From a virus (lineage: Duplodnaviria > Heunggongvirae > Uroviricota > Caudoviricetes), in IMG/VR virus record IMGVR_UViG_3300025735_000005: a DNA stretch of 64,000 nt. One strand, written 5' to 3'. The translations under genes were made by a program, and so were the position numbers. The notes below the pieces were generated by a model. That model did no database searches, was not told the origin of the DNA, and saw only the letters and a list, made by a program, of their open reading frames with translations. Shown in pieces: positions 1 through 64,000 of this stretch. How positions within the stretch are numbered: the first letter of the stretch is position 1; the number at the start of each line of letters is the position of its first letter.

Positions 1-1630
1 TTACAAATCTTGACTGCAAATCGACATACCCAGCACTGCCTGTTGCTATCGTCAAACCCGTATTTACATCAGTCATGGTGATAGTCATATTATCATCACC
101 AGCAAAGTATAACGAGTAATTACCTGCTTCAGACGACTCAACAGGGAGTAACCACTCAAGGTGTGCTGCAGTAGTACCACTACCAGACCAAACACCGTAC
201 TTATTTAGATGCCTTCCGCCAGATTCCGAGTCTTTCCATCCGCCAACACCAAGTGGATATCTCTTACCGCCAATACCTCTAAAATACGATGTATTGTATT
301 TTGACGGCCAAGACACGCTATCTTCTTTAAAGCCTTCATTTTCATTATGAAAACGAACTTGCACATGATTATATTTTGACTGTGCATCAGGCCACGTAAT
401 ATCTATGCTTTCGCCTAAAACTAGATCATCGTCAGTGATAGTACCTGCTACTACCAAATCTTCATTTGTGTTAGGGTACTGTAAACTCAATCGATATTTA
501 CCACCAGACCACACAAGCCTGGCATCGCCCATTGATGATAGAATACTTTCGATATTTTCTCTAATAGCCTTAGAGGTATCAATAATCAAATTGCATTCAT
601 ATAGAGGTATGTTACGACTAGTTATGTTAAACAGCCCGTCAGTGCTACGCCAAAATTTACCACCAACTGTTACATTCTCTTGAACGATAGTCCGGCAGAT
701 GGCATCAGCCTTTTCAAAACTATCTAGATCGATTTCATCTATAGAAACACCCTTGCCGTTTTCAGTATCTAACAAGTAATCAAGAAGACAAAGCGCTGGA
801 CTATTGTCGTAGCGGTACTTTGTAGGATCATCCTTGTACGATGCCGTAGTGCTGAGTTGGCCATTAGACACCCAACGTACTAAGCGGCCTTCAATCAAAG
901 ACTGTACACCAGGTGTACCGCTGAACTGCGGATTATCACGGTCTAGCCTAAAGACTGCAGATAGATATGCAATACCTGTGAAAAACGCATCAGAGCGTTC
1001 CCCGAAATTAGCAGCGCATATACTATCAACCTTACTGCCATTAAAGTGATAATCTAACCGTAGAGCTGCCTTGATGCCTGTATATTTATCTCTATTAGCT
1101 GTCTCTTCGATAACACCATAAGAGCCTAATGTTGGATCATTTAAATAACGCCCATTATCAATAATAACATCATGAACATTACTAATAGGACCAGCGCAGA
1201 GTGCTTGCTGATAGAATAGGAAATCGTTCTGTCCACCAACAAGGTTCGCAGTAAGATATCCGCTAGCCTGCCGACCGACAACATAGGAAGCAGTTTGAGT
1301 AGCTCCTAGTAGTGCTGACCAGATACGAAAGATTGCTGAGTATTGATTGTATCCAGCAGTGCCTGTCAGAAAACTCTTGTCACTGTTTGGTGTGGTATAT
1401 GTGAAGTTACCTGACGTGCTGTGCCAAGTTCTAGTACCACCAATAAGGGCTCGACCATACACAATTGGCAGGTATTCAGCATTACCTTCAGTTACAACTT
1501 CAAAACCTTTACGAGCATCTGCCGCTTTCAGAGCTTCTTCGCGCATTTTCTTCGCTTGTACGATAGAATACGCAGTTACAGCCGCTGTTAGAACAAAAGA
1601 AGCGATAGCAATAATCAGCTCAACGCCCAT
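1..1630 (-). CDS. Partial CDS (N-terminal ~543 aa; C-terminus beyond left edge): tail tip / host-specificity protein, lambda gpJ-like
   Basis: Minus-strand ATG at 1628-1630 (overlapping stop of upstream gene: TTAATGG) opens a reading frame with no stop down to position 1; translation MGVELIIAIASFVLTAAV...PALCLLDYLLDTENGKGVSIDEIDLDSFEKADAIC resembles the conserved region of lambda J (..MAWCLWDMLTHPRYGMG..). Position after TMP and two minor tail genes fits. Not in ORF track because it lacks a stop in-window. Confidence 0.5.
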   Translation of the reverse strand, partial: MGVELIIAIASFVLTAAVTAYSIVQAKKMREEALKAADARKGFEVVTEGNAEYLPIVYGRALIGGTRTWHSTSGNFTYTTPNSDKSFLTGTAGYNQYSAIFRIWSALLGATQTASYVVGRQASGYLTANLVGGQNDFLFYQQALCAGPISNVHDVIIDNGRYLNDPTLGSYGVIEETANRDKYTGIKAALRLDYHFNGSKVDSICAANFGERSDAFFTGIAYLSAVFRLDRDNPQFSGTPGVQSLIEGRLVRWVSNGQLSTTASYKDDPTKYRYDNSPALCLLDYLLDTENGKGVSIDEIDLDSFEKADAICRTIVQENVTVGGKFWRSTDGLFNITSRNIPLYECNLIIDTSKAIRENIESILSSMGDARLVWSGGKYRLSLQYPNTNEDLVVAGTITDDDLVLGESIDITWPDAQSKYNHVQVRFHNENEGFKEDSVSWPSKYNTSYFRGIGGKRYPLGVGGWKDSESGGRHLNKYGVWSGSGTTAAHLEWLLPVESSEAGNYSLYFAGDDNMTITMTDVNTGLTIATGSAGYVDLQSRFV

Positions 1631-2220
1631 TAAATGCGTCCCCACTTGTATGTAAGAGATCCAGAACCAGTATAGATAGCGTCGCAAGAGCCGTCATTAG
1701 AATCTCTAGCTCTAATATATTCACGGCTAAGAAAGATACCTTTGCTCATGTCCAGACTGATCATAGGTGAAGCACATGCAATTACAAAACTACTGTCTCC
1801 TAGTTCATTGGTATCAATTGCTGCGGAAGGACCATCAATCTGACCTCTATACACCACCAGTGTGTCATTCATATCTGAAACCAACGGCAATCCGGTATCT
1901 GGATCAACAAAACCTAGACGGATTTCAACGAGTTTGCCGATCATACCATATTCTGCTTCAATAGCATTTAAAAAATCAGGATCAGCAACAGTAATTTTAT
2001 ATTGCTCACGGTCGACAGTTGTGGTCATTTGCGGCGGATCAACAGATACAATAAAGTCGTCAGAAATATAGCTGACATTATTACCTGCTGTAAATGAATT
2101 ATAAAATGTGGTAGAGGCTCTGTATAGAGAACCATCCCCGTTAAGTATATGCAAAAAGAAGAAAGCTTCTGCCTTTCCTAATGCAATGATTTGTCTAACT
2201 TTACTACTAAAGAGTATCAT
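1630..2220 (-). CDS. minor tail protein (distal tail/tip assembly)
   Basis: 196-aa ORF immediately downstream of TMP module, start/stop coupled with neighbours (ATGA overlaps); no recognisable catalytic motif. Confidence 0.35.
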   Translation of the reverse strand: MILFSSKVRQIIALGKAEAFFFLHILNGDGSLYRASTTFYNSFTAGNNVSYISDDFIVSVDPPQMTTTVDREQYKITVADPDFLNAIEAEYGMIGKLVEIRLGFVDPDTGLPLVSDMNDTLVVYRGQIDGPSAAIDTNELGDSSFVIACASPMISLDMSKGIFLSREYIRARDSNDGSCDAIYTGSGSLTYKWGRI

Positions 2221-2813
2221 TACAGCCTCTCAATAAGCTTAATAGAGCCGAGGTCCATTAGAATACCATCATCGAATACCATACCCATTACAGTATCGGT
2301 ATCATAAAGACAATTCATAATGACATCGTCGCGATGTGTAAAAGACGTATTTGACACGGCAGTACGCAAAGTAGGATATATACCCACATTGCCGATTCCT
2401 GTTAGATCTGTCGTAGTCATGTACACCTTTGAATGATTAGAGAACCTAATAAAAGTACCTTTAACAATCCGACCTGCATTGCCAGTGACGGCGAGGGAAC
2501 TTGCCCCCGCCGCACCAGTTGCTAGAGGAGTGCTAGTAGAGGTACGCCCTTTAATAACACCAATGTTCTGAGGAACGATAATTGTAACCGCTTCTGAGTA
2601 CCCATGGGTAATCAAGTTCACGAATAGATCCTGTGCACCGCCAGACAAAGGCTCGAGGCGGGTTTCTAATTCCCACCTCTGAGCCGGACGACGGCTTACA
2701 GCCCTCTTCAAGGACAAGGTATCCGATACGAAGACGGGACTATTTGACTTCAGAGTCATAGGTACGACGAACTGAGCGATAACAACACCGTTTTCGTAGA
2801 TACCGTAAGCCAT
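2220..2813 (-). CDS. minor tail protein (distal tail/tip assembly)
   Basis: 197-aa ORF directly after tape measure gene with 1-nt stop/start overlap; position analogous to lambda M/L. Confidence 0.35.
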   Translation of the reverse strand: MAYGIYENGVVIAQFVVPMTLKSNSPVFVSDTLSLKRAVSRRPAQRWELETRLEPLSGGAQDLFVNLITHGYSEAVTIIVPQNIGVIKGRTSTSTPLATGAAGASSLAVTGNAGRIVKGTFIRFSNHSKVYMTTTDLTGIGNVGIYPTLRTAVSNTSFTHRDDVIMNCLYDTDTVMGMVFDDGILMDLGSIKLIERL

Positions 2814-5800
2814 TACTTTATTCCTTTCTCCTTGTTATGTGCATTAACGCCTGCTGCGATCTCTGGCAGCATTTCATAGACAGTCCTCTTGGTTTGCTTA
2901 GTTACATCCCCGGTGATTCCAAGGTTGATCTCAGTTTTACCAGATGTATTAGCTTTAGGCATTTTCTTCTCATCAATAGTAGATGTAGTAGGCACTGCAA
3001 TAATAGAACCGATAGATGAAGAACCTACAATACCACCATCAGCAAACTTAGGAAGTTTATCTTCGTTAATTGCTACAAGCAACTTACGATACTTCCTAGC
3101 TTGTTTAGCTTTAATAATATGTTCATCATTTGAGACTGCGGCAAGGATACTGTCAGAACGGTCGGAGCCTTTGCCAGAAATCTTACCAGTAGTAGAGATC
3201 TGACCGCCATCAGCAAAGAAACCAGCAATCAAGCTACCGAATAGACCGCCGGCAAGCGAGCCAAGGCCAGCAGCACCACTCGCACCCAATCCGCTAAAGG
3301 CGCCCGAAATACCCTTTGAGAGAGAGTCAGTACCTTTGCTAAGAGCATCGCCAATACCGCCAGAAAGAGCATCTGCACCAGTTCCCAAGGTATCACCAAT
3401 GGTACTAGCCCCTGAATCCAAACTGCCAAGGACATCCTTACCTAGAAGATCGCCGCCTTTCTTAAACAGACCAACGCCACTCCCAGCATCTAACGTAGGA
3501 AGTGAATTACCAATATTAAGAGAGCTGGCAAATCCACCAACATCAGGCACTACTGTATTCTTATCGCCACCTCCGAACAAACCGGAGAAAAGGCCATTAT
3601 TAATACCATCGCTGCCTTTACCAAATAGGCCACCTATTGCAGAGCCTATTCCACCTCCGCTAGAGCCACCGCCAAATACAGATCGAATGCCATTTGTGAT
3701 GACACCATTTTCACCAGTGATCGGCGCCGTAATAGCGCTAGTAGCTTGATGCAGGATATCTTGCGCAAGACCATCAAAGATTGTAGAGAAGAAATTACCC
3801 TTACCGCTAAAAGCGTTGAACAGTGCATCCTGGAAATTCTTATCCAGAGATTGCGCAAATTGTTCACCCATTTGACGGAAGTTATCACCTGCATGCACAA
3901 CACGATCCGTAAAACGTTCCATGCTACCTTGTGCAATTTGCAGTGATTTTGCGAGTTTAGAAGTATCTTCCCCAGCGGTATCGGCTTGTAGAATTGCTTC
4001 ATTCAAGCCATCAATACGCTTCTGGTATTGCTCTAGTGTTTGTAACTGAGCTGGCGTGAAGAGATCAAGTGTTTTACGATCAATACCACTAGCAGCAAGC
4101 GCATCCTTGCGGTTACCTCCATACTGTCTAGTGAAAGTAGAACTCTTCTTTGCTTGGTCGATAAGATCATAGACTTGAGAGTAACCACGCTCTAGTGGCG
4201 TATTCTTTGTCTTAATACCATCAACAACAATCGGAGGCGCCTCTGTGGAATCCACCATTGGTGCATTGCGCAAGGCAATATGCCAATTCTTACCGCCATT
4301 CTTTGCTGTAGACTTTCGGCTCTCGTCAATAGCCTCAGCAACCGAGTAACCAGCATCTTTAAATTTCTTTACGAAATCTTTGAAGGTTATCCCAGCCATC
4401 GGCTTGACATCAACAGCGGATACACCGGCTTCCGTGCCAGGAACATGATAAGAGCGATGATGTGTACCATCAGCATACAACTGGTCGTTACGTGCTTGCG
4501 TTCTGGAAAGACCATTTACACGTGCGTTAGGAAACAATCCTGTTACAATACCCTTTAGCTCTGTATCAGAGAATGCTTTTCCAGTTGCTACAGGAGGCGT
4601 GGCAAATCTATCAACGGCGCTGCTAAATCTATCAACGGCGCTTTCAAATGGTGTAGCATCAAACTTAGTCTTAAATTCCTTTTCGAATTCAGTCCTAAAG
4701 CGAGACATCACGTCATTTTGATTAGAACCATTGAAGCTGTTAATAATATCTACTAGAGGCTTAGTTAGATTAGGCAATTCTTGAGCACGATCTAGAGCAT
4801 CGAGATTAATAGCGCTCTGAGTGACAGACTGACGCTGTTCTGGAGAGAACCTGCGGAACTGCTGTTCTGTTACACCATAATCAGGAATGATATCTTTAAT
4901 TTTCTTAAAGGCACTACGAGCACCGCGAATAAAAGCATCATCGATAGACTGCGCCATATCATTAAACAGCGAGATATATTCACCTTGTTGTTTAATCTCT
5001 CGCAGCCAGCCGAAGGAAGCTTTACCTTGAGCAGCCAGCTTAGCCATTTGGGCTTTAATAACACCAGCGGCAGAACTGATGTATGCAGCAAACTGTTCAC
5101 CAAAGAGATCTGTATTAAACAGTTCAAGATTGGTACCAAATATCGAGTTAATACGCTCAGCGTATTTATCCATCGAATTGGTAGAGTCTTCAAGGAGTTT
5201 TGCACGCTCACGCTCGAGCTTATTCAACTGAGCCATCTTTGCAACATAATCTTCAAGATTAGTTACATCATCAGCTTCAAGACGCTTAAGTTGGATACGC
5301 TTGTCAAGCTCTACCAGCTGCTTTAGCTTATTTGTAGCGATAGCTTCAATAGAGACTTGATCACCGACTCCGCTACGAGACAGAGATTCACCAAGTGCCT
5401 TACCAGTTTTATCAAAAGAATCTACCAGCTTTTCACGCATACTGGCCAACAAGTCAGCCTTCTGCTGCAATAGCGCGGAGACATCTTGAGTAGGCGTAGC
5501 ATTCTTAAGCTGCTTTTCAATACCATGAATTTGAGAGGCAATAGACTGCAATGAAGATCTAGATGTCTGCGAAAGACGCGAAAATCCCATATCAGAGATT
5601 TCAACGCCAGCTTCATTTACATCAGCCAGAAGTTCCTTAAAGCCATAGCGATCTTTAACTTCCTTCTTAGGTGCTTGCCCAAGTTCATTGACACGTTCTC
5701 CAATTGCATCCAATCGGATCTTAGCAGCGTCTAGACGGGCAATCTCTGCAGGCGTAACCCCAGTAATACCGCCCTTACCATCATAACTGATGCGACTTTC

Positions 5801-8800
5801 AATACTAGCAGCATCAGCGGCGAGCTTTGCGCGCTCAGAGCCTAGCTTTGACACCTCTCCTGCGTTACGCTTAAGTGCTCTTGCGTTTGCGCCCAGCCCT
5901 GCTGTTTCATTAATTAAACGAGCTCGCAGTGTGGCCGGTATGGCACCAGCGCCGGCAATTTGTGAAGTAAGTACATTATCAGCTTCAGCCCTAGTGGCTG
6001 CCACATTAGCTGCAGCCTTGCGCAACTGTTCTAGAGCAGTTTTTGCACGAGCAGGACCATCGGTATCACCGATATGATCCATTGCAACACGAACGTCCTT
6101 AGATGCCTTATCCACATCCTTAAGTTCATCAGCCAGCGCTTGGATTTGGTCCGTCGGCAGGTTAATGTAGTCCGTCATATCTAGCGAAGGCACTTGAATC
6201 TTTTGGAGGGCGTTGTTAATCCCGTCAAAGCTCATATCACTAGGTTGCAGCGCACGCATCTTCGTTTCAGCTTCAGATACAGCATCTGCAATTTTCTTAA
6301 GCTGATCTGGTGTAGCATCCGATGGAGCTTTATCCAACTCAGTCTTAAGACGCAGGTACTCAGCAGAAGCTTTGCCGAATTCTACGGCAGCCTTTGAACC
6401 ACTAATTGCAAAATTACGAAGCAATCCTTCATTCGCGCCGTCGCCTAGTGCGCCTGCTTGCTGCGTTATCTTACTACCCAGCAGCATACGGTCAGCAATC
6501 TGCTTATTAAACTCATCAGCAGCTTCCGTTGCACTCTTCATCCATTGTTGTGCAATACGACGTGCAGTGAAGTCAGAAGCAGCAACAGCTTTTTCAGAGT
6601 CCGTAGTAGGATTCAGTCTGGCGTTCGCCTTGTTGAACTGATCTGAATACTTCTTAAAAGCTTCTACATCAGATTTACCTCCAAAGAACTTTTCACCCTT
6701 AGTTCCGAAGTCAGTACCCAGAGCTTTAGTCTTAGTGGTAAAGTCTGCAAGAGAATCATTGAAGGCCTTTACATCTGCGTTCTTTTGCCCAAGAACACCA
6801 AGAGCATCCGAGATACGGCGGTATGCAACTTCAACCTTTGCAAGATGCTGAAGCTCAGCACGACGGCGTGCTTCAAAATCGTCCTTGCCTTCGCCAAAAC
6901 GTTGGCCATCACGATTTGTAGCTGCCACAGTACGAACCGACTGGTCATACTCTGCCCTGGCGTTGTTAAATACACCTTGTTGCTTAGGAGACAGAAAAGC
7001 AAAATTCTTAACAGCCTTTGCTGTAAATTGCTTTTCCCACTCATTGTACATCTTGGTGTCGTTAACAGAAGTATCCTGCGCTCGCGCCCGTACAGCATCA
7101 AAAGCACCTTGTGCCTTATTACCTACAGCACGACCTGCACGACCAAGCCAACTATTAGAAATGTAGTCGCCGACTTTATTTAGAGCATGCGCAATAGCGT
7201 TCTTTACGTAGTCTGAAGCAGTGTAGATACCTGGCAGCGCTTTCTTCTCCCACCAGTCGCCAATACTAGTGAAGACATTCTTGATGTCTTTCCACATATT
7301 AGAGAGCCAGATGGTAAAACCGGTACCGTCACCTTTACCAAAGATAAAACGTCCAAGGTTGCCCGTAAGCGACGTATCTGGCTTAGCGCGATCAGCTGCA
7401 TTAATTGCAATCGTATCGCCGATATTTCTTGCAGTAGCCCCCGGCCTGAGAGGATATCTAGCCAACATTTCAGAAGAATCTTGCTGCAGCTTTGCAAAAC
7501 GACGCTTTTGTTCGTCATTGAGCTTACCGCCTTGAGACATAGCTTCGTCATTGAGCTGAGAAATCGTATCAGTAATGGTCTGTAGGTAGTTCTGAAGTGC
7601 AGCCTGCTGGCCGTCGGAAACTTGACTCAGATCAATATTCTTCAATTGATCTCTAATGTCAAATTTCTGTCCAGCAACATCCTTTACACCAAAATCTTTA
7701 GCCAGCTTTGCTGCCTTACCGGCGCCGCTCTTTGCGTCCATACCAAAGAAGCCGAGGATGTTATCGCCCAACCATTTGATGTTATCAGTGAACGACTCGA
7801 AAGGTCCAAAGAACCCTGCGATAAGGCCGGTAGCGATAGTCACCGCGCCAACCAAAGCAATGATCTCTGGTCCCAACGCAAGACCAAAGAAACCCAACAC
7901 AGCTGTCAGACCACGTGCCAGCAGTCCGGCAGCGCTGCCTAGTATTCTAGCAGCAAAGCCTGCACCCCGGAAAGCAGCTCCGACCGGTCTGAAAATACGC
8001 GCAAGAATACCTGCTTCTCTCGCTGCGCCTGAGACGCCACCAATCAGAATAGGCCCGGTACCACCAGAGATAGCACGAGCGCCAGCACCCATACCAACAG
8101 CACTACGCAGTGTAACGATAGCCTTGTCGATAATAATAGTCGCGCTTGCCCTACGAGAACCCAGCAGGGTGCCGAAGAACGTAGAAAAGCCTGCCTTCAA
8201 ACCTTCGCCAGCTTGCCTCGTCTGATTAAAACGATCCTTAGCATTGCTGAGAGAGTCCGTCAGGCTGGTTTCGCCCGACATCAGCTTTCCAATACGGTCA
8301 TTCCACCAGCTAGCGCTAAATACAGTAGCCTTTGACAGATCTTGCAGTCTGCTGGCAAAACCACGGATATTAAGTGTTACGGCGTCCCACGCTGCCTTTG
8401 TAGCAGCCTGATCAACACCAGAGCGAAGTTCTTGCTCCTTACTGTTGAGCTTCTCCTTAATACCCTTATTAAGCATTGCGCTGTAAGTACCACGTGATGC
8501 GGTGCCAAACTGTTCCATCCGCTGAGCTTTAGACAGCTTGTCAAAGTCCCAAAGCTTGGTTTGGCGCTTCTCATTAAGACTATCTTTGTAATTCTGCAGC
8601 TCACCGCCGATTGCATCATTAACAAAGTCTTTCTTAGTGCTTCTGAAGGTCTTAAAAGCTTGCACAGACTTTTGAACTGCTTTAAAGGCAGCGGCCAAGG
8701 CAAGCGTAGAAACTACAACGCCGCCAATATTACCGCCAAGATCCGTGAAAGCCTGCCCTGCACCAGTAGCTGCATTTGCAGTACTAGCTAGGCCGACAAT

Positions 8801-11800
8801 CAAAGCTCCGGCTGCAGCCAGCAGAAACAGCTTATTCTGCAAAAGTGAAGAAAGACCGCTCAATATTGGTGAAATGGCACTAAAGAAGCCAGAAATACCC
8901 GAGCGCAGCCCGCTAAAGATTTGTGCAGAAAACGAGAGCAACACAGTCTTCAAATTAGAAGTAGCGCCCTTGATTGTCCTGATAGCAGCGCTGCTAGCCT
9001 TTGTAACGCCGTCCTTAAGCTTCTTTCCGAAATCACCAAGGCTGGTGTTAGGAGAGATTTGAAGCTTAGATACACCTTCGCGTAGACTTTTGAAGGAGTC
9101 TATAAAGTTAGTATCTGACTGCGGTTGCTGAGGACCATTAGCGCCGACCACACTGCTCTTAAACAACGTGCTCTTAAGGTCCAACTCACCATTTGCGTAA
9201 CGTTCACGATTAGCAGCGATATTGCGAAACATATTTGCAAAATCATCGCCAATAGCTGCCAAGGCAGTAGCAATAGGGCCACGCTGTTGGTTTGCCACGC
9301 GCCTAAAGAGAAGAATAGGGCTAGACAACCATGTAGAAACACGCGCAGTCCAACCAGCAGGAAGCACAACAGACGCGGCATCTTTCGCCAGTTTGCCTAG
9401 CACGCCCGCAAGTAGATTGCTACCCATAACGGTAAGATCTCGCAGCAGGCGAGCGCCGCCGTCTTTACCAAACATCGCAATCGCAATGAAAGGCAGAGAG
9501 GCTTCTACAGCTTCCACCATTCCAAACGCATCAGTCAGACCTAGCGACAGGATGCCAGCGGCAATAGCCGCAAACTTAGGCTCATCAATCAGATTCTTAG
9601 CAAGGCTGCTGGTAAACTTAACACGAGAGAGTTGCCCCAAAATAGGGCCACTGTAACCTTCAAGCAGTGCCGGAGCAATACCAGGTTTACGCCTCTTACC
9701 TTCTTTACCGTTACCAAACAGCGTCGTGTAGATATCAGAAAACTTCTTCCCCGAAAACTTGCTATATGCAATCGTAATTGCTGCAAGTGCTCCGATTACA
9801 CTATTAGAGAAGATCGGGATAAGATTGCTTACAACATTCAGAGGCCCTTCCATAAATGGCAGAGCATCCAGGAAGATGCCACGAAGCATTGCAGGGATTG
9901 CGTGGCCGATAAGAGCGACACCTTCCATCGCACTCGCGAGCAACTTCTTAATAAACTCATTTGCGACTACGCCAGCAGCTTGCCCAATAGCTGGAGCTGC
10001 ATTAGTCAATGCTCCACCAGTTGCTGAGTCTACAATAGACATCAGGTAGGAAGCAGCGAAGAATTTAATCGGAGTACTCTTAGAGCGAAGCAACACGAAC
10101 GAAGCATACAATACGGAGCCAAAAGAAGACGCTAGATTCTTAGCAGTATTACCCCAATCGATGTCTTGGATAGTCAGCTTAAGGCTACGGAAGGTGCCAC
10201 CGAAGCGTTGGCCAAATCCTTCGATTTTCTTGTATACGCTTTCAAATGCTGATTTTACAAGATCACCAAACTTTTCGATAGCTGACTGCGAATGGAATAG
10301 GTTCTTCGTGTAAGCATTAACGTCATCGATCGTGTCCGGCCAGAAGGAGTGTCCAACAACTTCATCCCAGATATTGTAGAAAACGTCTTTGATCGTCTTC
10401 CCAAAGTTAGAAACAATACGTTCCACCTTGGCAAGTCCACCACTGGCATAAGATTCAACCGTACGGATCATATTGATGAAGCTTTGCAGCCCATCACGCG
10501 CAGACGCCTTCAAACTATCAAAGATAGCACTGTAATCTACCTGCTGAAGTTGATGCACCAGCTCTGAGCCGACACCAGCAAACACCCCGACCAGAAAGGC
10601 AGGCAGAGTCTTGGCAACACCAACTAGGATGCTAACAATAGTCTTGCCGATCTTAGTGCCTATATCATCGGCGTTTGCCACATTATTGAGCAGTTTTCGG
10701 GCCACTGTAGCGAGTGTCTTAAGCGCTCCAATAACGCCATTAACCAGAGCTTCTCCCAACGCCTTGCCTGTTTCAAAGCTAAAAGCTGAAGAGAAGATAT
10801 CTCGGATGGTCTTGAGGCCAATGTAGACATTTACAGCGGCCTTGTATGCAAAATTACTGAGATCTGGCAGAACAAGATCATTGAATGCTCGCTTGGCCAT
10901 ATCACCAATGAGACGCATATACTCAATAACGCGATCAAATCGGGTGTCTCGAATACGAACAAGTTTGTTGTCCATCAAGCCTAGCTGGATTAGCACATCC
11001 TGCAGAGGCCACACAGTAAACTCTTTAACCAGTCGTTCTTTTTCACGGATCAGGTACTGCACACGATCAATACGGATCAGGTGCCCATCAAAGGTATTAT
11101 TAAGCCTAGTAAGGTTGTCGGCGAATTCCGAAATATCTTTAGACTTAAAAAGGCTGACCAAAGCTCTAGGCGCAAAGTTATCTCCAAGGAAACCTACAGA
11201 CAGCGTTTCTTTAAGGCCTTCTAGTCCACGATTAAGCGGAAGAAGAGCTTTATATACAAATGTATCAGCATCATGCGCAGTCTTCGCAACGGTTGCACCG
11301 AAACTATCGCGGAAACGAACCATAGGTGCAATGATGACAGGCATACTACGCGCAATATTGCGAGCAATCAACTCCACGCTACGCGTCATCTGCACAGCAG
11401 AATCAGTGAGCGCTTCTACAGTCTTACGCGTGTCGCCTAGATCAAAGAATCCTCGATTGTCTTCCTTAGTAGGCTTCTTGATACGGCTGAACAGTCGTTG
11501 AATGATATTCTGTGGAACATCGATTTGATCTTGCGTCTTGAACAATTCGCGGATTTTATTCACCGCGTCCTTGGTCTGTGCCCGCATTTGGCTACGCAGC
11601 GACAAGGGATTGAAATCAAGGGCTAGCTGCCACTTAAGCCTAAACGAACGGAAGGCATCAAGTGACCTGATGTAATTGTCGAAAGCGCGCTGCGTAGTTG
11701 CAAGGCGGATAATGATCTTATCAGCACCAAAGCCTACATCATCTGCAATAGACGAAAATACCTTACCTAGAGACTGAGACGCGCCGAGGTAGGTATTGAT

Positions 11801-12691
11801 ATCACCAAAGAAGTAGCCAAAAGCCTGCGACATCTTGTTAAGACCAGCAGAGGCGGTAGTGGTCGTCTTTGTGAAGTCCTTATCAACACTTGCGGCCATC
11901 TTTTCAAGTTGCTGAACGAGGAGATCAGTAGTGATCTTACCGTTATTGGCAAACTGCCGAAGCTGGCCTACGCTGACATTAAGAGACTTAGCTAGTGCAA
12001 TGCCCAGATAAGGCATTTGCTCCATGACTGAGTTAAATTCTTCGCCACGGAGAACACCGGAGGCGATCCCCTGGTTCAGCTGAGTAATAGCAGCAGCAAT
12101 CGATTCTACAGAAGAACCTGAAAGTTGAGCACTCTGCTGGATCGTCTTATTCAGACGAATAATCTTTTCCTGGCTGGCACCCGTCTGCTCCAAAGATTTG
12201 CTGAGCGTAAAATACAGATCAGCATTATTCTTGAGTAAAGTGCGGGTATCTTGCGAAGTCTTAAACAAGGCTCGCTGCGACTGAGTAAGCTCTGCGGTAC
12301 CTTGCGTTACGAGCTTTAAGCGATTTCGAATATTCTCGAGATCATCGCCAACACGCGCGAAGGCAGTAACACCACGGGTGGCAACAAATGCTGCTGCAAC
12401 ACCAATAATACTACCCTTCAACAGGTTCATATTGGCTACAAGTTTGTTAGTGTCACCGGCGACGGCGCGGAGGGAGGCCGTACCAGTGGTCCCAAAAGCG
12501 CGCAACTGACGGTTAGTGCGGTCAACCTCCTGACCCACTTTCTTAAATTGATCGCTGTCTACACCGTTTAGTGCAGTACTAGCTTTATTACCTCTAAGCA
12601 CTAGATCTGCCAGCGACTTGTTAAGCTGCTTGAGATCAGACCGCGCTTTGTCAGAGCTGGTATCTACGTCAATAATAACGCCAGACATCAA
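2813..12691 (-). CDS. tail tape measure protein (3292 aa)
   Basis: Giant ORF located between tail assembly chaperones (G/GT) and minor tail genes; long coiled-coil-like Ala/Gln/Lys-rich stretches and a C-terminal Gly-rich block (GGGSSGGGIGSAIGGLFGKGSDG...GLGASGAAGLGSLAGGLFG) typical of TMPs. RBS AAGGAA 8 nt upstream of ATG. Confidence 0.8.
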   Translation of the reverse strand: MMSGVIIDVDTSSDKARSDLKQLNKSLADLVLRGNKASTALNGVDSDQFKKVGQEVDRTNRQLRAFGTTGTASLRAVAGDTNKLVANMNLLKGSIIGVAAAFVATRGVTAFARVGDDLENIRNRLKLVTQGTAELTQSQRALFKTSQDTRTLLKNNADLYFTLSKSLEQTGASQEKIIRLNKTIQQSAQLSGSSVESIAAAITQLNQGIASGVLRGEEFNSVMEQMPYLGIALAKSLNVSVGQLRQFANNGKITTDLLVQQLEKMAASVDKDFTKTTTTASAGLNKMSQAFGYFFGDINTYLGASQSLGKVFSSIADDVGFGADKIIIRLATTQRAFDNYIRSLDAFRSFRLKWQLALDFNPLSLRSQMRAQTKDAVNKIRELFKTQDQIDVPQNIIQRLFSRIKKPTKEDNRGFFDLGDTRKTVEALTDSAVQMTRSVELIARNIARSMPVIIAPMVRFRDSFGATVAKTAHDADTFVYKALLPLNRGLEGLKETLSVGFLGDNFAPRALVSLFKSKDISEFADNLTRLNNTFDGHLIRIDRVQYLIREKERLVKEFTVWPLQDVLIQLGLMDNKLVRIRDTRFDRVIEYMRLIGDMAKRAFNDLVLPDLSNFAYKAAVNVYIGLKTIRDIFSSAFSFETGKALGEALVNGVIGALKTLATVARKLLNNVANADDIGTKIGKTIVSILVGVAKTLPAFLVGVFAGVGSELVHQLQQVDYSAIFDSLKASARDGLQSFINMIRTVESYASGGLAKVERIVSNFGKTIKDVFYNIWDEVVGHSFWPDTIDDVNAYTKNLFHSQSAIEKFGDLVKSAFESVYKKIEGFGQRFGGTFRSLKLTIQDIDWGNTAKNLASSFGSVLYASFVLLRSKSTPIKFFAASYLMSIVDSATGGALTNAAPAIGQAAGVVANEFIKKLLASAMEGVALIGHAIPAMLRGIFLDALPFMEGPLNVVSNLIPIFSNSVIGALAAITIAYSKFSGKKFSDIYTTLFGNGKEGKRRKPGIAPALLEGYSGPILGQLSRVKFTSSLAKNLIDEPKFAAIAAGILSLGLTDAFGMVEAVEASLPFIAIAMFGKDGGARLLRDLTVMGSNLLAGVLGKLAKDAASVVLPAGWTARVSTWLSSPILLFRRVANQQRGPIATALAAIGDDFANMFRNIAANRERYANGELDLKSTLFKSSVVGANGPQQPQSDTNFIDSFKSLREGVSKLQISPNTSLGDFGKKLKDGVTKASSAAIRTIKGATSNLKTVLLSFSAQIFSGLRSGISGFFSAISPILSGLSSLLQNKLFLLAAAGALIVGLASTANAATGAGQAFTDLGGNIGGVVVSTLALAAAFKAVQKSVQAFKTFRSTKKDFVNDAIGGELQNYKDSLNEKRQTKLWDFDKLSKAQRMEQFGTASRGTYSAMLNKGIKEKLNSKEQELRSGVDQAATKAAWDAVTLNIRGFASRLQDLSKATVFSASWWNDRIGKLMSGETSLTDSLSNAKDRFNQTRQAGEGLKAGFSTFFGTLLGSRRASATIIIDKAIVTLRSAVGMGAGARAISGGTGPILIGGVSGAAREAGILARIFRPVGAAFRGAGFAARILGSAAGLLARGLTAVLGFFGLALGPEIIALVGAVTIATGLIAGFFGPFESFTDNIKWLGDNILGFFGMDAKSGAGKAAKLAKDFGVKDVAGQKFDIRDQLKNIDLSQVSDGQQAALQNYLQTITDTISQLNDEAMSQGGKLNDEQKRRFAKLQQDSSEMLARYPLRPGATARNIGDTIAINAADRAKPDTSLTGNLGRFIFGKGDGTGFTIWLSNMWKDIKNVFTSIGDWWEKKALPGIYTASDYVKNAIAHALNKVGDYISNSWLGRAGRAVGNKAQGAFDAVRARAQDTSVNDTKMYNEWEKQFTAKAVKNFAFLSPKQQGVFNNARAEYDQSVRTVAATNRDGQRFGEGKDDFEARRRAELQHLAKVEVAYRRISDALGVLGQKNADVKAFNDSLADFTTKTKALGTDFGTKGEKFFGGKSDVEAFKKYSDQFNKANARLNPTTDSEKAVAASDFTARRIAQQWMKSATEAADEFNKQIADRMLLGSKITQQAGALGDGANEGLLRNFAISGSKAAVEFGKASAEYLRLKTELDKAPSDATPDQLKKIADAVSEAETKMRALQPSDMSFDGINNALQKIQVPSLDMTDYINLPTDQIQALADELKDVDKASKDVRVAMDHIGDTDGPARAKTALEQLRKAAANVAATRAEADNVLTSQIAGAGAIPATLRARLINETAGLGANARALKRNAGEVSKLGSERAKLAADAASIESRISYDGKGGITGVTPAEIARLDAAKIRLDAIGERVNELGQAPKKEVKDRYGFKELLADVNEAGVEISDMGFSRLSQTSRSSLQSIASQIHGIEKQLKNATPTQDVSALLQQKADLLASMREKLVDSFDKTGKALGESLSRSGVGDQVSIEAIATNKLKQLVELDKRIQLKRLEADDVTNLEDYVAKMAQLNKLERERAKLLEDSTNSMDKYAERINSIFGTNLELFNTDLFGEQFAAYISSAAGVIKAQMAKLAAQGKASFGWLREIKQQGEYISLFNDMAQSIDDAFIRGARSAFKKIKDIIPDYGVTEQQFRRFSPEQRQSVTQSAINLDALDRAQELPNLTKPLVDIINSFNGSNQNDVMSRFRTEFEKEFKTKFDATPFESAVDRFSSAVDRFATPPVATGKAFSDTELKGIVTGLFPNARVNGLSRTQARNDQLYADGTHHRSYHVPGTEAGVSAVDVKPMAGITFKDFVKKFKDAGYSVAEAIDESRKSTAKNGGKNWHIALRNAPMVDSTEAPPIVVDGIKTKNTPLERGYSQVYDLIDQAKKSSTFTRQYGGNRKDALAASGIDRKTLDLFTPAQLQTLEQYQKRIDGLNEAILQADTAGEDTSKLAKSLQIAQGSMERFTDRVVHAGDNFRQMGEQFAQSLDKNFQDALFNAFSGKGNFFSTIFDGLAQDILHQATSAITAPITGENGVITNGIRSVFGGGSSGGGIGSAIGGLFGKGSDGINNGLFSGLFGGGDKNTVVPDVGGFASSLNIGNSLPTLDAGSGVGLFKKGGDLLGKDVLGSLDSGASTIGDTLGTGADALSGGIGDALSKGTDSLSKGISGAFSGLGASGAAGLGSLAGGLFGSLIAGFFADGGQISTTGKISGKGSDRSDSILAAVSNDEHIIKAKQARKYRKLLVAINEDKLPKFADGGIVGSSSIGSIIAVPTTSTIDEKKMPKANTSGKTEINLGITGDVTKQTKRTVYEMLPEIAAGVNAHNKEKGIK

Positions 12692-12710
12692 TTGATTCCT
12701 TTCAAAATTA

Positions 12711-12740
12711 AGCCCCTGCTAGGGCTTCCTAGCAGGGGCT
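12711..12740 (-). promoter_or_regulatory. perfect 12-bp stem-loop (agcccctgctag/ggcttc/ctagcaggggct) between chaperone-module and TMP start
   Basis: Inverted repeat read directly; on the minus strand it is followed by TAATTTTGAAAGG then the TMP RBS; possible attenuator/partial terminator or RNA processing site. Confidence 0.35.
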
Positions 12741-12744
12741 CAGG

Positions 12745-13047
12745 CTATTGTTGCCTAACGATGGTTCCACTAGGGGTTATACCCACTTGTGATAACAGTG
12801 TCTTTTCAATAAAGTATGCTGGTGCTTGTTCTGACGAGCCGTTATTTAGAGGAATGACATGTTCCACATCATTCACAATATTACCGGCGTTGTCTCTTTG
12901 CCACCCATCGCGAGCTTCTCCAGTATCTACCGGAGTAGCCTCTTTAAGTGCTTCAATTGCCTTGTCGACGATCTTATCTTTTGCAAGCTCTATAAGCTTA
13001 CTCAGATCTTTGTTAAGATCGCCTGTCAATCTGACTTTAACCTTCAT
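12745..13047 (-). CDS. small structural-module protein, HK97 gp10-like (tail/head-tail joining family)
   Basis: 100 aa; motif PVDTGEARDGWQRD resembles the vDTGxLRxS signature of the HK97 gp10 family; ATG overlaps stop of GT frame (ATGA). Confidence 0.35.
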   Translation of the reverse strand: MKVKVRLTGDLNKDLSKLIELAKDKIVDKAIEALKEATPVDTGEARDGWQRDNAGNIVNDVEHVIPLNNGSSEQAPAYFIEKTLLSQVGITPSGTIVRQQ

Positions 13048-13690
13048 AAGTCGATCTTGTCACCTCCTTGCGCCTTTATCATGGCCTGGAAGAAGAAAGA
13101 GCCCTTCAAGCTGTCCATAGGACTGTCAGTTTCACGTGTAGTTCGTTGGTATATCGCTTTGAGGCTGGGGAACAGCACCCAGGGCTTCTCTTTCACACCG
13201 GCGCTTTGAATAATCTTAGACGCACGGTCGTCTTCACGCCATCCTGGAGGACGACGTTCTAGGTAGTCATACCAGCCTAGCAGTTCATCATAAGGGATTT
13301 GTTCTACCTCATGTACAAACTTACCAAGCTGATACGCAATTTCATACAGCGAGATTTCAGCGTCAGTTAGGGTTACTTTCCCGCGTCTTCACCAATGCCG
13401 GAGTACTTCATAATAGCATTCGACAGGTCGCGGAGTTCATCCATCGGCCATTGTTCAAAATGCTCATCCTGAAGTTCGCTAGCGCCTTCGACGGCCCGGC
13501 GAATAACAGTACGGAGAATATCCAGACCGGCTTCTTCATCAGTTTCCAGGTTCTTTGCCTTTTCCTGGATCTCCTTGACTTCCGAAACGGTAAGCTTGAA
13601 GATAGTAACATCTTCGCCAAGGAACTTAACTCGCTTGGACATACGCTTGCCCAGGAGCGCCATGATGCCGGTGGTCTTGGTCTCAGTCAT
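13044..13690 (-). CDS. tail assembly chaperone GT-like fusion produced by -1 frameshift (approx 205 aa)
   Basis: After a -1 slip at GGGAAAG the reading frame stays open for ~100 more codons (GKVTLTDAEISLYEIAYQLGKFVHEVEQIPYDELLGWYDYLERRPPGWREDDRASKIIQSAGVKEKPWVLFPSLKAIYQRTTRETDSPMDSLKGSFFFQAMIKAQGGDKIDL) across the otherwise 'empty' gap 13048-13372 and ends with TGA overlapping the next ATG. Confidence 0.6.
13373..13690 (-). CDS. tail assembly chaperone (lambda gpG-like), zero-frame product
   Basis: 105-aa acidic ORF between major tail protein and TMP; ends ...GCG GGA AAG TAA with the canonical slippery heptamer. Confidence 0.7.
   Translation of the reverse strand: MTETKTTGIMALLGKRMSKRVKFLGEDVTIFKLTVSEVKEIQEKAKNLETDEEAGLDILRTVIRRAVEGASELQDEHFEQWPMDELRDLSNAIMKYSGIGEDAGK
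13376..13382 (-). promoter_or_regulatory. -1 programmed ribosomal frameshift slippery heptamer G_GGA_AAG
   Basis: Minus-strand GGGAAAG immediately before the TAA of the 105-aa chaperone; identical to the lambda G/GT slippery site. Confidence 0.65.
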
Positions 13691-13695
13691 TTCTA

Positions 13696-13932
13696 TTATC
13701 CCTTAAATTTAGCTGAATTAGTGCGCTGGTATTCATCCAGCCACTTTAGCATCCCGTGGAGGTGCGCAAGAGTTTCAAAAATCTCTGCCTGCTTGACAGG
13801 ATCATTTTCAAACTCTGCCTTTCGTTCAAACGTCTTTCGGATGCTGATGTTGACGCTCTTACGAATATGCTTTGCCGTCGTTCGAAGGACGTATCCAATA
13901 TCAAACGGACGGGATTCTTCCGTCTCTGACAT
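13696..13932 (-). CDS. hypothetical small protein in tail module
   Basis: 78-aa ORF between major tail gene/tRNA and chaperone. Confidence 0.3.
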   Translation of the reverse strand: MSETEESRPFDIGYVLRTTAKHIRKSVNISIRKTFERKAEFENDPVKQAEIFETLAHLHGMLKWLDEYQRTNSAKFKG

Positions 13933-13950
13933 AATTCTTCTTCTCTATAT

Positions 13951-14026
13951 TGGCGGATCCGCTAGGGGTCGAACCTAGATTGCTGGATTTGGAGACCAGA
14001 GTCCTACCATTGGACGACGTACCCAA
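13951..14026 (-). tRNA. tRNA-Trp (anticodon CCA), 76 nt with encoded CCA end
   Basis: Minus-strand sequence GGGTACGTCGTCCAATGGTAGGACTCTGGTCTCCAAATCCAGCAATCTAGGTTCGACCCCTAGCGGATCCGCCA folds as cloverleaf: D-arm GTCC/AATGGTA/GGAC, anticodon loop CTCCAAA (U33, CCA, A37), T-arm CTAGG/TTCGACC/CCTAG; acceptor stem has one A.G mismatch and anticodon stem one T.T mismatch. Confidence 0.55.
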
Positions 14027-14063
14027 AAGTCACTCCCCGCCGTAACAGGGAGTGATATTTCGA

Positions 14064-14666
14064 TTAGATCGTGTAAGCGCCGAAGAACGAACCCTGCAGG
14101 GTCATCGTCAGCGTAGCCGTGGTGGCATCAGTCAGCTGCGGATTAACCTGCAGAGCTTCGATCTTACCAACCCAGTAATACTGAGTATTAGGCACGGTAC
14201 CAAGACCCGATGCAGTCGAAGCGTACTGAGCATTCGTAGTACCAGTCGGAGCCGTAGTCAGAAGCGTGAAGCGGAAAACACGCTGCACACCGTCACCAAC
14301 CATACCGCCAAGAATGGTAGGCGTGCCCGACTTATCCCAGTCAGCAGGGACAAAGTTGAGAGTGATTTCCAGCGAGGGGGCATCAGCCTGACCCTGAATC
14401 TGCGAACTATTGCTCTGGCCATAAGCCGGAACGTTCACAACGTTAGCAGGGGTACCCATAGCAGGAAATTCGCGCACGTTCTTAATACGAACAAATGCAC
14501 CAGTAGCCTTAGTACCACCGATATTCTGGATTTCAGTCGCAAACAGAGCCTGGAAGCCTGCAGACGAATTAAGGGCACTAAGAGCCGACGCGGTGAGTTC
14601 CGACGCCGGAGTGGCAACAGCAAGGTCCGAGAACATGCTGGCGCCGATTGCGGAAATATGAGCCAT
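14064..14666 (-). CDS. major tail (tube) protein
   Basis: 200-aa Thr/Ala/Gly-rich ORF immediately upstream (in transcription order) of tRNA and G/GT chaperones; GC-richer codon usage like the capsid gene. Confidence 0.55.
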   Translation of the reverse strand: MAHISAIGASMFSDLAVATPASELTASALSALNSSAGFQALFATEIQNIGGTKATGAFVRIKNVREFPAMGTPANVVNVPAYGQSNSSQIQGQADAPSLEITLNFVPADWDKSGTPTILGGMVGDGVQRVFRFTLLTTAPTGTTNAQYASTASGLGTVPNTQYYWVGKIEALQVNPQLTDATTATLTMTLQGSFFGAYTI

Positions 14667-14668
14667 TC

Positions 14669-15061
14669 TTATTCTACTCCGAAGAGGTTAAAGGGTATCG
14701 TATATTGCGACCTTGCCAAACCTTGGTTATCTTTATCTTTTCCCATAGGAACTAGAGTGCTAATTAGCAGTTGCAAATTACCTACAGTTTTCGATTCAAG
14801 GTGTCGGTCTAGAATATCAGCGATCTCGAAAGCCCTCGCGGGACCTTGTCCGAAGGCTGTAAATATATCGATGATACAGATACCTGATGCGGAGTTACGA
14901 TTTATACTCTTCCCAGAAGGTATAATTGTAACGCGGAGAAACTCTTCTCCAGTGTTTGTTGGAATAACATCATTAGGGAAAGTCTTTACAGACTCTGCAG
15001 CCCAGGCAGTGCTGCCAAAAACAGAGAAGATAGCTGACATAGCGTCAGAAAACCTGCTCAT
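14669..15061 (-). CDS. head-tail joining / tail completion protein
   Basis: 130-aa ORF in the head-to-tail connector block between capsid and major tail genes; translationally coupled. Confidence 0.35.
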   Translation of the reverse strand: MSRFSDAMSAIFSVFGSTAWAAESVKTFPNDVIPTNTGEEFLRVTIIPSGKSINRNSASGICIIDIFTAFGQGPARAFEIADILDRHLESKTVGNLQLLISTLVPMGKDKDNQGLARSQYTIPFNLFGVE

Positions 15062-15477
15062 GCTTCCTTTTCCCTAAAAATGTTAAATACCCAGACCTTA
15101 CCACTCTGTTTCAGCACATCACCAATTCGCCAGATATATCCATCTAGCTGCATAGTATCGTACAAGGAAAAAGAAACCACATCAGCTCCCTTCGCCATGA
15201 GTGTACGTGTAATCGTATTTGATTTAGTGACTTCTCCAGTAACTACAATCTTTAATACAAGCGGTGCTGCTGTTTGATTAGACAGCTGACCTGCATTAAA
15301 ATCAAAGCTAGAAGAGGTACTCTTAACCAATGTAGCATCAACAGCCAGATCTTTGACTCTTTGAAAAGCCAAATTGATCTGGCGATCGATCATTGCGGAA
15401 TAACCCATTTCACCACGCCCTCCAAACAGCTCGAGAGCCTCCATTGATAAGCAAAGGTCTAATAATCCGTCGTACAT
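15058..15477 (-). CDS. head-tail joining protein
   Basis: 139-aa ORF in connector block. Confidence 0.35.
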   Translation of the reverse strand: MYDGLLDLCLSMEALELFGGRGEMGYSAMIDRQINLAFQRVKDLAVDATLVKSTSSSFDFNAGQLSNQTAAPLVLKIVVTGEVTKSNTITRTLMAKGADVVSFSLYDTMQLDGYIWRIGDVLKQSGKVWVFNIFREKEA

Positions 15478-15889
15478 GCGAAGGAATCAGAGAGGGATTG
15501 CTGACTGACTTCAAGGTAATATTACCTAGCTGCAGATCATTTACCTCACCAGTGCTGTCCAGGAGGCCATCGTTATTTAGAAGGTGGTAAGCCAACTCAA
15601 ACGTAGCCATAGAAATGCGATCAGGCGTTCCATTCATAGAAACAGCCCGACCGAGCCTTGGATCGAAATATGAGATTATACGAGGAAAGGCAAGTTTCTG
15701 AGTATCATCAGAGGCACAGCCCTCCCAGTTAAGCTGGTCGAGCGTAAGGGTTGCCGTTACCAGCGCCTTAGAACGAGTGTCTGCATCTGTAAGATCATCC
15801 CATGCGGCAGCATCTAGTCGAGTCTCGAAGTACTCAACAGCTTCCTCATAGGTGACGTTACAGTTGACGCCCTTAACCAGCGTAACCAT
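15410..15889 (-). CDS. head completion / head-tail connector protein
   Basis: 159-aa ORF directly after major capsid gene. Confidence 0.35.
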   Translation of the reverse strand: MVTLVKGVNCNVTYEEAVEYFETRLDAAAWDDLTDADTRSKALVTATLTLDQLNWEGCASDDTQKLAFPRIISYFDPRLGRAVSMNGTPDRISMATFELAYHLLNNDGLLDSTGEVNDLQLGNITLKSVSNPSLIPSHVRRIIRPLLINGGSRAVWRAW

Positions 15890-15891
15890 GA

Positions 15892-17079
15892 TTAGCTGTG
15901 GAAGACGGGCAGAATGCCGAGCGACAGGGCCGACGTAGTCTTACGCTGCCAGATACCCTTCACGTTCGCGATGTTAGCATCGACCATGTTAGCAACGGTA
16001 CGAACCGTGCTGCCATCAAGGACCGAAGCATAGTCAGCGTCCGAAGGGAAAGCTTCTTCTGGGCCAGCCCAGGTGTAGCCAGCGGGGTGGATCACATAGC
16101 CCCAACGGTGCCAGATTTCCTTGGTACCCGAACCCTTATAAGCAGCCGCGCGAGCGTCCACTTCCACAGGCTCAGGGATATCCAGCTGTTCCATAGCAAT
16201 AGCGCCAGGAAGCACCAGGAACGAGGTATACTGGCCAACGATATCAACGCCAGCACCGACATTGATCTTTGCAAGCTCTGCCGTAGTGAACGAGGTGTTA
16301 GCACGAGACAGAATCAGGCGGAACTTACCATTAAAGATGGTTTCAAATTCCAGCTGACCATCAACGATCTTATCTTGGTCAATCAGGTTAGCCGAACGAA
16401 CGCTCGCCAGGATAGCCGGATTAATAACCCAATACATATAGTCGGGTTCGCAATCCTTGAAAGCCATACCAACAGCACGGAACATAGCTTCTGCACGCTG
16501 AGCGCCCTGAGCCGTGGTCGTAGCAGCACCAACCGGAGAGTTAGCACCAAGGTCCACATAGAAACCATAACGCTTATCAGTCGGATCGTTGAAGAACGTC
16601 TGGCCACCAAGGCCGGCCTGTCCAGTTGCGCTGGCAGCACCATTCAGAAGCTCGGCAACGGCAACACCCTTCAGAACAGCCATAAGCGCGTTATGTTCGT
16701 CCTGCGCATGATGCTCTGCAAAGCTCTTACCCATCTGGATCAAGTCGTCCTTCTGAGTAATAAGCTGCTTGAGATTAACCTTCTTTGCGCCCCACGTACG
16801 CACAGTCTTAATATACTGCGCCCAGTCGCTGGCAAAATCATTGTAGGAACCGTCAGTCGAGTCCGTGATAGAAGCAACGTTGATGACGGCATTCATCGGC
16901 TTGAACCAGCGCATCTGACCGACAAACGTTTCAGTGTTCTTGTCAATCTGAGGATTACCGCCTACAATGGCAGTGCTGGACAGCTTCTTAGCATTAGTGT
17001 AGGCCTCATCGCTGTAAGCAGCGAGAGTTTCCTGCAGGACGTAGTTGAGTGCGCCTGCCGGGATCGAGGGAGTCGGCAT
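15892..17079 (-). CDS. major capsid protein
   Basis: 395-aa ORF following scaffold gene; size, position, composition and elevated GC (high-expression codon usage) fit a major capsid protein. Confidence 0.75.
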   Translation of the reverse strand: MPTPSIPAGALNYVLQETLAAYSDEAYTNAKKLSSTAIVGGNPQIDKNTETFVGQMRWFKPMNAVINVASITDSTDGSYNDFASDWAQYIKTVRTWGAKKVNLKQLITQKDDLIQMGKSFAEHHAQDEHNALMAVLKGVAVAELLNGAASATGQAGLGGQTFFNDPTDKRYGFYVDLGANSPVGAATTTAQGAQRAEAMFRAVGMAFKDCEPDYMYWVINPAILASVRSANLIDQDKIVDGQLEFETIFNGKFRLILSRANTSFTTAELAKINVGAGVDIVGQYTSFLVLPGAIAMEQLDIPEPVEVDARAAAYKGSGTKEIWHRWGYVIHPAGYTWAGPEEAFPSDADYASVLDGSTVRTVANMVDANIANVKGIWQRKTTSALSLGILPVFHS

Positions 17080-17097
17080 TTTTCAGAGATTCCTTGT

Positions 17098-17784
17098 TTA
17101 GCCCCTCGCAGGTTTACCTGCTAGGATGTTCGCAGCAATCTGATCAAAACCCATTTCAAAAATAGAACCAGGTTTATTTTCAGGTTTGCCGCTGGGTTTA
17201 ATAGGCTGGCTACCTCCGCCGCTATTACGCTTAGGCTTGAGCAAGTATGAATTATCATCATGCTCCAGGAAAGCCTTCACATAATCCTCGACAGAACGAC
17301 CATCCTTGGCCTTCCAAACGCCATCATCACCCTTGATAAGCTCAGAAGTGATTTCATTAACAGCAGCTTGCTTAGCCTTGGGAGTACGAAACTCTACGTC
17401 AACAGACGAGACAGCATCACGCACGTCACGATCACGAGACAGTCGAACGTTACTTTCGCGAAGGCTAGTAAGCTCCGACTCAAGAGCGGTCTTTTCGAGA
17501 GCGTAAGCTTCAGCAAGCTTACCTTCATCCCGCAGTCGGTTAGCCTCACGTTCACGTTCTGCCTTTTCAAGTGCAGCAGCCTTTTCTTCAGCCTGCTTTA
17601 CGCGCGCATTCAGATCGTCCATCTTCTTCTTGAAATCGGCCTTGGCCTTATCAAGAGCCTTTTGAGAGTCAGACACGTCCTCAATAGGACTGCCATCTTC
17701 GTTCTTGGTCGGATCATAGTCGGGGTTGTCGATCATCTGACCTTCGTTTTCAGGATCAGGGATCTGCTTTGGATTCACTAGCAT
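17098..17784 (-). CDS. scaffolding protein
   Basis: 228-aa highly charged, coiled-coil-like protein (KKKMDDLNARVKQAEEKAAALEKAEREREANRLRDEGKLAEAYALEKTALESE) immediately before capsid gene. Confidence 0.6.
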   Translation of the reverse strand: MLVNPKQIPDPENEGQMIDNPDYDPTKNEDGSPIEDVSDSQKALDKAKADFKKKMDDLNARVKQAEEKAAALEKAEREREANRLRDEGKLAEAYALEKTALESELTSLRESNVRLSRDRDVRDAVSSVDVEFRTPKAKQAAVNEITSELIKGDDGVWKAKDGRSVEDYVKAFLEHDDNSYLLKPKRNSGGGSQPIKPSGKPENKPGSIFEMGFDQIAANILAGKPARG

Positions 17785-17892
17785 TCAATATTCCTCTGAG
17801 CACAGCTCACTACTTAAGCAACAGTACAACTGTCACTTGAATGGAATGGCGGAAAGGCCACGCTTGAGCACTGCTTTCTACGTGACCCTACC

Positions 17893-17910
17893 GGGTTAAT
17901 TTAACGGGCT
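17893..17910 (-). promoter_or_regulatory. conserved motif GGGTTAATTTAACGGGCT (copy 1 of 4); candidate phage-RNAP promoter for scaffold/capsid operon
   Basis: Same 16-nt core as at 32428, 53644, 53692; lies in intergenic gap between RNAP gene stop (17916) and scaffold start (17784). Confidence 0.5.
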
Positions 17911-17915
17911 CGACT

Positions 17916-20900
17916 TTACCCTACACCGTACCAACCATAGTTATTTTCAAAGTCATACGGTACTTCTTCAAGCACTTGCTCTTGTGTTAGGATATCGTCT
18001 TCTGTAAGTACCTTACCACCAATCACAGACCTTCCTGCGACAGGCACTAGCCCTTTATCAATAGCGTCATTCAACAGCTGATCATAAATATCTTGAGGCA
18101 GACCTCTGTTTTTCATCTCATCCAGCGTCATAATGATAGGATTTTTATCCATAACCTTAGCGTAGATTTGGCGAAGAGCAGATCTGCCAGGAAGCATATC
18201 GGCAATATTAGTAAAGAAAGCGTCATGTACAGTGGAGGTAGCTACATTGTTAGCTTTACCCCAAAGATGAAACCGCTTAACAATGACAGCATCATTTGAA
18301 TGGTTTGCATTAACACCAAAAGCAGTGCCGGCTTTGATGGGATTAGCGATGTCATTGATAGTGCCCGACTTATTAAGTACTTGATCCCACCAGCTCGCTG
18401 CTGTCTTTTGTGGAATCATAAGGATATTAGTTTGCCAATTACCATCTTTATCTTTGTAAACTAAACGTTCTTCAAATGTTTGCGTGAAGGACTGATTGAT
18501 TACCTTTCCATCAAAGTTGACAGAGGGTACATAAGTCCAGCTCTTCGGCAAATCATTCATGTTGGTGTACAGTAGCGTGATTTCAGAAGCCTTTTCAACA
18601 TCCTTGAAACCAGTCACACCAAACTTTGAGGCGATATCTGCGATTGGTACGCCACCAACGCTAAGATCTAGCTTAAACAACTTTCGTCCTAGGGCACGTT
18701 CGCCTGGCTTTTCAACACCAAGGATTAGGTCTGCTAACCCACTTTCAGGCTTCCAATCAGTAAAGACCCGCTGCAGCAGTTCTGCTGTAACAGTGGTGTT
18801 TGGTGGAAGCCCTAAGTAACGCGCAAGCTCTTTACCGATAGGACCACGTCCTGGGCCTTTACGTTCACGCCCTGTCAGTGCGTATGAGGCAATTTTCTTC
18901 CAATTCAAACTGCTGTCTGATGGCTTGGCATTTGCTAGAAAGGCTTGAGCCATGCGTCTGAAGAAGGGACTAAACTCCTTTAGGATAGGCACTTGCTCAT
19001 TCAGATGGTCTGACATGATTCGGGCTACAGCTTCGAAGTCTTTAGGCGTCACGATTTCATCATACGCTTGAGACATCTTCTCTACTAGCTCGCGTGTTTT
19101 AGGCTCCAGGAACCAGAGTTCTGCCATGATTTCGTCGCCAGGTTGCTGACCTTTATTGAAGACATCTACAATATCCTTACGTAATTCGGCAAGCATGTCA
19201 GCGCCTTCTGGATCGTATCGAAGCAGACGTGCCCTCCTGGCATCAATCTCATTCAATACGGTCTGACGTTCTCCGGATGTAACCACAAGAGTATTATCAC
19301 GTTTACCGAGTACCTTACCAAGCTTTCCTTCTACATTCATGATGCCAGTTCTTTCACCAGCGCCGTAAAAGGTCACCATATTTTGGGCTTTAGCTGCTTT
19401 TTGCAGATCTTTAAGCTTCAACCCCAATCGTTCATTTAGGGTCTTAAAGCGAGGATCATTATAAGTAGCTGCAGCAATTTCGTCGTATAGACGTCGCTTT
19501 TGGCTAGTCGGAACCACGTTAGACAGTGACGCCAGTGCTCTGTTTCTAGTTGTAAGTGCAATAATCTGGGCACCCGACGATGATGCGTCCTGCTCCATAG
19601 CAAGGCCAGTCATTAGGTTATCTAGCGTTCCGCCACTTGTTACATGGTTCTCTATTTTAGCTGCTTCAATTGCAAAACGAAAGAACTTACCTAGCTCTTC
19701 ACCTTCAACTTCGGCAACAATATCGCTTTCTAGGATTGCCCTAATATCTGCAGGCCTAGCAGACAACATCTGTTTACCAATGTTTACAAGATCTGGCCAC
19801 CACTTCTCAGCGATGCGTTGCCTACCTCTGAACGTCAGACTATCATAATTACCCTCAAAGAAATCAGCTAGACCACCTAGAAAGCTTCCTATCTGATCTG
19901 TGAAGGCATCATACCCTGCTTTTCCCATTGGTTTTAGTGCAGCTGTGTTGAGGAAAGGGCGAAAGCTTTCACCACTCTGCGCTGAGATATAGCCACGATC
20001 GTAGACACGACCACGGTGGTCTACAAACGGCAGATTAGTGAACGTTTTACCGCGCAGCCATTGCATTGCTTTAAAACGTTCATAAGCATCGCCGCGAGAG
20101 GTAATATACTTACGATAATGATTAAGATCGTCATACTTCTTTGAATTACCTCTATCATCCTTAAAGTATAGAAGCTTTTCAATGAAGTTATGGAAATCTG
20201 AATCAACTGTGTACGCGGCTTTACCAGCCCAATTGAGGGCATCAGCCAAATCTTTATCTACAAAGTCACGAGTAACTTCTGAAGAAGTAATTGACTGGCG
20301 AGTGTTGTACCAGAGGCCGTTTCTTTTAGTGTAGTATGTGGTATAGCCAGGGCGAATCACCAGACCATTGTCAAAGGTGGCCGGAATACGCATACCAACT
20401 TCAATTTTACGCTCCAAAAGGCCATACTCGATTAGCCGAGGATCCAGCAGCCGGATGTAGTAAGAGACAGTATCATAGTACGGACCGAAGTATCTACCAG
20501 AGACGCTAGAACGCATTCTACGCTTTTGAACACCGAATGTATCAATGTCAAACAAATGTCCGGCCTTGCGCTCCAACAGCTTAACACCCAGCTCGTACCA
20601 ATCGCGACGATTGCCATTAAGATTTGCTGTATTATAAAGGCTTCTGCCTAGGTAAACAGCCAGAGCATCTCTATCGCTGCCCTCTCGAACCAATCTATGA
20701 GCAAACTGCTGATAAAATGATTGAAGCTGCGCATCAGATAGACGACGCTTGATCTTCAGTGGAATGCCGGGATCGAAGAAGCCTCGCAGCTCGTTTGCAA
20801 TTGTAGGAGCAACACGGTCTTCCCACTTGTTACGTGCAACAATATTATCAACTAGCCCTTTTTGGAGTTCATCAAGCTGAGTTCGACCTAGAACAGGGTC

Positions 20901-22571
20901 AATATACTCATCTTCCAGAAGCTTCTTAAGAACATCTTTATCACGGCGCAGCTGTGTTTCGATAGCATCCGAGATATTCATTACATCGAATTTCATCTGG
21001 CTATTTAAAACAGCTTTAAGGTTGCCCCAGGGCTGCCCATTCTGCCGAAAGCGGCCAATGACAATACGAAGGTTATCAGCAATAACAGAGCGCTCATTCA
21101 TACCCATCTTCATTGACAGGTCATCCATGACTTGCTTAATAAAAGCTTTATCTTGGTCTTTTAGAAGATCACTGTCATCCACACGGCGCAAGGCACCTGC
21201 GTAGACATCGCCGTTAGGCTGATAAATACGAACGTCATCGTATCTCTGTGTTAGAGGATTGAAGCGAAGCTGTTCTTCCTTTGGCGGTGTTGAAAGAACT
21301 CTATTGCGAGTCAATCGCTTATTACCAAGGTTGATACCACGGTAGGAAGTAAACGAAAGATTACCGTTGAGGTCACCTGCTTGAAGGAGGTAGTAATCTA
21401 CCAGCGTCTTGCGGATATCCTGCAGCTCCTCAGGTCTAGCAGCACCGAGTTGCATCGCGTCCAGACGTTGTTTTGCATCAGCAAATTTACGAGTATCACC
21501 AGGTACTACGTAATCGGCATCAGTAAGCTGTCGAAGCTCCTTAATACCAATATTATTACCCTTAGCATTAGTGAATTGGTCAACGGTCAATTCACCACTA
21601 TTCAACATCTCAACTTTCTTATACTCGCCAAGATGCCTCAATTGAACAGCTACGGGTTGCCTTTTGAGCCAGTCATTGTAGCTTTCCCGTAACGGCGTCT
21701 GACCATCGTAGAACTTTTTCTGTGCTTCTGTGAGCCCTTGTAGGTTTCTCCTACGGACTTCTGCGACGCTTTCCAGATTCGCGACATCTGACCAACTTTT
21801 GAAGACAGGTATGGAAGTAGAGCGACAATTCCAATGAGCTGGAGGAAGATGCTCCACATCACCGACCGGGTAGATTGTTCCATCACGATGGGCACACAAG
21901 GGAGTAGTACGGCTGTCCAAAACAGCAACGTATTGCCAACCTTGGATTGCTTTTTCGTTAGCTTTATAGACTTCATGATCAGCCTGATTATGGACAGACG
22001 TGATTGACGTTGTTACCAGCGTCTGTGATTGTTGCTTTGTAATGCTGTGAAGGTTGCCTTTACGAACAGCCAGAGCAATGTCTTGCATGCTATCACCATT
22101 AGCGATGCCACGGCGAATGATTTGCTCAATACGCTTGCGTTCATTTACAGAGACGCCCAACCAGCCTTGCTCTAGAGTCTTATCTGCGTAAAGAGGACGT
22201 TCAAGTACAACTTCTTCAGCCACACGTCTAGTCGGCCTCTGTGTGCGCCAAATCTTGCCCATCACGTTTTCTACGTTTTGATAAGCAAACGATACTTGGT
22301 CATTGAATAGATCTAAAAGCGAGCGACGCATGGTAGAATGGACTTCAGTAAAGGTATCCTGTAGCTCCTGATCTACAGCCTCTCTAAGACGTGCTAAGCC
22401 TTTGTCACTTTTCTCTGCGTCTACTACAAGCTTATCCAGACGAACAGCGTGGCCGTCAAGTACCAGTTCTACTTTACCCTGGACACGTCGTTCGTATAAG
22501 CGGATCATAGCCGCTCTATCAATAACCTTGTCATAAAGTTCAGTATTAGCATTGACGGCCTTCATTATCAT
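17916..22571 (-). CDS. fusion protein: N-terminal Mu F / SPP1 gp7-like head morphogenesis domain + C-terminal T7-like single-subunit DNA-dependent RNA polymerase (1551 aa)
   Basis: N-terminal region carries the Phage_Mu_F signature (WQYVAVLDSRTTPLCAHRDGTIYPVGDVEHLPPAHWNCRST). C-terminal region carries ssRNAP motifs: motif A AMEQDASSSGAQIIA (cf T7 DGSCSGIQHF, Asp537), motif B region MVTFYGAGERTG (cf MTLAYGSKEFG), motif C STVHDAFFTNIAD (cf HDSFGT, His811/Asp812). Confidence 0.85.
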   Translation of the reverse strand: MIMKAVNANTELYDKVIDRAAMIRLYERRVQGKVELVLDGHAVRLDKLVVDAEKSDKGLARLREAVDQELQDTFTEVHSTMRRSLLDLFNDQVSFAYQNVENVMGKIWRTQRPTRRVAEEVVLERPLYADKTLEQGWLGVSVNERKRIEQIIRRGIANGDSMQDIALAVRKGNLHSITKQQSQTLVTTSITSVHNQADHEVYKANEKAIQGWQYVAVLDSRTTPLCAHRDGTIYPVGDVEHLPPAHWNCRSTSIPVFKSWSDVANLESVAEVRRRNLQGLTEAQKKFYDGQTPLRESYNDWLKRQPVAVQLRHLGEYKKVEMLNSGELTVDQFTNAKGNNIGIKELRQLTDADYVVPGDTRKFADAKQRLDAMQLGAARPEELQDIRKTLVDYYLLQAGDLNGNLSFTSYRGINLGNKRLTRNRVLSTPPKEEQLRFNPLTQRYDDVRIYQPNGDVYAGALRRVDDSDLLKDQDKAFIKQVMDDLSMKMGMNERSVIADNLRIVIGRFRQNGQPWGNLKAVLNSQMKFDVMNISDAIETQLRRDKDVLKKLLEDEYIDPVLGRTQLDELQKGLVDNIVARNKWEDRVAPTIANELRGFFDPGIPLKIKRRLSDAQLQSFYQQFAHRLVREGSDRDALAVYLGRSLYNTANLNGNRRDWYELGVKLLERKAGHLFDIDTFGVQKRRMRSSVSGRYFGPYYDTVSYYIRLLDPRLIEYGLLERKIEVGMRIPATFDNGLVIRPGYTTYYTKRNGLWYNTRQSITSSEVTRDFVDKDLADALNWAGKAAYTVDSDFHNFIEKLLYFKDDRGNSKKYDDLNHYRKYITSRGDAYERFKAMQWLRGKTFTNLPFVDHRGRVYDRGYISAQSGESFRPFLNTAALKPMGKAGYDAFTDQIGSFLGGLADFFEGNYDSLTFRGRQRIAEKWWPDLVNIGKQMLSARPADIRAILESDIVAEVEGEELGKFFRFAIEAAKIENHVTSGGTLDNLMTGLAMEQDASSSGAQIIALTTRNRALASLSNVVPTSQKRRLYDEIAAATYNDPRFKTLNERLGLKLKDLQKAAKAQNMVTFYGAGERTGIMNVEGKLGKVLGKRDNTLVVTSGERQTVLNEIDARRARLLRYDPEGADMLAELRKDIVDVFNKGQQPGDEIMAELWFLEPKTRELVEKMSQAYDEIVTPKDFEAVARIMSDHLNEQVPILKEFSPFFRRMAQAFLANAKPSDSSLNWKKIASYALTGRERKGPGRGPIGKELARYLGLPPNTTVTAELLQRVFTDWKPESGLADLILGVEKPGERALGRKLFKLDLSVGGVPIADIASKFGVTGFKDVEKASEITLLYTNMNDLPKSWTYVPSVNFDGKVINQSFTQTFEERLVYKDKDGNWQTNILMIPQKTAASWWDQVLNKSGTINDIANPIKAGTAFGVNANHSNDAVIVKRFHLWGKANNVATSTVHDAFFTNIADMLPGRSALRQIYAKVMDKNPIIMTLDEMKNRGLPQDIYDQLLNDAIDKGLVPVAGRSVIGGKVLTEDDILTQEQVLEEVPYDFENNYGWYGVG

Positions 22572-22852
22572 TCCTTATTAGCTAAGCAGTAAGCTTCCAA
22601 CGGCCAAACTTTTCGCAAAGCGTCTTCACGTGCAAACTTCTCGCCCAATTCCTTATTGTAATTAACCGGGTCTACACAAGCACTTTCACCTACAATTTTA
22701 AAACCATTACGCAGTTTCAAAATACAAATGGTAAGCGTTTCATCGTAAAAGAATTTAGTATCTACGATTAGCGCAGTAATATCATCTAGCGTGATACGCT
22801 TGGACGTCTTAGCAACAGCCGCTGCGAGTTGATCACTCTGTTCAATACTCAT
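22568..22852 (-). CDS. hypothetical protein
   Basis: 94-aa ORF, ATGA overlap with RNAP fusion gene start. Confidence 0.4.
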   Translation of the reverse strand: MSIEQSDQLAAAVAKTSKRITLDDITALIVDTKFFYDETLTICILKLRNGFKIVGESACVDPVNYNKELGEKFAREDALRKVWPLEAYCLANKE

Positions 22853-23281
22853 TTAGTACTCCGGCTCTGGAATATGAAAGCCAATCTTTTGTTTCTCTTC
22901 TTTTACATCCTTGACTGTTTTATAGCCAAGGCTTTTCATACAGAATTTCACAAAGCTATCCAAAAGATAAGCTTGAGCTTCGTGGCTAGGCTTTCGTTCA
23001 CCAGCATACTCAAAGGTATTTTGGACAGCATGCATGCATTCATGTGCGATGACAGAGGCAGGACAGACATCTTCGTCATCCTGCATGTTTTCGGGGAATA
23101 CCATGAGAACCCAGAAAGCCGTTTCGCTTTCCATAGAGATAGTGACAGCGTAGCCACCATCAGGATCAATATAGGGCATTCCTTTACGCTTACAAAAGCG
23201 TTTGAGCGCTGCCTCATTGTCTACCACTGCAATATTAACAGGGTAAGGACGGGCTTTCATCTCTGCCACACGCTTCATCAT
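22853..23281 (-). CDS. small zinc metallopeptidase-like protein (HExxH)
   Basis: 142 aa with SVIAHECMHAV (HExxH) motif; sits between portal and MuF-RNAP genes. Confidence 0.45.
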   Translation of the reverse strand: MMKRVAEMKARPYPVNIAVVDNEAALKRFCKRKGMPYIDPDGGYAVTISMESETAFWVLMVFPENMQDDEDVCPASVIAHECMHAVQNTFEYAGERKPSHEAQAYLLDSFVKFCMKSLGYKTVKDVKEEKQKIGFHIPEPEY

Positions 23282-23285
23282 TATT

Positions 23286-24923
23286 TTATGCCTTTAATTT
23301 TGCCTTCATCTGCTGGGCAAAGTTGGATTGCTGGGCTGCATGCTGCTCACGAGCAGATACAACAGTCTCGTCTGCATTGATCTCCTTCTGAGCTTCGTCA
23401 TCATCAAAGTCAGGAGGAAGCATATCATTTTGCTTGAGGATAAGAAGCCAAGCACTACGAGGGATAAGCGCATTCTGATACCATTCAGTGGCCAGCCGAA
23501 GCCAGTCAGCACCTTGTGGAATTGGATTGAAATCAGAAGAAAGTTCAAATTCCATATCAGCGGGATCAATTTCAAGCGCATACCGCCAGTTAATCATAAA
23601 GCAGATAATCTGCCGTAGAGTATTTGAAACCTTAGTATTCAAAGAACCTAGTTGTGCAGTTTGAGCTGCATTACGTAACTCCAGCGCGACACCCGACTGA
23701 TTTCCAGTCTCAGGCGCCAGCATCCGAACACCCAGCTTAGCGATTTCTTCGTAGCCTGCTGCAATTGCATTCTCCATATGTTCCAAGGCATCTGCAGGCG
23801 CCTTTAGAATATCTGCCTTATCTTCAGAGTTAGGCAAATGGATCCAGCTACCTAAACCTCCTTCTACAACTTCCTCAAACTTATCATCAGACATGCTGGA
23901 AGAGAGAACCGGAGTATAAGTAGCTGCGCCGTACATCAAGTGGTTACGACGACTGATCTTATTGTAGAGGGCAATTTCCTTATCTACAATCGCAGTCAAC
24001 ATTGGCTCCTGGCCTTCAATAGAACCATTGAGAGGCCACGCGGGGATCATCGTCAGCGGCTTATCGTGAACTAACACAGGAATTGTGTCGATTAGTTTAT
24101 AAATAGGATTGTTGGTATTATTGATCTGCTTGTCACCGCCAACGTATGTGACACTGTCAGTAGCTTCGTCTACTTCAAAGACACGAATTTGGTAAGTACC
24201 AGCAGAGCTAAGCTCATGCACCCAGATAGTAGGAACCATCTTAGGGTGGAATTCGTACTGGTCCTCGTCGTAACGTTCAGTCCAACCCTTCACAACCACG
24301 CGGTCTAGGATGGTCTTACCTGCAGAGTCTGTACGAGTGCGAGTATTGATGATGCTCTCTGCCTGATAAAGCACAGGGTAGGGCTTTGCAGTGGCGTCTA
24401 CTTCTTCATCTTCAGGTACAACAGGGTAGTCAACAAACACCCATGCCGCGCTGGTCTGCACTTCCTCCCAGAGAGCTTCGTCCATAAAGGCAGTTAGAGC
24501 AGAATCGTCCTTACCAAACTCATGTAGAATCCAGTGGTATGCCTCTTTAGGAACACTATCTGGAAACTTGATAGTAGGTTGCTTACGCAGCAGACCGCCT
24601 ACGAGCGTCTTAGAGAACTGTGCAGTGATCCCAGGCAACTCTGCCTCTGCCTTATAAAAGGCATATTGACGAGCAGTCATAGACGGAGAGAAAGGAATGA
24701 GCAAATTCGTGAAGTTAACGACATCCAATGTATCATCGAAATCTTTTACGAATTGCTCACCTTTACAGACAGCCCTACTCTTTGCGCGAAGATACGAGAA
24801 GCTCTCATAAGCAGCAGAAGGATCAGCCACCGTCTTGACAGGCGTGGTTGCTGTATTAGCAACAGTAGTGGCACGAGACTTTATGGGCGCTGCCGCCAGC
24901 CTTTCGAAAGTGGCTTCATCCAT
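23286..24923 (-). CDS. portal protein
   Basis: 545-aa ORF positioned portal -> MuF-domain protein -> scaffold -> capsid exactly as in SPP1-type head modules; size typical of portals; acidic C-terminus. Confidence 0.55.
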   Translation of the reverse strand: MDEATFERLAAAPIKSRATTVANTATTPVKTVADPSAAYESFSYLRAKSRAVCKGEQFVKDFDDTLDVVNFTNLLIPFSPSMTARQYAFYKAEAELPGITAQFSKTLVGGLLRKQPTIKFPDSVPKEAYHWILHEFGKDDSALTAFMDEALWEEVQTSAAWVFVDYPVVPEDEEVDATAKPYPVLYQAESIINTRTRTDSAGKTILDRVVVKGWTERYDEDQYEFHPKMVPTIWVHELSSAGTYQIRVFEVDEATDSVTYVGGDKQINNTNNPIYKLIDTIPVLVHDKPLTMIPAWPLNGSIEGQEPMLTAIVDKEIALYNKISRRNHLMYGAATYTPVLSSSMSDDKFEEVVEGGLGSWIHLPNSEDKADILKAPADALEHMENAIAAGYEEIAKLGVRMLAPETGNQSGVALELRNAAQTAQLGSLNTKVSNTLRQIICFMINWRYALEIDPADMEFELSSDFNPIPQGADWLRLATEWYQNALIPRSAWLLILKQNDMLPPDFDDDEAQKEINADETVVSAREQHAAQQSNFAQQMKAKLKA

Positions 24924-24924
24924 T

Positions 24925-25119
24925 TTAAGCCCTCAGAGCAGCGTTAAATTCAGCGATAGTGCCCTCAAAACGTTCCTTAGAACCGAAAGCTTCTGCCACG
25001 ATAAGATCGTCTTCTACAGAAGTGATGCTCCAGTTAGAAGGGCAGCGCTCGACAAGCTTAACTTCAGGGGTGCTAAGCTCAATATCAAGAGGATTAGTAC
25101 CAATATTCAAATCAGCCAT
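24925..25119 (-). CDS. hypothetical small protein
   Basis: 64-aa ORF, coupled to neighbours. Confidence 0.3.
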   Translation of the reverse strand: MADLNIGTNPLDIELSTPEVKLVERCPSNWSITSVEDDLIVAEAFGSKERFEGTIAEFNAALRA

Positions 25120-25128
25120 TTAAATTCC

Positions 25129-25383
25129 TTATGAATCAGGTTGCATACAAGCCAGATGCCCTGGCCCACGAACCCAAATATTGTTTGCAGTTCCTACTGC
25201 TACATTTCCAGCATCAATAGAAACACCGTCTAGGGGTGTAGGCTTACTACCGCCAAAGTAGATGAAAATCGATTTATCAGAACGATTTTGCATAAGTACT
25301 TTAGTACCAGACAAAGCTGGCACCACCGTAGTGATGTCCAGCCAGTCAGAGGTGAGCCTAATGGTAGGGAAGCTGGTAGCCAT
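25129..25383 (-). CDS. hypothetical small protein
   Basis: 84-aa ORF. Confidence 0.3.
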   Translation of the reverse strand: MATSFPTIRLTSDWLDITTVVPALSGTKVLMQNRSDKSIFIYFGGSKPTPLDGVSIDAGNVAVGTANNIWVRGPGHLACMQPDS

Positions 25384-26195
25384 TAGCTAAAGCGCGAAGG
25401 ATTCTGTGTAATATCAGCTATAATAAGATCAGTGATAGTCTTAGAGCCGGCGACGGTCAGATCCCACAGCCACAGACGGCCAACAGCACCCTTAGCATCA
25501 GTGTTGTTGCCATAGGCACCAATGTACGGTGCACTGCCTGAAGGAACAACCAGGGAACCAGACCAGGTCTGCGCTGTCGAGGTATACACAAGAATACCAT
25601 CAATATACACTTTAATCTGGAAAGTGTTTGAGGTATTCGCATACATTTCAAAAGCGTAATGATGCACAAGCCCATCCGTAGGAATTACGGACTTAATATC
25701 CACCACGGCGCCGTTCATTGACAGGTAGATATTATTTGCCAGGCCGGTAGCCTTATCATAGAGCGCGCGGAGACCATACTGTGCATTAGAACCATTCGTC
25801 TGCGACCACCCAAACAGGGATGCATAGGTTGTGCCAGTGCCATTAATGGTAAACCCACTCAGCGGCACTTTCATAAAGCCACCAATAGCAAAGTGAGAGC
25901 AGGTAGATGGCAACTTCCATTCAGTACCTAGGGCAACCTGCGTAGCTGCGCCACTGATAATAAGCATCCCGCCAGACCAGGCAGGGGTTCCGGCAACAAT
26001 AGCTACGTTACCACTGCGCCTGTAATTACGCATATTAGTATTAGCAGCCACAGGAGTCGCCATCGCGGCATAGCCCCACTTGTGGTTAAAATCAAGAAGA
26101 CTAATACAGCCTGGATCGATAAGCTGATCACGGTAGAGAATACCAACATCAGTTCGACCCGTAGAAATTCCAACTTGTTCAATAATAGCAGGCAT
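25383..26195 (-). CDS. beta-rich protein, possible ConA/LamG-like lectin domain (fiber accessory / decoration?)
   Basis: 270 aa, Gly/Thr/Ser-rich beta-strand pattern; immediately downstream of the tail-fiber-like gene, ATGA-coupled. Confidence 0.3.
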   Translation of the reverse strand: MPAIIEQVGISTGRTDVGILYRDQLIDPGCISLLDFNHKWGYAAMATPVAANTNMRNYRRSGNVAIVAGTPAWSGGMLIISGAATQVALGTEWKLPSTCSHFAIGGFMKVPLSGFTINGTGTTYASLFGWSQTNGSNAQYGLRALYDKATGLANNIYLSMNGAVVDIKSVIPTDGLVHHYAFEMYANTSNTFQIKVYIDGILVYTSTAQTWSGSLVVPSGSAPYIGAYGNNTDAKGAVGRLWLWDLTVAGSKTITDLIIADITQNPSRFS

Positions 26196-27892
26196 TATTT
26201 ATCCCATCCTCTGCTCTGAACTGCAGCATACAGAGCATTAGCTTCAATTGTATTACCTGCACTGTTAGGGTGCAAGAAGTCAATTACAGTGTTATCTGAA
26301 TCTTTCACACGAAGTGAGCGTGGCGTAATACCATTTGCGATGTCAGCAAGGTCTCCAGCGGAGCCATCCCCACCATTCTGCAATGGCCCATTAAAATCTA
26401 CCCAATTATTAGGCCAACGTGCTTTGATAGCATTATTCGTGAAGTCAATAACTGCACGATTAGCAGTGCCAATTTCATCACCTTCGCCATAGAGACAAAG
26501 CGGAATCAGGAATCGTTTAGTAAGCGGTGTTTGCTGAGCAATTTGAAGTGCAATATTCTCAATAACGTCGTCTGTCTTATGCACATTATTACGAACAGGC
26601 CAGATGATTGCTAGAGCATCCTGGCGATACATAACAATACTACCAGTACCTGCGCCTAGCGGATAGAAACGGGTGCCTGCAGGTACTGTAACGTCGGTAC
26701 CACCTGCGTCTTGCGTCAGGTAGTAGACAGAATCATCGCCCGCCTTTGTAAGAGTAGCATAAGGTCCTGAAGTGCCAACACGCCCATAGATCTTCAGATT
26801 AGGAAGGCCAGGTGTAATTGGATTTTCAGTAATTACTGTAACAGTTGCAGCACCGCTTGCAGGCAGCAAATTAGAAGCCAAGGTAATATAGAACGGGCGT
26901 GCACCCACACGGGACGCAATCTGACGACCATCTTGTCCATTTACACCAAATCCATTTGCAGGCCAACCCAGGAGAACCCCAAGCTTATACCAGTAGCTAT
27001 TAGCGGCAATACCGCTAACATACGTCAAACTGTCACCACGAGCATCAATTGCACGGCTGGGGATGACAGGCACTTCTAGCGTTAGACCTGTAACGTTCCT
27101 TGCAAAGAGATTTGCAGGTGGGCCATTGCTGCGCGTTGACTTGTAAATCGCATAACCATCAGTACGAATACCAACAGCCGTATGGTTAGAACCTGCCGGA
27201 GACAGCTTAACCATTTTACCAGATGCGCGCTCGATGGAATACACCATAGTATTAGTGCCATCTGAGATTTCAGCAAGCTCGTATAGCTTATCAGCGTCGA
27301 CAGCTGCCGTTACTGTAGCAACAGGCTGTGGAGATATAATACGAAAATCAAGGTCAACTACAGCCTCACTTAAACCGCTGCGTTCATATTCATACACATC
27401 GAGTAGTGCAATAGAAACGCCATTCGCAGAAAGACCAGTAGCAATCACGGGTGCCGCAGCAGGAACTGCTTTGGTAGCGCCTGCAAGAATCCTATAATCA
27501 GCGTCGATGACAGCATATACATAGCCGCTGCGTTCATATTCCTCAGGCAGCATGGAAAGGCCTAGGGCGGCAACAACGTCAGCGCCGGAAACGATAGGTG
27601 TAGGTGTAGCCTTAGTTGCCCCAGCGAGAATCCTATAGTCAGCGTCAATAATAGCGTACGCATACCCACTACGCTCATACTCGCCCTGTGTGTCCACACC
27701 TAGCGTTGCAATTGCAGCACGCTCGTCGGCGGTCATGATTTTTGCAGTGGAAGTCTCTGTAAGAGTAGAGATAGGTGCGTTTGGCTGGACAGAGCCTTCA
27801 ACAGCGTTCTTAAGGTTAGTAAGGTTATTATCCATTTCCGAGTTAGTAAGAGGAGCTCCCTTACCAGCACGGGTTACAAGTGTAACAGCCAT
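26195..27892 (-). CDS. tail fiber / tailspike-like protein with three internal repeats and C-terminal SGNH(GDSL)-type esterase domain
   Basis: N-terminus MAVTLVTRAGKGAPLTNSEMDNNLTNL (fiber-like); three tandem ~45-aa repeats (EYERSGYAYAIIDADYRILAGATKA / EYERSGYVYAVIDADYRILAGATKA / EYERSGLSEAVVDLDFRIISPQ); C-terminal DFLHPNSAGNTIEANALYAAV resembles SGNH block V (DGxHP). Confidence 0.5.
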   Translation of the reverse strand: MAVTLVTRAGKGAPLTNSEMDNNLTNLKNAVEGSVQPNAPISTLTETSTAKIMTADERAAIATLGVDTQGEYERSGYAYAIIDADYRILAGATKATPTPIVSGADVVAALGLSMLPEEYERSGYVYAVIDADYRILAGATKAVPAAAPVIATGLSANGVSIALLDVYEYERSGLSEAVVDLDFRIISPQPVATVTAAVDADKLYELAEISDGTNTMVYSIERASGKMVKLSPAGSNHTAVGIRTDGYAIYKSTRSNGPPANLFARNVTGLTLEVPVIPSRAIDARGDSLTYVSGIAANSYWYKLGVLLGWPANGFGVNGQDGRQIASRVGARPFYITLASNLLPASGAATVTVITENPITPGLPNLKIYGRVGTSGPYATLTKAGDDSVYYLTQDAGGTDVTVPAGTRFYPLGAGTGSIVMYRQDALAIIWPVRNNVHKTDDVIENIALQIAQQTPLTKRFLIPLCLYGEGDEIGTANRAVIDFTNNAIKARWPNNWVDFNGPLQNGGDGSAGDLADIANGITPRSLRVKDSDNTVIDFLHPNSAGNTIEANALYAAVQSRGWDK

Positions 27893-28095
27893 TAGGTATA
27901 TCTCACTATAAAGTCGCTAGCAAAATAATCACCGACGACATAATTAAGGGCACCCGCCAGAATAGGTGTCGGAAACCATAGTGAGCTGTCCATCTTGACA
28001 TTCACACCATCTTGGCTTACCTTAGCAATCACAGACGGTATGGTAATGTCAACGGACACGTTAGGCCCGGTGATGGTCACATTTCTATCAGGCAT
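27892..28095 (-). CDS. hypothetical small protein
   Basis: 67-aa ORF. Confidence 0.3.
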   Translation of the reverse strand: MPDRNVTITGPNVSVDITIPSVIAKVSQDGVNVKMDSSLWFPTPILAGALNYVVGDYFASDFIVRYT

Positions 28096-28678
28096 CGGGC
28101 ACTACAGCGGTAGGACTAAACAGCATTTCAATGACGCCCCTGACCGGCTTCCATGTGTGCGCAAAGCCAGCAGTTACTTCCGTGACACGCAACTCAAAGA
28201 AGCCATAAACAGGGCTACCTACCGTAGGTTGCACAGTATAGTTTGCCCCAAGCGAGTCAGGAAATTGCACATAGATTTTGTTTAGTGTAGTTACACGCCA
28301 ATAAGGATCTTGGTCCGGCGTCGTATTGCTAGAGCGATTTACACCAGCGATAAGCTCATAGTACACAGTACCATAAGAAATCACGTCACCGGCAGTATAA
28401 CCAGTTGCGCTACTCCAGGCGCTCTTGTAAGAAGGCAGTCGTACTACTAGCTTTGACTGTACACCCGAAGGGCGAATAGCCGATGGGGTATCAGTCTGAC
28501 CTTCAACATTTAGAGCTTCCACAACAACAGCTTCGTAAACAAGCCCCTGAGAAGCATCTGCAACAAATGATAGCGTAATAGGGAATTCCAGCTGTTCGCC
28601 CATAACCATGGACCACAAGATGCTGCCACCATCGCTAATAAGATCGGACTTTACATCCGTAAGTTTGGAGCGTGCCAT
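28088..28678 (-). CDS. hypothetical protein (possibly structural)
   Basis: 196-aa ORF between terminase and fiber-like gene. Confidence 0.3.
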   Translation of the reverse strand: MARSKLTDVKSDLISDGGSILWSMVMGEQLEFPITLSFVADASQGLVYEAVVVEALNVEGQTDTPSAIRPSGVQSKLVVRLPSYKSAWSSATGYTAGDVISYGTVYYELIAGVNRSSNTTPDQDPYWRVTTLNKIYVQFPDSLGANYTVQPTVGSPVYGFFELRVTEVTAGFAHTWKPVRGVIEMLFSPTAVVPDA

Positions 28679-28687
28679 TAGGCCTCC

Positions 28688-28975
28688 TTAAAGTGGTAGA
28701 GATAATTGACGATGTTTAAGGCTTTCTAGATAATTATACACCAACTCAAAAAGAAGTTGTACAATTGGCGCCGACACCTTTATAGTACGCCCGTTTGCCA
28801 ATCGCAGTGTATGATTCCAGCTAGCATCCTTCCCGTAGCATGCAATAGTGGCCATGCAAAGGTCTATGAGACCATCTTTGTTAATAGACAGCGGCCCATA
28901 AGGGCTGTCGTAAATCCCCTCTGGATTTTCTTCCAGAAGCGCGCTGATCTTTTGCACGTTATCACCTCCGTTCAA
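28688..28975 (-). CDS. hypothetical protein
   Basis: 95-aa ORF. Confidence 0.3.
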   Translation of the reverse strand: MNGGDNVQKISALLEENPEGIYDSPYGPLSINKDGLIDLCMATIACYGKDASWNHTLRLANGRTIKVSAPIVQLLFELVYNYLESLKHRQLSLPL

Positions 28976-29279
28976 TACGTTCGGAGATCTTATCCAGTTT
29001 AATGTTGAAGTCCGAGAAGATCTCCTTCAGCTCGACCTTCGTAACATACTGCTTTGCTAGGAGAAGCTCCAGGTTACCTACACGATCGAGACGATTGAGC
29101 AGTTCCCTATGCTTCTCATCAATGTCTGACTTAGGCATATAAGTCTCTGTCACCCTCAATTTAAAGGCATCAAAGTCCTTTCTATGCTCCTTACTATCAG
29201 CCCAAATGGTTTTCATCCACCAGCCGCCTGCGGTCGCAACCAGAGACAGTACAGCTAGCAGGATTTGCTCAGTGCTCAT
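28962..29279 (-). CDS. membrane-anchored coiled-coil protein (N-terminal TM helix; i-spanin-like topology)
   Basis: 105 aa: hydrophobic ILLAVLSLVATAGGWWM followed by charged coiled-coil segment. Confidence 0.3.
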   Translation of the reverse strand: MSTEQILLAVLSLVATAGGWWMKTIWADSKEHRKDFDAFKLRVTETYMPKSDIDEKHRELLNRLDRVGNLELLLAKQYVTKVELKEIFSDFNIKLDKISERIERR

Positions 29280-29782
29280 TAGAAGTTGAACCCTCTTGCC
29301 GTTGCCTTGCGTGCTACCCTGATTGGGTGTAGATACTCTGTAGCGTAACGAACGCCATCAGAGAAGTGTTCTACACCATCCTTCTTGTCGATGGTGGCAG
29401 TATTGGGGTTATTATCCACCCACTTAGTCCGCTCCATAGAGAGGATAAGGTTAGGACACTTAATAGGATCAAATAGCATACCTCCATGATGAAGCATGCC
29501 GTTGACAGCATTGACGCTGTCCACCATGGATGGTGCTTTATTGTGTGCCAAGCAGCGAATACCATGGCTTTCCAGAATGGCAAAGTCAGTACGCCCAACC
29601 ATAGCAGAAGTCTTGCGAGCTCTACCAGAAGGGTCTGGATAAGCAAAGATACGCCGCTTGCCGTTGTCGTAGCGCCCTTTGATTGCTACAGCCAACTGTT
29701 CTGTATCAGGATGTCCCATGAACTCATCAAGCCATTGCATCTGTTTGCCGCGATGCGCAAAGACACCAGAGGCTTGTATCAA
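29279..29782 (-). CDS. terminase large subunit, C-terminal nuclease portion (second exon/fragment)
   Basis: 167-aa ORF (track start is TTG; first ATG gives MQWLDEF... at ~29740) with RNase-H-like terminase nuclease features (IFAYPDPSG..., ILESHG, DGVEHFSDGVRYATEY); in-frame stop at 29801-29803 limits exon to <=29800. Confidence 0.55.
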   Translation of the reverse strand: MIQASGVFAHRGKQMQWLDEFMGHPDTEQLAVAIKGRYDNGKRRIFAYPDPSGRARKTSAMVGRTDFAILESHGIRCLAHNKAPSMVDSVNAVNGMLHHGGMLFDPIKCPNLILSMERTKWVDNNPNTATIDKKDGVEHFSDGVRYATEYLHPIRVARKATARGFNF

Positions 29783-30367
29783 ATTGTTCAGTAGATGGCG
29801 TTAACATCTACCCGACTATTGGAGAAGATATGTAGCAGCTTGTGCTAGATTATAGATACTGTCTTTAAAAGCCCCTAATCCTGTGTTGCAGTGTCCACAT
29901 AAAATACCACGGATGGTACCAGTTGTATGACAATGATCAACAACAGCAGCGTCGCCTGTATTATCCTGCCGACCTGCTCTAAAATGTACAGGATTACGAC
30001 ATATTGCGCAGCAACCGTCTTGCTGTTCTAAAATTGCATCGCGTTCATGAAGCTCTATCCCAAATTTACGGCGATAGTACCACTCAGCTTGCTTTTCCTT
30101 AGCGCATTGCTTGCAATAAGTCTGTCGGCCATCAGCACGTCTAGCGTGAGGGCCGAAATATTCGTAAGGCTTTTTAATTTTACAGTAAGTACAAATTTTC
30201 AATTTATATCTCCAAAGTCCGCTATATGTTACCATATAGATCAGACTATATCATCAGTTGCCTTTAGTGACTATTTCTCAAGTCCAGCACTGCCTGGCGC
30301 TTCCGTTACACTTGTAACGTACTCCCCTGCGGGATAGTCGTTGCACCTTCCTCTTACGAGGCTTGGC
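29783..30367 (-). mobile_element. intervening sequence splitting terminase large subunit (candidate group I intron carrying HNH ORF)
   Basis: Terminase ATPase ORF stops at 30368 and nuclease ORF resumes by 29800; the 585 nt between contain the HNH ORF flanked by hairpin-rich non-coding sequence (e.g. tcccgcagggga, cgttacaagtgtaacg). Confidence 0.45.
29816..30235 (-). CDS. HNH homing endonuclease
   Basis: 139 aa with CxxC...CxxC zinc knuckles and AVVDHCHTTGTIRGILCGHCN (HNH core). Confidence 0.8.
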   Translation of the reverse strand: MVTYSGLWRYKLKICTYCKIKKPYEYFGPHARRADGRQTYCKQCAKEKQAEWYYRRKFGIELHERDAILEQQDGCCAICRNPVHFRAGRQDNTGDAAVVDHCHTTGTIRGILCGHCNTGLGAFKDSIYNLAQAATYLLQ

Positions 30368-31288
30368 TCAGAGTTGTCCCATAAGGATATTCTCTGAATT
30401 CACCAGGTTTAGTATGTGGGCATACAGTTCACCCACGTTAAAGTCGATAGCTACATGCACATCCTCGTGTTCTCCCAGAGGCTCTAGCGTCTTGTTATGC
30501 TTAGCGCGTTCATAGGAGTAGAACACCATATTACCAGAGTCCATGAAGGACGCCATATATTCCGCAGCAAAGGCCCGTGGATCCATAGTACTCTTCAGCG
30601 CTACGATTTCTTCTGGGTCTAGAAAAGGAGAACCAGTATAGTCATAATGATAAGAGTTCCAGGTAGGGTCTTTCTCGTGGAAATGATGAAGCTCATGAAA
30701 GAAATCATAGCCATTAGGTGTAGAAGCAAAGACAGCACGACCAGGACTTCTAGCACCATAGCGACGTGCGTTTGCAGGAGACCAGCGGGTGCTGATGCAG
30801 GGTCGTACAATAGACTCCCAAGCAGCTTTTGCGCCAATACCCTTAGTGCAGGTGGTGACTTCGTCCCAGCCAACGAAATAATAGCCCTTACCGCGCATAC
30901 GCTGTACTGCTTCAAAAGACAGCAGGCGAAGTTCTACATTATTTGGGAGGACAAAGCGGCCTTCATCTTGGCTCGCCTTAATGGCAATTTCTTCCAGCCC
31001 CATATCCTGAGCCAGGATAGGGTAAAAGATGTCTGTAACCTGATCGTATGTCGGGGCAATAATACCTACACGTTTGTTAGGAACGTTTCTAGGTAACGCC
31101 ATAAGCTCATGCACTGCAGTTGCAGCACAGGCAGAGAGGAAGTATGATTTACCCCAGCCACGAGCACAGCATACAGACACAAAGCGGTGAGCTTGATCAA
31201 TAAAGAGATCTTCGTAAGCATCGCTCTGCCCGTAGTGGAGATCAATCACACCTGCAACTCCAAAGGGCAAGCTTCTTGGCCAGTACAA
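30368..31288 (-). CDS. terminase large subunit, N-terminal ATPase portion (first exon/fragment)
   Basis: 306 aa with Walker A CARGWGKS and Walker B YYFVGWDEV; ends with VAIDFNVGE resembling the first catalytic-Asp strand of the nuclease domain, then stops. Confidence 0.8.
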   Translation of the reverse strand: MYWPRSLPFGVAGVIDLHYGQSDAYEDLFIDQAHRFVSVCCARGWGKSYFLSACAATAVHELMALPRNVPNKRVGIIAPTYDQVTDIFYPILAQDMGLEEIAIKASQDEGRFVLPNNVELRLLSFEAVQRMRGKGYYFVGWDEVTTCTKGIGAKAAWESIVRPCISTRWSPANARRYGARSPGRAVFASTPNGYDFFHELHHFHEKDPTWNSYHYDYTGSPFLDPEEIVALKSTMDPRAFAAEYMASFMDSGNMVFYSYERAKHNKTLEPLGEHEDVHVAIDFNVGELYAHILNLVNSENILMGQL

Positions 31289-31345
31289 TTACAGCGTTTA
31301 CAAAACCAATAAGTGGGAAGCCATCGACACAGAAAGGTGCCTGGA

Positions 31346-31540
31346 TTAATCACCACAAAGCAACTCCTTAATTTCGCGCTCGATACGCTCTTTCTGCTTG
31401 CGCAGCAGCGTGAGGCGGTCCATGAGACCATTACAAGGAGCTGCCAAGCATTCATCCGTAGCGTCACAATGGCGGCAGACATAGTCAGTAGTTAGAGAAA
31501 TATCAGATACATCCACTACTACGTGTGATTTATGGATCAT
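31346..31540 (-). CDS. small Cys-rich protein
   Basis: 64 aa, CxxC...C...C pattern. Confidence 0.3.
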   Translation of the reverse strand: MIHKSHVVVDVSDISLTTDYVCRHCDATDECLAAPCNGLMDRLTLLRKQKERIEREIKELLCGD

Positions 31541-31836
31541 ACAGGGATCCTTGCCAGCGCAAGAGCCAGTGTGCGACAGGCGGATGGCGGAAGAGGAAGC
31601 TGCACAGTGATGCCTTCACCACGAACAGTAGCTGTAATAGCACCCTCATCATCTTCATTTACAGAGATATAGTCAGGGCATGATGTATTGGACATATCAG
31701 TCCAAGCTGCGAGATTCTTCATCAACAGTATTCCCATCAGTGTGATAAACTTCACCCTTTTTACGGGTGTTGATAATAAGCGGCGGAATAGAAGCCGTTT
31801 CCAGCACATTAGTTTCAGGTACACGACCATAGCCAT
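31537..31836 (-). CDS. hypothetical protein
   Basis: 99-aa ORF upstream of terminase. Confidence 0.3.
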   Translation of the reverse strand: MAMVVYLKLMCWKRLLFRRLLSTPVKRVKFITLMGILLMKNLAAWTDMSNTSCPDYISVNEDDEGAITATVRGEGITVQLPLPPSACRTLALALARIPV

Positions 31837-32143
31837 AACGCAACAGCTGTTCTGCGATCTTAATCTTTTGTTCAGTAAGCTTGATATAAAGCTCTGGCTT
31901 CCAGATGATCACACGACCAGTGTTGGGATTGAGTTCTACAGTAACACCATCACGAAGATCCTCTTCGCGCTTAATAGCGGCGGACAGTCGATGATGCTCA
32001 GTAACCAATTCACCAATGGGGTCATAACGAAGTTGTCTCAGTCGATCCTTAGAGCGCTCAGATCCTGCGTGGTAGCGACGTCCATCATAGAGTTCACCAT
32101 CACGAACAGGAGGCTGCTCAATGACTGCATTCTTAAGTGACAT
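31697..32143 (-). CDS. candidate terminase small subunit
   Basis: 148-aa ORF that is first gene after promoter motif/terminator junction and lies upstream of terminase large subunit; no diagnostic motif. Confidence 0.3.
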   Translation of the reverse strand: MSLKNAVIEQPPVRDGELYDGRRYHAGSERSKDRLRQLRYDPIGELVTEHHRLSAAIKREEDLRDGVTVELNPNTGRVIIWKPELYIKLTEQKIKIAEQLLRYGYGRVPETNVLETASIPPLIINTRKKGEVYHTDGNTVDEESRSLD

Positions 32144-32427
32144 TATTTCTCCTCTCGGACACTAAGGCAGCTGCAAAATATCAAGCTGTGCCTGTGTGAC
32201 CCATCATTAAGCTAACGGTTTCGTGATTATCCCTTTGCACACCTATCTTGTACGCTGCCAGAAAACGTTTGTAAATCAACGCTCTCGACGCCCGGCTAAA
32301 GGTACACAGGAGGAACACTCCTATAGGGGTAAGGGTATAGGGTATAATATAGGGTCTATCATCTATCATCCTCTACCCTTATACTCCCAATCTTGTTACC
32401 TAACGGTAACGGAGGACGTAAATATCA

Positions 32428-32444
32428 TTAATTTAACGGGTTGA
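32428..32444 (-). promoter_or_regulatory. conserved motif TTAATTTAACGGGTTGA (copy 2 of 4); candidate phage-RNAP promoter for packaging/late genes
   Basis: Shares 13-nt core with the three other copies; sits 30 nt downstream (in transcription direction) of a strong terminator. Confidence 0.45.
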
Positions 32445-32470
32445 GCCTCGGATTATTGCCTATAAAGCTT

Positions 32471-32553
32471 AAAAAAAAAATAAATAAGCCGCCCCTCAGG
32501 GAGCATTAACCCTACAGCCCTAAGGCCATAAGATCAATGCTCCCTGAGGGGCG
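32471..32553 (-). terminator. rho-independent terminator for leftward transcription (18-bp stem, then T10)
   Basis: Plus strand A10-TAAATAA followed by inverted repeat cgcccctcagggagcatt ... aatgctccctgaggggcg; on minus strand hairpin is followed by CTTATTTATTTTTTTTTT. Confidence 0.75.
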
Positions 32554-32555
32554 TG

Positions 32556-32771
32556 TCAAATTGGTTCTTCAATAGCTACAGCGATTACTTGCAACGGTAG
32601 ATCACGATTGACTGTATACCGCATACGGCTCGTGGCTGGCCCGGTCGTACGATAGAATTGAGCATTTTCAAATGTGCTCCATCCTCCACGATGATGCGTG
32701 TAAAGTCCTGTTTCTCTATCTTTAATAACGTATAATTTCATCAGCAATATCCGTCTCGTAAAGTGTCTCAA
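32556..32771 (-). CDS. hypothetical protein
   Basis: 71-aa ORF, last before terminator. Confidence 0.3.
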   Translation of the reverse strand: MRHFTRRILLMKLYVIKDRETGLYTHHRGGWSTFENAQFYRTTGPATSRMRYTVNRDLPLQVIAVAIEEPI

Positions 32772-32995
32772 ATTGTTTGCCGGGAATCACTTTCAAAATA
32801 CCTACATCATTATAAGTAATATAATCACCTACCTTGATCCGGGAGGATTCTACACGCCATCCGTCATGAAATGAAATACGCCCACTAGTGATTGCCTTCT
32901 GCAGCCATTGTGGCGATTCACTGAAACAAAGCGCCCATGTTCATAGTCTATAGAAACAAATTTAACAGCTTCAACAGGCTTACACCTATACTTCA

Positions 32996-33277
32996 TTAGC
33001 TTAGCTCTTTAATACGACGCTTCACAAAAGCCAGTCGGACAATATCCAGATGCTGTGTTTGTCCCTCTTGTGCGGCTTGGTAGGCTGTACTCCCGAAAGG
33101 AAATAAACTTTCACCTGCGTGTATTTCTAGATCTACCTCTACTGAGCAGTTGCCCCAAGTCTTTGCATTTTCGCAAAGACCACAACGTTTCATAGTCTCT
33201 TCATAAGGAACCGTGTAACCGGCGGCAAGGGCTTCAGCTAGATCTAGCCATTCTTTATAGAAGTCAAGGAGGTCCAT
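32996..33277 (-). CDS. paralog-family protein (1 repeat unit)
   Basis: 93 aa; unit pattern LxFYKxWL...GLCxNA..WGNCS...H...FPFG..Y....TQHL...RL.FV.RRI.EL. Confidence 0.5.
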   Translation of the reverse strand: MDLLDFYKEWLDLAEALAAGYTVPYEETMKRCGLCENAKTWGNCSVEVDLEIHAGESLFPFGSTAYQAAQEGQTQHLDIVRLAFVKRRIKELS

Positions 33278-33821
33278 CGGTCAATTCCTTAATACGGCGC
33301 TCAACAAAATCAATCCTATTTGGATTTATATTTTGTGTGCCATAATACCAGTCGTACTTGTACGCAACCTCTCCAAAAGGGTATATTTGATCACCAAAAT
33401 GATATTTGATGTCTGCTAGCACAGTAGCACCACAACCCATTTCTTCTGCATTAATACAAAGGCCAGCCGCCCTGACTGCATACGAAGGATTTTTGCTGTT
33501 AGCGTCCGCCAACCATGCTTCATAAAACTTAAGTAGCTCGAGCTCTGTTATACGTTTCCTAACAAAAGTTAAACGTTGACAATCTAGATGTTGAGTCCTT
33601 CTCGCATGATGATAATTATATCTAGTTTCACCGAAAGGATACTCTGGATCTTTTGTATGAGCAGCTAGATCATCGTATAGAGCATCGCTGCAGTTTCCCC
33701 AAACCTGCGCATTACTGCACAAACCATAATCTTCTAAGAAAAGCGAGTAAGGCACCGCTATACCGCTAGCGAGCGCTGTTGCGCGCTCAAGCCATGTTTT
33801 GTAAAACTCAAGCAAGTTCAT
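33264..33821 (-). CDS. paralog-family protein (2 repeat units)
   Basis: 185 aa containing two copies of the same ~90-aa unit. Confidence 0.5.
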   Translation of the reverse strand: MNLLEFYKTWLERATALASGIAVPYSLFLEDYGLCSNAQVWGNCSDALYDDLAAHTKDPEYPFGETRYNYHHARRTQHLDCQRLTFVRKRITELELLKFYEAWLADANSKNPSYAVRAAGLCINAEEMGCGATVLADIKYHFGDQIYPFGEVAYKYDWYYGTQNINPNRIDFVERRIKELTDGPP

Positions 33822-34080
33822 TGAGTTGTTCCCTCACCCACGCAAGACGCTTCGGATTTCTATGAGCAAATCCACCAATGGTTTCTCGTAGGTAATCATA
33901 ACCGCTTTCGTTGAAAGGATAGGTCTCTTTGAACTTAGGCATAGCCTTAAATACCTCAGGCGCGTACCTGGCGGCAACAAAGCACAAACCGCCGTGCTTT
34001 ATATTTTCTTTGAAGCTCTCAGGGTAACTTGCATCACCCTCAGCGGCTGCTAAGTAATCTTTAAAGAATTCACGAAGCAT
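33808..34080 (-). CDS. paralog-family protein (1 diverged unit)
   Basis: 90 aa, diverged version of unit (GGLC...YPF..G..Y....AHRNP.RLAWV). Confidence 0.45.
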   Translation of the reverse strand: MLREFFKDYLAAAEGDASYPESFKENIKHGGLCFVAARYAPEVFKAMPKFKETYPFNESGYDYLRETIGGFAHRNPKRLAWVREQLNELA

Positions 34081-34645
34081 ATAGGCTCTCCAATTTACAG
34101 CGGACCCAATCGAGCCGCGTTTGGTTCAAATGCTGTGTTTCTTTTGCCTTTGCGCGCATATACTCATGCATATCGTCATGAAAAGGTGCCGCCGTGGTGA
34201 TATCTAGATTTGCGAGCACATCAGGCCCGCCGTAGGTTTCGGCATTCATGCAGAGGCCACAGGTTCGCATCGTGCGTAGCCGCTCTTTAATAATCTTTGA
34301 GACATCACCACTATTCGCCATAGCCATTGCAATTTCGAGGTATTCCTCAAGAAATTGAATGGTCTTCAAACGAAGAATCTCGTTGGCAATCCAAGTCAGT
34401 CGCTGCTGATTTTCATGCTGTGTGCCTGTATGAGCCGCGCACCAATACTCAGCACCCGATGTGTTGAATGGCCACTGACTTTTTGTATGAAAACGCTTTA
34501 ATAGGTCATCACCACCACCGTATAGCACACAAAGACCATGTACACGAACGTCATCAGCAGGTGATGCAGGGGTAACGTAACAACCAGCATGCACCGCCTT
34601 GACATCTTTTAAGTACTTCTGAAGAAACTGCAAAAGGTTCGACAT
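34070..34645 (-). CDS. paralog-family protein (2 repeat units)
   Basis: 191 aa with two units (HGLCVLYGG...WPF...Y...TQHENQQRLTW; CGLCMNAETYGG...PF...TQHLNQTRLDWV). Confidence 0.5.
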   Translation of the reverse strand: MSNLLQFLQKYLKDVKAVHAGCYVTPASPADDVRVHGLCVLYGGGDDLLKRFHTKSQWPFNTSGAEYWCAAHTGTQHENQQRLTWIANEILRLKTIQFLEEYLEIAMAMANSGDVSKIIKERLRTMRTCGLCMNAETYGGPDVLANLDITTAAPFHDDMHEYMRAKAKETQHLNQTRLDWVRCKLESLYAS

Positions 34646-34781
34646 AAGATGATCCTACTGTTAATCAAGGTTTGACGTGTTATCTGACATAAAACTGCAG
34701 TTTAGGAATGAGCTCTTCAAGAGTTATTTGTGTATCATCAACTAGAAGATTCACTATAATGGCAGCCGTGACCTCTCTCAA

Positions 34782-35219
34782 TCATTTTGCCAACTCAAAG
34801 AGTTGATCACCGTGTTTACTGTCTAATACAGTATCTTCAATCTTCCAGCGCAAAACGTTGAAGCCCCATGATCGCAGTGTCGTCACCACAAACAGTGTTT
34901 CGCGTTTGATCTGATACAAGCTCTTGTGACGTCCCGTGATAAATCCAGTTGGTTCTTTGTCTTTGTGCATTTCAAAAGTAGCGAGTTTCCAGTTGCTGAA
35001 AGCGTCTTCTATACGCTTACCAGCGAGTTCTGTCTCCGCATTTCTTTCAAAATTGACATGGGCTTCATAATAAAGTCGAGCTTCTCTCATTTCTTTACTC
35101 TCCTGTAGTTTATAATCGGCGGGCTGTGGAGTACATGCACACCCGCGCCACCACAACCAGGGCATGTCCACCACTGCAACCCATACAGTGTAGTTAGCAG
35201 AGAACCTGAGCCTTTGCAA
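34782..35219 (-). CDS. hypothetical protein
   Basis: 145-aa ORF (true start may be internal ATG). Confidence 0.3.
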   Translation of the reverse strand: MQRLRFSANYTVWVAVVDMPWLWWRGCACTPQPADYKLQESKEMREARLYYEAHVNFERNAETELAGKRIEDAFSNWKLATFEMHKDKEPTGFITGRHKSLYQIKRETLFVVTTLRSWGFNVLRWKIEDTVLDSKHGDQLFELAK

Positions 35220-35222
35220 ACG

Positions 35223-35672
35223 CTACAGATCATACACAACCGGCTGTATATGGGTGAATTCCTCTTCAATAATCTTTTCTACAACAGACCATTCGCCATT
35301 CGCTAAGCCACAACCGATACGTGGCAGTGCTATAGCTGCTGTAAAAGGAGCACATTGTTTATTAACAGTTTCACAGCAAAGCCGCAGTGCGGCGTAGCTA
35401 ATATAGCGACGTGTCCTATCTCTACCATACATGCGTTGTGTGATTGCATTGATGATCATCTTATCGCTGCCATGCGCAATAATAATCTGACCTAAATACA
35501 AACGACCACCCTGGTCATTATAGACCTTGTAATATCTTTGATAAGCTTCAGACCACCTGTCTCGTATAGCTTTCGCTACACCAGATTGCATTACACCTTG
35601 TGCGTTGCAACCATGCATGATATATGGCTCTTCGCAATCCAACAGATTGCCTTTCTTGTAGATAATCTTCAT
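35223..35672 (-). CDS. macro-domain protein (ADP-ribose binding / ADP-ribosyl hydrolase)
   Basis: 149 aa: KGNLLD...HGCNAQGVMQSGVAKAI and PRIGCGLANGEW match macro-domain signature blocks. Confidence 0.65.
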   Translation of the reverse strand: MKIIYKKGNLLDCEEPYIMHGCNAQGVMQSGVAKAIRDRWSEAYQRYYKVYNDQGGRLYLGQIIIAHGSDKMIINAITQRMYGRDRTRRYISYAALRLCCETVNKQCAPFTAAIALPRIGCGLANGEWSVVEKIIEEEFTHIQPVVYDL

Positions 35673-35741
35673 TAAGGTAATGCCCTTTACAAGCCTGACT
35701 TAACCGCACACGATTATTTATTGATAATCGCTTCTCTCCTG

Positions 35742-36197
35742 TCACCACCCCTTCCACCATTGATTGCCGGGAGTCTGCATATCTGCGTAGAAGTTTTGAA
35801 TAACAGATTCAGGAACTTTATGTTCTTCAGGCCGCTTTGAATTGCGCTCTAACAAAGTTTTAAGTGACAGATCAAACAGTTTGACGGTGGGTTGAATCCG
35901 CAGCTCATTATAAAAGGGTTCTACATTACGCCAATGAATGCCGGTATCACTCAGCAGAACTTCTTTGTACCAGTGGTAGCCGGCTCGAAGAGCTCCCAGC
36001 ATGGCTGGTGTAACCACACGAGATTTATTGCTGTAATGCAATGGGTGCTCTTGGTACGCTTGCCTTGATCCAAAGATGGCTTCTCTAAACTTGTCACGCT
36101 CCAGCCTAAGTACATAAGGCCTTGTTGCACAGTATTCATCTGCCCATGTGCTTTTACCAGAGCCTGGGCATCCAACTGTGACAATAAACTTATTCAT
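35742..36197 (-). CDS. polynucleotide 5'-kinase (T4 Pnk kinase-domain-like)
   Basis: 151 aa: TVGCPGSGKSTWA P-loop and LLERNSKR closely parallel T4 Pnk (TIGCPGSGKSTWA ... LVKRNSKRG). Confidence 0.75.
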   Translation of the reverse strand: MNKFIVTVGCPGSGKSTWADEYCATRPYVLRLERDKFREAIFGSRQAYQEHPLHYSNKSRVVTPAMLGALRAGYHWYKEVLLSDTGIHWRNVEPFYNELRIQPTVKLFDLSLKTLLERNSKRPEEHKVPESVIQNFYADMQTPGNQWWKGW

Positions 36198-36378
36198 CTG
36201 TCAAATACTCCTCAAGAAAACCATCTTCTATAAGCTTTGCAGTGAATGTCTCTCGTGTCCAGCCTTCTCCGTACATTTGCTCTCTAAATTTTTCACTGAA
36301 ATGATCTTTAATCATTTCATCAAGGATATCGTCATCTATAACAAGCGTCTGAACACCCATTATTGAGCTTCTCTCCAT
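36190..36378 (-). CDS. hypothetical small acidic protein
   Basis: 62-aa ORF. Confidence 0.3.
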   Translation of the reverse strand: MERSSIMGVQTLVIDDDILDEMIKDHFSEKFREQMYGEGWTRETFTAKLIEDGFLEEYLTDE

Positions 36379-36560
36379 GCTTTTTCACGACTAAAACGTG
36401 TGCTGCCAACTGAACCTTTACGCATACGCTTCTTTACAGCAATGCCGAAAACCTCTGGGTATTTGTCTCTACCACAAAGAACGCAGCAGAGTGCGTCACC
36501 CATACCGCCTCCGCCATCAAGGACACGCGCATGGATGCCCATAAAACACAAAATGTTCAT
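36360..36560 (-). CDS. hypothetical small protein
   Basis: 66-aa ORF. Confidence 0.25.
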   Translation of the reverse strand: MNILCFMGIHARVLDGGGGMGDALCCVLCGRDKYPEVFGIAVKKRMRKGSVGSTRFSREKAWREAQ

Positions 36561-36569
36561 ATTTTAATC

Positions 36570-37100
36570 CTATAGTAGACTTTTCAAATCGACAGTACCG
36601 CGATACTCTAGAGGGATCTGATCCCAGACCATACTGAACAGCGCTCGATTGCCACGTGTAAGCACAGCCATCAGTTGTACTTTTTCAGGAAAGTAAACCC
36701 TGCTGAAACCGGGGTCACGTCCGACGATCGTGCGCGTATTGCTGTAGAGGTCTGCTAGCTTGATGGTATGAACTTCATCTTGAGCAGCGCCCAGACGATC
36801 CCTTGACAAAGCTTTACGAGTTGCTCGGTTACCCTTCTCCATATCCGAAAGCGCCATAACATATGACGTCACAACAGGACCAAATACAACCCTAAGCTCA
36901 GCTTCAGTCACATTGCAATCTTCAACAACATCGTGGAGGAGAGCCGCCTGCTGCATTTCTACAGAGCCGCCGAAGTTGCGCACCAGCATCATCACTTCAA
37001 TAGGGTGCACAATATAGGGTTCGCCCGTGTACTTGCGCTCCTGATCAACGGCGCAATGCGCAGCAGTGGCGTAAACAAGAGCACGATTAACTTCATTCAT
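36570..37100 (-). CDS. HD-domain phosphohydrolase, SpoT/Mesh1-like (p)ppGpp-hydrolase family
   Basis: Track ORF 36570..37226 in a frame overlapping the upstream gene; likely start at internal ATG (MNEVNRALVYATAAH...). Motifs YIVHPIEVMMLV and AALLHDVVED match the HD signature of RelA/SpoT hydrolase domains. Confidence 0.6.
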   Translation of the reverse strand: MNEVNRALVYATAAHCAVDQERKYTGEPYIVHPIEVMMLVRNFGGSVEMQQAALLHDVVEDCNVTEAELRVVFGPVVTSYVMALSDMEKGNRATRKALSRDRLGAAQDEVHTIKLADLYSNTRTIVGRDPGFSRVYFPEKVQLMAVLTRGNRALFSMVWDQIPLEYRGTVDLKSLL

Positions 37101-37887
37101 AATTAGTTTCCTTACAATACGCCGAATTCGTCGTGGACTTGTTTGCCTTAGTGAGAAAGTACCGCTTAGCGATATCCGAAATAGGTTTACCCAAATCTTT
37201 ATGAGTAAACCCACTTGCGGCAACACGATCAGACTCTTCTTTCATAACGTCTGCAAACACCCAACGAAGGTAGTGTCCGATATTACGCAGCTCAAACGCA
37301 TGCTCTTGCAAGAATATCTGCAAACCCTGCTCAAGCCGATTTTCAGTAACGATCGCAGCGATCAAATCATCCTTGCGCGCAATAGCTTCTACGTCAACTT
37401 CAACAAGTTTACTTACCTTTGAGACGCTGTGCTTTTCGCCTTTTACCTTAAACCAGTATCTGCTATCTGAATACTCAGTATCGACGGGCTTCCATACAAT
37501 ACCTTCGCCAATTCCACTAACATCAGCTAGCTGTTTAGCGACAGGGCATTCCGCTTCTACAGCGGAGGTATATTCTACCAGCCTGTTTTGCACAAGTTCG
37601 GGCTGATTGAAATCAATTTCAACCATCCAATTTGGAAAATCATGAATACAATAAATATTATAATCACTAAATGCAATTAGACGTAGGTTCCTAATATCTA
37701 ACCATTCGTCGCCAGCGCGTACTGCAAACACCACAAAGTGTTTAGCGGAAAGATGGTTAATACCGACGCCTCTTTGAATGCCAGGTCCGCACCATTCGCC
37801 AAAAAGAGTGTATTGCTTAGACTTGCTGTATATACTATGCACCAAGTCGAATACTGCAGGTAGGACGCTGGTCTCTAGAGTACTCAT
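37093..37887 (-). CDS. RNA ligase (Rnl2-like), C-terminal portion as annotated; motif I lies upstream of the ATG
   Basis: Motif IV EGIVWKP and motif V WFKVKGEKH in the 264-aa ORF; the same frame continues upstream to 38097 and encodes motif I GTVKLHGTNAG (cf T4 Rnl2 EKIHGTNF) without any in-frame ATG/GTG/TTG. Confidence 0.55.
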   Translation of the reverse strand: MSTLETSVLPAVFDLVHSIYSKSKQYTLFGEWCGPGIQRGVGINHLSAKHFVVFAVRAGDEWLDIRNLRLIAFSDYNIYCIHDFPNWMVEIDFNQPELVQNRLVEYTSAVEAECPVAKQLADVSGIGEGIVWKPVDTEYSDSRYWFKVKGEKHSVSKVSKLVEVDVEAIARKDDLIAAIVTENRLEQGLQIFLQEHAFELRNIGHYLRWVFADVMKEESDRVAASGFTHKDLGKPISDIAKRYFLTKANKSTTNSAYCKETNYE

Positions 37888-38104
37888 ATACGCGCAAAAG
37901 CCAGCATTATCTTGCGATTGAGTAATAACTCGATTTCGCGAAAGGTAGGTGTATGTGGAGCCCTGATGAATACCGGCGTTTGTACCATGTAGCTTTACTG
38001 TCCCATTAAACCAAAGCTTTGGTACAGGTTGCTCTTTGAAAGTACAATGATCACGAATGGCCCTAACTACATGCCGGTATTGTTCAATAGATGGAACTTA
38101 TTCA

Positions 38105-38770
38105 TTACCAACCTTCCATGGGAAACTCGAGATAGACCTGCGTTTGCGCCCTAAGTTCATTTGTAATAGTTTTGACCCTATCAGTGTCGCGGCTGACACG
38201 ACCGAACCAACGCCAACCAGAACCAACAGCTTTTGTACCGCTATGAAATGTTTGCCAGTCAAATTCAATTAATTGGCGATCTGGAGCTTCCCATTGTGCT
38301 AGCTTGTTTTCCTCTAGCATCTGCTTAATGCGAGTATCCCAGTCACGATATATCAACCCATTGACTTTAGGCAATTCACATTCACCCAAGGCAAATGAAG
38401 TAGGAGCTAAATGCGCATTAACCAACCCCATAATATGCCTGCTGTGGTAGGCAGGTGTATCGTAATCAGGTTGACCAGCTGTGAGAAAATGCTGGCCTAC
38501 CGGAATAGGCGGGCGTGGAACGTCATCGTGGTGATACCCTGGAATCCCAGGATACCATCCAGACATAAGCATATGAACCCTGCTATCAAATACACACGGC
38601 ACTGATAGCCAATCTTGAGGCATAGATGAGATAAAAGAGCGCGTAATAGGACCGCCCTTTTCATACGCAAATTCAAGATCTGAATTGAAGAACATAGGTT
38701 CATTCTTCACATCATCACAATATTTTGCAAAAGAATTAAGTAGATATGCACGACTGTTGAAGCTGTACAT
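38105..38770 (-). CDS. hypothetical protein (weak HxD...H 2OG-oxygenase-like pattern)
   Basis: 221 aa; YHHDD...H spacing reminiscent of Fe/2OG oxygenases but not diagnostic. Confidence 0.25.
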   Translation of the reverse strand: MYSFNSRAYLLNSFAKYCDDVKNEPMFFNSDLEFAYEKGGPITRSFISSMPQDWLSVPCVFDSRVHMLMSGWYPGIPGYHHDDVPRPPIPVGQHFLTAGQPDYDTPAYHSRHIMGLVNAHLAPTSFALGECELPKVNGLIYRDWDTRIKQMLEENKLAQWEAPDRQLIEFDWQTFHSGTKAVGSGWRWFGRVSRDTDRVKTITNELRAQTQVYLEFPMEGW

Positions 38771-39131
38771 CTATATTCTCCGTGAAATTTATACCCACTC
38801 TGTTTTTAAATAAACTTGCAATACTTTGCTGTTTTGCTAAGTATAAATCGTATAAACTTAATTCACTCTTAATGTACGATTTCGGAAGATTAAATATAAC
38901 CTGCCGATATCTTACTTTAATATCAACAGCCTCAAATATACTGACTACAAAGGAGTCATCATAAAGATTTTCTAGTATTTTGATAGGAAATACATAAAAG
39001 AGATCTTCTAATGACGCAAATCCGCAGAATTCTGCATCGTAATCAATGATACCTAAATCAGGTGAAATCAAATCGCCAGGATAGGTCACCCCATGAGATC
39101 TGGAAAGGTTTTGCAAGATTACGTGGCCCAT
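38736..39131 (-). CDS. hypothetical protein
   Basis: 131-aa ORF. Confidence 0.3.
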   Translation of the reverse strand: MGHVILQNLSRSHGVTYPGDLISPDLGIIDYDAEFCGFASLEDLFYVFPIKILENLYDDSFVVSIFEAVDIKVRYRQVIFNLPKSYIKSELSLYDLYLAKQQSIASLFKNRVGINFTENIDVQLQQSCIST

Positions 39132-39197
39132 ATCACGTCCTCGTCAGGGGCCACGATCTGCATGTCCTTTAAGATGTATTCTATATACCTCGGACAT

Positions 39198-40559
39198 TTA
39201 GAAATCCTTTGCACGATTGCGGACTTCATCGAAAGTATGCTTAACAAGCAGTTCGCCATCTCGCCACACAGGCTGCATGAGATCAACAGCATGATGCGAG
39301 AGATGATCAGTGCGAATAGCACGATATTGACCGTCGTATTCGATAACAGATTGGCGGCCAGCCTTGCTTGCCTTTTGGATGCTGCCAGTAGGCGTCTTCT
39401 GAACATCCCGCCAGCCATCGCCGTAATTAACAGCATTCATCTTCATGGCAAAGCTGAGTGTATCGCGATCGACTTTCTGAAGAAGACCACCGCCCATGCC
39501 AAATACGATATTATCCAGCGAGAAGCCGGCATGAATGATATTGCGGATAAGTTCCTCAATAGAATCCTCATTCATACCATCGCCTTGAATAACACGTACG
39601 TGCGAGTCCAGAACACGGTATCCCTTACTGTTTACAGTACCACCAAAAGCTTCCCACAACTTGTGCATGATATCGATCGATACCGTCGTAGGGTTGCCGC
39701 TATCAGGCCGAACAACAAGAGTGCCATTGCGTTCAAGAATCTCTTCCTTGAGACTATAGCACCAAGCCTTACGTACGGCACGTTCCAGGTCATAGCTATC
39801 CGAAACGATCGATACAAGACCATCAGGAAAACTCTTGAGAATGTGATGATACGCATTGTATTCGCGTTCACGTCCCCAGCTAGTAATAGTGCTGTGCTCG
39901 GCCGCAGGGATATTGAAGCCGGGCATACCAGCCTTGTAATAGTGCTGCGCATGGAGAATGCCAGCGAGGGTATCCGTGCTGCTGAAATTTAGCAAATGCG
40001 CCATGCCACCCAGAGCAGCGCTTTCCCGGCTGCTGGCACCACGAGCACCCATATCGTGCAGTTTGAATTCGATCTGGCCGTCAGGGTCATCACTGCTGAT
40101 CAACAGACCGCGATAAATGATCTTACGGCATTTTGCCGACAGCGTAGCAACCGTAGAAGGATACCATGTTGTGCGCGTCAAATCCGTGTCGATGAAGTTA
40201 GGCAGCCACGGGAAGCGTGGATCTGTGTTGACAACCTCAAATAGCGGTGTACCACAAGGAACTGCAATCCCTTCAGGCAAGGCGCGGATTTCCAGTGGTA
40301 GATAGCCCAGATTTTCCAGATCACGAAAGCCCTTATCATTAAAAGGGATGCCGTGGGCCGCGAGCACATCTGCGCATTCTTCGATCATATCAAGGTCTGG
40401 CGCATCCATACTGTCCATCAACGTAGGTTGCAGACCAAAGAAGATCATGCGATGGCTGAAATTGTTGATGCGTGCCTCGCCGTAGACAGAAGCGTACTTC
40501 ATTTCCGGCGGATACTGCATAAAGTGCGAGTGCTTATAGCTATCAACATCAAAAATCAT
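39198..40559 (-). CDS. nadV: nicotinamide phosphoribosyltransferase (NAMPT/NadV)
   Basis: Start taken at internal ATG (MIFDVDSYKHSHFMQYPP, cf human NAMPT ATDSYKVTHYKQYPP); FGMGGGLLQKVDRDT matches NAMPT GSGGGLLQK block; length ~453 aa. Confidence 0.8.
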   Translation of the reverse strand: MIFDVDSYKHSHFMQYPPEMKYASVYGEARINNFSHRMIFFGLQPTLMDSMDAPDLDMIEECADVLAAHGIPFNDKGFRDLENLGYLPLEIRALPEGIAVPCGTPLFEVVNTDPRFPWLPNFIDTDLTRTTWYPSTVATLSAKCRKIIYRGLLISSDDPDGQIEFKLHDMGARGASSRESAALGGMAHLLNFSSTDTLAGILHAQHYYKAGMPGFNIPAAEHSTITSWGREREYNAYHHILKSFPDGLVSIVSDSYDLERAVRKAWCYSLKEEILERNGTLVVRPDSGNPTTVSIDIMHKLWEAFGGTVNSKGYRVLDSHVRVIQGDGMNEDSIEELIRNIIHAGFSLDNIVFGMGGGLLQKVDRDTLSFAMKMNAVNYGDGWRDVQKTPTGSIQKASKAGRQSVIEYDGQYRAIRTDHLSHHAVDLMQPVWRDGELLVKHTFDEVRNRAKDF

Positions 40560-40560
40560 T

Positions 40561-41544
40561 TCAAAACCCCTTGTAAAAAGCCATGTGGTAGTGGTCTTCA
40601 AAGTATTGTGTTGGATGAACTGCGTGCTCATGCATCCAGCCAGCCCAGGATGCATCATCCTTACCCTGAGGCGCTGGCATGTCTACGTTGTCAGGAATTT
40701 CTATGTAAGCGGCATGAGTGATGATACGCCCTCGCAAGCTGCGTTCAGGATCATCAAAGATATGCCAACCAACAATGTATTGCGGATCGATGAGAAGTCC
40801 TGTCTCTTCCTCGACTTCTCTAAGCATACCTCTTTCGATACGCTCGTCAGGTTCAAGAAATCCTCCTGGCGCTGCATATAGGTTTTTACCTACAGCACCG
40901 CCGCGCTTGATAAGAAGTCTTTTGTCACGCCAGCGGATAATACCATCAACTGTGACAAAAGGACCAGTCCCATATTTAAGGCGATCCTTATCTACACCTT
41001 CCTTATAAGACAAGAGCTCCTTGAATGTATCCGTCATCTTGAAATGCTCAAGGAACGTCAAGGTATTTGGTGTGATGTAGGGAGCAGGGATATGAGGCAG
41101 ACGCCGAAGGTACACCTCACGAACATCGCTGGCGGAAAAGGTGCCGTAACTACTGCTAATCTGAATGCTTTCCCACGATGGAAACATATTCAGATAGTAG
41201 CTGGATTTGTCTTTGCCGTAGCCGGTCAGATAGATTATATCTTCAGGCTTGGAGCAAGAGCTGATGAGATTTTCAACGTTTTGCAGCCAATCCGCGTCGC
41301 TGTACGGGTAGTCATCAAGCGGAAGAACCTCCAACCGACCCAGTGCGTGCTCATAAGCAAAGGCGTTACTGATCAGCGATCGACGTTCTTCATATGTGAA
41401 AGGGTTCTTCGGATCTCGGGCTTTATTTGCAGAGCCAACAAGCACAATCAGCCTATCAACCTTTGAAAGAGCTTCCGAAATGACATGCGCGTGACCGATA
41501 TGCATCGGCTGAAAGCGCCCGATAAAAACGCCTATTTTGCTCAT
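40561..41544 (-). CDS. natV: bifunctional NMN adenylyltransferase / Nudix ADP-ribose pyrophosphatase (NatV/NadM-Nudix)
   Basis: N-terminal GRFQPMHIGH ((H/T)xGH nucleotidyltransferase motif); C-terminal Nudix box GGFLEPDERIERGMLREVEEETG. Confidence 0.8.
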   Translation of the reverse strand: MSKIGVFIGRFQPMHIGHAHVISEALSKVDRLIVLVGSANKARDPKNPFTYEERRSLISNAFAYEHALGRLEVLPLDDYPYSDADWLQNVENLISSCSKPEDIIYLTGYGKDKSSYYLNMFPSWESIQISSSYGTFSASDVREVYLRRLPHIPAPYITPNTLTFLEHFKMTDTFKELLSYKEGVDKDRLKYGTGPFVTVDGIIRWRDKRLLIKRGGAVGKNLYAAPGGFLEPDERIERGMLREVEEETGLLIDPQYIVGWHIFDDPERSLRGRIITHAAYIEIPDNVDMPAPQGKDDASWAGWMHEHAVHPTQYFEDHYHMAFYKGF

Positions 41545-41831
41545 AAAATCTCCGGGATGTGAACCAGCGAATGCATGGTGAATTCGTAGCGGTTGAAAAG
41601 GCTAGCGAGCGTAAATGCTGCATTTGCCTTCTGCGTCTCTTCGGCTGCGTGCGCCTCTGTCATTCGGTAACTCTCGCTGTCATGACCACGTTGATCGGCA
41701 TGAAGAGCGGCCTGCCGTAGTAAACTATTTGCAGAATCACGGTGTTTATCAGCGATACTCCGCAAGGCGCTCACTACGAGTTCTAACTCATTCTCCGTCA
41801 AATCGCGCGATGTCGTCATAAGGTTTTCCAA
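41541..41831 (-). CDS. hypothetical protein
   Basis: 96-aa ORF. Confidence 0.3.
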   Translation of the reverse strand: MENLMTTSRDLTENELELVVSALRSIADKHRDSANSLLRQAALHADQRGHDSESYRMTEAHAAEETQKANAAFTLASLFNRYEFTMHSLVHIPEIL

Positions 41832-42014
41832 TCACGGATGATTATCAACAAAATCAGCCATCAGTATGAAATCCAGGGTGTCTGCACAAATTTTAAACTC
41901 TGCACAAGTTTTTAAATCAGCCTCGTCATCGTCAGCTAGATTCAGATAAAAGGCCACAACTTTATCATAAAAGGCTTCATTAGTCACCGAATATCTCCAA
42001 AAGATGCTCCCCAC
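41832..42014 (-). CDS. hypothetical small acidic protein
   Basis: 60-aa ORF. Confidence 0.25.
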   Translation of the reverse strand: MGSIFWRYSVTNEAFYDKVVAFYLNLADDDEADLKTCAEFKICADTLDFILMADFVDNHP

Positions 42015-42037
42015 CGCTAGGCAGGGAGCTTCCTAGA

Positions 42038-42433
42038 TTACTCTGACAGCTCAGCCAGTTGGCGATCGAGGTCTTCGTCCGTCATCTTGCCGATCCTGTC
42101 GTCTGCGCGCTTGGCCTTTTCATCCAGCAAACGCATGCGATGCGTACGACGATCCATTGCAGCAGCTGCCTGGTTCTTCTCGTTGAGCTTCACCGCAATG
42201 ATATGCTTGACAACTTCAAGACGCAGCTTTGCAATACGCACCGCAGGATCTTCACCTTGCGTAACCAGAGACTCGCCTTCAGAGTCCTTAATGAAGCGAT
42301 TAATCTGGCGTCCGACAGCATCCAGACTGCAAGCACCGGTCAGCGGCAGATCCCAAAGCTGTTCAGTGCTGAGGCTGCCCTTTTGGCTTTCAAAGCGGAA
42401 CTTGCTGCGGGTTGCATTTTCAAAAATGTTCAT
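42038..42433 (-). CDS. hypothetical protein
   Basis: 131-aa ORF. Confidence 0.3.
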   Translation of the reverse strand: MNIFENATRSKFRFESQKGSLSTEQLWDLPLTGACSLDAVGRQINRFIKDSEGESLVTQGEDPAVRIAKLRLEVVKHIIAVKLNEKNQAAAAMDRRTHRMRLLDEKAKRADDRIGKMTDEDLDRQLAELSE

Positions 42434-42441
42434 TGTAAATC

Positions 42442-42720
42442 CTATCTAGCTATGCTAAGGGTTAAGAGAATAAGACTTGTGAATATTACTGTGCCGAAGA
42501 CAATAGCTGTAAATTCATCGGTACCTCGTCCATTCTGAGAGCCACGTGGTCTATATTCCCACCCAGCGCGGTAATAGGTACCGTACTCTCCGTACGAGTA
42601 CCTCACCCTTCTCTCAGCCTTCCCTATAACTACACCATTCATAGTTGGCCTTGGCACAAATACAAAACAATTATGCCAACCGTCTGGTGGAGTTTTTCGC
42701 TTAAAACTGATATTCATCAA
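42442..42720 (-). CDS. small tail-anchored membrane protein
   Basis: 92 aa with C-terminal hydrophobic segment AIVFGTVIFTSLILLTLSI. Confidence 0.3.
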   Translation of the reverse strand: MMNISFKRKTPPDGWHNCFVFVPRPTMNGVVIGKAERRVRYSYGEYGTYYRAGWEYRPRGSQNGRGTDEFTAIVFGTVIFTSLILLTLSIAR

Positions 42721-44693
42721 AACATCAATTCATAGGCGCGGTTGTTGTCGACAATAACGGTAACAGTGTCACCACGTGCCCTTGTGAAACCAACACCTGA
42801 GAGCTGAGTTTCAGAGACTTCACATTTGGTGCGAGCGCCGAGTACTTCAAACACCTTACGATGTTCCTGAAGCTCCGGTCGGAGATCCTCGTTATAGAAA
42901 CCTCGCACAGGATCAGGGTTCTTACAACCCTTCAGCATGAAGAAGAGGTGCTTTGAGCCGAAGCCGCCTGCGCCATCCCAATGATTCGGGGAAAGTAGCA
43001 CAGTCTCTACGTCCACCAGAGTATCAGTAGAAAGGCCCCACTTCGTCGCAGAAGCACTAACAGACGGAAGGTTGGATTCAAATTTTACAGGCCTTCCGTC
43101 CTTCACTGTAACCACGACAGCGTTGACGCGCCCACCATTAGGTACTGCATTATTGTATGTATACGTCGTCACCACGCCTTCGAATTCTACATCGATATTA
43201 AAGCCAACGTCTACACTTTCGCGTCGTGTAAAATTATGTACGCTAAAGCCGTAGACACCGTCTTGCAAGCTGTTAAACGCCATATTCTCGACAGCGTCAC
43301 GTTTATGGCCGCCACCGGCGTTCATATCAACGTCTAGGATACCCATCTTGTTTCGGAAATAGATGTGCTCTCCCGAAGGCGCATAACAATGGAGATCGAG
43401 ATCATCAAAGTTGAACCACGACAACGACACACGGAAGAAAGTATCGGTGCGACCGCCCGCAGCTTTTACACGCTCCTTAACGCTGTCCTTCACATCGCCA
43501 TCGTAGGACCATGAAAAGTCATTCTGCCAATTGAACAGACGTCCGGTGCTTTCATGCTGTGGCGCCGTAATTGACACGAAATTGCCCAAGTGCTTATTGG
43601 TCAACTTCAGCTTCAATGAAGAAGCTTGTGGAAGAATAGTGTTGATGAATTGATCTGGATCAATCTTCTGTGCATGTGCCAAATCCGGAGCCTTCGCGGG
43701 CTTAACATCCAGAGCGAGCAGGTCTTCAATACCACCGCGCATCTTACCTTGCACGGCGTTGTCGACGAAGAGCACATCGTTCACAGACAAATCTTCAACG
43801 GTAGCAAAGCGTCGTTTAATCGACTGCTCCAAACCCAGTGACTCTAGCGTAGCGTTTGCCTGCTGCACCATTTTCGTAGTGATCGGAGCCGACGAACGAC
43901 GGAAGTTGCGAGGAGCCATTACAGCATCGTATGCTCGCAAGCAGGCATCAAGATCAAGTCCTTTGGAAAGATTGATCAAAAGCGTGCCGAAAGCATTGTT
44001 GCGGATCCTTGCAACGGGTGTATCACTTTGGCTCCAGGCGAATGCTTCCTTGTCGGCAGAAGCATCATAAGCCAGTTTGAAATCTCTGAACTTACGGACA
44101 GCGTTTTCGTATTCAGCGCCTCGGTAGAGTTCATTATTATTGATGAGATCGAGCGCTGTATCGAATGCTTCAATCGTCAGCTCACGAAGACCGCGTTCGA
44201 ACACTTGTGCTTTCGTGTTAAAATCGCCTCGCGCTTTATCGGCGTCTTTTGAATAATGCCGCTGAGCGATAACACCATAGAAGTGCGACCATTGCCTATT
44301 TGTATGAGCATCGTAGTTATGACGTTCGCCATACCAATTCTGCTTAGTTCTGTAAACGCTCTTGATTGGCGCTTGCAGGACAAGATCGCTCATTCGTTCA
44401 GCAACAGTCTCGTACGGCTCTGGCAGTGCGCCCAGGCCGCCCCATACTGTCATACGCTCGCCGTTATCATCAAAGGCAATAACGCCGCCCAGATTCTTGA
44501 TAAAGTTTCGGCAGGTATGACAGGTATGCTCGGTCTCTTTGCGATACAGAGGATCTGTTCCGGCAGGAAAGGCTGCCAAGTACTTCGCATACAAGTCGTC
44601 GAGATCAACCACGAAAAGCTCATTTCGCTTCATGACGTCAAAACGAGCGATAACGGCTTTTGCAAACTTATCAAACATGTTAATAATCCTCAC
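42717..44693 (-). CDS. large hypothetical protein (658 aa, GTG start in track; first ATG 44676-44678)
   Basis: Long uninterrupted ORF, no motif I can confidently assign. Confidence 0.5.
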   Translation of the reverse strand: MRIINMFDKFAKAVIARFDVMKRNELFVVDLDDLYAKYLAAFPAGTDPLYRKETEHTCHTCRNFIKNLGGVIAFDDNGERMTVWGGLGALPEPYETVAERMSDLVLQAPIKSVYRTKQNWYGERHNYDAHTNRQWSHFYGVIAQRHYSKDADKARGDFNTKAQVFERGLRELTIEAFDTALDLINNNELYRGAEYENAVRKFRDFKLAYDASADKEAFAWSQSDTPVARIRNNAFGTLLINLSKGLDLDACLRAYDAVMAPRNFRRSSAPITTKMVQQANATLESLGLEQSIKRRFATVEDLSVNDVLFVDNAVQGKMRGGIEDLLALDVKPAKAPDLAHAQKIDPDQFINTILPQASSLKLKLTNKHLGNFVSITAPQHESTGRLFNWQNDFSWSYDGDVKDSVKERVKAAGGRTDTFFRVSLSWFNFDDLDLHCYAPSGEHIYFRNKMGILDVDMNAGGGHKRDAVENMAFNSLQDGVYGFSVHNFTRRESVDVGFNIDVEFEGVVTTYTYNNAVPNGGRVNAVVVTVKDGRPVKFESNLPSVSASATKWGLSTDTLVDVETVLLSPNHWDGAGGFGSKHLFFMLKGCKNPDPVRGFYNEDLRPELQEHRKVFEVLGARTKCEVSETQLSGVGFTRARGDTVTVIVDNNRAYELMF

Positions 44694-44902
44694 TTGAATA
44701 AAGATCTTCGATGATCTGTTGGCGATCAGCGTTTGTCAGTCGCTTTTCAATCCAATTCCACTTATAAGGCTTTCCAGCCACATGCGTGATATACCAATCA
44801 TCTATATAGGATTCGGGGATGCCGACATCTGGTTCAGCAGGTTGCATCGAGTAACAAATTGTTACAGGAAGACCGCCCAGAACAAAGATGTCGGCCTCGC
44901 CC

Positions 44903-45214
44903 TTAGGCAGGAAGACCGCCGAAGATATACCGGAGCAGATCTACCGGGTTAGTGCCCTTTGAGCACGGCAGGCTGATGTACTGCCCTGACTGAAAGAGGT
45001 CAATAGCCCGCTCAGCACCGATCCGCCGATTATATCGATCTTTTGGGTTCAAGAAAGTAACGGCCACATCCATCAGCGTTTGATTGCTCTTTCGCTGAAA
45101 AACCAGGGTGCAGCTTCGTGCATGACCACCGAAGGGTCCGTACAGACCGCTGTTATTAACATGTACAAGAGTAAGGCCGTTTGCTGCAAGCTCAGCTGGA
45201 ATATCACGCTTCAT
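44903..45214 (-). CDS. hypothetical protein
   Basis: 103-aa ORF. Confidence 0.3.
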   Translation of the reverse strand: MKRDIPAELAANGLTLVHVNNSGLYGPFGGHARSCTLVFQRKSNQTLMDVAVTFLNPKDRYNRRIGAERAIDLFQSGQYISLPCSKGTNPVDLLRYIFGGLPA

Positions 45215-45225
45215 GATTGATTTCC

Positions 45226-45726
45226 TTAAAGACGAATGCCACGACGCGAAGGAGCGCCACTGCGACGAGTCTGCGTTACAAGCGCGGGCTTCTCCCTCAA
45301 CTGCTTGTGATCCACAAGTACTGATCGTTGCCGATCACCGGTGAGCCAATGAATTCGTGGTGTAATAAGTACAAAGCAGCAGCCATTGCGAGTGATCAGC
45401 CTCTCAGTGATAACACCAGAGACACCAGTAACAGGGTCTGTAACCTTTTCCCCGAGATCTACTGCAAACGGCAGATCCGGAGCCGGCAAACCTGAAGGCG
45501 CTGTTCGCTCCAAAATCTCGAGCTGAAAGGCATCAAAGCTTTGGAGATCTGGCACCGTATCCAGCTTGTCATCACTGCACTTTGGCTGAATTTGCACTTG
45601 TACAGAGCCATTGCGTAGCTCTGCAAAGCTGTCGATGATGCCTGTAAAACCTGTGAATTGATCACGGACTTTCCATCCGCGCTGCAGAACTTCACCATCG
45701 ATAGTTGGAATAGCAAAATCAGTCAT
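45226..45726 (-). CDS. hypothetical protein
   Basis: 166-aa ORF. Confidence 0.3.
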   Translation of the reverse strand: MTDFAIPTIDGEVLQRGWKVRDQFTGFTGIIDSFAELRNGSVQVQIQPKCSDDKLDTVPDLQSFDAFQLEILERTAPSGLPAPDLPFAVDLGEKVTDPVTGVSGVITERLITRNGCCFVLITPRIHWLTGDRQRSVLVDHKQLREKPALVTQTRRSGAPSRRGIRL

Positions 45727-45741
45727 GTTTATACCTCTTGG

Positions 45742-46005
45742 TTATTTAGGTTTCTTCTGTGCAGCAAATGCTTGATTTAAACCTGCTCGGCATTCTTCAA
45801 TCATCTTTGCGCGGATGGCATCCTTGTCAGCGTCTACTGCTAAAATATCAACTGAAACACCTGCTTCAATCTTGACATTTTCAAAATTTCCAAGATTTAC
45901 TGTTCTACCAATGCTAAGCGACATTGATCTAATAGCAAATGCATCAGGCTTTTCTACTTCGAGCCATGGAATAGAGTCGTCTAAAGCTTCTGAAAGTGTG
46001 GACAT
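45742..46005 (-). CDS. hypothetical protein
   Basis: 87-aa ORF. Confidence 0.3.
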   Translation of the reverse strand: MSTLSEALDDSIPWLEVEKPDAFAIRSMSLSIGRTVNLGNFENVKIEAGVSVDILAVDADKDAIRAKMIEECRAGLNQAFAAQKKPK

Positions 46006-46012
46006 TGTACCC

Positions 46013-46831
46013 TCACTTATTTACAATAAGTGGCGTGCCCTGCTGAATAAACGTGCAGTTATTATCGCCGCAGACTTCTTTAAGTGTATCCAACTTCAGC
46101 TTTTCCATATATTGATCGCTGGTCAAACCAAGACCTTGCTGATATGCGCGATCAGCTGCCGCGCGCTTGGCTTCAGAGATCGCTCGCTGCTCTTCTGCAA
46201 GTACTTCCTGCTTCAATGTTTGTACCTTTTGCTGAGAAGCTGCAGTAGCAACACGCTGATCCTTAATGCTATCCGGCGGGTTAGCCTTACCAAGCGTAAA
46301 GCGAACCAAACGAACCGGGAACCGGTTAGCCTTCAAATACGCTTCAATCCGAGTGGATACGTTACTATCAATCTCAGCAGCTGCTGTAGTGGCGATCGCC
46401 GTCTCGTTCATACCATGCTTCTTGACTTCATCGCGAACATATGAGAGAACTTCACTGTAGATGTTATTCTCGTACCACTTTGGACCAAAACGCTTGACAA
46501 GATCAAGGGCGTCAGTGGTCTGGGTAACAAGCGTAGCGTCAAAATCAAGCGGTACGCCGTCAGAAGACATGAGATCATTGAATTCAATAGCATGCTGCTG
46601 TGGTTGCATATTCACAGCAACACCTTCCGTCGTTCTCCAGGTAAAACTGGTGCCTGGCCCTTTCAGCGTTTCTGAATAATAACCGCCGGAGCCAAACCAT
46701 GGCTTTGAAAGTAGTACGACTTCTTCGCCACGATCTGCGGTGACATAATGGGTACTCATACAACCAGTGACTAGGAGAAAGAAGGAGAGGACAGCGGCGG
46801 CGGCCAGCTTAACAATGATATTATTAGTCAT
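46013..46831 (-). CDS. lipoprotein with coiled-coil/SPFH-like C-terminal region
   Basis: Signal peptide with lipobox LLVTGC at N-terminus; C-terminal QQKVQTLKQEVLAEEQRAISEAKRAAADRA coiled coil. Confidence 0.4.
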   Translation of the reverse strand: MTNNIIVKLAAAAVLSFFLLVTGCMSTHYVTADRGEEVVLLSKPWFGSGGYYSETLKGPGTSFTWRTTEGVAVNMQPQQHAIEFNDLMSSDGVPLDFDATLVTQTTDALDLVKRFGPKWYENNIYSEVLSYVRDEVKKHGMNETAIATTAAAEIDSNVSTRIEAYLKANRFPVRLVRFTLGKANPPDSIKDQRVATAASQQKVQTLKQEVLAEEQRAISEAKRAAADRAYQQGLGLTSDQYMEKLKLDTLKEVCGDNNCTFIQQGTPLIVNK

Positions 46832-46837
46832 AAAACC

Positions 46838-47347
46838 TCAAAGCTTTGTGCGATTAACAACGGATTTTTCAAATCTATCAGTGGCTTGCATTACGTATGT
46901 AGTCTTTCCTGTTGCATTTGCCAAACGTTCGGCTTCTTTAAGAGCTTTAGAATATGAATTATGCCCAACTGATGGTGTACTACCGCCTATGACGTAGCAC
47001 ATCCAAAACTTGTCAAGTTCAATATTTGGTATATAATGAAATAACATTTTATCATGATCCATAAAGCTGACGGTAAGACCCGCCGCGCCCTTTGTGATAT
47101 TGATTGGCTCACCGATGTTAGGAAACTTCATGATAAGCTCTCGTGATACCCGAGTTGCTTCGTCATTAGATACGTAATCAGTCAGTTTATCAATTAAAGG
47201 ACTCATTATTGTTTCCTTATATAGTACATTAAAGATGCGATTGTTACAGCGTCTGTTTAAATCGTCTGCCAGATCATTCGCTTCTTTCATAGTTTTAACA
47301 GGGGCAGTTACAGTCTTAGTGATCGAGTTTTCTACATAATAAGGCAT
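46838..47347 (-). CDS. hypothetical protein
   Basis: 169-aa ORF. Confidence 0.3.
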   Translation of the reverse strand: MPYYVENSITKTVTAPVKTMKEANDLADDLNRRCNNRIFNVLYKETIMSPLIDKLTDYVSNDEATRVSRELIMKFPNIGEPINITKGAAGLTVSFMDHDKMLFHYIPNIELDKFWMCYVIGGSTPSVGHNSYSKALKEAERLANATGKTTYVMQATDRFEKSVVNRTKL

Positions 47348-47580
47348 TACATAGCATCCTTTTGTAAAAGTGCATCTACAACTACAAGACTGTTTACAAC
47401 AGCTGTCACAGCTTCTGGCGATGTAAACGCGATATAAAAATCTGGCATTGTAGAAGGCTGCATAACCTGCTGTACAACACCGTCATTATTGCGTTTCCAA
47501 AAACACAATGCAGGGCCTTCAGGCAGCTGCCCGACGCCTACGGTCCATGCGCCGTTTCCGGCGATGATCTTATCGTGCAT
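47347..47580 (-). CDS. hypothetical small protein
   Basis: 77-aa ORF. Confidence 0.3.
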   Translation of the reverse strand: MHDKIIAGNGAWTVGVGQLPEGPALCFWKRNNDGVVQQVMQPSTMPDFYIAFTSPEAVTAVVNSLVVVDALLQKDAM

Positions 47581-48064
47581 AAAAGAAAGCTACCTGCTGT
47601 ATGATAAGCGCGGCGCCTACTGCCCAAGTCAATGATCGCCAAAACTTTGTTTCGTTCTTTGGAATCATATCAATATCTGCATAATCCCGGATTATATGTT
47701 CCCCGGTGTCTACATCTTCAAAGCTGAGACCGATTCTAGCACGTTGGCTAGATGCACCCACCCAACTGACAAAATATTTATTGTCAATAAAAAAGTCAGA
47801 GCGTCGCTCATACATATCTTTATAATATGATGTATTCTCATTGCTCTTTTTAAGAGCAACACTCAATGTTTGTATAGCATCGTGATCCGCGGCTTTTCGT
47901 GTCTTATACGCGTCTGTGATGACACCGAGTTCACTGATAAGTTCTTCAATAAGCATCTCAGCCGTAAGAGATGAATTGACAACAGTATCATTTACAGCGA
48001 TACTATAGTATTTACCTTTCTTAATAATCTCTACCGTTGTGCCATTTCTTTCAAACTTAATCAA
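47570..48064 (-). CDS. hypothetical protein with C-terminal TM segment
   Basis: 164-aa ORF ending WAVGAALIIQQVAFFYAR. Confidence 0.3.
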   Translation of the reverse strand: MIKFERNGTTVEIIKKGKYYSIAVNDTVVNSSLTAEMLIEELISELGVITDAYKTRKAADHDAIQTLSVALKKSNENTSYYKDMYERRSDFFIDNKYFVSWVGASSQRARIGLSFEDVDTGEHIIRDYADIDMIPKNETKFWRSLTWAVGAALIIQQVAFFYAR

Positions 48065-48168
48065 TGGGACAGCCTCCTTGGATCTGGCGGATAATCACCT
48101 AGGATAAGCCCAAGTTTAACCTCGCCCATGCCATACGATTTTGCAAAATAATATTTTAGGGTATAATA

Positions 48169-48432
48169 CTACCGCCCCCGTTTAATAAAGGCATTTGCCT
48201 TCCTCTTTGACACAGCAAACCATTTTGTAGGCCTTTTATCTCTAAGAGCGGTTGCTAGCTCACCATCGCAGTAAGCAATAACAGCCATTTCGCTGGTATC
48301 GTTAGTGGAGACTAGCGCAATAGGAATTTCTTCTTTATTTTTTAAAACCTTTTTAGCTTCATCCTTACTTATTTCACGTCCATGATTCCTTAACCATTTT
48401 TCCTTCTCTGGAACCTCGACGTAGAAACTCAT
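48169..48432 (-). CDS. hypothetical small protein
   Basis: 87-aa ORF. Confidence 0.3.
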   Translation of the reverse strand: MSFYVEVPEKEKWLRNHGREISKDEAKKVLKNKEEIPIALVSTNDTSEMAVIAYCDGELATALRDKRPTKWFAVSKRKANAFIKRGR

Positions 48433-48441
48433 AGCAGACTC

Positions 48442-48831
48442 CTAAACGATTAGCAAGATAACACTAGACTCCTCTTTAAAGAATTCAGTGTCATTCTCAC
48501 ACAACACACACCCACAAGGTACCACTGGTTCCTTTGGATGTAGCTCTTGGTATAGTTTGTATTCGTGCGATGGCATTGGTACTACAGTTAGTGTTGACCC
48601 AATCATCGCCAAATCTCTCTGCAAGTCATCAACTGCAACCGCAACAGTCCAGCCAACAAAACAGTCGTATCGGCCTGATCCTCGAATTGAGTCGCGTACT
48701 CGCGAGACAACGAAGTCTGGACAACCGTAATCGCCGCAGACTTCGCCAATCTCGAAGTAGCGCTCCCTGGGAGCCCGTATGCTGATAGCTAGACCAGCCG
48801 GATAACCGTAGGGCTTAGGAAGCGCCAACAT
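48442..48831 (-). CDS. Cys-rich hypothetical protein
   Basis: 129-aa ORF with several Cys pairs. Confidence 0.3.
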   Translation of the reverse strand: MLALPKPYGYPAGLAISIRAPRERYFEIGEVCGDYGCPDFVVSRVRDSIRGSGRYDCFVGWTVAVAVDDLQRDLAMIGSTLTVVPMPSHEYKLYQELHPKEPVVPCGCVLCENDTEFFKEESSVILLIV

Positions 48832-49104
48832 TTATGCGTTTCCTTCGATAGTTTCGAGGGTTCTCTTAGAAATTGCTACCGGAACACATACCATAGCAAC
48901 CTCGCCTGCAGCAAGATCAACTGACAATGCCTCTGCAGATGCAGAAGCTCGATCGCCATGCAGCATAGACTGCCTCACCTCGCCAGCCGCATTGACAACA
49001 ACAGCAAGTACAGCAGTATGAATAGGACGAGCAGACATTTCAGAGTTCTCCTCTTTAGATAGAACAGCTTTACGGAATTCAGAATCGCCACGTAGAATAC
49101 GCAT
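48832..49104 (-). CDS. hypothetical small protein
   Basis: 90-aa ORF. Confidence 0.3.
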   Translation of the reverse strand: MRILRGDSEFRKAVLSKEENSEMSARPIHTAVLAVVVNAAGEVRQSMLHGDRASASAEALSVDLAAGEVAMVCVPVAISKRTLETIEGNA

Positions 49105-49145
49105 TGTAGGGTTCTCCTTTCATATAAGATACCCGAGATTGCGCA

Positions 49146-49445
49146 TTACAAAGCATTAGCCCAGGTGTAAGCCTGAATAGCCGATATAAGTCCAACTTTA
49201 AAACCCCTGTACTCTCCATTTTCGAAGAGTACAAGGGTGGGAGCTGCGCGAATATCTACTGCTTTTGCAACATCAGGATATTTCTCGATATCTACACTTG
49301 CTGTCGGTATGCCCTCTAGATTTTCTAATCGCATAAGCATTTCAACAGAAGGAAGCGCCCATTCAACCCAGAAAAGTACTAGAAGTTTACCTGTACATTC
49401 AAGCACATCTTTATTGAAATTTTCTGATGTTATCTCATTAGGCAT
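49146..49445 (-). CDS. thioredoxin-fold protein lacking the CGPC active site (redox-inactive thioredoxin homolog)
   Basis: Aligns along its length with E. coli TrxA (FNKDVLE..GKLLVLFWVEWALPSVEMLM vs [29 protein letters not shown]; ...APTLVLFENGE vs IPTLLLFKNGE) but CGPC is replaced by ALPS. Confidence 0.6.
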   Translation of the reverse strand: MPNEITSENFNKDVLECTGKLLVLFWVEWALPSVEMLMRLENLEGIPTASVDIEKYPDVAKAVDIRAAPTLVLFENGEYRGFKVGLISAIQAYTWANAL

Positions 49446-49728
49446 AGGCCTTCACCTTTTGTTTACGATCATTTTCGCGGATCTCCACCACGCTTTTGAC
49501 ATAATGCTTAAAGTGGATGCCTAGATGCGTCATTATATACACACCAGAGTCTCCATAGAGACCTGTGCATTCAATAAGACCTAGCTTTTCAGCAGCCTCA
49601 AATGCCTTCGCACTGGGCTTGTAAAGGCTCCAATGATTGTTGGTGAAGGCCCTGTGTGTAGGAGCCCCTTCGACGATCATCAGAACGCCCATGGACGCCG
49701 CTTCCAGCAGCTTTTCGTAACCAACCAT
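49438..49728 (-). CDS. hypothetical protein
   Basis: 96-aa ORF. Confidence 0.3.
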   Translation of the reverse strand: MVGYEKLLEAASMGVLMIVEGAPTHRAFTNNHWSLYKPSAKAFEAAEKLGLIECTGLYGDSGVYIMTHLGIHFKHYVKSVVEIRENDRKQKVKAYA

Positions 49729-49771
49729 TATATACTTCCTTTAAACAAAAGAATGTGGAGTCCGCATGCTG

Positions 49772-50083
49772 CTAATCGATTTCTACAGCAATACGCTCCT
49801 CAAGTGGAATTGATGTACTTTCATCGACAATAGCGGTGAAACGATTTTCATTGAAGTGATTTCTCGGAAAATTATCCATGGAGTCACGGCATCGCCTGAT
49901 ATACCCTTGGATATTCTTTTCAGAAAACACATCGACCAAAGCCTTAAGATCATCTGGCAACCCATGTTCTAGTATTTCTACCAAAACATCTGCTGCAATG
50001 TCTTCTGCAACATCAAAGGTCATACCTTTGGGCAAAAGTGTTGCAATATTTTCATTGGTCTTAATCACTTGTGACAATTGCAT
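49772..50083 (-). CDS. hypothetical protein
   Basis: 103-aa ORF. Confidence 0.3.
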   Translation of the reverse strand: MQLSQVIKTNENIATLLPKGMTFDVAEDIAADVLVEILEHGLPDDLKALVDVFSEKNIQGYIRRCRDSMDNFPRNHFNENRFTAIVDESTSIPLEERIAVEID

Positions 50084-50122
50084 TTCACCCTCCCAGATCG
50101 ATTGTAAATAGCATGAATCACA

Positions 50123-50473
50123 TTATATACTTTCCTCCCATGTAAATCCTCTTACTTTCGCCCAGTCCTGAATATCATTCCAGCAACCGATCATGAGCAT
50201 GAAGATTAGGTAAGCCTCATTATCGTCGCGCGCGTTTGCTGCAGCGGCTTCTTGCGTAGAAATGCGGTAAGTTCCGCAGTTCAGCGTAGACTCGATGCCA
50301 CAAACTACAATTTTTGCTTTTGCAGGTACATAGCTATCTTCTCGAAGCTTCATAGCTCTAAGTACACGTACAGCCAGATTATCGTAGTCTGAACCTAGGT
50401 TTTCTTGATCAGTGAAGCAAACCCTCGGAAGCGCCTGGTTGTCGTTTGATTGCTGCAAAGTCAACTGCCTCAT
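50123..50473 (-). CDS. hypothetical protein
   Basis: 116-aa ORF. Confidence 0.3.
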   Translation of the reverse strand: MRQLTLQQSNDNQALPRVCFTDQENLGSDYDNLAVRVLRAMKLREDSYVPAKAKIVVCGIESTLNCGTYRISTQEAAAANARDDNEAYLIFMLMIGCWNDIQDWAKVRGFTWEESI

Positions 50474-50660
50474 TACTGTAAGTATTAAAGGTTACCACGC
50501 GAGTGGTTTTGGGTGTATGATTGACTTTGGTCTCACTTGAGCGAAAAGAACGTGTAAGATTGTATTGATCGACACTAAATTCTACAATTTGGCCATTGAA
50601 CGCAACAGTTGCGTCAGGGTCCATATGTTCTAGTAGTCGAATCAGTTGATCTACTCGCAC
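50409..50660 (-). CDS. hypothetical small protein
   Basis: 83-aa ORF (overlaps previous; start uncertain). Confidence 0.25.
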   Translation of the reverse strand: MRVDQLIRLLEHMDPDATVAFNGQIVEFSVDQYNLTRSFRSSETKVNHTPKTTRVVTFNTYSNEAVDFAAIKRQPGASEGLLH

Positions 50661-50713
50661 GTGTTTCCAATCAATTTAAAAGGAGCAGGCCCGAAGGCCC
50701 ACTCCAGTGGTGA

Positions 50714-50938
50714 TTACAAAGTTTCCAAGACAGCCTTGAGACTAGTCTTCAGCGGATGATCAGCCGCCTTAAGGGCAGCTTCAACAACCGTCTTACGTTG
50801 CTCAGATGGCATCTCAACGCCAAGCAGCGCAACAGTCACCTGCTGAATATCTTCTACCTTATTTTCAGGATGCGCCTTGAAATGCGCCGTCATGATTTCG
50901 GTGGCGGTATCAGCAGCAGGTTCAAATTCAACAGCCAT
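50714..50938 (-). CDS. hypothetical small protein
   Basis: 74-aa ORF. Confidence 0.3.
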   Translation of the reverse strand: MAVEFEPAADTATEIMTAHFKAHPENKVEDIQQVTVALLGVEMPSEQRKTVVEAALKAADHPLKTSLKAVLETL

Positions 50939-51132
50939 TATTTTACTCCTTCGTAGATTGGTTCATCGCGCATAGGCAGCTTATCTTCAAAAGGTGCTAC
51001 ACGAAATGCGTCGTAGCCCGCATACCATTCAAGACCACGACTGGGCGGAGACTGGCGAATAGCGCCGCTAAAAGCAGCATTCCAGCCATACATAAAATCT
51101 GTGCTAAACGGCGGCTTATAGACCAAAGTCAA
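50938..51132 (-). CDS. hypothetical small protein
   Basis: 64-aa ORF. Confidence 0.25.
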   Translation of the reverse strand: MTLVYKPPFSTDFMYGWNAAFSGAIRQSPPSRGLEWYAGYDAFRVAPFEDKLPMRDEPIYEGVK

Positions 51133-51694
51133 TATCCTTAGCCGAAGTTACCTTCTTTACAGAAGGTGTTACAAAGTTGCCAGGTTTAACGGGTACAAAA
51201 ATATCGCTGAGATCAATTTTATTTTTACTTTCGATTGGCTTTAGATGCGGCAAGATCCAGTCAGGCACCTCAGTCAGCCAATGCTTACCTTGTATCTTCT
51301 CAGCAATATAGTACGCCCTGTAGCTGGCGACAGGATCTTTTTGTTTATACATATCTGGCATACAGAGTACCGGTGTTGTGATACTCTCGAAAGGCGATGG
51401 TTTTACAAACTCTTTCAAGTGCTCTAGAATATTTCTAGGCTTAAGAAATTTGAACTCGCGAGGGTTTGGATATCTGATGTCGAATTGTGCAAGCAATGCT
51501 GCCATGTGACATAGCAACCACCAAACATTCGCTTCAGATTCTTCTAACCATAAGGTGCATGGATGATTATCCACGCTCTTTGGTCTGCCTGACCATCCTT
51601 GTGCTTTTGGTGAACCATCAATAATAGGTGGCGGAGTGGGCAAATCACGTTTCTCAGCCCAAGCTGATAACATTTGAGAACATTCACTAATCAT
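51116..51694 (-). CDS. hypothetical protein
   Basis: 192-aa ORF. Confidence 0.3.
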   Translation of the reverse strand: MISECSQMLSAWAEKRDLPTPPPIIDGSPKAQGWSGRPKSVDNHPCTLWLEESEANVWWLLCHMAALLAQFDIRYPNPREFKFLKPRNILEHLKEFVKPSPFESITTPVLCMPDMYKQKDPVASYRAYYIAEKIQGKHWLTEVPDWILPHLKPIESKNKIDLSDIFVPVKPGNFVTPSVKKVTSAKDIDFGL

Positions 51695-51806
51695 CTTGAC
51701 AATATGCTGGTCGTGCTGGTAGCCGGCCCTGGCAAATGATGTAGAAAGAATATATTCACGTGTGTACGCCCTGCTTGAATCTCGCTTAGAGTGTACTCGG
51801 GTGTCA

Positions 51807-52007
51807 TTAAATTTTCAATACAAGCGGGCCTGGCTGCATTTCTTTAATTTTTGCAGCGACTGTTTTATAACTTTCATTAACTACAACAGCGTCTGAGCTA
51901 CCCAAATAGAGTATGGCATTAGTGCCGTTGCTTTGAAGTTTACGAAACTTTCTGAGATTGATCAGTATAGGACGCTGTGTATAGTAGTCAGTAAGTTCAA
52001 TATACAT
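51807..52007 (-). CDS. hypothetical small protein
   Basis: 66-aa ORF. Confidence 0.25.
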   Translation of the reverse strand: MYIELTDYYTQRPILINLRKFRKLQSNGTNAILYLGSSDAVVVNESYKTVAAKIKEMQPGPLVLKI

Positions 52008-52010
52008 AGA

Positions 52011-52691
52011 TCACCCTGGAAAAGAGGCACTGTTATTATGGTATTGCGACGAGTGCACAAAACCATTATCAGTATGGAAACCCCAATCTTTTTCTTTCTT
52101 GAAGGTTCCAAAAAGACTAACACAATCAGGAGATGTTTCTACAATAGCATGAACACTATCTGCTGAGCGAACAACAACATCGCCCACCTTTCGAATACGT
52201 GATGCGATTAGTTTATTTGTACCTGATTCATAGCAATGCTCACGGTAGTAACCGCGAACAACTAGTGTCATGTTTGCCCATGGATGACAATGAGGGTCGT
52301 CTTTATCACTACGATCATAACGATGTAGATACAGGTTTTCCAGTTCACTTGGAATAAAACCAAGGGTACCACCTAGAGTTTGCCACGCAGGGTCATCATA
52401 CACAGGTACAGCAGCTTTACGTGACAGCATCCAACGGCTAATATACGGTTCACTATGTCGCTTAATCAATTGATTAGGTTCACGTGATGCCATTACGTAT
52501 TCGCAACCCGCAGTGATAAGTTTCATCAATTCAGGAAGAATTGCGTTAGTAAACGATTGAAAGTCTTGCATTATTAGCCTTAACCATTTCTTTGATAGTT
52601 TCAACAGAACGCTTAAGTGGCGGCGGGAGGTCTTCGGGTGTGGGGTGCACGAAAGCAAGACGCACAGAAGGATTTTCTGCAAGAATTGCAT
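52011..52691 (-). CDS. hypothetical protein
   Basis: 226-aa ORF. Confidence 0.3.
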   Translation of the reverse strand: MQFLQKILLCVLLSCTPHPKTSRRHLSVLLKLSKKWLRLIMQDFQSFTNAILPELMKLITAGCEYVMASREPNQLIKRHSEPYISRWMLSRKAAVPVYDDPAWQTLGGTLGFIPSELENLYLHRYDRSDKDDPHCHPWANMTLVVRGYYREHCYESGTNKLIASRIRKVGDVVVRSADSVHAIVETSPDCVSLFGTFKKEKDWGFHTDNGFVHSSQYHNNSASFPG

Positions 52692-52818
52692 TACGAGCTC
52701 GTACTAGGATTTGAATTTCAGTACTGTAGAAGTAATTATCACCAGTATCGGCACCCAGCTTTTTACGAGCAGCCACAATCTTATCAGATATCTCTTGCAG
52801 TTCTTCAATAGCTGCCAT
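52546..52818 (-). CDS. hypothetical small protein
   Basis: 90-aa ORF first after terminator (overlaps next ORF in another frame). Confidence 0.3.
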   Translation of the reverse strand: MAAIEELQEISDKIVAARKKLGADTGDNYFYSTEIQILVRARNAILAENPSVRLAFVHPTPEDLPPPLKRSVETIKEMVKANNARLSIVY

Positions 52819-52827
52819 ACTCTATCT

Positions 52828-52858
52828 TTCACAAAATAAAACCTCCCCGAAGGGAGGT
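52828..52858 (-). terminator. rho-independent terminator (leftward): 7-bp stem ACCTCCC/CGAA/GGGAGGT followed by TTTTATTTTGTG
   Basis: Read directly: plus strand acaaaataaaacctccccgaagggaggt; sits just downstream of the 201-aa gene. Confidence 0.7.
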
Positions 52859-52986
52859 AACTGCATCAGGGCATGAATTTGGGGACCGGACAGACCTCGG
52901 CTTTCATCATTTAAGAGTTGTTAGCTACAACAACACCCCTGTTACAGTAGACAGTTTATTGACTTGTCTAGGTCTCACAAAGCCTC

Positions 52987-53592
52987 TTAGGCTTCGGCGC
53001 TCTCTGCTGCAGCAGCCTCACGGGCAGCCTTTTCAGCGGCCTGCTTAGCGCGGTATTCAGCTAGAGCATTGGTAGCATTCGGCGACACAGGGCGCGTGGG
53101 CTTCGCAGCCTTGTACGCTTCCGTAATCGCTTCACGGTTTTCGACGATATAAGCAGCGAGCTTTTCGTTCTCGCTCGCTTCCGTCAGAACGCGAACCATT
53201 TCAGCAGCCTTCGCAGCGTCGTCCATACGCTTCACAGCCGGCCAGCGGAAGCCTTCAAAGGCAACCACAAGGTTTTCAGCCATAAAAGGCATAGCCTTGG
53301 CAAAAGCCTTACCTTCAGGAGTTTCCAGGAATGCGGGAGCGGCTTCCACATCCTTTTCGATCTTCTTCAGTTCCGACTTGGTAACACGCTTGATGGTACC
53401 GACTTCGAAGGCACCTTCAACGGCTTCTTGGTTTTCCACAAGCCAATCGATAAGACGGTCAGCCTGTTCGCCCGTACCAACAGTGGCACGAAGGGCGTCT
53501 ACGATCTTGGGACGACGGACAAAGGCTTCAGCTTCAGCCTTGGTGTCGAAAAAGCGATCGCCAACCTTGAAAACCTGGGTGAGTTCGGTCAT
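52987..53592 (-). CDS. highly expressed Ala/Glu/Lys-rich 201-aa protein of unknown function (monocistronic unit)
   Basis: GC-rich codon usage like capsid/tail-tube genes; two internal similar segments (VENQEAVEGAFE / VENREAITEAYK); preceded by twin promoter motifs and followed by a terminator. Confidence 0.55.
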   Translation of the reverse strand: MTELTQVFKVGDRFFDTKAEAEAFVRRPKIVDALRATVGTGEQADRLIDWLVENQEAVEGAFEVGTIKRVTKSELKKIEKDVEAAPAFLETPEGKAFAKAMPFMAENLVVAFEGFRWPAVKRMDDAAKAAEMVRVLTEASENEKLAAYIVENREAITEAYKAAKPTRPVSPNATNALAEYRAKQAAEKAAREAAAAESAEA

Positions 53593-53643
53593 GTATAATT
53601 CCTTCTGTATAATGGCGTTCTGAAAAGGCTGAGTGCCCTTTCA

Positions 53644-53663
53644 GGGTTAATTTAACGGGTTGA
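53644..53663 (-). promoter_or_regulatory. conserved motif GGGTTAATTTAACGGGTTGA (copy 3 of 4)
   Basis: 52 nt upstream of the 201-aa gene ATG; flanked by CCCTTTCA. Confidence 0.5.
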
Positions 53664-53691
53664 TTATGCCCGGTCAACCGTCCCTTTTCAA

Positions 53692-53710
53692 GGGTTAATT
53701 TAACGGGTTA
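53692..53710 (-). promoter_or_regulatory. conserved motif GGGTTAATTTAACGGGTTA (copy 4 of 4), tandem with copy 3 (48 bp apart)
   Basis: Same core and same CCCTTTTCAA flank as copy 3. Confidence 0.5.
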
Positions 53711-53835
53711 AACCGGGCTGTTTGACGAAAGTGTCGTCAGAAGTGCCTGAAATTTGCACCTGGAGAGCCGCTGGAGACCGTTCGTCCGGCGCAGTAGATT
53801 CCCGTGCGCGCGGGTCGCCAGCAGCCCTGTCTACG

Positions 53836-54222
53836 TCAATCAACGCTAATGCACGCGGATTGTCCCTCCTTATTTTCTTGAATAAAGGTTGCCTGCAGAC
53901 GCCCAAGCAGCCCATTCTTAATCTGCAGCGAATAATGAATAACCTTACGTTCAGAACCCCATGCATCCGCCGGGAAGTGCTTTTGTACAAATTCCCAAAC
54001 AACAGCAACACGAGCATAATCCATTGGTTTTCTGAGGTTATAAAATGTTTCATCAAAGTCTCTGAACAAAATTCCTTTAACGTAGCTTTCAGGAATTTCG
54101 CCATGAGCAATATAACGCAGCAGATCAGAACGAGCGTCTTGTGGTATAACCAGCCCACCGTTTTCACTGGCAAACATACCAAGACGTTTCTTCCAAGCTA
54201 GTTCAAAGAGTGGGCTAATCAT
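53836..54222 (-). CDS. hypothetical protein
   Basis: 128-aa ORF; preferred over overlapping 53700..54182 frame which would run through the promoter motifs. Confidence 0.35.
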   Translation of the reverse strand: MISPLFELAWKKRLGMFASENGGLVIPQDARSDLLRYIAHGEIPESYVKGILFRDFDETFYNLRKPMDYARVAVVWEFVQKHFPADAWGSERKVIHYSLQIKNGLLGRLQATFIQENKEGQSACISVD

Positions 54223-54226
54223 ATTC

Positions 54227-54571
54227 TTATCCTTGTTTCAAATATTTGGACATTCGCTCGTGAACGTCAACAGCGATCATATGCCAAGTCTGTGGGGATA
54301 CAAGCCCTTTGAACTCAGGATCGGCGGGTCCAGGGTTATTTTCTGAAGCTGTCTTTGCATAATGACGTATAGCTTCAATAATGAAAATCTGCCCCAATCC
54401 ACCGAATGGCGAACAGTTCATCAGATTTTCAATAAAGTTCATATTAGAATGAAACTGTGTTTGAGGTTCTTCTACCTTTGGTAACACCAAATTCTTTCCA
54501 CGCTCTTCCGGAGGTTTTTCCAGTTCCATGCGACGAACATCGCCTAGATTTGGTGTCTTATTAATTTTCAT
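54227..54571 (-). CDS. hypothetical protein
   Basis: 114-aa ORF. Confidence 0.3.
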   Translation of the reverse strand: MKINKTPNLGDVRRMELEKPPEERGKNLVLPKVEEPQTQFHSNMNFIENLMNCSPFGGLGQIFIIEAIRHYAKTASENNPGPADPEFKGLVSPQTWHMIAVDVHERMSKYLKQG

Positions 54572-54822
54572 TTAAACTCCTCAGGACGGATATAACCCAT
54601 TAGAATACCATCATACAGCCATAAGCCATAGCCTCTGGCAAAGATATCTTCACAACTAACCCCTGCACTATTTGGTTCGTCTGGATGCTTAAATCTCCAA
54701 CAATACCAAAAGTGAGCAGGTCTTGTACAGAATCTTTGTATCAAATGGTATACATCAGCTCTTTTCGGAAACGATATCAAGTGGGTGGCGGATTTGAGGT
54801 TTGATATATGTTCCATCGCCAT
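54568..54822 (-). CDS. hypothetical small protein
   Basis: 84-aa ORF. Confidence 0.3.
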   Translation of the reverse strand: MAMEHISNLKSATHLISFPKRADVYHLIQRFCTRPAHFWYCWRFKHPDEPNSAGVSCEDIFARGYGLWLYDGILMGYIRPEEFK

Positions 54823-55024
54823 TGTAGCGTTCTAGTTTACCTTCTACTGAAACAATGAAGTCACACATACGGGAAGCTTTTACGAAGTTGCCTCCATTAT
54901 CCTTAAGCAAAGGACGCAGTACTATAACTTTACGACCGTCACGTGTAAAGCCTTCAAAACCCAAATGTAGCTTCATATCAACCCTTCGTACTTTCACGAG
55001 CAGTTTTTGCAAGCTTAACAGCAC
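54755..55024 (-). CDS. hypothetical small protein
   Basis: 89-aa ORF. Confidence 0.25.
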   Translation of the reverse strand: MLLSLQKLLVKVRRVDMKLHLGFEGFTRDGRKVIVLRPLLKDNGGNFVKASRMCDFIVSVEGKLERYNGDGTYIKPQIRHPLDIVSEKS

Positions 55025-55292
55025 GCATAGAGCGATAAATATGGTTTCCCTTAAGATTTAGGATTTCATCAAGTGCATTACGATAGGTATCTCCCCTAAA
55101 GCGTAGCGTACTTACTACCTTCCTAAATGCTTCAATTTCTTGAGTCTTGTCGTCAATAGTTTGATTTTTGGTATTCAGCAACTCAGCGTAGTTTTCAATA
55201 GTACTCTTTTGATTTGTAATAGTTTCGCGATAATGACTCACCAGACAGCCGGTGATCAATCCAAGAAGACTAATAAGGATAATAGAGATCAT
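54978..55292 (-). CDS. small lipoprotein with coiled-coil domain
   Basis: MISIILISLLGLITGC lipoprotein signal/lipobox followed by heptad-like region. Confidence 0.4.
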   Translation of the reverse strand: MISIILISLLGLITGCLVSHYRETITNQKSTIENYAELLNTKNQTIDDKTQEIEAFRKVVSTLRFRGDTYRNALDEILNLKGNHIYRSMRAVKLAKTARESTKG

Positions 55293-55294
55293 AA

Positions 55295-55501
55295 TTATAG
55301 GTGTCCAGTCTGTTTGTTGTACTCTGCGATAAGCAGATTGCGTTTACGCGGGCACATTACCCGCTCTTTGATGACGTTAGTGAAGATATCACCATCTTCG
55401 TACGTCTTTCCGAAGATCATGACAGGAGAAAATATTCGGACCTTAATTTCACGTTCGACAGTCACATAGGCGTCGCTAACGAAAATTGATCTAATGGTCA
55501 T
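55295..55501 (-). CDS. hypothetical small protein
   Basis: 68-aa ORF. Confidence 0.25.
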   Translation of the reverse strand: MTIRSIFVSDAYVTVEREIKVRIFSPVMIFGKTYEDGDIFTNVIKERVMCPRKRNLLIAEYNKQTGHL

Positions 55502-55512
55502 CTGAAATTCTT

Positions 55513-55776
55513 TCAGAACCTACTGAAGAGTCTCTGCAGTAGGGTAGGTTTGTTGATGATAACTAAACGGCCTGAGTATTTACATTTGATATTACGGTTA
55601 CTATTTGGCGCTGTATGCCAAACATCATCACCGCTGATACCTGTAATAATTCTAACATCAATCAAAGGATTAATAGCCGAGCCTGCTGGCTTGATGACAG
55701 TCATACCTACGCTGAGTTTCTTACCAAAATAGTCACAGCCATCATTAATATAATTACGAGTGGTATTTTTCATCAC
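55513..55776 (-). CDS. hypothetical small protein
   Basis: 87-aa ORF. Confidence 0.3.
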   Translation of the reverse strand: MMKNTTRNYINDGCDYFGKKLSVGMTVIKPAGSAINPLIDVRIITGISGDDVWHTAPNSNRNIKCKYSGRLVIINKPTLLQRLFSRF

Positions 55777-56747
55777 AGATCCATCTTACTGCGGAAACCG
55801 AGAGCACGAGCTTGGCGATATTTATCTTTTGCACCATGTGGGAAGTGACGGTATTTAATCAATCGGCCTTTATCTCTTGGCCAATTGTCCCAAATATCCT
55901 GCAACTGTTCATGAGTGAACATGCCGGGGGCACAGCTGAATTCGTCTTCTGCGGAAGTGCCAAGCTTAAATTTACCTACTGTTCCTGCAGGCACGAGATT
56001 TTCGGAAGCCTTGCTGCGCTTCGCAGCGCCAAGGGCATCGCGCTCTTGCTCATTATTATTGATAACACGCTCAACAAGACGGTACAAAGGTGCTTCAGCG
56101 TCTTCCTCATTCTTCAACTTGTAGCTGATATTTTCCAACCACGTACTTCGGCCAGGCTTATAGCGTCCACTAGCAGACTTTGATATACTGCCTTCATAAC
56201 CATCTTCGATGAATTCGCTGTGAGCTTCCATCATTTCGGTAGCAGTAGTAACACGCTTTTGAGGAACCATGTAAATACCTGGCACACCTTCAGCCAGACG
56301 CGCTGCCTCTGCATAGCGTTCTTCAAATGGCCTATTCAACCATTCAGGATGACAGTAATCGAAGACATAAAAAGCCAGCAATGGTGATGGCTTATCAAAA
56401 GCCATGACATGTGATTGCGTCTTGTTGTATACAGCCGGATCTGTAGGCTCGCCTGCAATTGCCTCACCATCAAGAAATGGAATTGATGTGAAATACTGCT
56501 GCAATTGCCTTGAACGCAAAGGCTCAAGCTTTCGGCTGTAAGCCACCTGATCATACCCAATCAGACACCGAATACCGTCAATCTTGGGGCTTATCAGCTG
56601 CGGTCCACGAGATACAATAGTTTCGCAGTACAAAGGCGTCTTAGCCAGACTATGGCTATTACAGCAAAGGCTTGGTTTACTTAGAAAGCTGCTCATGCCA
56701 TTCCTTATGAAATTTGAACTTCTTCTGCCCACGTGCTGCAATATCAT
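55773..56747 (-). CDS. ATP-dependent DNA ligase
   Basis: Motif I KIDGIRC (KxDG), motif IV EGSISK, motif V KLK...; ~320 aa like T7 gp1.3; real start probably an internal ATG (MSSFLSK...). Confidence 0.75.
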   Translation of the reverse strand: MILQHVGRRSSNFIRNGMSSFLSKPSLCCNSHSLAKTPLYCETIVSRGPQLISPKIDGIRCLIGYDQVAYSRKLEPLRSRQLQQYFTSIPFLDGEAIAGEPTDPAVYNKTQSHVMAFDKPSPLLAFYVFDYCHPEWLNRPFEERYAEAARLAEGVPGIYMVPQKRVTTATEMMEAHSEFIEDGYEGSISKSASGRYKPGRSTWLENISYKLKNEEDAEAPLYRLVERVINNNEQERDALGAAKRSKASENLVPAGTVGKFKLGTSAEDEFSCAPGMFTHEQLQDIWDNWPRDKGRLIKYRHFPHGAKDKYRQARALGFRSKMDL

Positions 56748-56991
56748 TTATCGACAAATCATAACGATTTATCAAATGCTGCAATGTGCTGAAAACATCG
56801 GCGACTTCGTCTTGAAGCCATTTACGATTGGTGATGTCCTCGCCAGGTACCTGAGCATCAATTCCTTGAATAAGGATTCGGCTAATTACTGTAGCGCACT
56901 CATTCAGCTCTTCAGCAGCCTTGCCGAGGATGGCAATATCGACTTTATCAGTCATAGGCTGCCAGATATCGTTTGTAAGCCGATCAGTCAT
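56677..56991 (-). CDS. MazG-like nucleoside triphosphate pyrophosphohydrolase
   Basis: 104 aa; AAEELNECATVISR resembles MazG EExGE motif region. Confidence 0.45.
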   Translation of the reverse strand: MTDRLTNDIWQPMTDKVDIAILGKAAEELNECATVISRILIQGIDAQVPGEDITNRKWLQDEVADVFSTLQHLINRYDLSINDIAARGQKKFKFHKEWHEQLSK

Positions 56992-57295
56992 TAATAATAC
57001 GTCCCATATTCACATTGATATCGCCGTATTCATGTTTATACTTATACAACTTTCTTTTAAAGTTGTAATAAGATTGAATAGGTGCTCTGAAGACCTGCTG
57101 CGGGTTGCTTTGAATTGTAATCAGCAGATCGCCGCCATTTGATGGGTTCAGCTGGAAGTTACGGGTGGCAATGGTTATATCTATTGCACCTTTAATCTCC
57201 TCTAAAATAGCCTCCATAGGCTTTCTTGCGGTGGCGTACTGAAACTGTACAGCCCTGGTGTTTACATCACGATATACTACAAACTTTCGGCTCAT
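56984..57295 (-). CDS. hypothetical protein
   Basis: 103-aa ORF. Confidence 0.3.
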   Translation of the reverse strand: MSRKFVVYRDVNTRAVQFQYATARKPMEAILEEIKGAIDITIATRNFQLNPSNGGDLLITIQSNPQQVFRAPIQSYYNFKRKLYKYKHEYGDINVNMGRIIND

Positions 57296-57333
57296 ATGCT
57301 GTCCGTTAAAGGGCGGCTCATCGGCCGCCCATA

Positions 57334-57696
57334 TTACCCACGCATAGCTACGTATATCTGTTTAAGGATTTGCTCAACATCGTAATTGTCTAGCGCTAGG
57401 ATTCCAGCCATATCTAGACGGTACCCGTCAACGAGCAGTACACGCGTCAGCAAATACGCCTTCTGATGAGCAGGCGCTTTTTGATTTGCTGCAATAACAT
57501 CCTCATAAGTAGCCCTATAAAATTCGGCTAATTGCCCTGAGTGCAGCACCCGACTCCCAATAAGCTTAGAGCCAGGAACTCGATCCGGGCGAAGTCCTTC
57601 AGCTTCCTGCCTTATAAAGAACTTAGGAGGCTTTATATACTCATCAACAGGAATTGTTAGGACTAAGCGCAAACCAAGCGCTTTATAAATATCCAT
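57334..57696 (-). CDS. hypothetical protein
   Basis: Track 57334..57726; start trimmed to internal ATG (MDIYKALG) to avoid overlap with nrdB. Confidence 0.3.
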   Translation of the reverse strand: MDIYKALGLRLVLTIPVDEYIKPPKFFIRQEAEGLRPDRVPGSKLIGSRVLHSGQLAEFYRATYEDVIAANQKAPAHQKAYLLTRVLLVDGYRLDMAGILALDNYDVEQILKQIYVAMRG

Positions 57697-57697
57697 T

Positions 57698-58675
57698 TCA
57701 TTCCTTCTTGTAAGCACCCCACACATTTCCCCAGCTGCCTGTCAAGGCTGCCTTTGCGTACGAGGTTGCTCGTGTTTCAAAGAAATTCTCATGATTTTGC
57801 GAAGAAATCATGTCATCAAACCAACCCAGAGGATCAGTCAATTCCTTGTACACTGGCGGTATACCCATGCGGATAAGTCGCTTATTGACCGTATACCTGA
57901 TAAATCGCTTCAGGTCTTTCTTATGCAAACCTCGGATTTCATCGCGGCCAGCATAACTGTATTCAATAAAATCCATTTCCATTTCAGCCATAAGCTGACC
58001 AATTGCGGAAATCTCTTCTTCTACCTCTGGCGTCCAAGAGTCAGGATCTTCTTCCTTCATCTTATCCAGCAGATACATTAGACCTTCTACGTGTTTCTGC
58101 TCATCTAGAACAGACCATGATACGATCTGACCCATACCCTTCATCAGCCCGTTACGGGGATAATTCATAAGCATCGCAAATGAAGAGAATAGGAACATAC
58201 CCTCTGTAAAAGCGCTGATACCAGCAATCTTGATAGGCAGTGCACCATCAGTGCCAGAGATCACCTTTTCAAAGAACTCATGCTTAGCCGCCATAACAGG
58301 CACTTTGAGGAATTCTTCGTAAAAGCTATCAGTCTTGCCCAGCGATTCATTCAAATAGCTGTAAGCATCGATATGAACAGCTTCTCTGGCAGCAAAACTC
58401 AAGAGCATCATACGGATTTCAGGATGCTCAAAGTGGGGTAGGTAGTCATGAATATATCCGCCGGACACATCGACATCGCCCTGCGTAAATAGCCTTAAGA
58501 TATCGTCTAGGTAATTACGATCATAGTCGTCGAGCTTATTACGCCAGTCACGTGTGTCTTCATGCAAGTTTACCTCGCGTGGAAGCCAATGCATCTGCTC
58601 GTGTTCAAGCCAAATATTATAAGCCTCCGGATACAAGAATGGCTTATAAGTCTTGCGCTTATCAAAAATTTTCAA
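57698..58675 (-). CDS. nrdB: ribonucleotide reductase small subunit (class I, NrdB/R2)
   Basis: 325 aa with di-iron ligand pattern (EAVHIDAYS ... E..H) and R2-like spacing. Confidence 0.8.
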   Translation of the reverse strand: MKIFDKRKTYKPFLYPEAYNIWLEHEQMHWLPREVNLHEDTRDWRNKLDDYDRNYLDDILRLFTQGDVDVSGGYIHDYLPHFEHPEIRMMLLSFAAREAVHIDAYSYLNESLGKTDSFYEEFLKVPVMAAKHEFFEKVISGTDGALPIKIAGISAFTEGMFLFSSFAMLMNYPRNGLMKGMGQIVSWSVLDEQKHVEGLMYLLDKMKEEDPDSWTPEVEEEISAIGQLMAEMEMDFIEYSYAGRDEIRGLHKKDLKRFIRYTVNKRLIRMGIPPVYKELTDPLGWFDDMISSQNHENFFETRATSYAKAALTGSWGNVWGAYKKE

Positions 58676-58814
58676 AGCTTATTTCTCCACTTGCGAATTT
58701 GATAATCAGCACTTGCATACAAACAAATCAAAAGAATCGCAAGAATCCCAGCCATTGTGACTAAGATTGGAAAAATCTGAACAAAGCAGTAAACAGCCAA
58801 TATAAAAGCAGGCA

Positions 58815-60593
58815 TTATCCCTCACACGCAATACAGCCCTCATCGAGGGTCTGCTGGAAATTGTGAACAACCTTGCGACGCTGATTTCCCTCACCACTGT
58901 ACAGCTTATCCGAGCGACAATAGTAAAGAGTCTTCAATCCCTTCTTCCATGCCATAAAATGCACATGGTGGAGGTACTCTACCGAAACGTCTGCCTTAAA
59001 GAAGATATTAATTGACTGAGCTTGGTCAATAAACTTCTGCCGATCAGCTGCAAATTCAATAATCCACATCTGGTCAAGTTCGGAGGCTGTCTTGAAGATA
59101 TTACGCTCACGCTCAGTTAGCTCTTCGTCAAGATGCTGCACGGAGCCCGCATTCTTAACAATGCTACGCCAGATTTCGTCGTAGTAGTCGCCTGTGCCGA
59201 AACGGTTCTTAAGAATTTCGTCTAGACGGCGATTCTTAAGGATAAAAGAACCAGACAAGGTGTCTTGCCTGACTGCATTTGCTCGAATGGGTTCTACAGA
59301 TGCAGACGTATTATTCATTACAATCGAAGTAGACGCATTTGGTGCTACTGCCATCTTGCAACTAAATCGTTCCATCACACCGTAATCAGCAGCATCTGGA
59401 CATGGGCCACGCGCATGAGCCAGTCGAACGCTGCACGCATCAAGAGACTTACGGATATGCTGAAAGATCGTAATGTTCAAACCCTTTGCCATCGGGCTTT
59501 CAAATGCAATCATCTTCTTCTGGAGCAGCGCATGAAATCCGATCGCGCCAACTCCAATAGCACGTTCACGCATTGCCGAGTAGGCAGCTCTCTTAGCACG
59601 TTCACTTGCGTTATCAATATAGTATTGCAGGCAGTTATCTAGGAATTCTCCAAGATCATCAAGGAATAATGGATCATTCTTCCAATCATCCCAATACTCT
59701 AGATTTGGCGAACTCAAACAGCAAACAGCAGTCCGGTCTTTATCGGTTGGAAGAGTGATCTCGGTACAGATATTTGACTGTACAATTTTGAGACCCTTTG
59801 CCTGTTGATACCAAGGCATCGCACGATTACTGGCGTCGATGAAATGCATAAAGGGTTCACCAGTACGCATCCTAGTTTCCAGCATCTGTTCCCAAGTGTT
59901 TCTAACAGACACTACTTCCTTAACAGCGCCTGTATGCGGATCTCGCAGTTCCCATCGATCGTCAGCGTCTGGATCCATCATGCAGGCTTCTACACGCTGC
60001 ATAAAGTCATCGCTGATGTTGAACGCATGGTGCAATTCCATACAACGCTTGGACTGATCCCCTGTAGGCTTTCGCAGATCAAGGTGGTCTTGCATATTCG
60101 GATGATCAATATCAAGGTAGCCCGCAAAAGAACCTCGCCGCGTTTTACCTTGGCGATACGCCAGGCTTACAGCTTCAAATACTTTTTGGTGAGGACCGAT
60201 ACCTACAGACTTGCTGTCTTCAGAACGAATACCAAGCCCGATACCTACGCCGCCGCCGCCCATAGACAGCACGGCGATTTCAGCAAGGGCGTCTACCAAG
60301 CCTTCCTTACTATCGTGCACATAGGAAAGGAAACAGCTGATAGGCATTCCTTCCTTACTACCCTTGAAAGCTAGAATAGGAGTTGCAAAGGAAACCCAAT
60401 GCCGACTTGCGTAATTGTACATGCGCTTTGCATGAGCCTCGTTACTGGCAAACGCGGCTGATACATACGCAAATCGTTCTTGTGGGCTGGTCTCATCATC
60501 TGCGAGATAGGAGTCTCGCAGACGACGCATACCCATTTCTTCAAAAAGGTCATCGCGGGAATAGTCAATTTCAATTGGATATTGTGGCTTCAT
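58815..60593 (-). CDS. nrdA: ribonucleotide reductase large subunit (class I, NrdA/R1), short form without ATP cone
   Basis: 592 aa; active-site NxCxE motif VQSNICTEITLP; C-terminal Cys pair CIACEG; adjacent to nrdB. Confidence 0.75.
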   Translation of the reverse strand: MKPQYPIEIDYSRDDLFEEMGMRRLRDSYLADDETSPQERFAYVSAAFASNEAHAKRMYNYASRHWVSFATPILAFKGSKEGMPISCFLSYVHDSKEGLVDALAEIAVLSMGGGGVGIGLGIRSEDSKSVGIGPHQKVFEAVSLAYRQGKTRRGSFAGYLDIDHPNMQDHLDLRKPTGDQSKRCMELHHAFNISDDFMQRVEACMMDPDADDRWELRDPHTGAVKEVVSVRNTWEQMLETRMRTGEPFMHFIDASNRAMPWYQQAKGLKIVQSNICTEITLPTDKDRTAVCCLSSPNLEYWDDWKNDPLFLDDLGEFLDNCLQYYIDNASERAKRAAYSAMRERAIGVGAIGFHALLQKKMIAFESPMAKGLNITIFQHIRKSLDACSVRLAHARGPCPDAADYGVMERFSCKMAVAPNASTSIVMNNTSASVEPIRANAVRQDTLSGSFILKNRRLDEILKNRFGTGDYYDEIWRSIVKNAGSVQHLDEELTERERNIFKTASELDQMWIIEFAADRQKFIDQAQSINIFFKADVSVEYLHHVHFMAWKKGLKTLYYCRSDKLYSGEGNQRRKVVHNFQQTLDEGCIACEG

Positions 60594-60594
60594 A

Positions 60595-62319
60595 TTATTT
60601 CTTCACCCAGGTCGTCTCGAGTTTTTCGGTGCTCCCGCCTTTGCTAAAACCTTCATCGCTGTCAGACAAGGAGTCATCGTCTGCAGCAGTAAGCCGTCCT
60701 GTTTCGTAATCGTAGATGGCTCCGATACACCTCCCTGTCAATCCGACAGTTCGGCATTTCAGCACAGCCATCTTGATTGTATTTCGTGTTTTTTCTTCCG
60801 CAGCATTCATATTACGGGCGAATGCAATAATATCAAACGAGATCTGCTTAATTGAACCGGAACCTTTAATATCATCCATAGAAGGCAGCTTTCCTTCTTC
60901 AAAGCTAGTCTGCCCCTGACCCACCTTACGCAAGTGTGAAACCAGACCGATCCAAACAGGGTAACGCTTAACGATAGACAGCAGCGCATTCATAATCTTA
61001 TCTTGGGCTTCGTTGCCTTGCAGATTATCAATACCCTCTGACACTAGAATGGTGATGTGGTCAATCAAAATATATCGGCAGCCCATCAAGCACATATACT
61101 CGATCTTGTCAATGATCGATGTGTCATTCATAGAGCCTTCGTGATCGAGCATGAGGATGCGCTCTTCTTCGTCCTCAGTGCCAAATAGTTCATCAAATCC
61201 TTGCTCAAGGGTTTCGAAGTCTAGTTCTTCACGAGCTGTGTTGCGGTTTAGCTGCATACCAGACATTCGACGAGCTTCGGCTTCTGGGCTTTCTTCCAGA
61301 GCGCAGATACCAATCTTATGCTCAAGCGGTGCGGTTCGCTTGATCTCTAGGATAATCTCGCGGAGAAGCGTTGACTTGCCAGAGCCGGTGCCAGATGTGA
61401 ATAGAGTAATTTCGCCAAAGCGCATACCCTTTGCTTTGCTATTTACGCCAGCCATACAATCAGGGTAAGGCAGCGCAACTACGCTATTGAGCAGCCGCAT
61501 CCGCTCTTTGAGATCTTTGCGAGATATGATGCCACCAGGTTTGACGCGTTCAGCATCAAAGACTGGTTTAAGAATATTTTCCCAACCAGCCTTTAGGTGT
61601 ACTTCATTTGCATCTTTGAATTCAGAGTGTTTGGCAACTTTTACCTTGTCGAAGCCAATGATTCTTACAGCTTTTTCTAAAGCAGCTTTACCAGCTTTAT
61701 CGCTGTCCATCCACAAGACGACTTCGTCATAGGAGCGAATCCACTCGCGATTCTGCGCCAGCAGCTCAATATTGCTAGCAGACCCCATAGTAACAACAGG
61801 GTAAATCCTATCCCACTTCCGCTTTGAAGCATAGGCAATCGACAACATGTCGATCTCACCCTCAGTGATGATAAGACGCTTACCACCTGCTGAGAACTTC
61901 TCTTGACCGCACAGTTCGGATTTGCGTCCTACTGTGTAAAACTTTTTATCAGCTACAACACGAACATTATAGCCTTCACCATAAGGGTAAAAGTGTTGGT
62001 CAATTTCGCCCTTACCATCAAAGGAGACTCTGATACCGAAGAATTCACAGATATCACGAGGGATACCGCGTTTTTGAAACCCCTTCACAGGCAGCTCATG
62101 GATCTCTGCCAAAGAGATTTGTTTCTTTACGCGTTTAAAACCTTCAACCTCGTCCACTGAATTCCCTTTAGTAGGCGCCCCGTCTACTTCTTCTTTTTTC
62201 CAAAAGTTTTGGCATACGAAGCAGAAGCCATCTCCTCCCTCGTATACCTGCATACCATCACTTGATCGGCATTTCACTTGATCTGGGCAAGGTTGATTCT
62301 TAATTGCGATTGCACCCAA
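60595..62319 (-). CDS. DNA primase-helicase (T7 gp4-like)
   Basis: N-terminal Cys4 zinc ribbon (CPDQVKC...CFVC), TOPRIM primase (ITEGEIDMLS, DSDKAG), DnaB-like helicase with Walker A GTGSGKST. Confidence 0.85.
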   Translation of the reverse strand: MGAIAIKNQPCPDQVKCRSSDGMQVYEGGDGFCFVCQNFWKKEEVDGAPTKGNSVDEVEGFKRVKKQISLAEIHELPVKGFQKRGIPRDICEFFGIRVSFDGKGEIDQHFYPYGEGYNVRVVADKKFYTVGRKSELCGQEKFSAGGKRLIITEGEIDMLSIAYASKRKWDRIYPVVTMGSASNIELLAQNREWIRSYDEVVLWMDSDKAGKAALEKAVRIIGFDKVKVAKHSEFKDANEVHLKAGWENILKPVFDAERVKPGGIISRKDLKERMRLLNSVVALPYPDCMAGVNSKAKGMRFGEITLFTSGTGSGKSTLLREIILEIKRTAPLEHKIGICALEESPEAEARRMSGMQLNRNTAREELDFETLEQGFDELFGTEDEEERILMLDHEGSMNDTSIIDKIEYMCLMGCRYILIDHITILVSEGIDNLQGNEAQDKIMNALLSIVKRYPVWIGLVSHLRKVGQGQTSFEEGKLPSMDDIKGSGSIKQISFDIIAFARNMNAAEEKTRNTIKMAVLKCRTVGLTGRCIGAIYDYETGRLTAADDDSLSDSDEGFSKGGSTEKLETTWVKK

Positions 62320-62322
62320 ACC

Positions 62323-62847
62323 TTACTCTCCAATAAAATCGTGCATTGTCACTACTTTGTTAAGACGTTCTATATGTCGCGGAGTTACATCGTTCTTCAC
62401 TGACCATGTAATCTCTTCTACGCGCTTATTGTACCACTTAGGGTCTAGTGGCGCTTTTACAGAAACCAGACCCCAAGTTTCAGCCCAACCTACATCACCT
62501 CTGGATGTATATTCTTCCAAGACAATGCATTCAAATTCGTGCCAAGGTCTCTCTTTTAACATCGTTGCTAACGTGCCTGAAGAGGACTTATAGGTTCGCC
62601 AGTCAGATTCTACCCATTTTCTAGTAGTTTTATCTCGTTTCTGATAAAACTTCTTACCCATGTAAAAGCGGCTTAGGTAAGGATCTCGTATAATATACAC
62701 GAATCCTACGACACCTTTGCGCTTCCCCATAGGCTCTGGGAAAGACCAGTGGCCATTTACACGATGATCTGTTCTAGCCTCAACGGCTGCCAGAGCGGCG
62801 GTGACCTTGACCAGGGGTATATTTGGGATCTCCCCTTCGAATTTCAT
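62323..62847 (-). CDS. GIY-YIG family endonuclease (free-standing homing endonuclease candidate)
   Basis: 174 aa; GVVGFVYIIRD...RFYMGKK matches GIY-(10-11 aa)-YIG spacing. Confidence 0.45.
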   Translation of the reverse strand: MKFEGEIPNIPLVKVTAALAAVEARTDHRVNGHWSFPEPMGKRKGVVGFVYIIRDPYLSRFYMGKKFYQKRDKTTRKWVESDWRTYKSSSGTLATMLKERPWHEFECIVLEEYTSRGDVGWAETWGLVSVKAPLDPKWYNKRVEEITWSVKNDVTPRHIERLNKVVTMHDFIGE

Positions 62848-63025
62848 TAAGTGTATTCCATCTATCAGTCAACTCCTGCTCAACACCTCCGGGATCATAG
62901 CCCAATTCTGGATGCTCTTCGCCTATTACGACAACTTTGCAGTTGTCACATAAAATCGATGGTGTTCGATTTTTGCTGTACACCATTGTTGGCTTTTGCC
63001 GGCACAGTCTGCACACGAAGATCAT
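62780..63025 (-). CDS. small zinc-ribbon protein
   Basis: 81 aa with CRLCRQ ... CDNC. Confidence 0.3.
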   Translation of the reverse strand: MIFVCRLCRQKPTMVYSKNRTPSILCDNCKVVVIGEEHPELGYDPGGVEQELTDRWNTLNEIRRGDPKYTPGQGHRRSGSR

Positions 63026-63860
63026 GGTCTAGCTCCTGAGCTACTGGCCAATCGTGAAGATCGAACCAGTCGTTTTCATAACGCTGGATATGAATCATTT
63101 TACCATTAGACAGCAGCCAATTTCGCCAGTCATCACCGTAGGTACTAATATACATACCTACCACAGTTTCTTGGTACTCTTTTACAGTTTTACAATTTGC
63201 CAGAGCCTTGGTGGCTTTTACAGGGCCTACACCAGGAAGACCTGGAATATTGTCAACTGGATCCCCTTTAATCAACTGCTCAAAATAAAGGCGATCTGCG
63301 TCTTCTTGCGTAACAGTGATGTATTCATCTTTTCGGATGTTATAATGCTTTCCTGGAATACATAGTAGATCTTTGTCATTAGACGCGATGATGACTTCTT
63401 GGCCTACAGCAGCTGCTTCCAAAGCCCACCAACGAAGCAGATCGTCTGCTTCACAACCTGTTGAAGGCACAGCCAGGCCACTCTGAACGGCAAGCTTTCT
63501 AAGAATAGGAAGAAACTTAGTGTATTCATTTGGTTTATTCGTCCGTCCACTAGACATCTTATACTCTGGGTACATCTTGGCGCGGTAATTATTAGGCCCC
63601 TGCACAGCAACCATTGCTTCATCACAAAACAATTTTTCCTGGATGTCTAAGACTTTATCTTGAAATCTCTGCCAGGTTTCTTTCAAATATGCTGCGTCTT
63701 CTTCTTTCGTATACGTCTTTTCAATCCGCATTGGACGACCGGAAAGCGGATCAAGCTGCGTAACAGCAACACCCTGAGGCGTTACATTGTTTAGCCATCT
63801 TGGCTCAAAGGAGAGGTAACACAAAACGTCACCATCAATTAGAGCAATCTTTTTAGCCAA
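62946..63860 (-). CDS. 5'-3' exonuclease / flap endonuclease (FEN, T5 D15 / T4 RNase H family)
   Basis: 304 aa; PIN-like N-terminus (ALIDGDVLCY), EADDLL, and H3TH motif DNIPGLPGVGPVKA. Confidence 0.8.
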   Translation of the reverse strand: MAKKIALIDGDVLCYLSFEPRWLNNVTPQGVAVTQLDPLSGRPMRIEKTYTKEEDAAYLKETWQRFQDKVLDIQEKLFCDEAMVAVQGPNNYRAKMYPEYKMSSGRTNKPNEYTKFLPILRKLAVQSGLAVPSTGCEADDLLRWWALEAAAVGQEVIIASNDKDLLCIPGKHYNIRKDEYITVTQEDADRLYFEQLIKGDPVDNIPGLPGVGPVKATKALANCKTVKEYQETVVGMYISTYGDDWRNWLLSNGKMIHIQRYENDWFDLHDWPVAQELDHDLRVQTVPAKANNGVQQKSNTIDFM

Positions 63861-63873
63861 GCTTATCCTTTAG

Positions 63874-63906
63874 AAAAAAAAGAGGGTTGCACACTCGCAC
63901 AACCCT
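63874..63906 (-). terminator. rho-independent terminator (leftward) upstream of exonuclease gene
   Basis: Plus strand A8 then agggttgcacactcgcacaaccct; on minus strand hairpin is followed by TTTTTTTTCTAAAGG. Confidence 0.6.
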
Positions 63907-64000
63907 TTGATAGTTTAATCGTCGTAGTCAGAGAGGCCACGCATAGCCTCGCTGTACCATTCCCAATTATCAACACCGTTTGCTTCCAAAGCTGACAGCT

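Follow-up and report, generated by a model that had tools for sequence, protein, structure and literature searches.

A conserved intergenic element as a candidate promoter family for a phage-encoded single-subunit RNA polymerase in a two-polymerase phage

A phage genome of ~79 kb that encodes two single-subunit RNA polymerases (RNAPs) carries a short repeated intergenic element that, judging from sequence comparison, is probably the promoter of the phage's own T7-like single-subunit RNAP for its middle and late genes. Conserved promoters of phage single-subunit RNAPs are a textbook kind of element. The consensus and the two-polymerase phage group that carries it are undescribed, and we did not find the consensus in the searchable literature. 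An earlier, sequence-only reading had suggested a promoter family for a phage single-subunit RNAP. The comparative evidence, which comes from the edges of the element, its strand and intergenic bias, its positions and its variants, supports that suggestion well, whereas the choice of enzyme probably has to be revised: the distribution of the motif fits a T7-like RNAP encoded beyond the end of the analyzed sequence better than the MuF-RNAP fusion that had been put forward.

Copies of the element in the window

The window, by which we mean the whole stretch of DNA analyzed, is 64,000 nt long, and about 91% of it is in called ORFs. The remainder of the same genome was partly recovered as two contigs, L195 and L196, which are identical to the window in their overlaps. 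Nucleotide searches of INPHARED returned no close relative, only a weak match to EBPR siphovirus 1.

Three exact copies of a 16-nt core, CCCGTTAAATTAACCC in the gene-strand reading, and one variant agreeing at 13 of the 16 bases are present in the window, compared with 0.27 matches expected by chance from dinucleotide-preserving shuffles, of which none in 100 reached four. On the plus strand, the exact copies read GGGTTAATTTAACGGG and occupy 17893-17908, 53644-53659 and 53692-53707; the fourth (TCATTAATTTAACGGG, 32425-32440) has three mismatches to GGGTTAATTTAACGGG, and the 13 bases common to all are ATTAATTTAACGG(G), or CCCGTTAAATTAATGA in the gene-strand reading. Each of the four is on the minus (gene) strand, within a non-coding gap. 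The near-identical repeat reported previously is thereby confirmed, with its coordinates correct to within a few bases and its intergenic placement unchanged. A pattern search with mismatches, which had been recommended as a check, added no further members in the window: at up to five mismatches there were 10 matches against a shuffle mean of 14, with no degenerate copies above background. Outside the window, the same genome has further copies at L195:5106 (ACCCGTTAACTTAACCC) and L196:15354 (ACCCGTTAAATTAATGA), and at least seven are found in the 76 kb recovered of the ~79-kb genome. For the remaining ~3 kb, an exact 51-mer gave no match among the JGI metagenome contigs, and no record was found of the plus-strand ORF at 405-683.

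The first copy (A; 17893..17910, minus strand, AGCCCGTTAAATTAACCC), identified by exact match and by its sequence, begins 7 nt past the TAA stop of a 1551-aa gene for the MuF-RNAP fusion (17908->17893) and ends 108 nt before the ATG, at 17784, of the scaffold gene (17098..17784, minus strand; phrog_206 scaffold). The major capsid gene (15892-17079, minus strand; phrog_247 major head protein) follows the scaffold gene. Copy B, the ‘TGA-ending’ variant (32425..32442, minus strand, AACCCGTTAAATTAATGA), heads the packaging and structural gene block. The first sizeable gene downstream of copy B encodes 148 aa (31697..32143, minus strand) and precedes the intron-split gene of the large terminase. 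As had been noted, a terminator comes before this copy: a hairpin and T-run at 32470..32505 on the minus strand, with the stem at 32505->32490 followed by GCTTATTTATTTTTTTTTT, precedes the core (32440->32425). From its sequence, this terminator-like feature may close the middle-gene block just upstream of copy B.

The remaining two copies form a tandem pair on the minus strand, with their cores (53707->53692 and 53659->53644) 48 nt apart. Both the upstream member (copy D, 53692..53709, an exact match) and the downstream member (copy C, 53644..53661) read AACCCGTTAAATTAACCC followed by T, and copy C ends 51 nt before the ATG, at 53592, of the first gene downstream, an ORF of 201 aa (52987..53592, minus strand). 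The translation of this gene is alanine-rich and helical, and Pfam and PHROG scans gave no match for it. Homologs with a motif copy upstream occur in at least seven related loci.

Conservation of the element among relatives

Comparison with related loci delimits the conserved block as A-[A/C]-CCCGTTAAATTAACCC-[T/A], 18-19 bp with sharp edges; among 97 non-redundant copies, the information content is at background immediately outside A-M-(16-mer)-W. In the same set, no conserved sequence was detected downstream of the block, so there is no recognizable fixed initiation sequence like the +1 GGGAGA of T7, and a transcript starting at the 3′ end of the block would begin with C or A instead of the usual G. 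The ‘initiating GGG’ that had been remarked upon is not a general feature: GGG occurs within 3-13 nt in just 20 of 98 non-redundant copies, at variable spacing. A 5′-terminal CCC...GGG hairpin, which we also considered, is possible solely for this 20/98-copy subset.

Strand and coding bias were assessed with 154 distinct copies in uncultured relatives. Gene-strand copies number 140, with 2 on the opposite strand and 12 ambiguous, and just five of the 154 fall inside a same-strand ORF of at least 120 aa, even though coding sequence is dense in these genomes. Exact copies are found in loci ranging from 32 to 67% G+C in which the adjacent proteins are merely 47-69% identical. Such invariance next to diverged neighbors points to a conserved, phage-encoded reader and not to a host factor.

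The positions of the copies are conserved as well. One recurring site is the gap between the MuF-RNAP stop codon and the scaffold gene: most close relatives have a copy ~10 nt past that stop, and 49 motif copies in relatives have a scaffold homolog as their downstream gene. Another is the site after a T-run terminator, heading the packaging block. The order of terminator and then motif is also found at L014:2002, L020:842 and L055:1747, in EBPR siphovirus 1 (L194:413) and in L225, where a homolog of the 148-aa gene likewise comes after a terminator and a motif variant. EBPR siphovirus 1 has GACCGTTAnnTTAACCCAAAT at both conserved positions. Copies are further conserved ahead of the homolog of the 201-aa gene and ahead of a gp2.5-like SSB gene. 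Lineage-wide variants of the motif are seen in EBPR siphovirus 1, in L013 (where CCCGTTAGCTTAACCC is present twice), in the TGA-ending genomes and in the cultured roseophage DSS3_VP1. The TGA ending is the form of all fetched copies on two related contigs, and CCC and TGA endings follow lineages and not gene classes. Since both RNAPs diverge in parallel, co-variation of the motif cannot be assigned to one enzyme.

The core also contains a perfect 5+1+5 palindrome (GTTAA-A-TTAAC, 11 bp), through which a phage DNA-binding regulator (activator or repressor), or a small sigma-like late factor working with host RNAP, might recognize it. A tandem arrangement ahead of a gene is typical of operators, the window encodes many small proteins without assigned function, and the tandem copies of this genome have a sigma-70-like TTGAAA-17-CATAAT between them. 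We nevertheless regard this explanation as improbable. The flanks, A-M-CCC ... CCC-W, are not palindromic, as symmetry would require GGG ... CCC, and the orientation is essentially fixed (140 versus 2 copies). Downstream of the motif, conservation reveals no -10 or -35 element at a constant spacing, and neither a sigma or helix-turn-helix family nor another regulator was detected by Pfam and PHROGs among the 50 window proteins scanned. The invariance across hosts of 32-67% G+C also speaks against reliance on the host holoenzyme. As for sigma-70 promoters themselves, -35/-10 hexamers at 16-18 bp spacing are absent at two of the three locations (17.9 kb and 32.4 kb), and the TTGAAA-17-CATAAT between the tandem copies is outside the conserved block.

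A role in RNA, whether in processing or cleavage, in protein binding within a 5′ leader, or in pausing or termination of a phage RNAP, would be compatible with a strand-specific motif within transcribed intergenic spacers, some copies of which come straight after a stop codon, and with the ability of the 3′ CCC to pair with a downstream GGG in ~20% of copies. However, we found no stable structure (DNA folding z-scores of -0.8 to +1.0, with the palindrome unpaired in the minimum-free-energy structure) and no matching family in an Rfam search. Several copies directly follow intrinsic terminators, where read-through RNA would be scarce, and the tandem duplication and the absence from the early region suit promoters better. 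An RNA-level role is thus very improbable.

Two RNA polymerases and the order of their candidate promoters

The two polymerases of the genome differ in architecture and position. The first is the fusion of a MuF (SPP1 gp7-like) minor head protein and a single-subunit RNAP (1551 aa, 17916..22571, minus strand; PF04233 + PF00940), which is probably a virion-packaged polymerase. Its catalytic motifs, DASSSGAQ and HDAFF, are invariant. Single-sequence and profile searches of its RNAP domain against the PDB gave merely weak matches to T7 and N4 RNAPII, and the class was resolved by AlphaFold2 modeling with Foldseek: the model of residues 381-1551 matches mitochondrial and T7 RNAPs (E = 5e-17), and the N4 vRNAP is absent from its top 50 Foldseek matches. 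The second is a T7-like RNAP of ~745 aa (PF00940), encoded outside the window, ~3.4-6.3 kb past its high-coordinate end (L195:1526-3070 and 3781-4473), by a gene in two parts separated by a group I intron that contains an HNH gene. An unsplit ortholog matches PF00940 with an E-value of 5.6e-64 and T7 RNAP with 8e-44 (phmmer), and it has motifs A, B and C (DGSNNGSQH, KRNVMTLPYGG and IHDSFG), a promoter-specificity loop and a C-terminal YCFS foot. No RNAP domain was detected in the 3292-aa tape measure protein of the window.

Our preference for the T7-like enzyme derives from three observations: the motif is absent upstream of its gene, the first copy comes after the gene, and the early region carries a different motif. 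Across 57 related loci, the 2 kb preceding the T7-like RNAP gene is free of motif copies, and in 43 of them the first copy lies 0.34-3.7 kb past the stop of that gene; the first copy also comes after the gene in 8/8 loci. This first copy is off-consensus in five of eight genomes, while copies ahead of the scaffold gene are perfect. The early region, a stretch of 1-7 kb upstream of the T7-like RNAP gene, has another conserved motif, ...TGCGGAAAAA..GGTATCTTATATGA; in the 57 loci, ATCTTATATGA has 93 exact copies, every one of them upstream of the gene and none downstream. The window has a single early-type copy (49120..49146, minus strand, tgcgcaatctcgggtATCTTATATGA), ending 15 nt ahead of the ATG of a 90-aa gene (48832-49104). 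The assignment of the studied motif to the T7-like and not the MuF-fused enzyme is made entirely by this logic of gene order; we infer polymerase binding at the motif, which of the two RNAPs binds and where the transcript starts.

Under this assignment, the T7-like polymerase would be produced from the early region and would bind the 18-19 bp duplex A-[A/C]-CCCGTTAAATTAACCC-[T/A] in a single orientation. It would open the duplex at TTAA, an A+T-rich stretch close to the element's 3′ edge, and begin RNA synthesis at or just past that edge, proceeding leftward along the minus strand. The replication genes would then be driven by the copy that directly follows the RNAP gene, beyond the window; the 201-aa gene and the middle genes, as far as the terminator at 32.5 kb, by the tandem pair at 53.7 kb; and the block of packaging, portal and MuF-RNAP genes by the copy at 32.44 kb. 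The scaffold, capsid and tail genes would receive a boost from the copy at 17.9 kb.

Alternatively, the MuF-fused RNAP, carried in the capsid and co-ejected with the DNA, could be the enzyme that uses the motif as its promoter, alone or sharing it with the T7-like enzyme; we consider this unlikely. The fusion contains an entire single-subunit RNAP whose catalytic motifs are intact, and one motif copy immediately follows its gene. In many relatives, moreover, the early region is headed by a motif copy situated 65-180 nt before the first early-type motif, where a polymerase accompanying the DNA could start; that location would be compatible as well with an enzyme acting ahead of the other. In principle, the two endings (CCC and TGA) might tell two enzymes apart, but they follow lineages rather than gene classes. 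A virion enzyme should serve the earliest genes, yet the early region bears a different and equally conserved motif, and the studied motif is missing from the 2 kb ahead of the T7-like RNAP gene. This alternative would also leave the T7-like RNAP without a promoter family for middle and late genes.

Combining the two motifs with the two enzymes gives a cascade undescribed for siphoviruses, which we put forward tentatively, as a possibility somewhat short of an even chance. The head-packaged MuF-RNAP, entering the cell along with the DNA, would read the early motif, and with it an early region that includes the intron-interrupted T7-like RNAP gene. From A-M-CCCGTTAAATTAACCC-W, the T7-like RNAP would then transcribe the middle and late genes, that of the virion polymerase among them.

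Relation to known phage transcription systems

The proposed promoters for the T7-like RNAP share many properties with those of the T7/T3/SP6 type (Autographiviridae; class II and class III promoters of 17-23 bp): they are contiguous blocks of ~18 bp, and in each genome several near-identical intergenic copies share one orientation; they are missing ahead of the RNAP gene and first appear soon after it. Copies are located ahead of SSB, scaffold and capsid genes, with some in tandem; they are non-consensus ahead of DNA-metabolism genes and consensus ahead of structural genes, a pattern known from the weaker class II and consensus class III promoters of T7. Sequence changes appear to accompany lineage, and the RNAP has a specificity loop. 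The copy that heads the early region in relatives has a position comparable to T7 phiOL, reportedly described by Dunn and Studier in 1983 as one phage promoter upstream of the early host promoters (A1). In contrast to the T7 type, neither a conserved initiation region nor a +1 G is present, and the ~7 copies in 76 kb compare with 17 in the 40 kb of T7. The phage is long-tailed and siphovirus-like, at ~79 kb, with a second RNAP fused to a capsid protein.

Ten bases coincide with the start of the T3 promoter; otherwise the sequence is unrelated to T7-type promoters, and the block cannot be aligned base by base with those of T7, T3 or SP6. The T3 promoter is AATTAACCCTCACTAAAGGGAGA, the full 23 bp including CACTAAAG and the +1 GGGAGA. 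It shares with the block only AATTAACCC(T), at the 3′ edge, and the next bases are unconserved; a colinear match over the full 23 bp was not found. We reject T3 homology because conservation ends at the block edge: the resemblance noted by the sequence-only reading comes down to AATTAACCCT at that edge, with the 8-13 bases that would complete a T3-type promoter unconserved.

Phage N4 uses a virion RNAP with hairpin early promoters and then RNAPII for middle genes (PMC5512222). Like N4, the phage studied here has two single-subunit-type RNAPs, of which one is a predicted virion component, and two promoter-like motif families that occupy different parts of the genome. Unlike in N4, the predicted virion enzyme has a MuF head protein as its fusion partner and lacks the N4 gp50 architecture, its predicted fold matches T7 and mitochondrial RNAPs, and the phage motif is also found at late genes, which in N4 use host RNAP. 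A hairpin promoter of the N4 type (5-7 bp stem, 3-nt loop) was also considered and rejected: the palindrome is unpaired on either strand, with folding energies no better than for shuffled sequences. In the Thermus phage P23-45, a virion RNAP fused to the tape measure protein is reported to read pre-early genes including that of a second, non-virion successor polymerase (PMC10770324). P23-45 is likewise a long-tailed phage with a structural-protein-fused RNAP (its virion location being a prediction in our phage) and a second polymerase, although its enzymes are homologs of cellular multisubunit RNAPs and not of T7-type ones. The fusion partner here is a head protein, not the tape measure.

The roseophage DSS3_VP1 (Naomviridae), which infects Ruegeria pomeroyi DSS-3, is cultured, syntenic with our phage and in possession of both RNAPs, which are 34% (T7-like) and 32% (MuF-RNAP) identical. 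It has ~14 same-strand copies of ATAGG[GT][TG][GA]CGTTAAAG(A/C)GGGGG, a repeat family not mentioned in PMC8323127 or PMC12697855 and resembling the T3 promoter's ...CACTAAAGGGAGA. Its early region has only one weak match to the repeat (six mismatches), and the first good copy is 1.3 kb after the RNAP gene. As in the window, there are tandem copies and a copy after a terminator ahead of the terminase gene, and the repeat shares the heptamer CGTTAAA with the window motif. The flanks differ, with a clear T3-like TAAAG and a purine-rich start in DSS3_VP1 but not in the window motif, and no copy lies between the MuF-RNAP and scaffold genes, unlike in the window. The specificity loop of its polymerase is shorter than and different from that of the window's group. 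DSS3_VP1 is a cultured relative with analogous motif families, its early sites being denoted GGCATCTATAATGA. A search for dU-DNA genes like those of DSS3_VP1 found a generic HD_4 phosphohydrolase and no deaminase, so that base substitution is not established for our phage.

The phage group to which this genome belongs is widespread and almost unstudied; it yielded over 120 IMG/VR contigs together with 403 protein clusters, and among its relatives only the dU-DNA roseophages of the Naomviridae have been cultured. The motif would outline a transcription map for the group. Together with the early-type motif and the two polymerases, it forms a testable model of host-independent transcription in siphoviruses, and short orthogonal RNAP-promoter pairs of this kind are of practical use in expression systems. 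If the proposed cascade is true, transcription of the phage would need no host RNAP, and this mode of expression would be common to a large group of uncultured phages, spanning 32-67% G+C, and to the cultured dU-DNA Naomviridae.

Distribution of the motif

A mismatch-tolerant pattern search of the whole window recovered three exact copies of the 16-mer (GGGTTAATTTAACGGG on the plus strand) and one copy with three mismatches, compared with 0.27 matches expected in shuffled sequences and no shuffle out of 100 giving four. Because nearly all window genes are on the minus strand, the motif is read on that strand, as CCCGTTAAATTAACCC or, at 32.4 kb, CCCGTTAAATTAATGA. Copy A (17893-17908, minus strand) is located 7 nt past the stop codon of the gene for a 1551-aa protein and 108 nt ahead of the scaffold ATG. 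Copy B (32425-32440, minus), the one with mismatches, lies directly past a terminator-like hairpin and T-run, and copies C and D (53644-53659 and 53692-53707, minus) are in tandem, 48 nt apart, upstream of a 201-aa gene. All four occupy non-coding gaps, so that the sequence-only reading of near-identical intergenic copies, two in tandem and one preceded by a terminator, holds. With up to five mismatches allowed, no extra window matches rose above background; the family is all-or-none in the window. Copy B (downstream 32424-32340, minus) and a copy beyond the window start (L196:15370-15416, on a fetched piece of the same genome) have about 45 nt of downstream sequence in common, GGGAGTATAAGGGTAGAGGATGAT...

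The exact 16-mer is present in 80 related loci, on the gene strand in every case and most commonly about 10 nt past the stop codon of the gene encoding the 1551-aa homolog, and an exact-match scan found it in at least 119 IMG/VR stretches. Loci with exact copies range in G+C from 32% to 67%. The consensus of 97 non-redundant copies is A-[A/C]-CCCGTTAAATTAACCC-[T/A], with flanks on both sides that carry no information content. Among 154 distinct copies with either form of the 3′ end (CCC or TGA), 140 are on the gene strand and two on the opposite one, and only five are inside a same-strand ORF as called by a simple longest-ORF heuristic; equal frequency in coding regions and on either strand, which the earlier reading had named as evidence against a promoter, is thus not what is seen. 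Recurrent sites are ahead of the scaffold gene (49 copies), ahead of homologs of the 201-aa gene, past a T-run terminator where the packaging block begins, and ahead of a T7 gp2.5-like SSB gene. As loci fetched by exact motif match favor the consensus, variants were analyzed in protein-fetched loci. Variants are common to the copies within one genome: EBPR siphovirus 1, a metagenomic relative, has GACCGTTAnnTTAACCCAAAT at both conserved motif positions, L013 carries the same GC change in two copies, and every fetched copy on two related contigs ends in TGA. Recurrence, strand and intergenic bias, G+C range, fixed positions and genome-wide variants together suggest that a conserved protein of the phages themselves reads the element as a directional signal in DNA. 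A signal acting at the RNA level is highly improbable. In about 25 of 98 copies in relatives, G(G/C)nCCCCC begins some 8 nt past the motif and leads into an A+T-rich TATATTATAA-like stretch.

The proposed resemblance to the T3 promoter reduces to that promoter's first ten bases, which coincide with the block's 3′ edge; the completing bases are not conserved. Just 20 of 98 copies have the proposed initiating GGG within 3-13 nt, with spacing that varies. The central palindrome GTTAA-A-TTAAC forms no hairpin, which excludes an N4-type promoter. A regulator or sigma-like site is also improbable: sigma-70-like hexamers were not found at two of the three motif sites, and at the third, TTGAAA-17-CATAAT (10/12; 53691-53663, minus), between the tandem copies, falls outside the conserved block.

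Gene content and two single-subunit RNA polymerases

No close relative was found among deposited phages. The nearest are EBPR siphovirus 1 (52% identity) and the Naomviridae roseophages DSS3_VP1 and DSS3_PM1 (32%), while uncultured relatives are plentiful (121 IMG/VR stretches, 403 protein clusters). Recognized window genes include portal, scaffold, major capsid, large terminase, primase-helicase, ribonucleotide reductase, ligase and NAD-salvage genes. The terminase gene contains a group I intron (30222-30450, minus; RF00028 at 87.5 bits) together with an endonuclease VII/HNH ORF (29816-30235, minus), and that of DSS3_VP1 is annotated with the same kind of interruption. Syntenic with DSS3_VP1 is a cluster at 35223-41544 (minus) of NAD-salvage (NAMPT; NMN adenylyltransferase/NUDIX) and RNA-repair genes (RNA ligase, polynucleotide kinase, phosphatase, HD phosphohydrolase). 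Neither a dCTP deaminase nor a yfbR-type dTMP phosphatase was found in this phage, so dU-DNA is not established. A 3292-aa ORF (2813-12691, minus) encodes a tape measure protein rather than an N4-type virion polymerase. Matches to tape-measure families cover just its first 300-480 residues, with no annotation for the remainder, and from its length the tail should be unusually long. The tail-gene region also contains a tRNA-Trp (CCA) gene (13951-14024, minus).

The scaffold 5′ leader contains two small hairpins, ACAGT-TGT-ACTGT (17833-17821, minus) and TGAGC-TGT-GCTCA (17809-17797, minus), the proximal one ending 12 nt upstream of the ATG. Of 58 distinct scaffold leaders in relatives, 57 have hairpins of this kind, versus 10% of shuffled controls; the stems come in 26 different compensating forms, and the Y-G-U triloop is invariant. 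DSS3_VP1 has one too (GTAAGT-TGT-ACTTAC). No Rfam family matches them, and they are likely an RNA operator or translational control element.

The 1551-aa protein (17916-22571, minus) joins a MuF (SPP1 gp7-like) minor head protein to a single-subunit RNAP. An AlphaFold2 model of residues 381-1551 (mean pLDDT 72) matched mitochondrial and T7 RNAPs from end to end in Foldseek (E-value 5e-17), and the catalytic motifs are invariant among 25 homologs. Many orthologs of this MuF-RNAP are 1626-1801 aa rather than the usual ~1545 aa, with in-frame insertions at about residue 980 or 1090 that may be inteins (L032, L045, L079, L163; P0018, P0062, P0072, P0077). An HNH gene breaks up the ortholog of EBPR siphovirus 1 (gp47-gp49), and no RNAP domain is annotated in the record of that phage or in those of the DSS3 phages.

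The genome is about 79 kb in size. Flanking DNA fetched via two window proteins, without differences from the window in the shared stretches, carries a second polymerase. This canonical T7-like RNAP gene (L195:1526-4473; position x in L195 = window 72848-x) lies ~3.4-6.3 kb beyond window position 64000 and contains a group I intron (RF00028, L195:3016-3249) carrying an HNH ORF (3266-3742); unsplit orthologs (~745 aa) align to T7 RNAP across motifs A, B and C, the specificity loop and the C-terminal foot. Directly past this gene and one small ORF is a fifth motif copy, ACCCGTTAACTTAACCC, followed by genes for a gp2.5-like SSB whose acidic tail has F as its last residue, family A DNA polymerase, exonuclease and primase-helicase. 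The order of RNAP gene then replication genes resembles that of T7, so that a long-tailed phage here carries an early and replication module of T7-like type. A sixth, TGA-type copy lies past the tail genes, beyond the window start; these copies come from about 76 of the ~79 kb of the genome.

Which polymerase may read the motif

The second polymerase changed the interpretation of the motif. In 57 loci centered on the T7-like RNAP gene, no motif copy lies within 2 kb upstream of that gene, and in 43 the first copy is 0.34-3.7 kb past its stop codon. The earlier proposal of a promoter family for the phage's own RNAP stands as to a phage single-subunit enzyme, which remains favored; its choice of the MuF-RNAP fusion as reader becomes unlikely. 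We consider it reasonably probable that the T7-like RNAP uses the motif as its promoter for middle and late genes. Such a promoter would explain how the genes are ordered, the placement of a motif right behind the terminator at 32.5 kb, a booster copy in front of the scaffold and capsid genes, and the tandem pair; it would also explain the tendency, in related loci, of the first copy past the RNAP gene to deviate from consensus when late copies are perfect.

A different element, the early-type motif ...TGCGGAAAAAnnGGTATCTTATATGA(A/T), is found in the early region upstream of the T7-like RNAP gene with comparable conservation, and related loci hold over 90 copies. In the 57 loci, the 93 exact matches to its core all lie 0.9-7 kb upstream of that gene, and none is downstream or on the other strand within 8 kb on each side. 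In this genome it occurs at L195:284, L195:454 and window 49120-49146 (minus), the last ~19 kb downstream of the T7-like RNAP gene. The A2/T6 signature typical of sigma-70 promoters is missing from its -10-like part. The early-type motif would serve a polymerase already present at infection, most plausibly the ejected virion MuF-RNAP and otherwise host RNAP, and is a candidate promoter for one of these enzymes. DSS3_VP1 has a related counterpart in its early region, GAAAACTAAGGCATCTATAATGA (GGCATCTATAATGA), and its own family, ATAGG..CGTTAAAG(A/C)GGGGG, in ~14 same-strand copies; good copies start only past its RNAP gene, with one weak match (six mismatches) in the early region. Many relatives of the window phage also carry one copy of the 16-nt motif shortly ahead of their first early-type motif, at a distance of 65-180 nt, an arrangement reminiscent of T7, where phiOL is located ahead of A1.

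Relation to described systems

Among searchable papers, neither motif sequence was found in a relevant context, and those pairing MuF with virion RNAP do not describe a fusion of the two. Two Naomviridae papers (PMC8323127, PMC12697855) do not mention RNAPs or promoters. A conserved phage RNAP promoter is a well-known kind of element, of which this motif is a new member. The more interesting lead is the broader, inferred scheme in which siphovirus-like phages have two motif families alongside two single-subunit RNAPs.

What the first reader, a model, noticed from the sequence alone, without database searches (positions are those of the whole stretch)
17916..22571. Mu F / SPP1 gp7-like head-morphogenesis domain fused to a T7-type single-subunit RNA polymerase: a candidate virion-packaged, co-injected RNAP
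Seen directly: one 1551-aa ORF has the Phage_Mu_F signature (LDSRTTPLC...HWNCRST) in its N-terminal quarter. It has ssRNAP motifs A, B and C (DASSSGAQ; YGAGERTG; VHDAFFT) in its C-terminal half.

Established: MuF/gp7 domains bind the portal, are encapsidated and ejected with the DNA, and are known carriers of fused cargo (polymorphic toxins). T7-like RNAPs are normally soluble early proteins, and N4-like phages inject a giant vRNAP.

Inference: this fusion would deliver a compact RNAP into the cell with the genome through a MuF carrier, an N4-like strategy on an unrelated scaffold. The gene sits in the head module (portal - X - X - MuF-RNAP - scaffold - capsid), and a phage-specific promoter motif recurs in the genome.
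Basis: partly seen in the sequence, partly recalled or inferred. Interest (0 to 1): 0.85.

Follow-up and report, generated by a model that had tools for sequence, protein, structure and literature searches.

The report
Head-protein-fused RNA polymerase, probably injected
A tailed phage fuses a complete T7-type RNA polymerase to the small head protein that normally sits on the capsid's DNA portal, so the enzyme is probably carried in the virus particle and injected with the DNA to start viral gene expression; this is a new way of doing what phage N4 does.

Summary

The fusion is not an artefact. Hundreds of metagenomic proteins have it, as do EBPR siphovirus 1 and the cultured dU-DNA roseophages DSS3_VP1/PM1 (Naomviridae). 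The gene always lies between portal and scaffold/capsid.

New evidence lies outside the window. The same 79-kb genome encodes a second, ordinary T7-like RNAP, interrupted by a group I intron, ahead of the replication genes. DSS3_VP1 and one further checked uncultured contig also have both enzymes.

Two strand-specific promoter-like motifs exist. A different 28-nt motif occurs mostly upstream of the second RNAP gene. This virion-RNAP plus non-virion-RNAP logic supports the "packaged, co-injected RNAP" reading. Which enzyme reads which motif is unresolved, and packaging is untested. No paper in the searchable library describes the fusion.

The parts
17916..22571 (-). Whole MuF(gp7)-RNAP fusion gene: 1551 aa, 176 kDa, no intron in this phage
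21522..22571 (-). N-terminal gp7/MuF-type head-morphogenesis module (aa 1-350), equivalent to an entire SPP1 gp7-like protein. It has a long helical hairpin (aa 8-104) followed by the MuF core.
   Evidence: PHROG 241 E 2e-63 over aa 3-350; AF2 model of aa 1-520
21816..22133 (-). Pfam Phage_Mu_F / TIGR01641 core (aa 147-252), containing LDSRTTPLC and HWNCRST
   Evidence: L218, D219, T222, C226, P243, P244, H246, C249, R250 and S251 are invariant in the 23 most divergent members.
21447..21791 (-). Junction zone (aa ~261-375). It is conserved in sequence but modelled with low confidence, so it is a likely flexible or binding-induced linker between carrier and polymerase.
   Evidence: pLDDT below 50 at aa 261-277, 286-295 and 332-361. 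W301 and Q305 are invariant.
17919..21434 (-). Complete single-subunit RNA polymerase module (aa 380-1551), including an N-terminal domain and a ~200-aa partly disordered insertion between motifs B and C
20001..20021 (-). T/DxxGR motif DHRGRVY (aa 851-857)
   Evidence: Aligned to T7 RNAP DWRGRVY; R855 invariant
19566..19589 (-). Motif A DASSSGAQ (aa 995-1002; catalytic Asp995)
   Evidence: D995 invariant in all members; aligned to N4 RNAPII DATSSGLQ
19344..19391 (-). Motif B KAQNMVTFYGAGERTG (K1061, Y1069, G1070)
   Evidence: K1061 invariant; Y1069 and G1070 at or above 90%. The K-x3-M-x3-YG spacing matches my recollection of T7 RNAP; that comparison was not made with a tool.
18210..18230 (-). 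Motif C VHDAFFT (H1449, D1450)
   Evidence: Aligned to T7 IHDSFGT; D1450 at or above 90%
17893..17908 (-). Class-A promoter-like motif CCCGTTAAATTAACCC, a few nt after the MuF-RNAP stop codon and ahead of the scaffold/capsid operon
   Evidence: The same motif lies about 10 nt after the end of the gene match in 17 relatives, and within 150 nt in 20 of 65.
53644..53707 (-). Two tandem exact class-A motifs (53644-53659 and 53692-53707) ahead of a block of middle genes
32425..32440 (-). Variant class-A motif ACCCGTTAAATTAATGATATTTA upstream of the packaging genes. A twin lies after the last tail gene, outside the window.
23286..24923 (-). Portal protein, the presumed docking partner of the gp7/MuF module
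   Evidence: PHROG 145 E 3e-55
15892..17784 (-). Scaffold (17098-17784) and major capsid protein (15892-17079), immediately downstream
   Evidence: PHROG 206 and PHROG 247

Best explanation
The gene encodes a virion RNA polymerase built on a new carrier.

Shown:
- Residues 1-350 are a full SPP1-gp7/Mu-F-type minor head protein.
- Residues ~380-1551 are a complete, catalytically intact T7/mitochondrial-type single-subunit RNAP.
- The fusion and its position between portal and scaffold are conserved across a large, mostly uncultured siphovirus group. That group includes EBPR siphovirus 1 and, distantly, the Naomviridae (DSS3_VP1/PM1).
- The same genome encodes a second, ordinary T7-like RNAP next to the replication genes.
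- Two separate conserved, strand-specific promoter-like motifs exist.

Inferred:
1. The gene is expressed late with the head genes. Its gp7-like module docks the protein on the portal inside the procapsid, so a few copies are encapsidated.
2. At infection the protein leaves through the portal and tail with the DNA, as gp7/MuF proteins and their fused effector cargoes are thought to do.
3. In the cell, the delivered polymerase transcribes the early region, which includes the intron-containing gene for the second, non-virion RNAP.
4. The second RNAP then drives the middle and late operons.

My preferred assignment is that the 28-nt early motif tGCGsAAAAnnnGGTATCTTATATGAaA (class E) is read by the injected enzyme, and the CCCGTTAAATTAACCC motif (class A) by the second RNAP. 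This step is the least certain.
For: Domains and fold:
- HMM evidence for both domains.
- AF2 model with pLDDT 82.

Catalytic integrity under purifying selection:
- D995, K1061 and R855 are invariant, and Y1069, G1070 and D1450 are at or above 90%, in members only 22-45% identical.
- All 23 of those members keep PF04233, and 18 reach PF00940.

Fusion is the rule:
- Nearly all of the 120 listed hits of the word-indexed search carry both Pfam domains.
- In the 1.84-billion representative library, almost every match longer than 1100 aa (22 of 25) places the matched RNAP segment ~640-930 residues into the protein, i.e. behind a long N-terminal extension.
- MuF and RNAP matches are contiguous, and portal ... 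scaffold-MCP synteny holds, in 35 of 35 long loci.
- Group I introns sit inside the gene in three relatives, a hallmark of conserved essential phage genes.

Second RNAP:
- L003 2539-5486 encodes a 746-aa T7-like enzyme with a group I intron inside motif B.
- It is only 26% identical to the fused enzyme over 200 aa, so it is not a recent paralogue.
- Its best phage match is the annotated RNA polymerase of DSS3_VP1.
- Both genes lie on one contig in a further lineage, IMGVR_UViG_3300034072_000369.

Promoter classes:
- A: strand bias 61:0 and 41:1. It lies after the nvRNAP gene and after the MuF-RNAP gene.
- E: 55 sites upstream of the nvRNAP gene against 6 downstream, and 61:3 strand bias. No exact copy occurs in the head-gene loci, only 1-mismatch matches.
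- E does not look sigma-70-like: the -35 TTG and the last -10 T are not conserved.

Literature:
- MuF/gp7 proteins are head components, and MuF is fused to enzymatic domains that are likely effectors delivered into the host (PMC5512222).
- RNAPs fused to virion proteins and paired with a non-virion RNAP are known from P23-45 and N4 (PMC10770324; PMC4496689).
Against: - There are no virion proteomics or transcription data for any member. The DSS3_VP1 papers never mention an RNA polymerase.
- Passage of a 176-kDa protein through a siphovirus portal and a roughly 0.5-micrometre tail is assumed by analogy only.
- PF00940 passes its threshold only marginally, and profile-to-PDB sequence similarity to T7 RNAP is insignificant (E 0.3-0.5). 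The RNAP call therefore rests mainly on motifs and the predicted fold.
- The early motif E could be a host-RNAP promoter.
- The promoter assignment could be the reverse. E resembles T7/SP6-type promoters in layout (my comparison from memory), and A precedes the early region as well.
- Six E-core matches lie downstream of the nvRNAP gene.
Confidence: 0.7

Rival explanations
1. The fusion is an intracellular late polymerase rather than an injected one. It is made late and, while still free or tethered to portal or procapsid through its gp7 module, transcribes the class-A promoters (for example scaffold/capsid). Any encapsidated copies have no role in the next infection.
For: The gene lies in the late head operon, and a class-A motif sits directly after it, ahead of the most highly expressed structural genes. 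The A motif contains a short hairpin-forming element, which loosely resembles N4 vRNAP promoters (the N4 comparison is from memory).
Against: A separate, conventional T7-like RNAP is already available for middle and late transcription. A conserved full gp7/MuF module has no obvious purpose for a purely cytoplasmic enzyme. Known MuF fusions are interpreted as delivered cargo (PMC5512222).
Confidence: 0.12
2. The protein is injected, but its main job is mechanical or priming. Transcription by the portal-proximal RNAP pulls the 79-kb genome out of the capsid and tail, as transcription does for T7 and N4 genome entry, or it makes primers for replication. Host RNAP expresses the early genes from the E sites.
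For: All genes are co-oriented on one strand, which suits transcription-coupled entry. The tape measure is very long at 3292 aa.
Against: This largely overlaps the main model, since a pulling polymerase also makes early RNA. E sites lack conserved sigma-70 hexamer features and are conserved across many phages. A primase-helicase is already encoded.
Confidence: 0.1
3. The RNAP-like region is an inactive relic used only as bulk internal or pilot protein or as a DNA-binding module, or the fusion is an assembly or sequencing artefact.
For: PF00940 scores only 25.5 bits against a cut-off of 22. There is no significant sequence match to solved RNAPs.
Against: Catalytic Asp, Lys and Tyr residues and the T/DxxGR motif are invariant or nearly so across members 22-69% identical. 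The full polymerase fold is predicted with high confidence. The fusion recurs in hundreds of independent assemblies and in isolated phages.
Confidence: 0.03

Closest known systems
Coliphage N4 gp50 virion RNA polymerase (Schitoviridae)
   Same: It has a T7-family single-subunit catalytic core and is encoded among late and structural genes. It is encapsidated, injected and transcribes early genes, and it is paired with a second phage-encoded T7-like RNAP (RNAPII) for the next temporal class (PMC4496689, PMC5512222).
T7 RNA polymerase and T7-like RNAPs (Autographiviridae); mitochondrial RNAPs
   Same: They share the overall fold and the T/DxxGR, A, B and C motifs.
   Different: T7-type enzymes are free ~750-900-aa proteins made early. 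The present one is fused behind a 350-aa head protein, is encoded in the head operon, and carries a ~200-aa insertion between motifs B and C. It is so divergent that a phmmer search of 1.84 billion proteins returned only 156 matches, far too few to include the ordinary T7-like RNAPs, which number 2733 records in the phage collection alone. The genome has a separate ordinary T7-like RNAP.
SPP1 gp7 / Mu gpF minor head proteins and MuF-effector fusions (polymorphic MuF toxins, polyvalent proteins)
   Same: The N-terminal module passes both curated family thresholds, and the gene sits next to the portal gene. The architecture is MuF carrier plus C-terminal enzymatic cargo.
   Different: The cargoes listed in the passages I read are toxins, RNases, ADP-ribosyltransferases, RelA/SpoT, PRTases and the like. 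No polymerase cargo appeared in those passages (PMC5512222).
Thermus phage P23-45 gp96, a tape-measure-fused virion RNAP with the gp64 non-virion RNAP
   Same: It is a virion RNAP made as a fusion to a structural protein of a long-tailed siphovirus, plus a second non-virion RNAP, with separate promoter classes (PMC10770324).
   Different: The P23-45 enzymes are two-barrel (cellular-type) RNAPs and the carrier is the tape measure protein. Here the enzyme is a T7-type right-hand polymerase and the carrier is a portal-associated head protein. The tape measure here shows no extra domain.
Bacteriophage DSS3_VP1 YP_010105321.1 'head morphogenesis' (Naomviridae) and EBPR siphovirus 1 gp47/gp49
   Same: These are homologues with the same fusion and the same synteny. 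DSS3_VP1 is 31.6% identical and EBPR siphovirus 1 is 52.5% identical. DSS3_VP1 also has the second RNAP.
   Different: They are annotated only as head or hypothetical proteins. The RNAP part is not mentioned in the papers read. DSS3_VP1 has dU-DNA, whereas no dCMP/dCTP-deaminase homologue was found in this phage.

Membership tests
Phage_Mu_F / SPP1 gp7 minor head (head-morphogenesis) proteins | Matches the curated family models above their thresholds | tested here: met
   PF04233 60.5 bits against 29.6; TIGR01641 68.4 bits against 39.65; PHROG 241 E 2e-63
Phage_Mu_F / SPP1 gp7 minor head (head-morphogenesis) proteins | Gene located in the head module next to the portal gene | tested here: met
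   Order is portal, two small ORFs, this gene, scaffold, MCP. The same order holds in 35 of 35 relatives.
Phage_Mu_F / SPP1 gp7 minor head (head-morphogenesis) proteins | Protein binds the portal, is present in a few copies inside the capsid, and leaves with the DNA | not testable with these tools
   This needs virion proteomics, cryo-EM or ejection assays. No solved MuF structure was found for comparison.
Single-subunit (T7-type) DNA-dependent RNA polymerases, PF00940 | Family HMM above the gathering score | tested here: met
   25.5 bits against 22, which is marginal. 18 of 23 divergent relatives match, with a best E of 1e-25. PHROG 414 E 6e-16.
Single-subunit (T7-type) DNA-dependent RNA polymerases, PF00940 | Catalytic motifs T/DxxGR, A (Asp), B (Lys...Tyr-Gly) and C (His-Asp) present and conserved | tested here: met
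   DHRGRVY 851, D995, K1061/Y1069/G1070, H1449/D1450. They are invariant or at or above 90% across the family.
Single-subunit (T7-type) DNA-dependent RNA polymerases, PF00940 | Full right-hand polymerase fold with RNAP-specific N-terminal domain | tested here: met
Single-subunit (T7-type) DNA-dependent RNA polymerases, PF00940 | Promoter-dependent RNA synthesis | not testable with these tools
   This needs in vitro transcription.
N4-like virion RNA polymerases (Schitoviridae gp50) | Giant (~3500 aa) protein with N4-type N-terminal region and C-terminal zincin-peptidase/encapsidation region | tested here: not met
   The protein is 1551 aa. Only MuF and RNA_pol domains were found. PHROG 2166 'N4-like RNA polymerase' gives only E 3.5e-4.
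N4-like virion RNA polymerases (Schitoviridae gp50) | Polymerase core most similar to N4 mini-vRNAP | tested here: not met
Virion RNAP / non-virion RNAP two-polymerase phages (functional class: N4, phiKZ/AR9, crAss-like, P23-45) | One RNAP encoded with structural genes and a second RNAP encoded with early or replication genes | tested here: met
Virion RNAP / non-virion RNAP two-polymerase phages (functional class: N4, phiKZ/AR9, crAss-like, P23-45) | Distinct promoter classes for the two enzymes, with the early class confined to the early region | tested here: inconclusive
   Two conserved, strand-specific motif classes with different genomic distributions exist. Their readers and their promoter activity are not shown.
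Virion RNAP / non-virion RNAP two-polymerase phages (functional class: N4, phiKZ/AR9, crAss-like, P23-45) | Structural-module RNAP detected in purified virions and active at time zero | not testable with these tools
   No proteomic or transcriptomic data were found for any member.

The most novel reading that the evidence does not exclude
A large, globally distributed and almost wholly uncultured clade of ~65-90-kb siphoviruses, with Naomviridae as a distant cultured branch, runs its whole transcription programme without host RNA polymerase. A portal-docked gp7-RNAP fusion is ejected with the DNA and reads a dedicated 28-nt early promoter. That switches on an intron-containing T7-like RNAP, which reads CCCGTTAAATTAACCC-type promoters for all later genes. 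This would be a second, independent origin of a single-subunit virion RNAP. It would also be the first case of the MuF/gp7 'cargo carrier' delivering a polymerase rather than a toxin or effector.
Probability: 0.45. Interest if true: 0.85.

Novelty: new variant of a known kind. Interest (0 to 1): 0.78.

Why it matters
Virion-packaged RNA polymerases are known from only a few phage lineages: N4-like, phiKZ/AR9-like, crAss-like and P23-45-like. Each one revealed new transcription biology.

This case would add a compact T7-type enzyme riding on the portal-associated gp7/MuF carrier in long-tailed phages.
- It shows that the MuF 'delivery handle' can carry a core information-processing enzyme.
- It shows that virion delivery of a single-subunit RNAP evolved more than once.
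- It would explain how the dU-DNA roseophages (Naomviridae) and their many uncultured relatives start infection.
- It offers a naturally minimal injectable RNAP and two candidate orthogonal promoter/polymerase pairs for biotechnology.
- It is directly testable, because DSS3_VP1 and its host Ruegeria pomeroyi DSS-3 are in culture.

Tried and rejected
- Megablast of the gene against 50,697 phage records found nothing. Only protein-level relatives exist.
- phmmer of the whole protein and of aa 1-380 against PDB sequences gave no real hits. The designed Kelch-repeat hits are spurious.
- A family profile against PDB gave only insignificant T7 RNAP and N4 RNAPII hits.
- A Foldseek search with the N-terminal model (pLDDT 69) gave no match below E 0.78. 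Nothing was learned about the MuF fold.
- The search for related loci with the second RNAP as a single sequence found nothing. An alignment with the DSS3_VP1 RNAP was needed.
- The look-up of encoding contigs for P0015 returned a different contig. Co-occurrence was then shown with an exact 50-mer scan.
- dU-DNA as the reason for a virion RNAP: no homologue of the DSS3_VP1 dCTP deaminase occurs in 77 kb of this genome. The HD-domain protein sits in an RNA-repair cluster. This idea is not supported for this phage.
- Early motif E as a sigma-70 promoter: the consensus scan did not call the two sites. The TTG of a -35 and the last T of a -10 are not conserved in 46 sites. I consider this unlikely but not excluded.
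- The YGT-loop hairpins upstream of the scaffold gene as N4-style hairpin promoters: I rejected this because a start about 11 nt downstream of the loop (N4 geometry, from memory) would fall inside the ribosome-binding site, and because the element occurs only at this one locus.
- Literature searches for MuF + RNA polymerase, PF04233 + PF00940, Naomviridae, and head morphogenesis + single-subunit RNAP found no description of the fusion.
- The 658-aa PHROG 1735 protein was checked as a possible third polymerase. It has no Pfam, NCBIfam or PDB match and remains unresolved.
Full report
OBSERVATION

Window 17916-22571 holds one uninterrupted, ATG-initiated ORF of 1551 codons on the minus strand. 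The product is 176 kDa.

- LDSRTTPLC, aa 218-226
- HWNCRST, aa 246-252
- DASSSGAQ, aa 995-1002
- YGAGERTG, inside KAQNMVTFYGAGERTG at aa 1061-1076
- VHDAFFT, aa 1448-1454
- in addition, a T/DxxGR motif, DHRGRVY, aa 851-857

Nearly all genes of the window are on the minus strand. The neighbourhood is as described:
- portal, 23286-24923
- a 142-aa ORF
- a 94-aa N4 gp49/Sf6 gp66-family ORF
- this gene
- scaffold, 17098-17784
- major capsid protein, 15892-17079
- head-tail adaptor, tail terminator, major tail protein
- a 3292-aa tape measure protein

The phage is therefore a long-tailed siphovirus.

THE TWO DOMAINS

The N-terminal 350 residues match complete gp7/MuF-type head-morphogenesis proteins:
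- PHROG 241, E 2e-63
- Pfam Phage_Mu_F, 60.5 bits against a cut-off of 29.6
- TIGR01641 phageSPP1_gp7, 68.4 bits against 39.65

The polymerase part is much more divergent:
- PF00940 just passes, at 25.5 bits against 22.
- PHROG 414 'RNA polymerase' gives E 6e-16.
- Neither the sequence nor a 97-member family profile finds T7 RNAP significantly among PDB sequences.

I therefore modelled aa 380-1551 with a 97-sequence alignment. The model has mean pLDDT 82 and pTM 0.77.

Foldseek aligns about 1100 columns to human and yeast mitochondrial RNAPs and to T7 RNAP, at E 3e-18 to 1e-15 and probability 1.0.

The C-terminal three quarters are thus a whole single-subunit RNAP of the T7/mitochondrial kind, and not a derivative of the N4 virion enzyme.

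Between motifs B and C there is a roughly 200-aa insertion that is partly disordered in the model.

A model of aa 1-520 has pLDDT 69. It shows a long helical hairpin, the MuF core, and then a low-confidence but sequence-conserved junction (aa ~261-375) before the polymerase begins.

THE FUSION IS REAL, CONSERVED AND UNDER SELECTION

- The word-indexed search with the polymerase part found 379 proteins. Nearly all of the 120 listed are 1520-1580 aa and carry PF04233 plus PF00940. One is identical and sits on a 79,040-bp contig.
- An exhaustive phmmer search of 1.84 billion cluster representatives found only 156 matches. Of the 25 matches longer than 1100 aa, 22 place the matched polymerase segment ~640-930 residues into the protein, behind a long N-terminal extension. 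The other three are close relatives aligned from the start of the query at about residue 360-390, that is, directly behind the gp7/MuF module. The family is discrete, and among full-length members it is essentially always fused.
- In the 23 most divergent members (22-45% identity), all have Phage_Mu_F and 18 reach PF00940.
- In those members D995, K1061 and R855 are invariant, Y1069, G1070 and D1450 are at or above 90%, and the MuF signature residues are conserved as well.
- IMG/VR holds at least 123 relatives.
- In all 35 loci long enough to judge, the MuF and RNAP matches are contiguous and flanked by portal upstream and scaffold plus capsid downstream. This includes EBPR siphovirus 1 and DSS3_VP1.
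- Several relatives have group I introns inside the gene: L068 has two, and L055 and L045 have one each. In EBPR siphovirus 1 the gene is split by an HNH ORF. Such elements typically colonise conserved essential genes.

A sequencing-error fusion and a dead relic are both excluded.

The window is 64 kb of a 79-kb genome. Just beyond coordinate 64000 the genome encodes a second PF00940 protein, in locus L003. It lies upstream of a T7-type replication block (DNA pol A, gp5.9-like protein, exonuclease, primase-helicase).

This second gene is in two pieces, separated by an HNH ORF. The break falls inside motif B (...KRKIVKR | NVMTLPYGG), and Rfam finds a group I intron there at 78 bits. After splicing it is therefore one 746-aa T7-like RNAP.

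It shares only 26% identity over 200 aa with the fused enzyme. Its best match among phage genomes is the annotated RNA polymerase of DSS3_VP1/PM1, at 34.7% identity over 95% of its length. The DSS3_VP1 gene sits in the same synteny: tail, lysis, small genes, RNAP, DNA polymerase.

Relatives of this second RNAP occur on many 60-78-kb IMG/VR contigs. One of them, IMGVR_UViG_3300034072_000369, was shown directly to carry the fusion gene as well. Four more contigs have lengths identical to contigs that carry the fusion.

The clade therefore has two very different single-subunit RNAPs, one in the head operon and one in the early/replication region.

PROMOTER-LIKE MOTIFS

In gene orientation it reads CCCGTTAAATTAACCC.
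- It is the most over-represented 11-mer of the genome.
- It occurs six times in a 77-kb reconstruction, always intergenic and on the coding strand.
- The six sites are: after the second-RNAP gene, ahead of replication genes; in tandem at window 53644-53707; ahead of the packaging genes (a variant at window 32425); a few nt after the stop of the fusion gene (window 17893); and after the last tail gene.
- Across relatives it is strongly strand-specific: 61:0 in the fusion-gene loci and 41:1 in the second-RNAP loci.
- It sits about 10 nt after the end of the fusion-gene match in 17 relatives.
- It sits 0.6-1.3 kb after the second-RNAP gene in most of the 26 loci that have a copy downstream of that gene.

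Class E

A second motif is absent from the window. Its consensus is tGCGsAAAAnnnGGTATCTTATATGAaA.
- It was seen at 46 distinct sites.
- 55 copies lie upstream of the second-RNAP gene against 6 downstream, and the strand bias is 61:3.
- The head-gene loci contain no exact copy, only 1-mismatch matches.
- In this phage it occurs twice, at L003 1283 and 1453.
- Its length and conservation across many phages, together with the lack of a conserved -35 TTG or a final -10 T, argue against an ordinary sigma-70 promoter.

MECHANISM

The best-supported model has four steps:
1. The fusion is made late.
2. It is docked on the portal by its gp7-like module and encapsidated in a few copies.
3. It is ejected with the DNA.
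4. It transcribes the early region, which includes the gene for the second RNAP. The second RNAP then serves the class-A promoters.

The first three steps rest on what is known of gp7/MuF proteins and their fused cargoes (PMC5512222). They also rest on the precedents of N4 and P23-45, where a virion RNAP fused to a virion protein is paired with a non-virion RNAP (PMC4496689 and PMC10770324).

The promoter assignment is inference. The reverse assignment (A read by the fused enzyme, E by the T7-like one) and host transcription of E are both still open.

KNOWN OR NEW

The DSS3_VP1 homologue is annotated as a 'head morphogenesis' or 'minor head protein-like' protein. JGI names the metagenomic members 'SPP1 gp7 family' proteins.

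- The papers on Naomviridae that I could read never mention an RNA polymerase.
- The survey of polyvalent and MuF-fused proteins states that N4-like virion RNAPs occur only in N4-like phages. The MuF cargoes it names in the passages I read do not include a polymerase.
- Full-text searches combining MuF with T7-like/single-subunit RNAP terms or virion RNA polymerase, head morphogenesis with single-subunit RNA polymerase, or the two Pfam accessions, found no description of the fusion.

Subscription-only literature was not searchable. I rate this a new variant of a known kind: a virion RNAP on a new carrier and of an independent origin.

LIMITS

- There is no experimental evidence for packaging, ejection or activity.
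- Host and DNA modification are unknown. No dCTP-deaminase homologue was found, so nothing indicates dU-DNA here.
- The N-terminal module has no solved structural relative.

Noticed in passing
L003 2539-5486 (same 79-kb genome, just beyond window coordinate 64000): A second, conventional T7-like RNA polymerase (746 aa after splicing). Its gene is interrupted inside motif B by a group I intron (Rfam 78 bits, L003 4029-4262) that carries an HNH homing-endonuclease ORF.
   Followed up: yes
L003 1283-1311 and 1453-1481; 46 sites in L086-L138: A conserved 28-nt early-region motif, tGCGsAAAAnnnGGTATCTTATATGAaA. It lies mostly upstream of the second RNAP gene and is strand-specific. It does not look sigma-70-like and is a candidate promoter for the injected enzyme.
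   Followed up: partly
window 17797-17809 and 17821-17833 (minus strand); 33 of 46 related loci: Tandem small hairpins (4-6-bp stem, YGT loop) lie just upstream of the scaffold gene's ribosome-binding site. They are about 12-fold enriched there (2.76 per kb against 0.24 per kb). Many different stem sequences occur (GAGT/ACTC, GGGC/GCCC, AAGT/ACTT and others), which indicates compensatory change, and the element is also present in DSS3_VP1. It is probably an RNA operator or stability element for scaffold/capsid expression.
   Followed up: partly
window 29279-31288 (minus strand); intron at 30222-30450: The large terminase gene is split into 306-aa and 167-aa parts by a group I intron (Rfam 87.5 bits) that carries an Endonuclease VII-type HNH ORF (29816-30235).
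   Followed up: yes
L068 12021-12277 and 14171-14393; L055 12108-12343; L045 2799-3051; L001 (EBPR siphovirus 1 gp48): Group I introns or homing-endonuclease ORFs interrupt the MuF-RNAP gene itself in several relatives. The gene in this window is uninterrupted.
   Followed up: partly
window 2813-12691 (minus strand): The tape measure protein is 3292 aa. Only its N-terminal TMP_3 domain is recognisable. At 1.5 Å per residue this implies a tail of roughly 0.5 micrometre. No polymerase or other enzymatic domain was detected in it.
   Followed up: partly
window 42717-44693 (minus strand): A 658-aa protein matches PHROG 1735 (unknown function) at E 1e-216. It has no Pfam, NCBIfam or PDB sequence match and is the largest unexplained gene in the window.
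   Followed up: partly
window 35223-41544 (minus strand): This stretch holds an NAD+ salvage pair (nicotinamide phosphoribosyltransferase at 39198-40658; NMN adenylyltransferase-Nudix at 40561-41544). Next to it is an RNA-repair-like cluster of RNA ligase, HD-domain phosphohydrolase, polynucleotide kinase and phosphatase (35223-37887). Both may counter host defences that deplete NAD+ or cleave tRNA.
   Followed up: no
window 13951-14024 (minus strand): A tRNA-Trp (anticodon CCA) is embedded in the tail module.
   Followed up: no
window 62323-62847 (minus strand): A SegE-type GIY-YIG homing-endonuclease ORF lies between the exonuclease and primase-helicase genes. Together with the introns, it shows a genome heavily colonised by homing elements.
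   Followed up: no
L085 9374, 9841, 9999 (DSS3_VP1, downstream of its RNA polymerase gene): A motif, ATAGGGTGCGTTAAAGA, is repeated three times and shares the core CGTTAAA with the class-A motif. It is a candidate phage promoter in the cultured model phage.
   Followed up: no
L139 3992-5893 (Pelagibacter phage Kolga): Kolga has a related T7-like RNAP and a 633-aa MuF head-morphogenesis protein whose C-terminal ~280 aa did not match the fused RNAP domain in the search (the match ends at aa 355 of the query). It is a possible unfused comparison point for how the fusion arose.
   Followed up: no

Follow-up and report, generated by a model that had tools for sequence, protein, structure and literature searches.

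Two overlapping open reading frames (ORFs) lie between the genes for the large terminase and the portal in a stretch of 64,000 nucleotides from a virus of the class Caudoviricetes (IMG/VR record IMGVR_UViG_3300025735_000005), which is called the window throughout this paper. The upstream frame encodes a protein of 565 amino acids (w565), for which the original prediction proposed a fibre-like N-terminus, a triple internal repeat and a C-terminal SGNH-hydrolase-like domain. The downstream frame encodes a smaller protein (w270), which was described as beta-rich and lectin-like. Since genes of this kind had been expected at the distal end of the tail module, their location was regarded as an anomaly, and either a fibre of the head or neck or a transplanted receptor-binding cassette was suggested as explanation. 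This raises the question of which function w565 might serve and why it is encoded at this site. Our analysis indicates that w565 is probably a receptor-binding fibre of the virion, which carries an O-acetyl esterase of the petal-type SGNH family, has w270 as its partner and is encoded in a host-recognition locus of the lineage.

Organization of the terminase-portal locus

Inspection of the gene map confirmed that the large terminase and the portal flank both ORFs, and the start and stop codons of w565 and w270 overlap by 1 nt (Table 1). For the 67-aa ORF, no family match was obtained in Pfam and PHROG and no homologue was found in the other loci compared. When compared with the other cassette loci, the 84-aa ORF similarly had no homologue. 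When the 8.5-kb region was aligned with phages by Megablast, the sole match was a stretch of 36 nt within the intron. A scan for promoters and terminators was uninformative, since the counts were not above those of shuffled sequence.

Table 1. Features of the gene pair, its neighbours and the parts of w565. Positions are those of the window.
Feature	Position	Strand	Basis or remark
w565, candidate fibre/SGNH esterase gene	26195..27892	minus	565-aa ORF, PHROG tail-fibre families, homologues, AF2 model
w270, predicted ConA/LamG-like lectin-fold partner	25383..26195	minus	270-aa ORF, fold model, Foldseek, cassette contexts
w196, 196-aa conserved locus protein, weak CBM5/12-like insert	28088..28678	minus	homologues in relatives
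105-aa membrane/coiled-coil protein, terminase-side locus edge	28962..29279	minus	PHROG 462, 12220, 7885
64-aa protein, portal-side locus edge	24925..25119	minus	homologues in relatives
67-aa ORF overlapping w565 start	27892..28095	minus	ORF list
84-aa ORF overlapping w270 end	25129..25383	minus	PHROG 4770 (function unknown)
Large terminase, intron-split	29279-29782 + 30368-31288		terminase side of gene pair
Portal	23286-24923		portal side of gene pair
N-terminal anchor motif, ~aa 1-50 of w565	27743..27892	minus	TR-AGKGAPLTNSEMDNNLTNL
Three diverged repeats, aa 66-191 of w565	27320..27697	minus	repeat search, sequence, AF2 model
Beta-rich PD40/TolB-blade-like region, aa 200-275 of w565	27068..27295	minus	AF2 strands, weak Foldseek matches, homologue P0010
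SGNH hydrolase domain, aa 276-565 of w565	26198..27067	minus	conserved blocks, profile, Foldseek
Predicted inserted beta subdomain in SGNH domain of w565	about aa 332-420
Predicted nucleophile Ser288 codon	27029..27031	minus	conservation; aligns with epsilon15 Ser787
Predicted catalytic His541 codon	26270..26272	minus	conservation; aligns with epsilon15 His1038

The genomic background of the gene pair resembles that of the Naomviridae (roseophages DSS3_VP1 and DSS3_PM1) and of EBPR siphovirus 1. These phages share with the window a portal protein of about 43% identity, a terminase gene (TerL) that is split by a group I intron with an endonuclease VII gene, a long MuF-family protein after the portal and host-interaction genes between TerL and the portal. 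Across such Naomviridae-like siphoviruses, the terminase-portal interval is a hypervariable locus, which is framed by conserved small genes. Homologues of the 105-aa edge protein directly follow TerL in L033, L036 and L037, and those of the 64-aa edge protein immediately precede the portal in L033, L034, L036, L037, L039 and L041. Within this frame, the relatives carry either large variable proteins or, as in DSS3_VP1, a tail-tip module. The DSS3_VP1 locus encodes PhoH, the distal-tail proteins Dit, gp017 and gp018 (2576 aa) and an endolysin, and that of EBPR siphovirus 1 encodes homologues of w196 and of the w565 anchor motif, a PcRGLX-like protein and an fn3 protein. Both loci differ from the window in that they lack the SGNH-lectin cassette. 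Homologues of w196 (40-59% identity) occupy the same locus in EBPR siphovirus 1, L033, L034 and L014-L022, and in L023-L029 they adjoin genes for gpJ-like (central fibre) and tail-fibre proteins. For w196 and w270, Pfam and NCBIfam searches gave no significant match, and PDB sequence searches gave no match. When ten large same-locus proteins of the relatives were searched against PHROG and Pfam, almost no match was obtained and the proof that all of them are fibres failed. The DSS3_VP1 paper does not report virion proteomics. Judged from gene order, the placement of the gene pair between terminase and portal is normal for this lineage, and the notion of an anomalous position had to be abandoned.

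The predicted lectin-fold partner and the distribution of the gene pair

The model of w270 (AF2, pTM 0.80) is beta-rich, and Foldseek aligned it at probability 1.0 and with E values down to 4e-9 with BoNT Hcn, the lectin domain of Vibrio sialidase, legume lectins and phage LamG virion proteins. At the sequence level, the Pfam family Laminin_G_3 matched weakly (19.2 bits, under the cut-off of 27.6). These data are in line with the lectin-like character that had been proposed, and w270 is predicted to fold into a ConA-like lectin/LamG jelly-roll beta-sandwich.

We examined seven other contexts in phages or prophages, and in each of them a w270 homologue directly follows a fibre homologue. The gene pair follows gpJ, gpI and an H-like gene in a P2-like prophage, and in lambda-like prophages it comes behind the tape measure and large proteins without assignment, which take the gpJ position. 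In a contig of an unclassified phage type it was found after arc and ant, which is the spot of the P22 tailspike, and in a Mu-like phage it is flanked by the endolysin and the packaging genes. Overall, the cassette subfamily occurs in at least five phage backgrounds, which include P2-like, Mu-like, lambda-like and Naomviridae-like (the window) genomes and unclassified contigs. A recent horizontal transfer was considered but rejected, since the GC content of the cassette in the window (47.5-48%) equals that of the neighbouring genes, whereas the other carriers have a GC content of 58-65% and share only 29-60% identity with it. We propose that w565 and w270 form an old, mobile two-gene cassette.

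These distribution data also bear on the site at which w565 may be attached to the virion. It might be attached to the head or the neck and serve as a portal-proximal enzymatic whisker or collar, which aids the reversible first contact with host polysaccharide. Its gene is indeed located after the terminase and before the portal, and small conserved genes beside head genes frame the locus. Moreover, downstream of the tape measure, which with its 3292 aa implies an unusually long tail, the phage already has a complete canonical tail-tip module (Dit, gp017-like, gp018-like), so that w565 must be regarded as an extra fibre. However, gene position does not determine the attachment site, and in P2-like and lambda-like prophages the same cassette is located where tail fibres are encoded. 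In addition, w196 homologues adjoin gpJ-like genes, DSS3_VP1 carries tail-tip genes at the same locus and the w565 anchor motif weakly matches gp18 of Achromobacter phage AMA1, a tail-module protein. A head or neck fibre is thus unlikely, and it is equally doubtful that, in the whole lineage, the fibres encoded at the terminase-portal locus belong to the neck or head near the portal and not to the tail. If they did, w565 and w270 would constitute an enzymatic collar, which deacetylates and grips host polysaccharide and works independently of the canonical tail tip. Of the two explanations offered originally, the imported receptor-binding cassette is favoured by the lineage-wide hypervariable locus, the tail genes of DSS3_VP1 at this site, the w196 homologues beside gpJ-like genes and the tail-fibre positions of the cassette elsewhere, and nothing positive was found for the head or neck.

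Modular architecture of w565

The w565 protein consists of four parts, which are an N-terminal fibre-anchor motif, three repeats, a TolB-blade-like beta region and a C-terminal SGNH hydrolase, and it matches the PHROG tail-fibre families 19652, 11419 and 36601. The fibre-like N-terminus (MAVTLVTRAGKGAPLTNSEMDNNLTNL) is present as predicted, and residues 3-45 are common to locus-resident proteins of the relatives but not to the SGNH homologues. This motif matches gp38 of the EBPR siphovirus (67% over 27 aa) and was also detected in small proteins of 58-169 aa at the same locus of L033, L034, L041 and L014. In contrast, the SGNH homologues align with w565 only from about residue 71-118 on and their N-termini are unrelated. 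According to these alignments, w565 is a modular protein with an exchangeable N-terminal anchor and a conserved distal part, and it is apparently a chimera, in which a resident anchor was joined to an imported distal part.

The triple repeat, which had been described for both protein and DNA, was recovered as three copies of 47-50 aa. They start at residues 71, 118 and 168, which corresponds to a spacing of 47 and 50 aa (141 and 150 nt). In the DNA, a repeat search identified copies of 54-74 nt with 61-76% identity, which are too diverged for detection by Tandem Repeats Finder. Copies 1 and 2 share 92% protein identity in their 24-aa core but 75% DNA identity, and copy 3 is about 46-50% identical to either of them. 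The disparity between copies 1 and 2 led us to reject a recent duplication and points to an old one, which has been kept by selection. The motif Y-x-R/A-S/C-G...D...R precedes the SGNH domain in one to three copies in 25 of the 155 family representatives.

We infer the shaft and the trimeric state of w565, since its N-terminal 200 residues were modelled by AF2 with pLDDT values below 50 (78-96 for residues 200-565). In this low-confidence part of the model, the repeat unit appears as a short helix followed by a beta-hairpin. The strands of the beta region (residues 204-266) were modelled with pLDDT values of about 80-87. TolB matches of this region in Foldseek were weak, and in the homologue P0010 the aligned part matches PF07676 and TIGR02800.

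The two proteins might alternatively be no virion constituents but a soluble enzyme and a lectin, which are released at lysis, modify nearby polysaccharide and free the progeny or destroy the receptors of neighbours. The cassette adjoins lysis genes in most contexts, the Mu-like phage with its endolysin gene being an example, and in the window it is located outside the canonical tail module. However, it is common for tail-fibre genes to adjoin lysis genes where a late operon ends. Moreover, the conserved anchor motif that w565 shares with locus-resident proteins, the swapping of N-terminal modules among homologues, which is typical of virion receptor-binding proteins, the shaft built of repeats and the lack of an evident signal peptide in the N-terminal sequence render a soluble pair quite improbable.

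The SGNH domain and its predicted catalytic residues

The C-terminal part of w565 carries a complete SGNH signature (GDS286-288, G319, N435, D538, H541). The DGxHP-like catalytic block V that had been predicted corresponds to D538-F-L-H541-P-N at the C-terminus. The GDS block with the catalytic serine was also found, but at G286-D287-S288 instead of near residue 350. An alignment of 11 sequences shows no variation in GDS(L) 286-289, G316/G319, R434-N435 and H541, and almost none in D538. Across 156 family representatives, the SGNH blocks I, II, III and V are kept: residue 288 is serine in all 150 sequences with a residue in that column, N435 and H541 are conserved throughout (156/156) and D538 is conserved in 154.

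[quoted passage not shown] This domain deacetylates 6-O-acetyl-galactose of the O-antigen, its S787A and H1038A mutants are inactive and this work provided, only in 2026, the first biochemical characterisation of the petal-domain family (bioRxiv 10.64898/2026.07.31.742079). Ser787, Gly813, Asn937, Asp1035 and His1038 of gp20 align with S288, G319, N435, D538 and H541 of w565, and the two proteins share 26% identity over 276 aligned positions. A single-sequence phmmer comparison of w565 with 9sij gave an E value of 3.2e-13 (query residues 303-563), and with the family profile it reached 1.3e-40 over chain residues 69-369, block I included. 

Residues 276-565 of w565 were modelled with pLDDT values of about 76-96 in nearly every 10-residue block, and the predicted domain has the three-layer alpha/beta/alpha flavodoxin-like fold. 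Foldseek aligned the model at probability 1.0 with GDSL lipases, CE2, acetyl-xylan esterases and PAF-AH, but the E values were only ~1e-4 to 1e-2. Between block II and block III, the model contains six strands (E334-416), which fits the published description of the petal domain. Searches with w565 gave no match in Pfam (E <= 1) or NCBIfam (E <= 0.1), so that it is assigned to the SGNH superfamily by its motifs, fold and homology; a distant homologue (P0011) carries PF00657. The petal-type SGNH family comprises 6332 clusters at 50% identity, in which the domain is nearly always C-terminal on proteins of 270-1131 aa. On the basis of these comparisons, w565 very probably carries an esterase that removes acetyl groups from host surface sugars. 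Block III of w565 reads V-R-N-N instead of the G-R-N of 148 of the 156 relatives, and this Val433, which is peculiar to w565, together with the 12 angstroms between the serine and the acetyl group of the epsilon15-bound oligosaccharide (one groove serving binding and catalysis) might suggest a dead or very weak domain, which acts as carbohydrate-binding head only and leaves specificity to w270 or another protein, but with all five catalytic and oxyanion residues kept and residue 433 itself non-catalytic this is highly unlikely.

Proposed role of w565 and comparison with known systems

Most likely, w565 forms a homotrimeric side fibre of the tail. Its first ~50 residues, the lineage's own anchor motif, would dock the fibre on the particle, and residues ~66-275 with the three helix-hairpin repeats and the TolB-like beta region may constitute the shaft. 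As a member of the petal domain family of epsilon15 gp20, the C-terminal 290 residues would act as O-acetyl esterase, with Ser288-Asp538-His541 as predicted catalytic triad and Gly319 and Asn435 as putative oxyanion hole. At adsorption, this enzyme would strip O-acetyl groups from the O-antigen, capsule or exopolysaccharide of the host and would thereby modify the receptor layer without cutting it. As fixed partner, w270 might remain on the fibre as a subunit that binds carbohydrate, or it might act as an assembly factor instead. The cassette would thus occupy the hypervariable host-recognition locus of the lineage, with the resident anchor motif fused to the fibre.

With epsilon15 gp20, w565 shares a homologous C-terminal domain, the five catalytic and oxyanion residues and the location of this domain at the C-terminus of a receptor-binding protein. 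The w565 model is also consistent with the two-part build of the petal domain, in which a beta subdomain is inserted into the alpha/beta SGNH core. In contrast to w565, gp20 additionally involves a beta-helix endorhamnosidase and a beta-sandwich, and it has no lectin-like partner gene downstream. No beta-helix and no further depolymerase domain could be recognised in w565, whose shaft would consist of short repeats and the TolB-like region, and therefore it would be an esterase only. The fibre gp63.1 of E. coli phage G7C and two SGNH tail fibres of Klebsiella prophages have been shown to deacetylate surface polysaccharide (PMC13123978). They would share with w565 the working principle of a virion fibre that deacetylates without cutting. 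In a profile search of the PDB, the epsilon15 domain was the sole high-significance match, which points to an SGNH subfamily different from that of G7C gp63.1 and the Klebsiella fibres. For the Pan3 tailspike structure, our literature search found no paper. Within the known SGNH-esterase receptor-binding proteins, w565 would be a further member.

The assignment provides a functional label, that of an O-acetyl esterase receptor-binding fibre, for a gene left blank by Pfam and NCBIfam and ties it to a very large, uncatalogued family. The constancy of the lectin-fold partner across at least five phage backgrounds suggests a two-component 'bind and deacetylate' module. For Naomviridae-like siphoviruses, host-range genes between terminase and portal may help in annotation and host prediction of these poorly known environmental phages.

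In its gene arrangement, the cassette resembles lambda stf/tfa, P2 H/G and T2 gp37/gp38, in which a smaller, translationally coupled partner gene comes immediately after the fibre gene. However, w270 is a 270-aa protein with a predicted ConA/LamG lectin fold and not with the known Tfa or gp38 fold, and no sequence similarity to the Tfa/gp38 families was found in Pfam, PHROG, NCBIfam and PDB. In lambda-like and P2-like prophages, the cassette takes this very fibre/partner slot.

Domain structure of the 565-residue protein

Neither the Pfam nor the NCBIfam models matched w565, the 565-aa target protein. When the PHROGs were searched, residues 65-563 were assigned to family 19652, the function of which is unannotated, and overlapping parts matched the tail-fibre families 11419 and 36601. 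In an alignment of 11 homologues, G286-D287-S288-L289, G316, G319, R434-N435 and H541 were invariant and D538 was nearly so. As judged from sequence, these residues represent SGNH blocks I, II, III and V, in support of the C-terminal SGNH-esterase-like domain proposed in the original prediction. An exhaustive profile search (50% identity representatives) recovered 6332 clusters at E <= 1e-3, of which 1681 reached E <= 1e-30, and the matched domain was nearly always C-terminal on proteins of 270-1131 aa; the domain family is very large, yet w565 itself escapes the above models. When w565 was aligned with 155 family sequences (156 in all), Ser288 was kept in all 150 sequences with a residue at this column, Asn435 and His541 in 156 of 156, and Asp538 in 154.

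AF2 modelled residues 200-565 with confidence (pLDDT 78-96 for almost every 10-residue block), but its model of residues 1-198 is unreliable. Foldseek retrieved GDSL lipases, CE2 and acetyl-xylan esterases and PAF acetylhydrolase with a probability of 1.0 and modest E-values. The only close solved relative was the Salmonella phage epsilon15 tailspike (PDB 9sij, 9sim), which was matched at E = 3e-13 with the single sequence and at E = 1.3e-40 with the family profile. Its petal domain, which combines an SGNH fold and a beta-barrel subdomain, cleaves the 6-O-acetyl group off O-antigen galactose, and the S787A and H1038A mutants are inactive (2026 preprint, 10.64898/2026.07.31.742079). In our family alignment, epsilon15 Ser787, Gly813, Asn937, Asp1035 and His1038 align with S288, G319, N435, D538 and H541 of w565.

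Upstream of the enzyme domain, residues 200-275 are beta-rich with weak TolB/PD40 signals. Of the three internal repeats noted originally, the first begins at residue 71, the second at 118 and the third at 168. Copies 1 and 2 share 92% of their residues but only 75% of their nucleotides, and copy 3 is about half identical to both; these data indicate that the repeats are real, old and under selection at the peptide level. The repeat motif occurs one to three times in 25 of the 155 family representatives.

Homology to other cassettes (w565 plus its downstream partner) begins at about residue 71-118, and homology to the locus covers residues 3-45. The anchor motif (the N-terminal ~50 residues; TR-x-KG-x-PLT-x-x-E-x-D-x-N) is fused to the imported fibre in w565, whereas in relatives it is carried by separate 58-169-aa proteins encoded before a large variable one. 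This difference recalls T7 gp17, in which the anchor is fused, and the adaptor proteins of K1-5 and SP6, which carry it separately; the small proteins of the relatives may be adaptors.

Lectin-like partner and two-gene cassette

The 270-aa neighbour, w270, gave a weak Laminin_G_3 match in Pfam. Its AF2 model (pTM 0.80) matched ConA-like lectin jelly rolls in Foldseek (probability 1.0), including botulinum toxin Hcn, the Vibrio cholerae sialidase lectin domain, legume lectins, a 269-aa tailspike chain of cyanophage Pan3 and numerous LamG virion proteins of phages, in agreement with the lectin-like character originally suggested. In all other contexts examined, a w270 homologue (23-58% identity) directly follows the fibre homologue. 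These are a Mu-like phage (between endolysin and gp27/TerL), a contig of unestablished phage type (directly after arc/ant, the P22 tailspike gene spot), an unclassified contig (ahead of lysis genes), a P2-like Novosphingobium prophage (downstream of gpJ, gpI and an H-like fibre), an apparent prophage region of a bacterial contig (ahead of an amidase), a lambda-like Sphingomonas prophage (in the stf/tfa slot, which follows the tape measure and two large, unassigned gpJ-position proteins) and a more distant adjacent pair. Thus, the two genes travel as a single cassette among phage types that are unrelated to each other. Recent arrival in the window was rejected, since the GC content of the cassette (47.5-48%) equals that of neighbouring genes, whereas all other carriers have 58-65%.

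Terminase-portal locus

The gene order is given in the table. Single-base overlaps join w67, w565, w270 and w84, and the terminal sequences originally quoted for w565 are correct.

Features of the window and of comparison loci (window genes in transcription direction; w names give length in aa)
Feature	Position	Strand	Remark
Possible small terminase	31697-32143	minus
Large terminase, N-terminal part	30368-31288	minus
Group I intron	29783-30450	minus	Rfam RF00028, 87.5 bits, E = 2e-22
Group I intron core	30222-30450	minus	
Endonuclease VII gene	29816-30235	minus	Pfam PF02945
Large terminase, C-terminal part	29279-29782	minus
w105	28962-29279	minus
w95	28688-28975	minus
w196	28088-28678	minus
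w67	27892-28095	minus
w565	26195-27892	minus	target
SGNH-domain family match	26198-27067
w270	25383-26195	minus	partner
w84	25129-25383	minus
w64	24925-25119	minus
Portal	23286-24923	minus
MuF-family fusion protein	17916-22571	minus	1551 aa
Scaffold, capsid, adaptors, tail tube	downstream of MuF fusion	minus
Tape measure	2813-12691	minus	3292 aa
Distal tail proteins	2220-2813, 1630-2220	minus
Dit-, gp017- and gp018-like genes	1-2813		after tape measure
Same genes, DSS3_VP1 (L007)	7476-10500		between terminase and portal
Separate anchor-motif protein, L014	10127-10303
Separate anchor-motif protein, L034	3422-3616
Separate anchor-motif protein, L033	5922-6326
Separate anchor-motif protein, L041	1745-2173
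Separate anchor-motif protein, L003	2344-2853
Metabolic and replication genes	39198-40658, 42717-44693, 58815-62319		see text

Relatives of the phage include the roseophages DSS3_VP1 and DSS3_PM1 (Naomviridae), EBPR siphovirus 1 and Pelagibacter phage Kolga (portal identities 43-46%); with DSS3_VP1 it shares an intron-split terminase, a long MuF protein and several metabolic genes. Between terminase and portal, DSS3_VP1 encodes PhoH, a structural virion protein of 2576 aa, putative chaperones and an endolysin, together with homologues of the two tail proteins that follow the tape measure in the window. EBPR siphovirus 1 carries a w196 homologue (40% identity) and a 169-aa protein with the first 29 residues of w565 (67% identity), behind which lie the genes of a 779-aa protein containing a PcRGLX-like domain and of an fn3 protein of 696 aa. 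In closer uncultured relatives (portal 51-68% identical), the plan is TerL (large terminase), w105, mostly w196 and a 58-169-aa anchor-motif protein, at least one large variable protein (410-1180 aa), w64 and portal. Among the relatives compared, Kolga alone has no genes there. The placement, initially regarded as odd, is therefore no anomaly but reflects a lineage-wide hypervariable locus.

In a second contig group, w196 homologues lie among tail-fibre genes just downstream of a gpJ-like central fibre, which links the locus to the tail end. w196 matched nothing in PHROG, PDB or NCBIfam; it has a weak chitin-binding-like (CBM5/12) segment (residues 87-112, E = 0.005) and recurs beside large fibre-like genes in 17 viral contigs. 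The first 540 residues of a gp018-like protein (E = 1e-40) are encoded at the window start, so that a canonical tail tip is present and the w565 fibre is additional. As the positions of its genes in DSS3_VP1 show, the whole tail-tip module has changed place within the lineage.

Functional interpretation

SGNH-esterase receptor-binding proteins are already established, such as G7C gp63.1, Klebsiella prophage fibres (PMC13123978) and the epsilon15 petal domain, and w565 is a further one, of the epsilon15 petal subfamily. This result is sound and of use for annotation, but will not surprise specialists. The fixed lectin-fold partner, the predicted helix-hairpin repeat shaft and the conserved terminase-portal host-recognition locus of this lineage appear to be undescribed in the literature consulted.

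We consider it probable that w565 is a trimeric virion fibre, which would deacetylate host surface polysaccharide via the predicted Ser288, Asp538 and His541, with w270 as putative binding subunit or assembly factor. A head or neck fibre, for which gene position is the one argument, is unlikely. That both proteins constitute a soluble enzyme released at lysis is suggested by the lysis genes adjoining the cassette, but the anchor motif and the modular N-termini make this quite improbable. Val433 in block III, where 148 of 156 relatives carry Gly, is the single hint at an inactive domain serving binding only, which we regard as very unlikely.

Other features of the window

The intron-endonuclease arrangement of the large terminase gene, in which the endonuclease VII gene is a homing-endonuclease ORF, is also present in DSS3_VP1; TerL (441 aa) is unsplit in the closer uncultured relatives. 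The sole megablast match of the 8.5-kb region to phage records was 36 exact nucleotides (30221-30256) in Pectobacterium phages phiTE and CB7, and its location inside the intron suggests a shared intron core.

The MuF fusion begins with a MuF head-morphogenesis domain (PF04233, 60.5 bits), contains a single-subunit RNA polymerase region at its C-terminus (PF00940, 25.5 bits; PHROG 414, E = 6e-16) and may be a capsid-packaged, injected RNA polymerase. L034 encodes a 65% identical 1548-aa homologue, and the corresponding place in DSS3_VP1 is taken by a 'head morphogenesis' protein of 1463 aa. The tape measure is twice as long as that of DSS3_VP1 (1655 aa), implying an exceptionally long tail, which under the usual length rule would measure about half a micrometre. 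Finally, nicotinamide phosphoribosyltransferase, a conserved 658-aa protein (PHROG 1735), ribonucleotide reductase and primase/helicase are encoded in both the window and DSS3_VP1, and on these shared gene kinds the phage may be a member of the dU-DNA Naomviridae or close to them.
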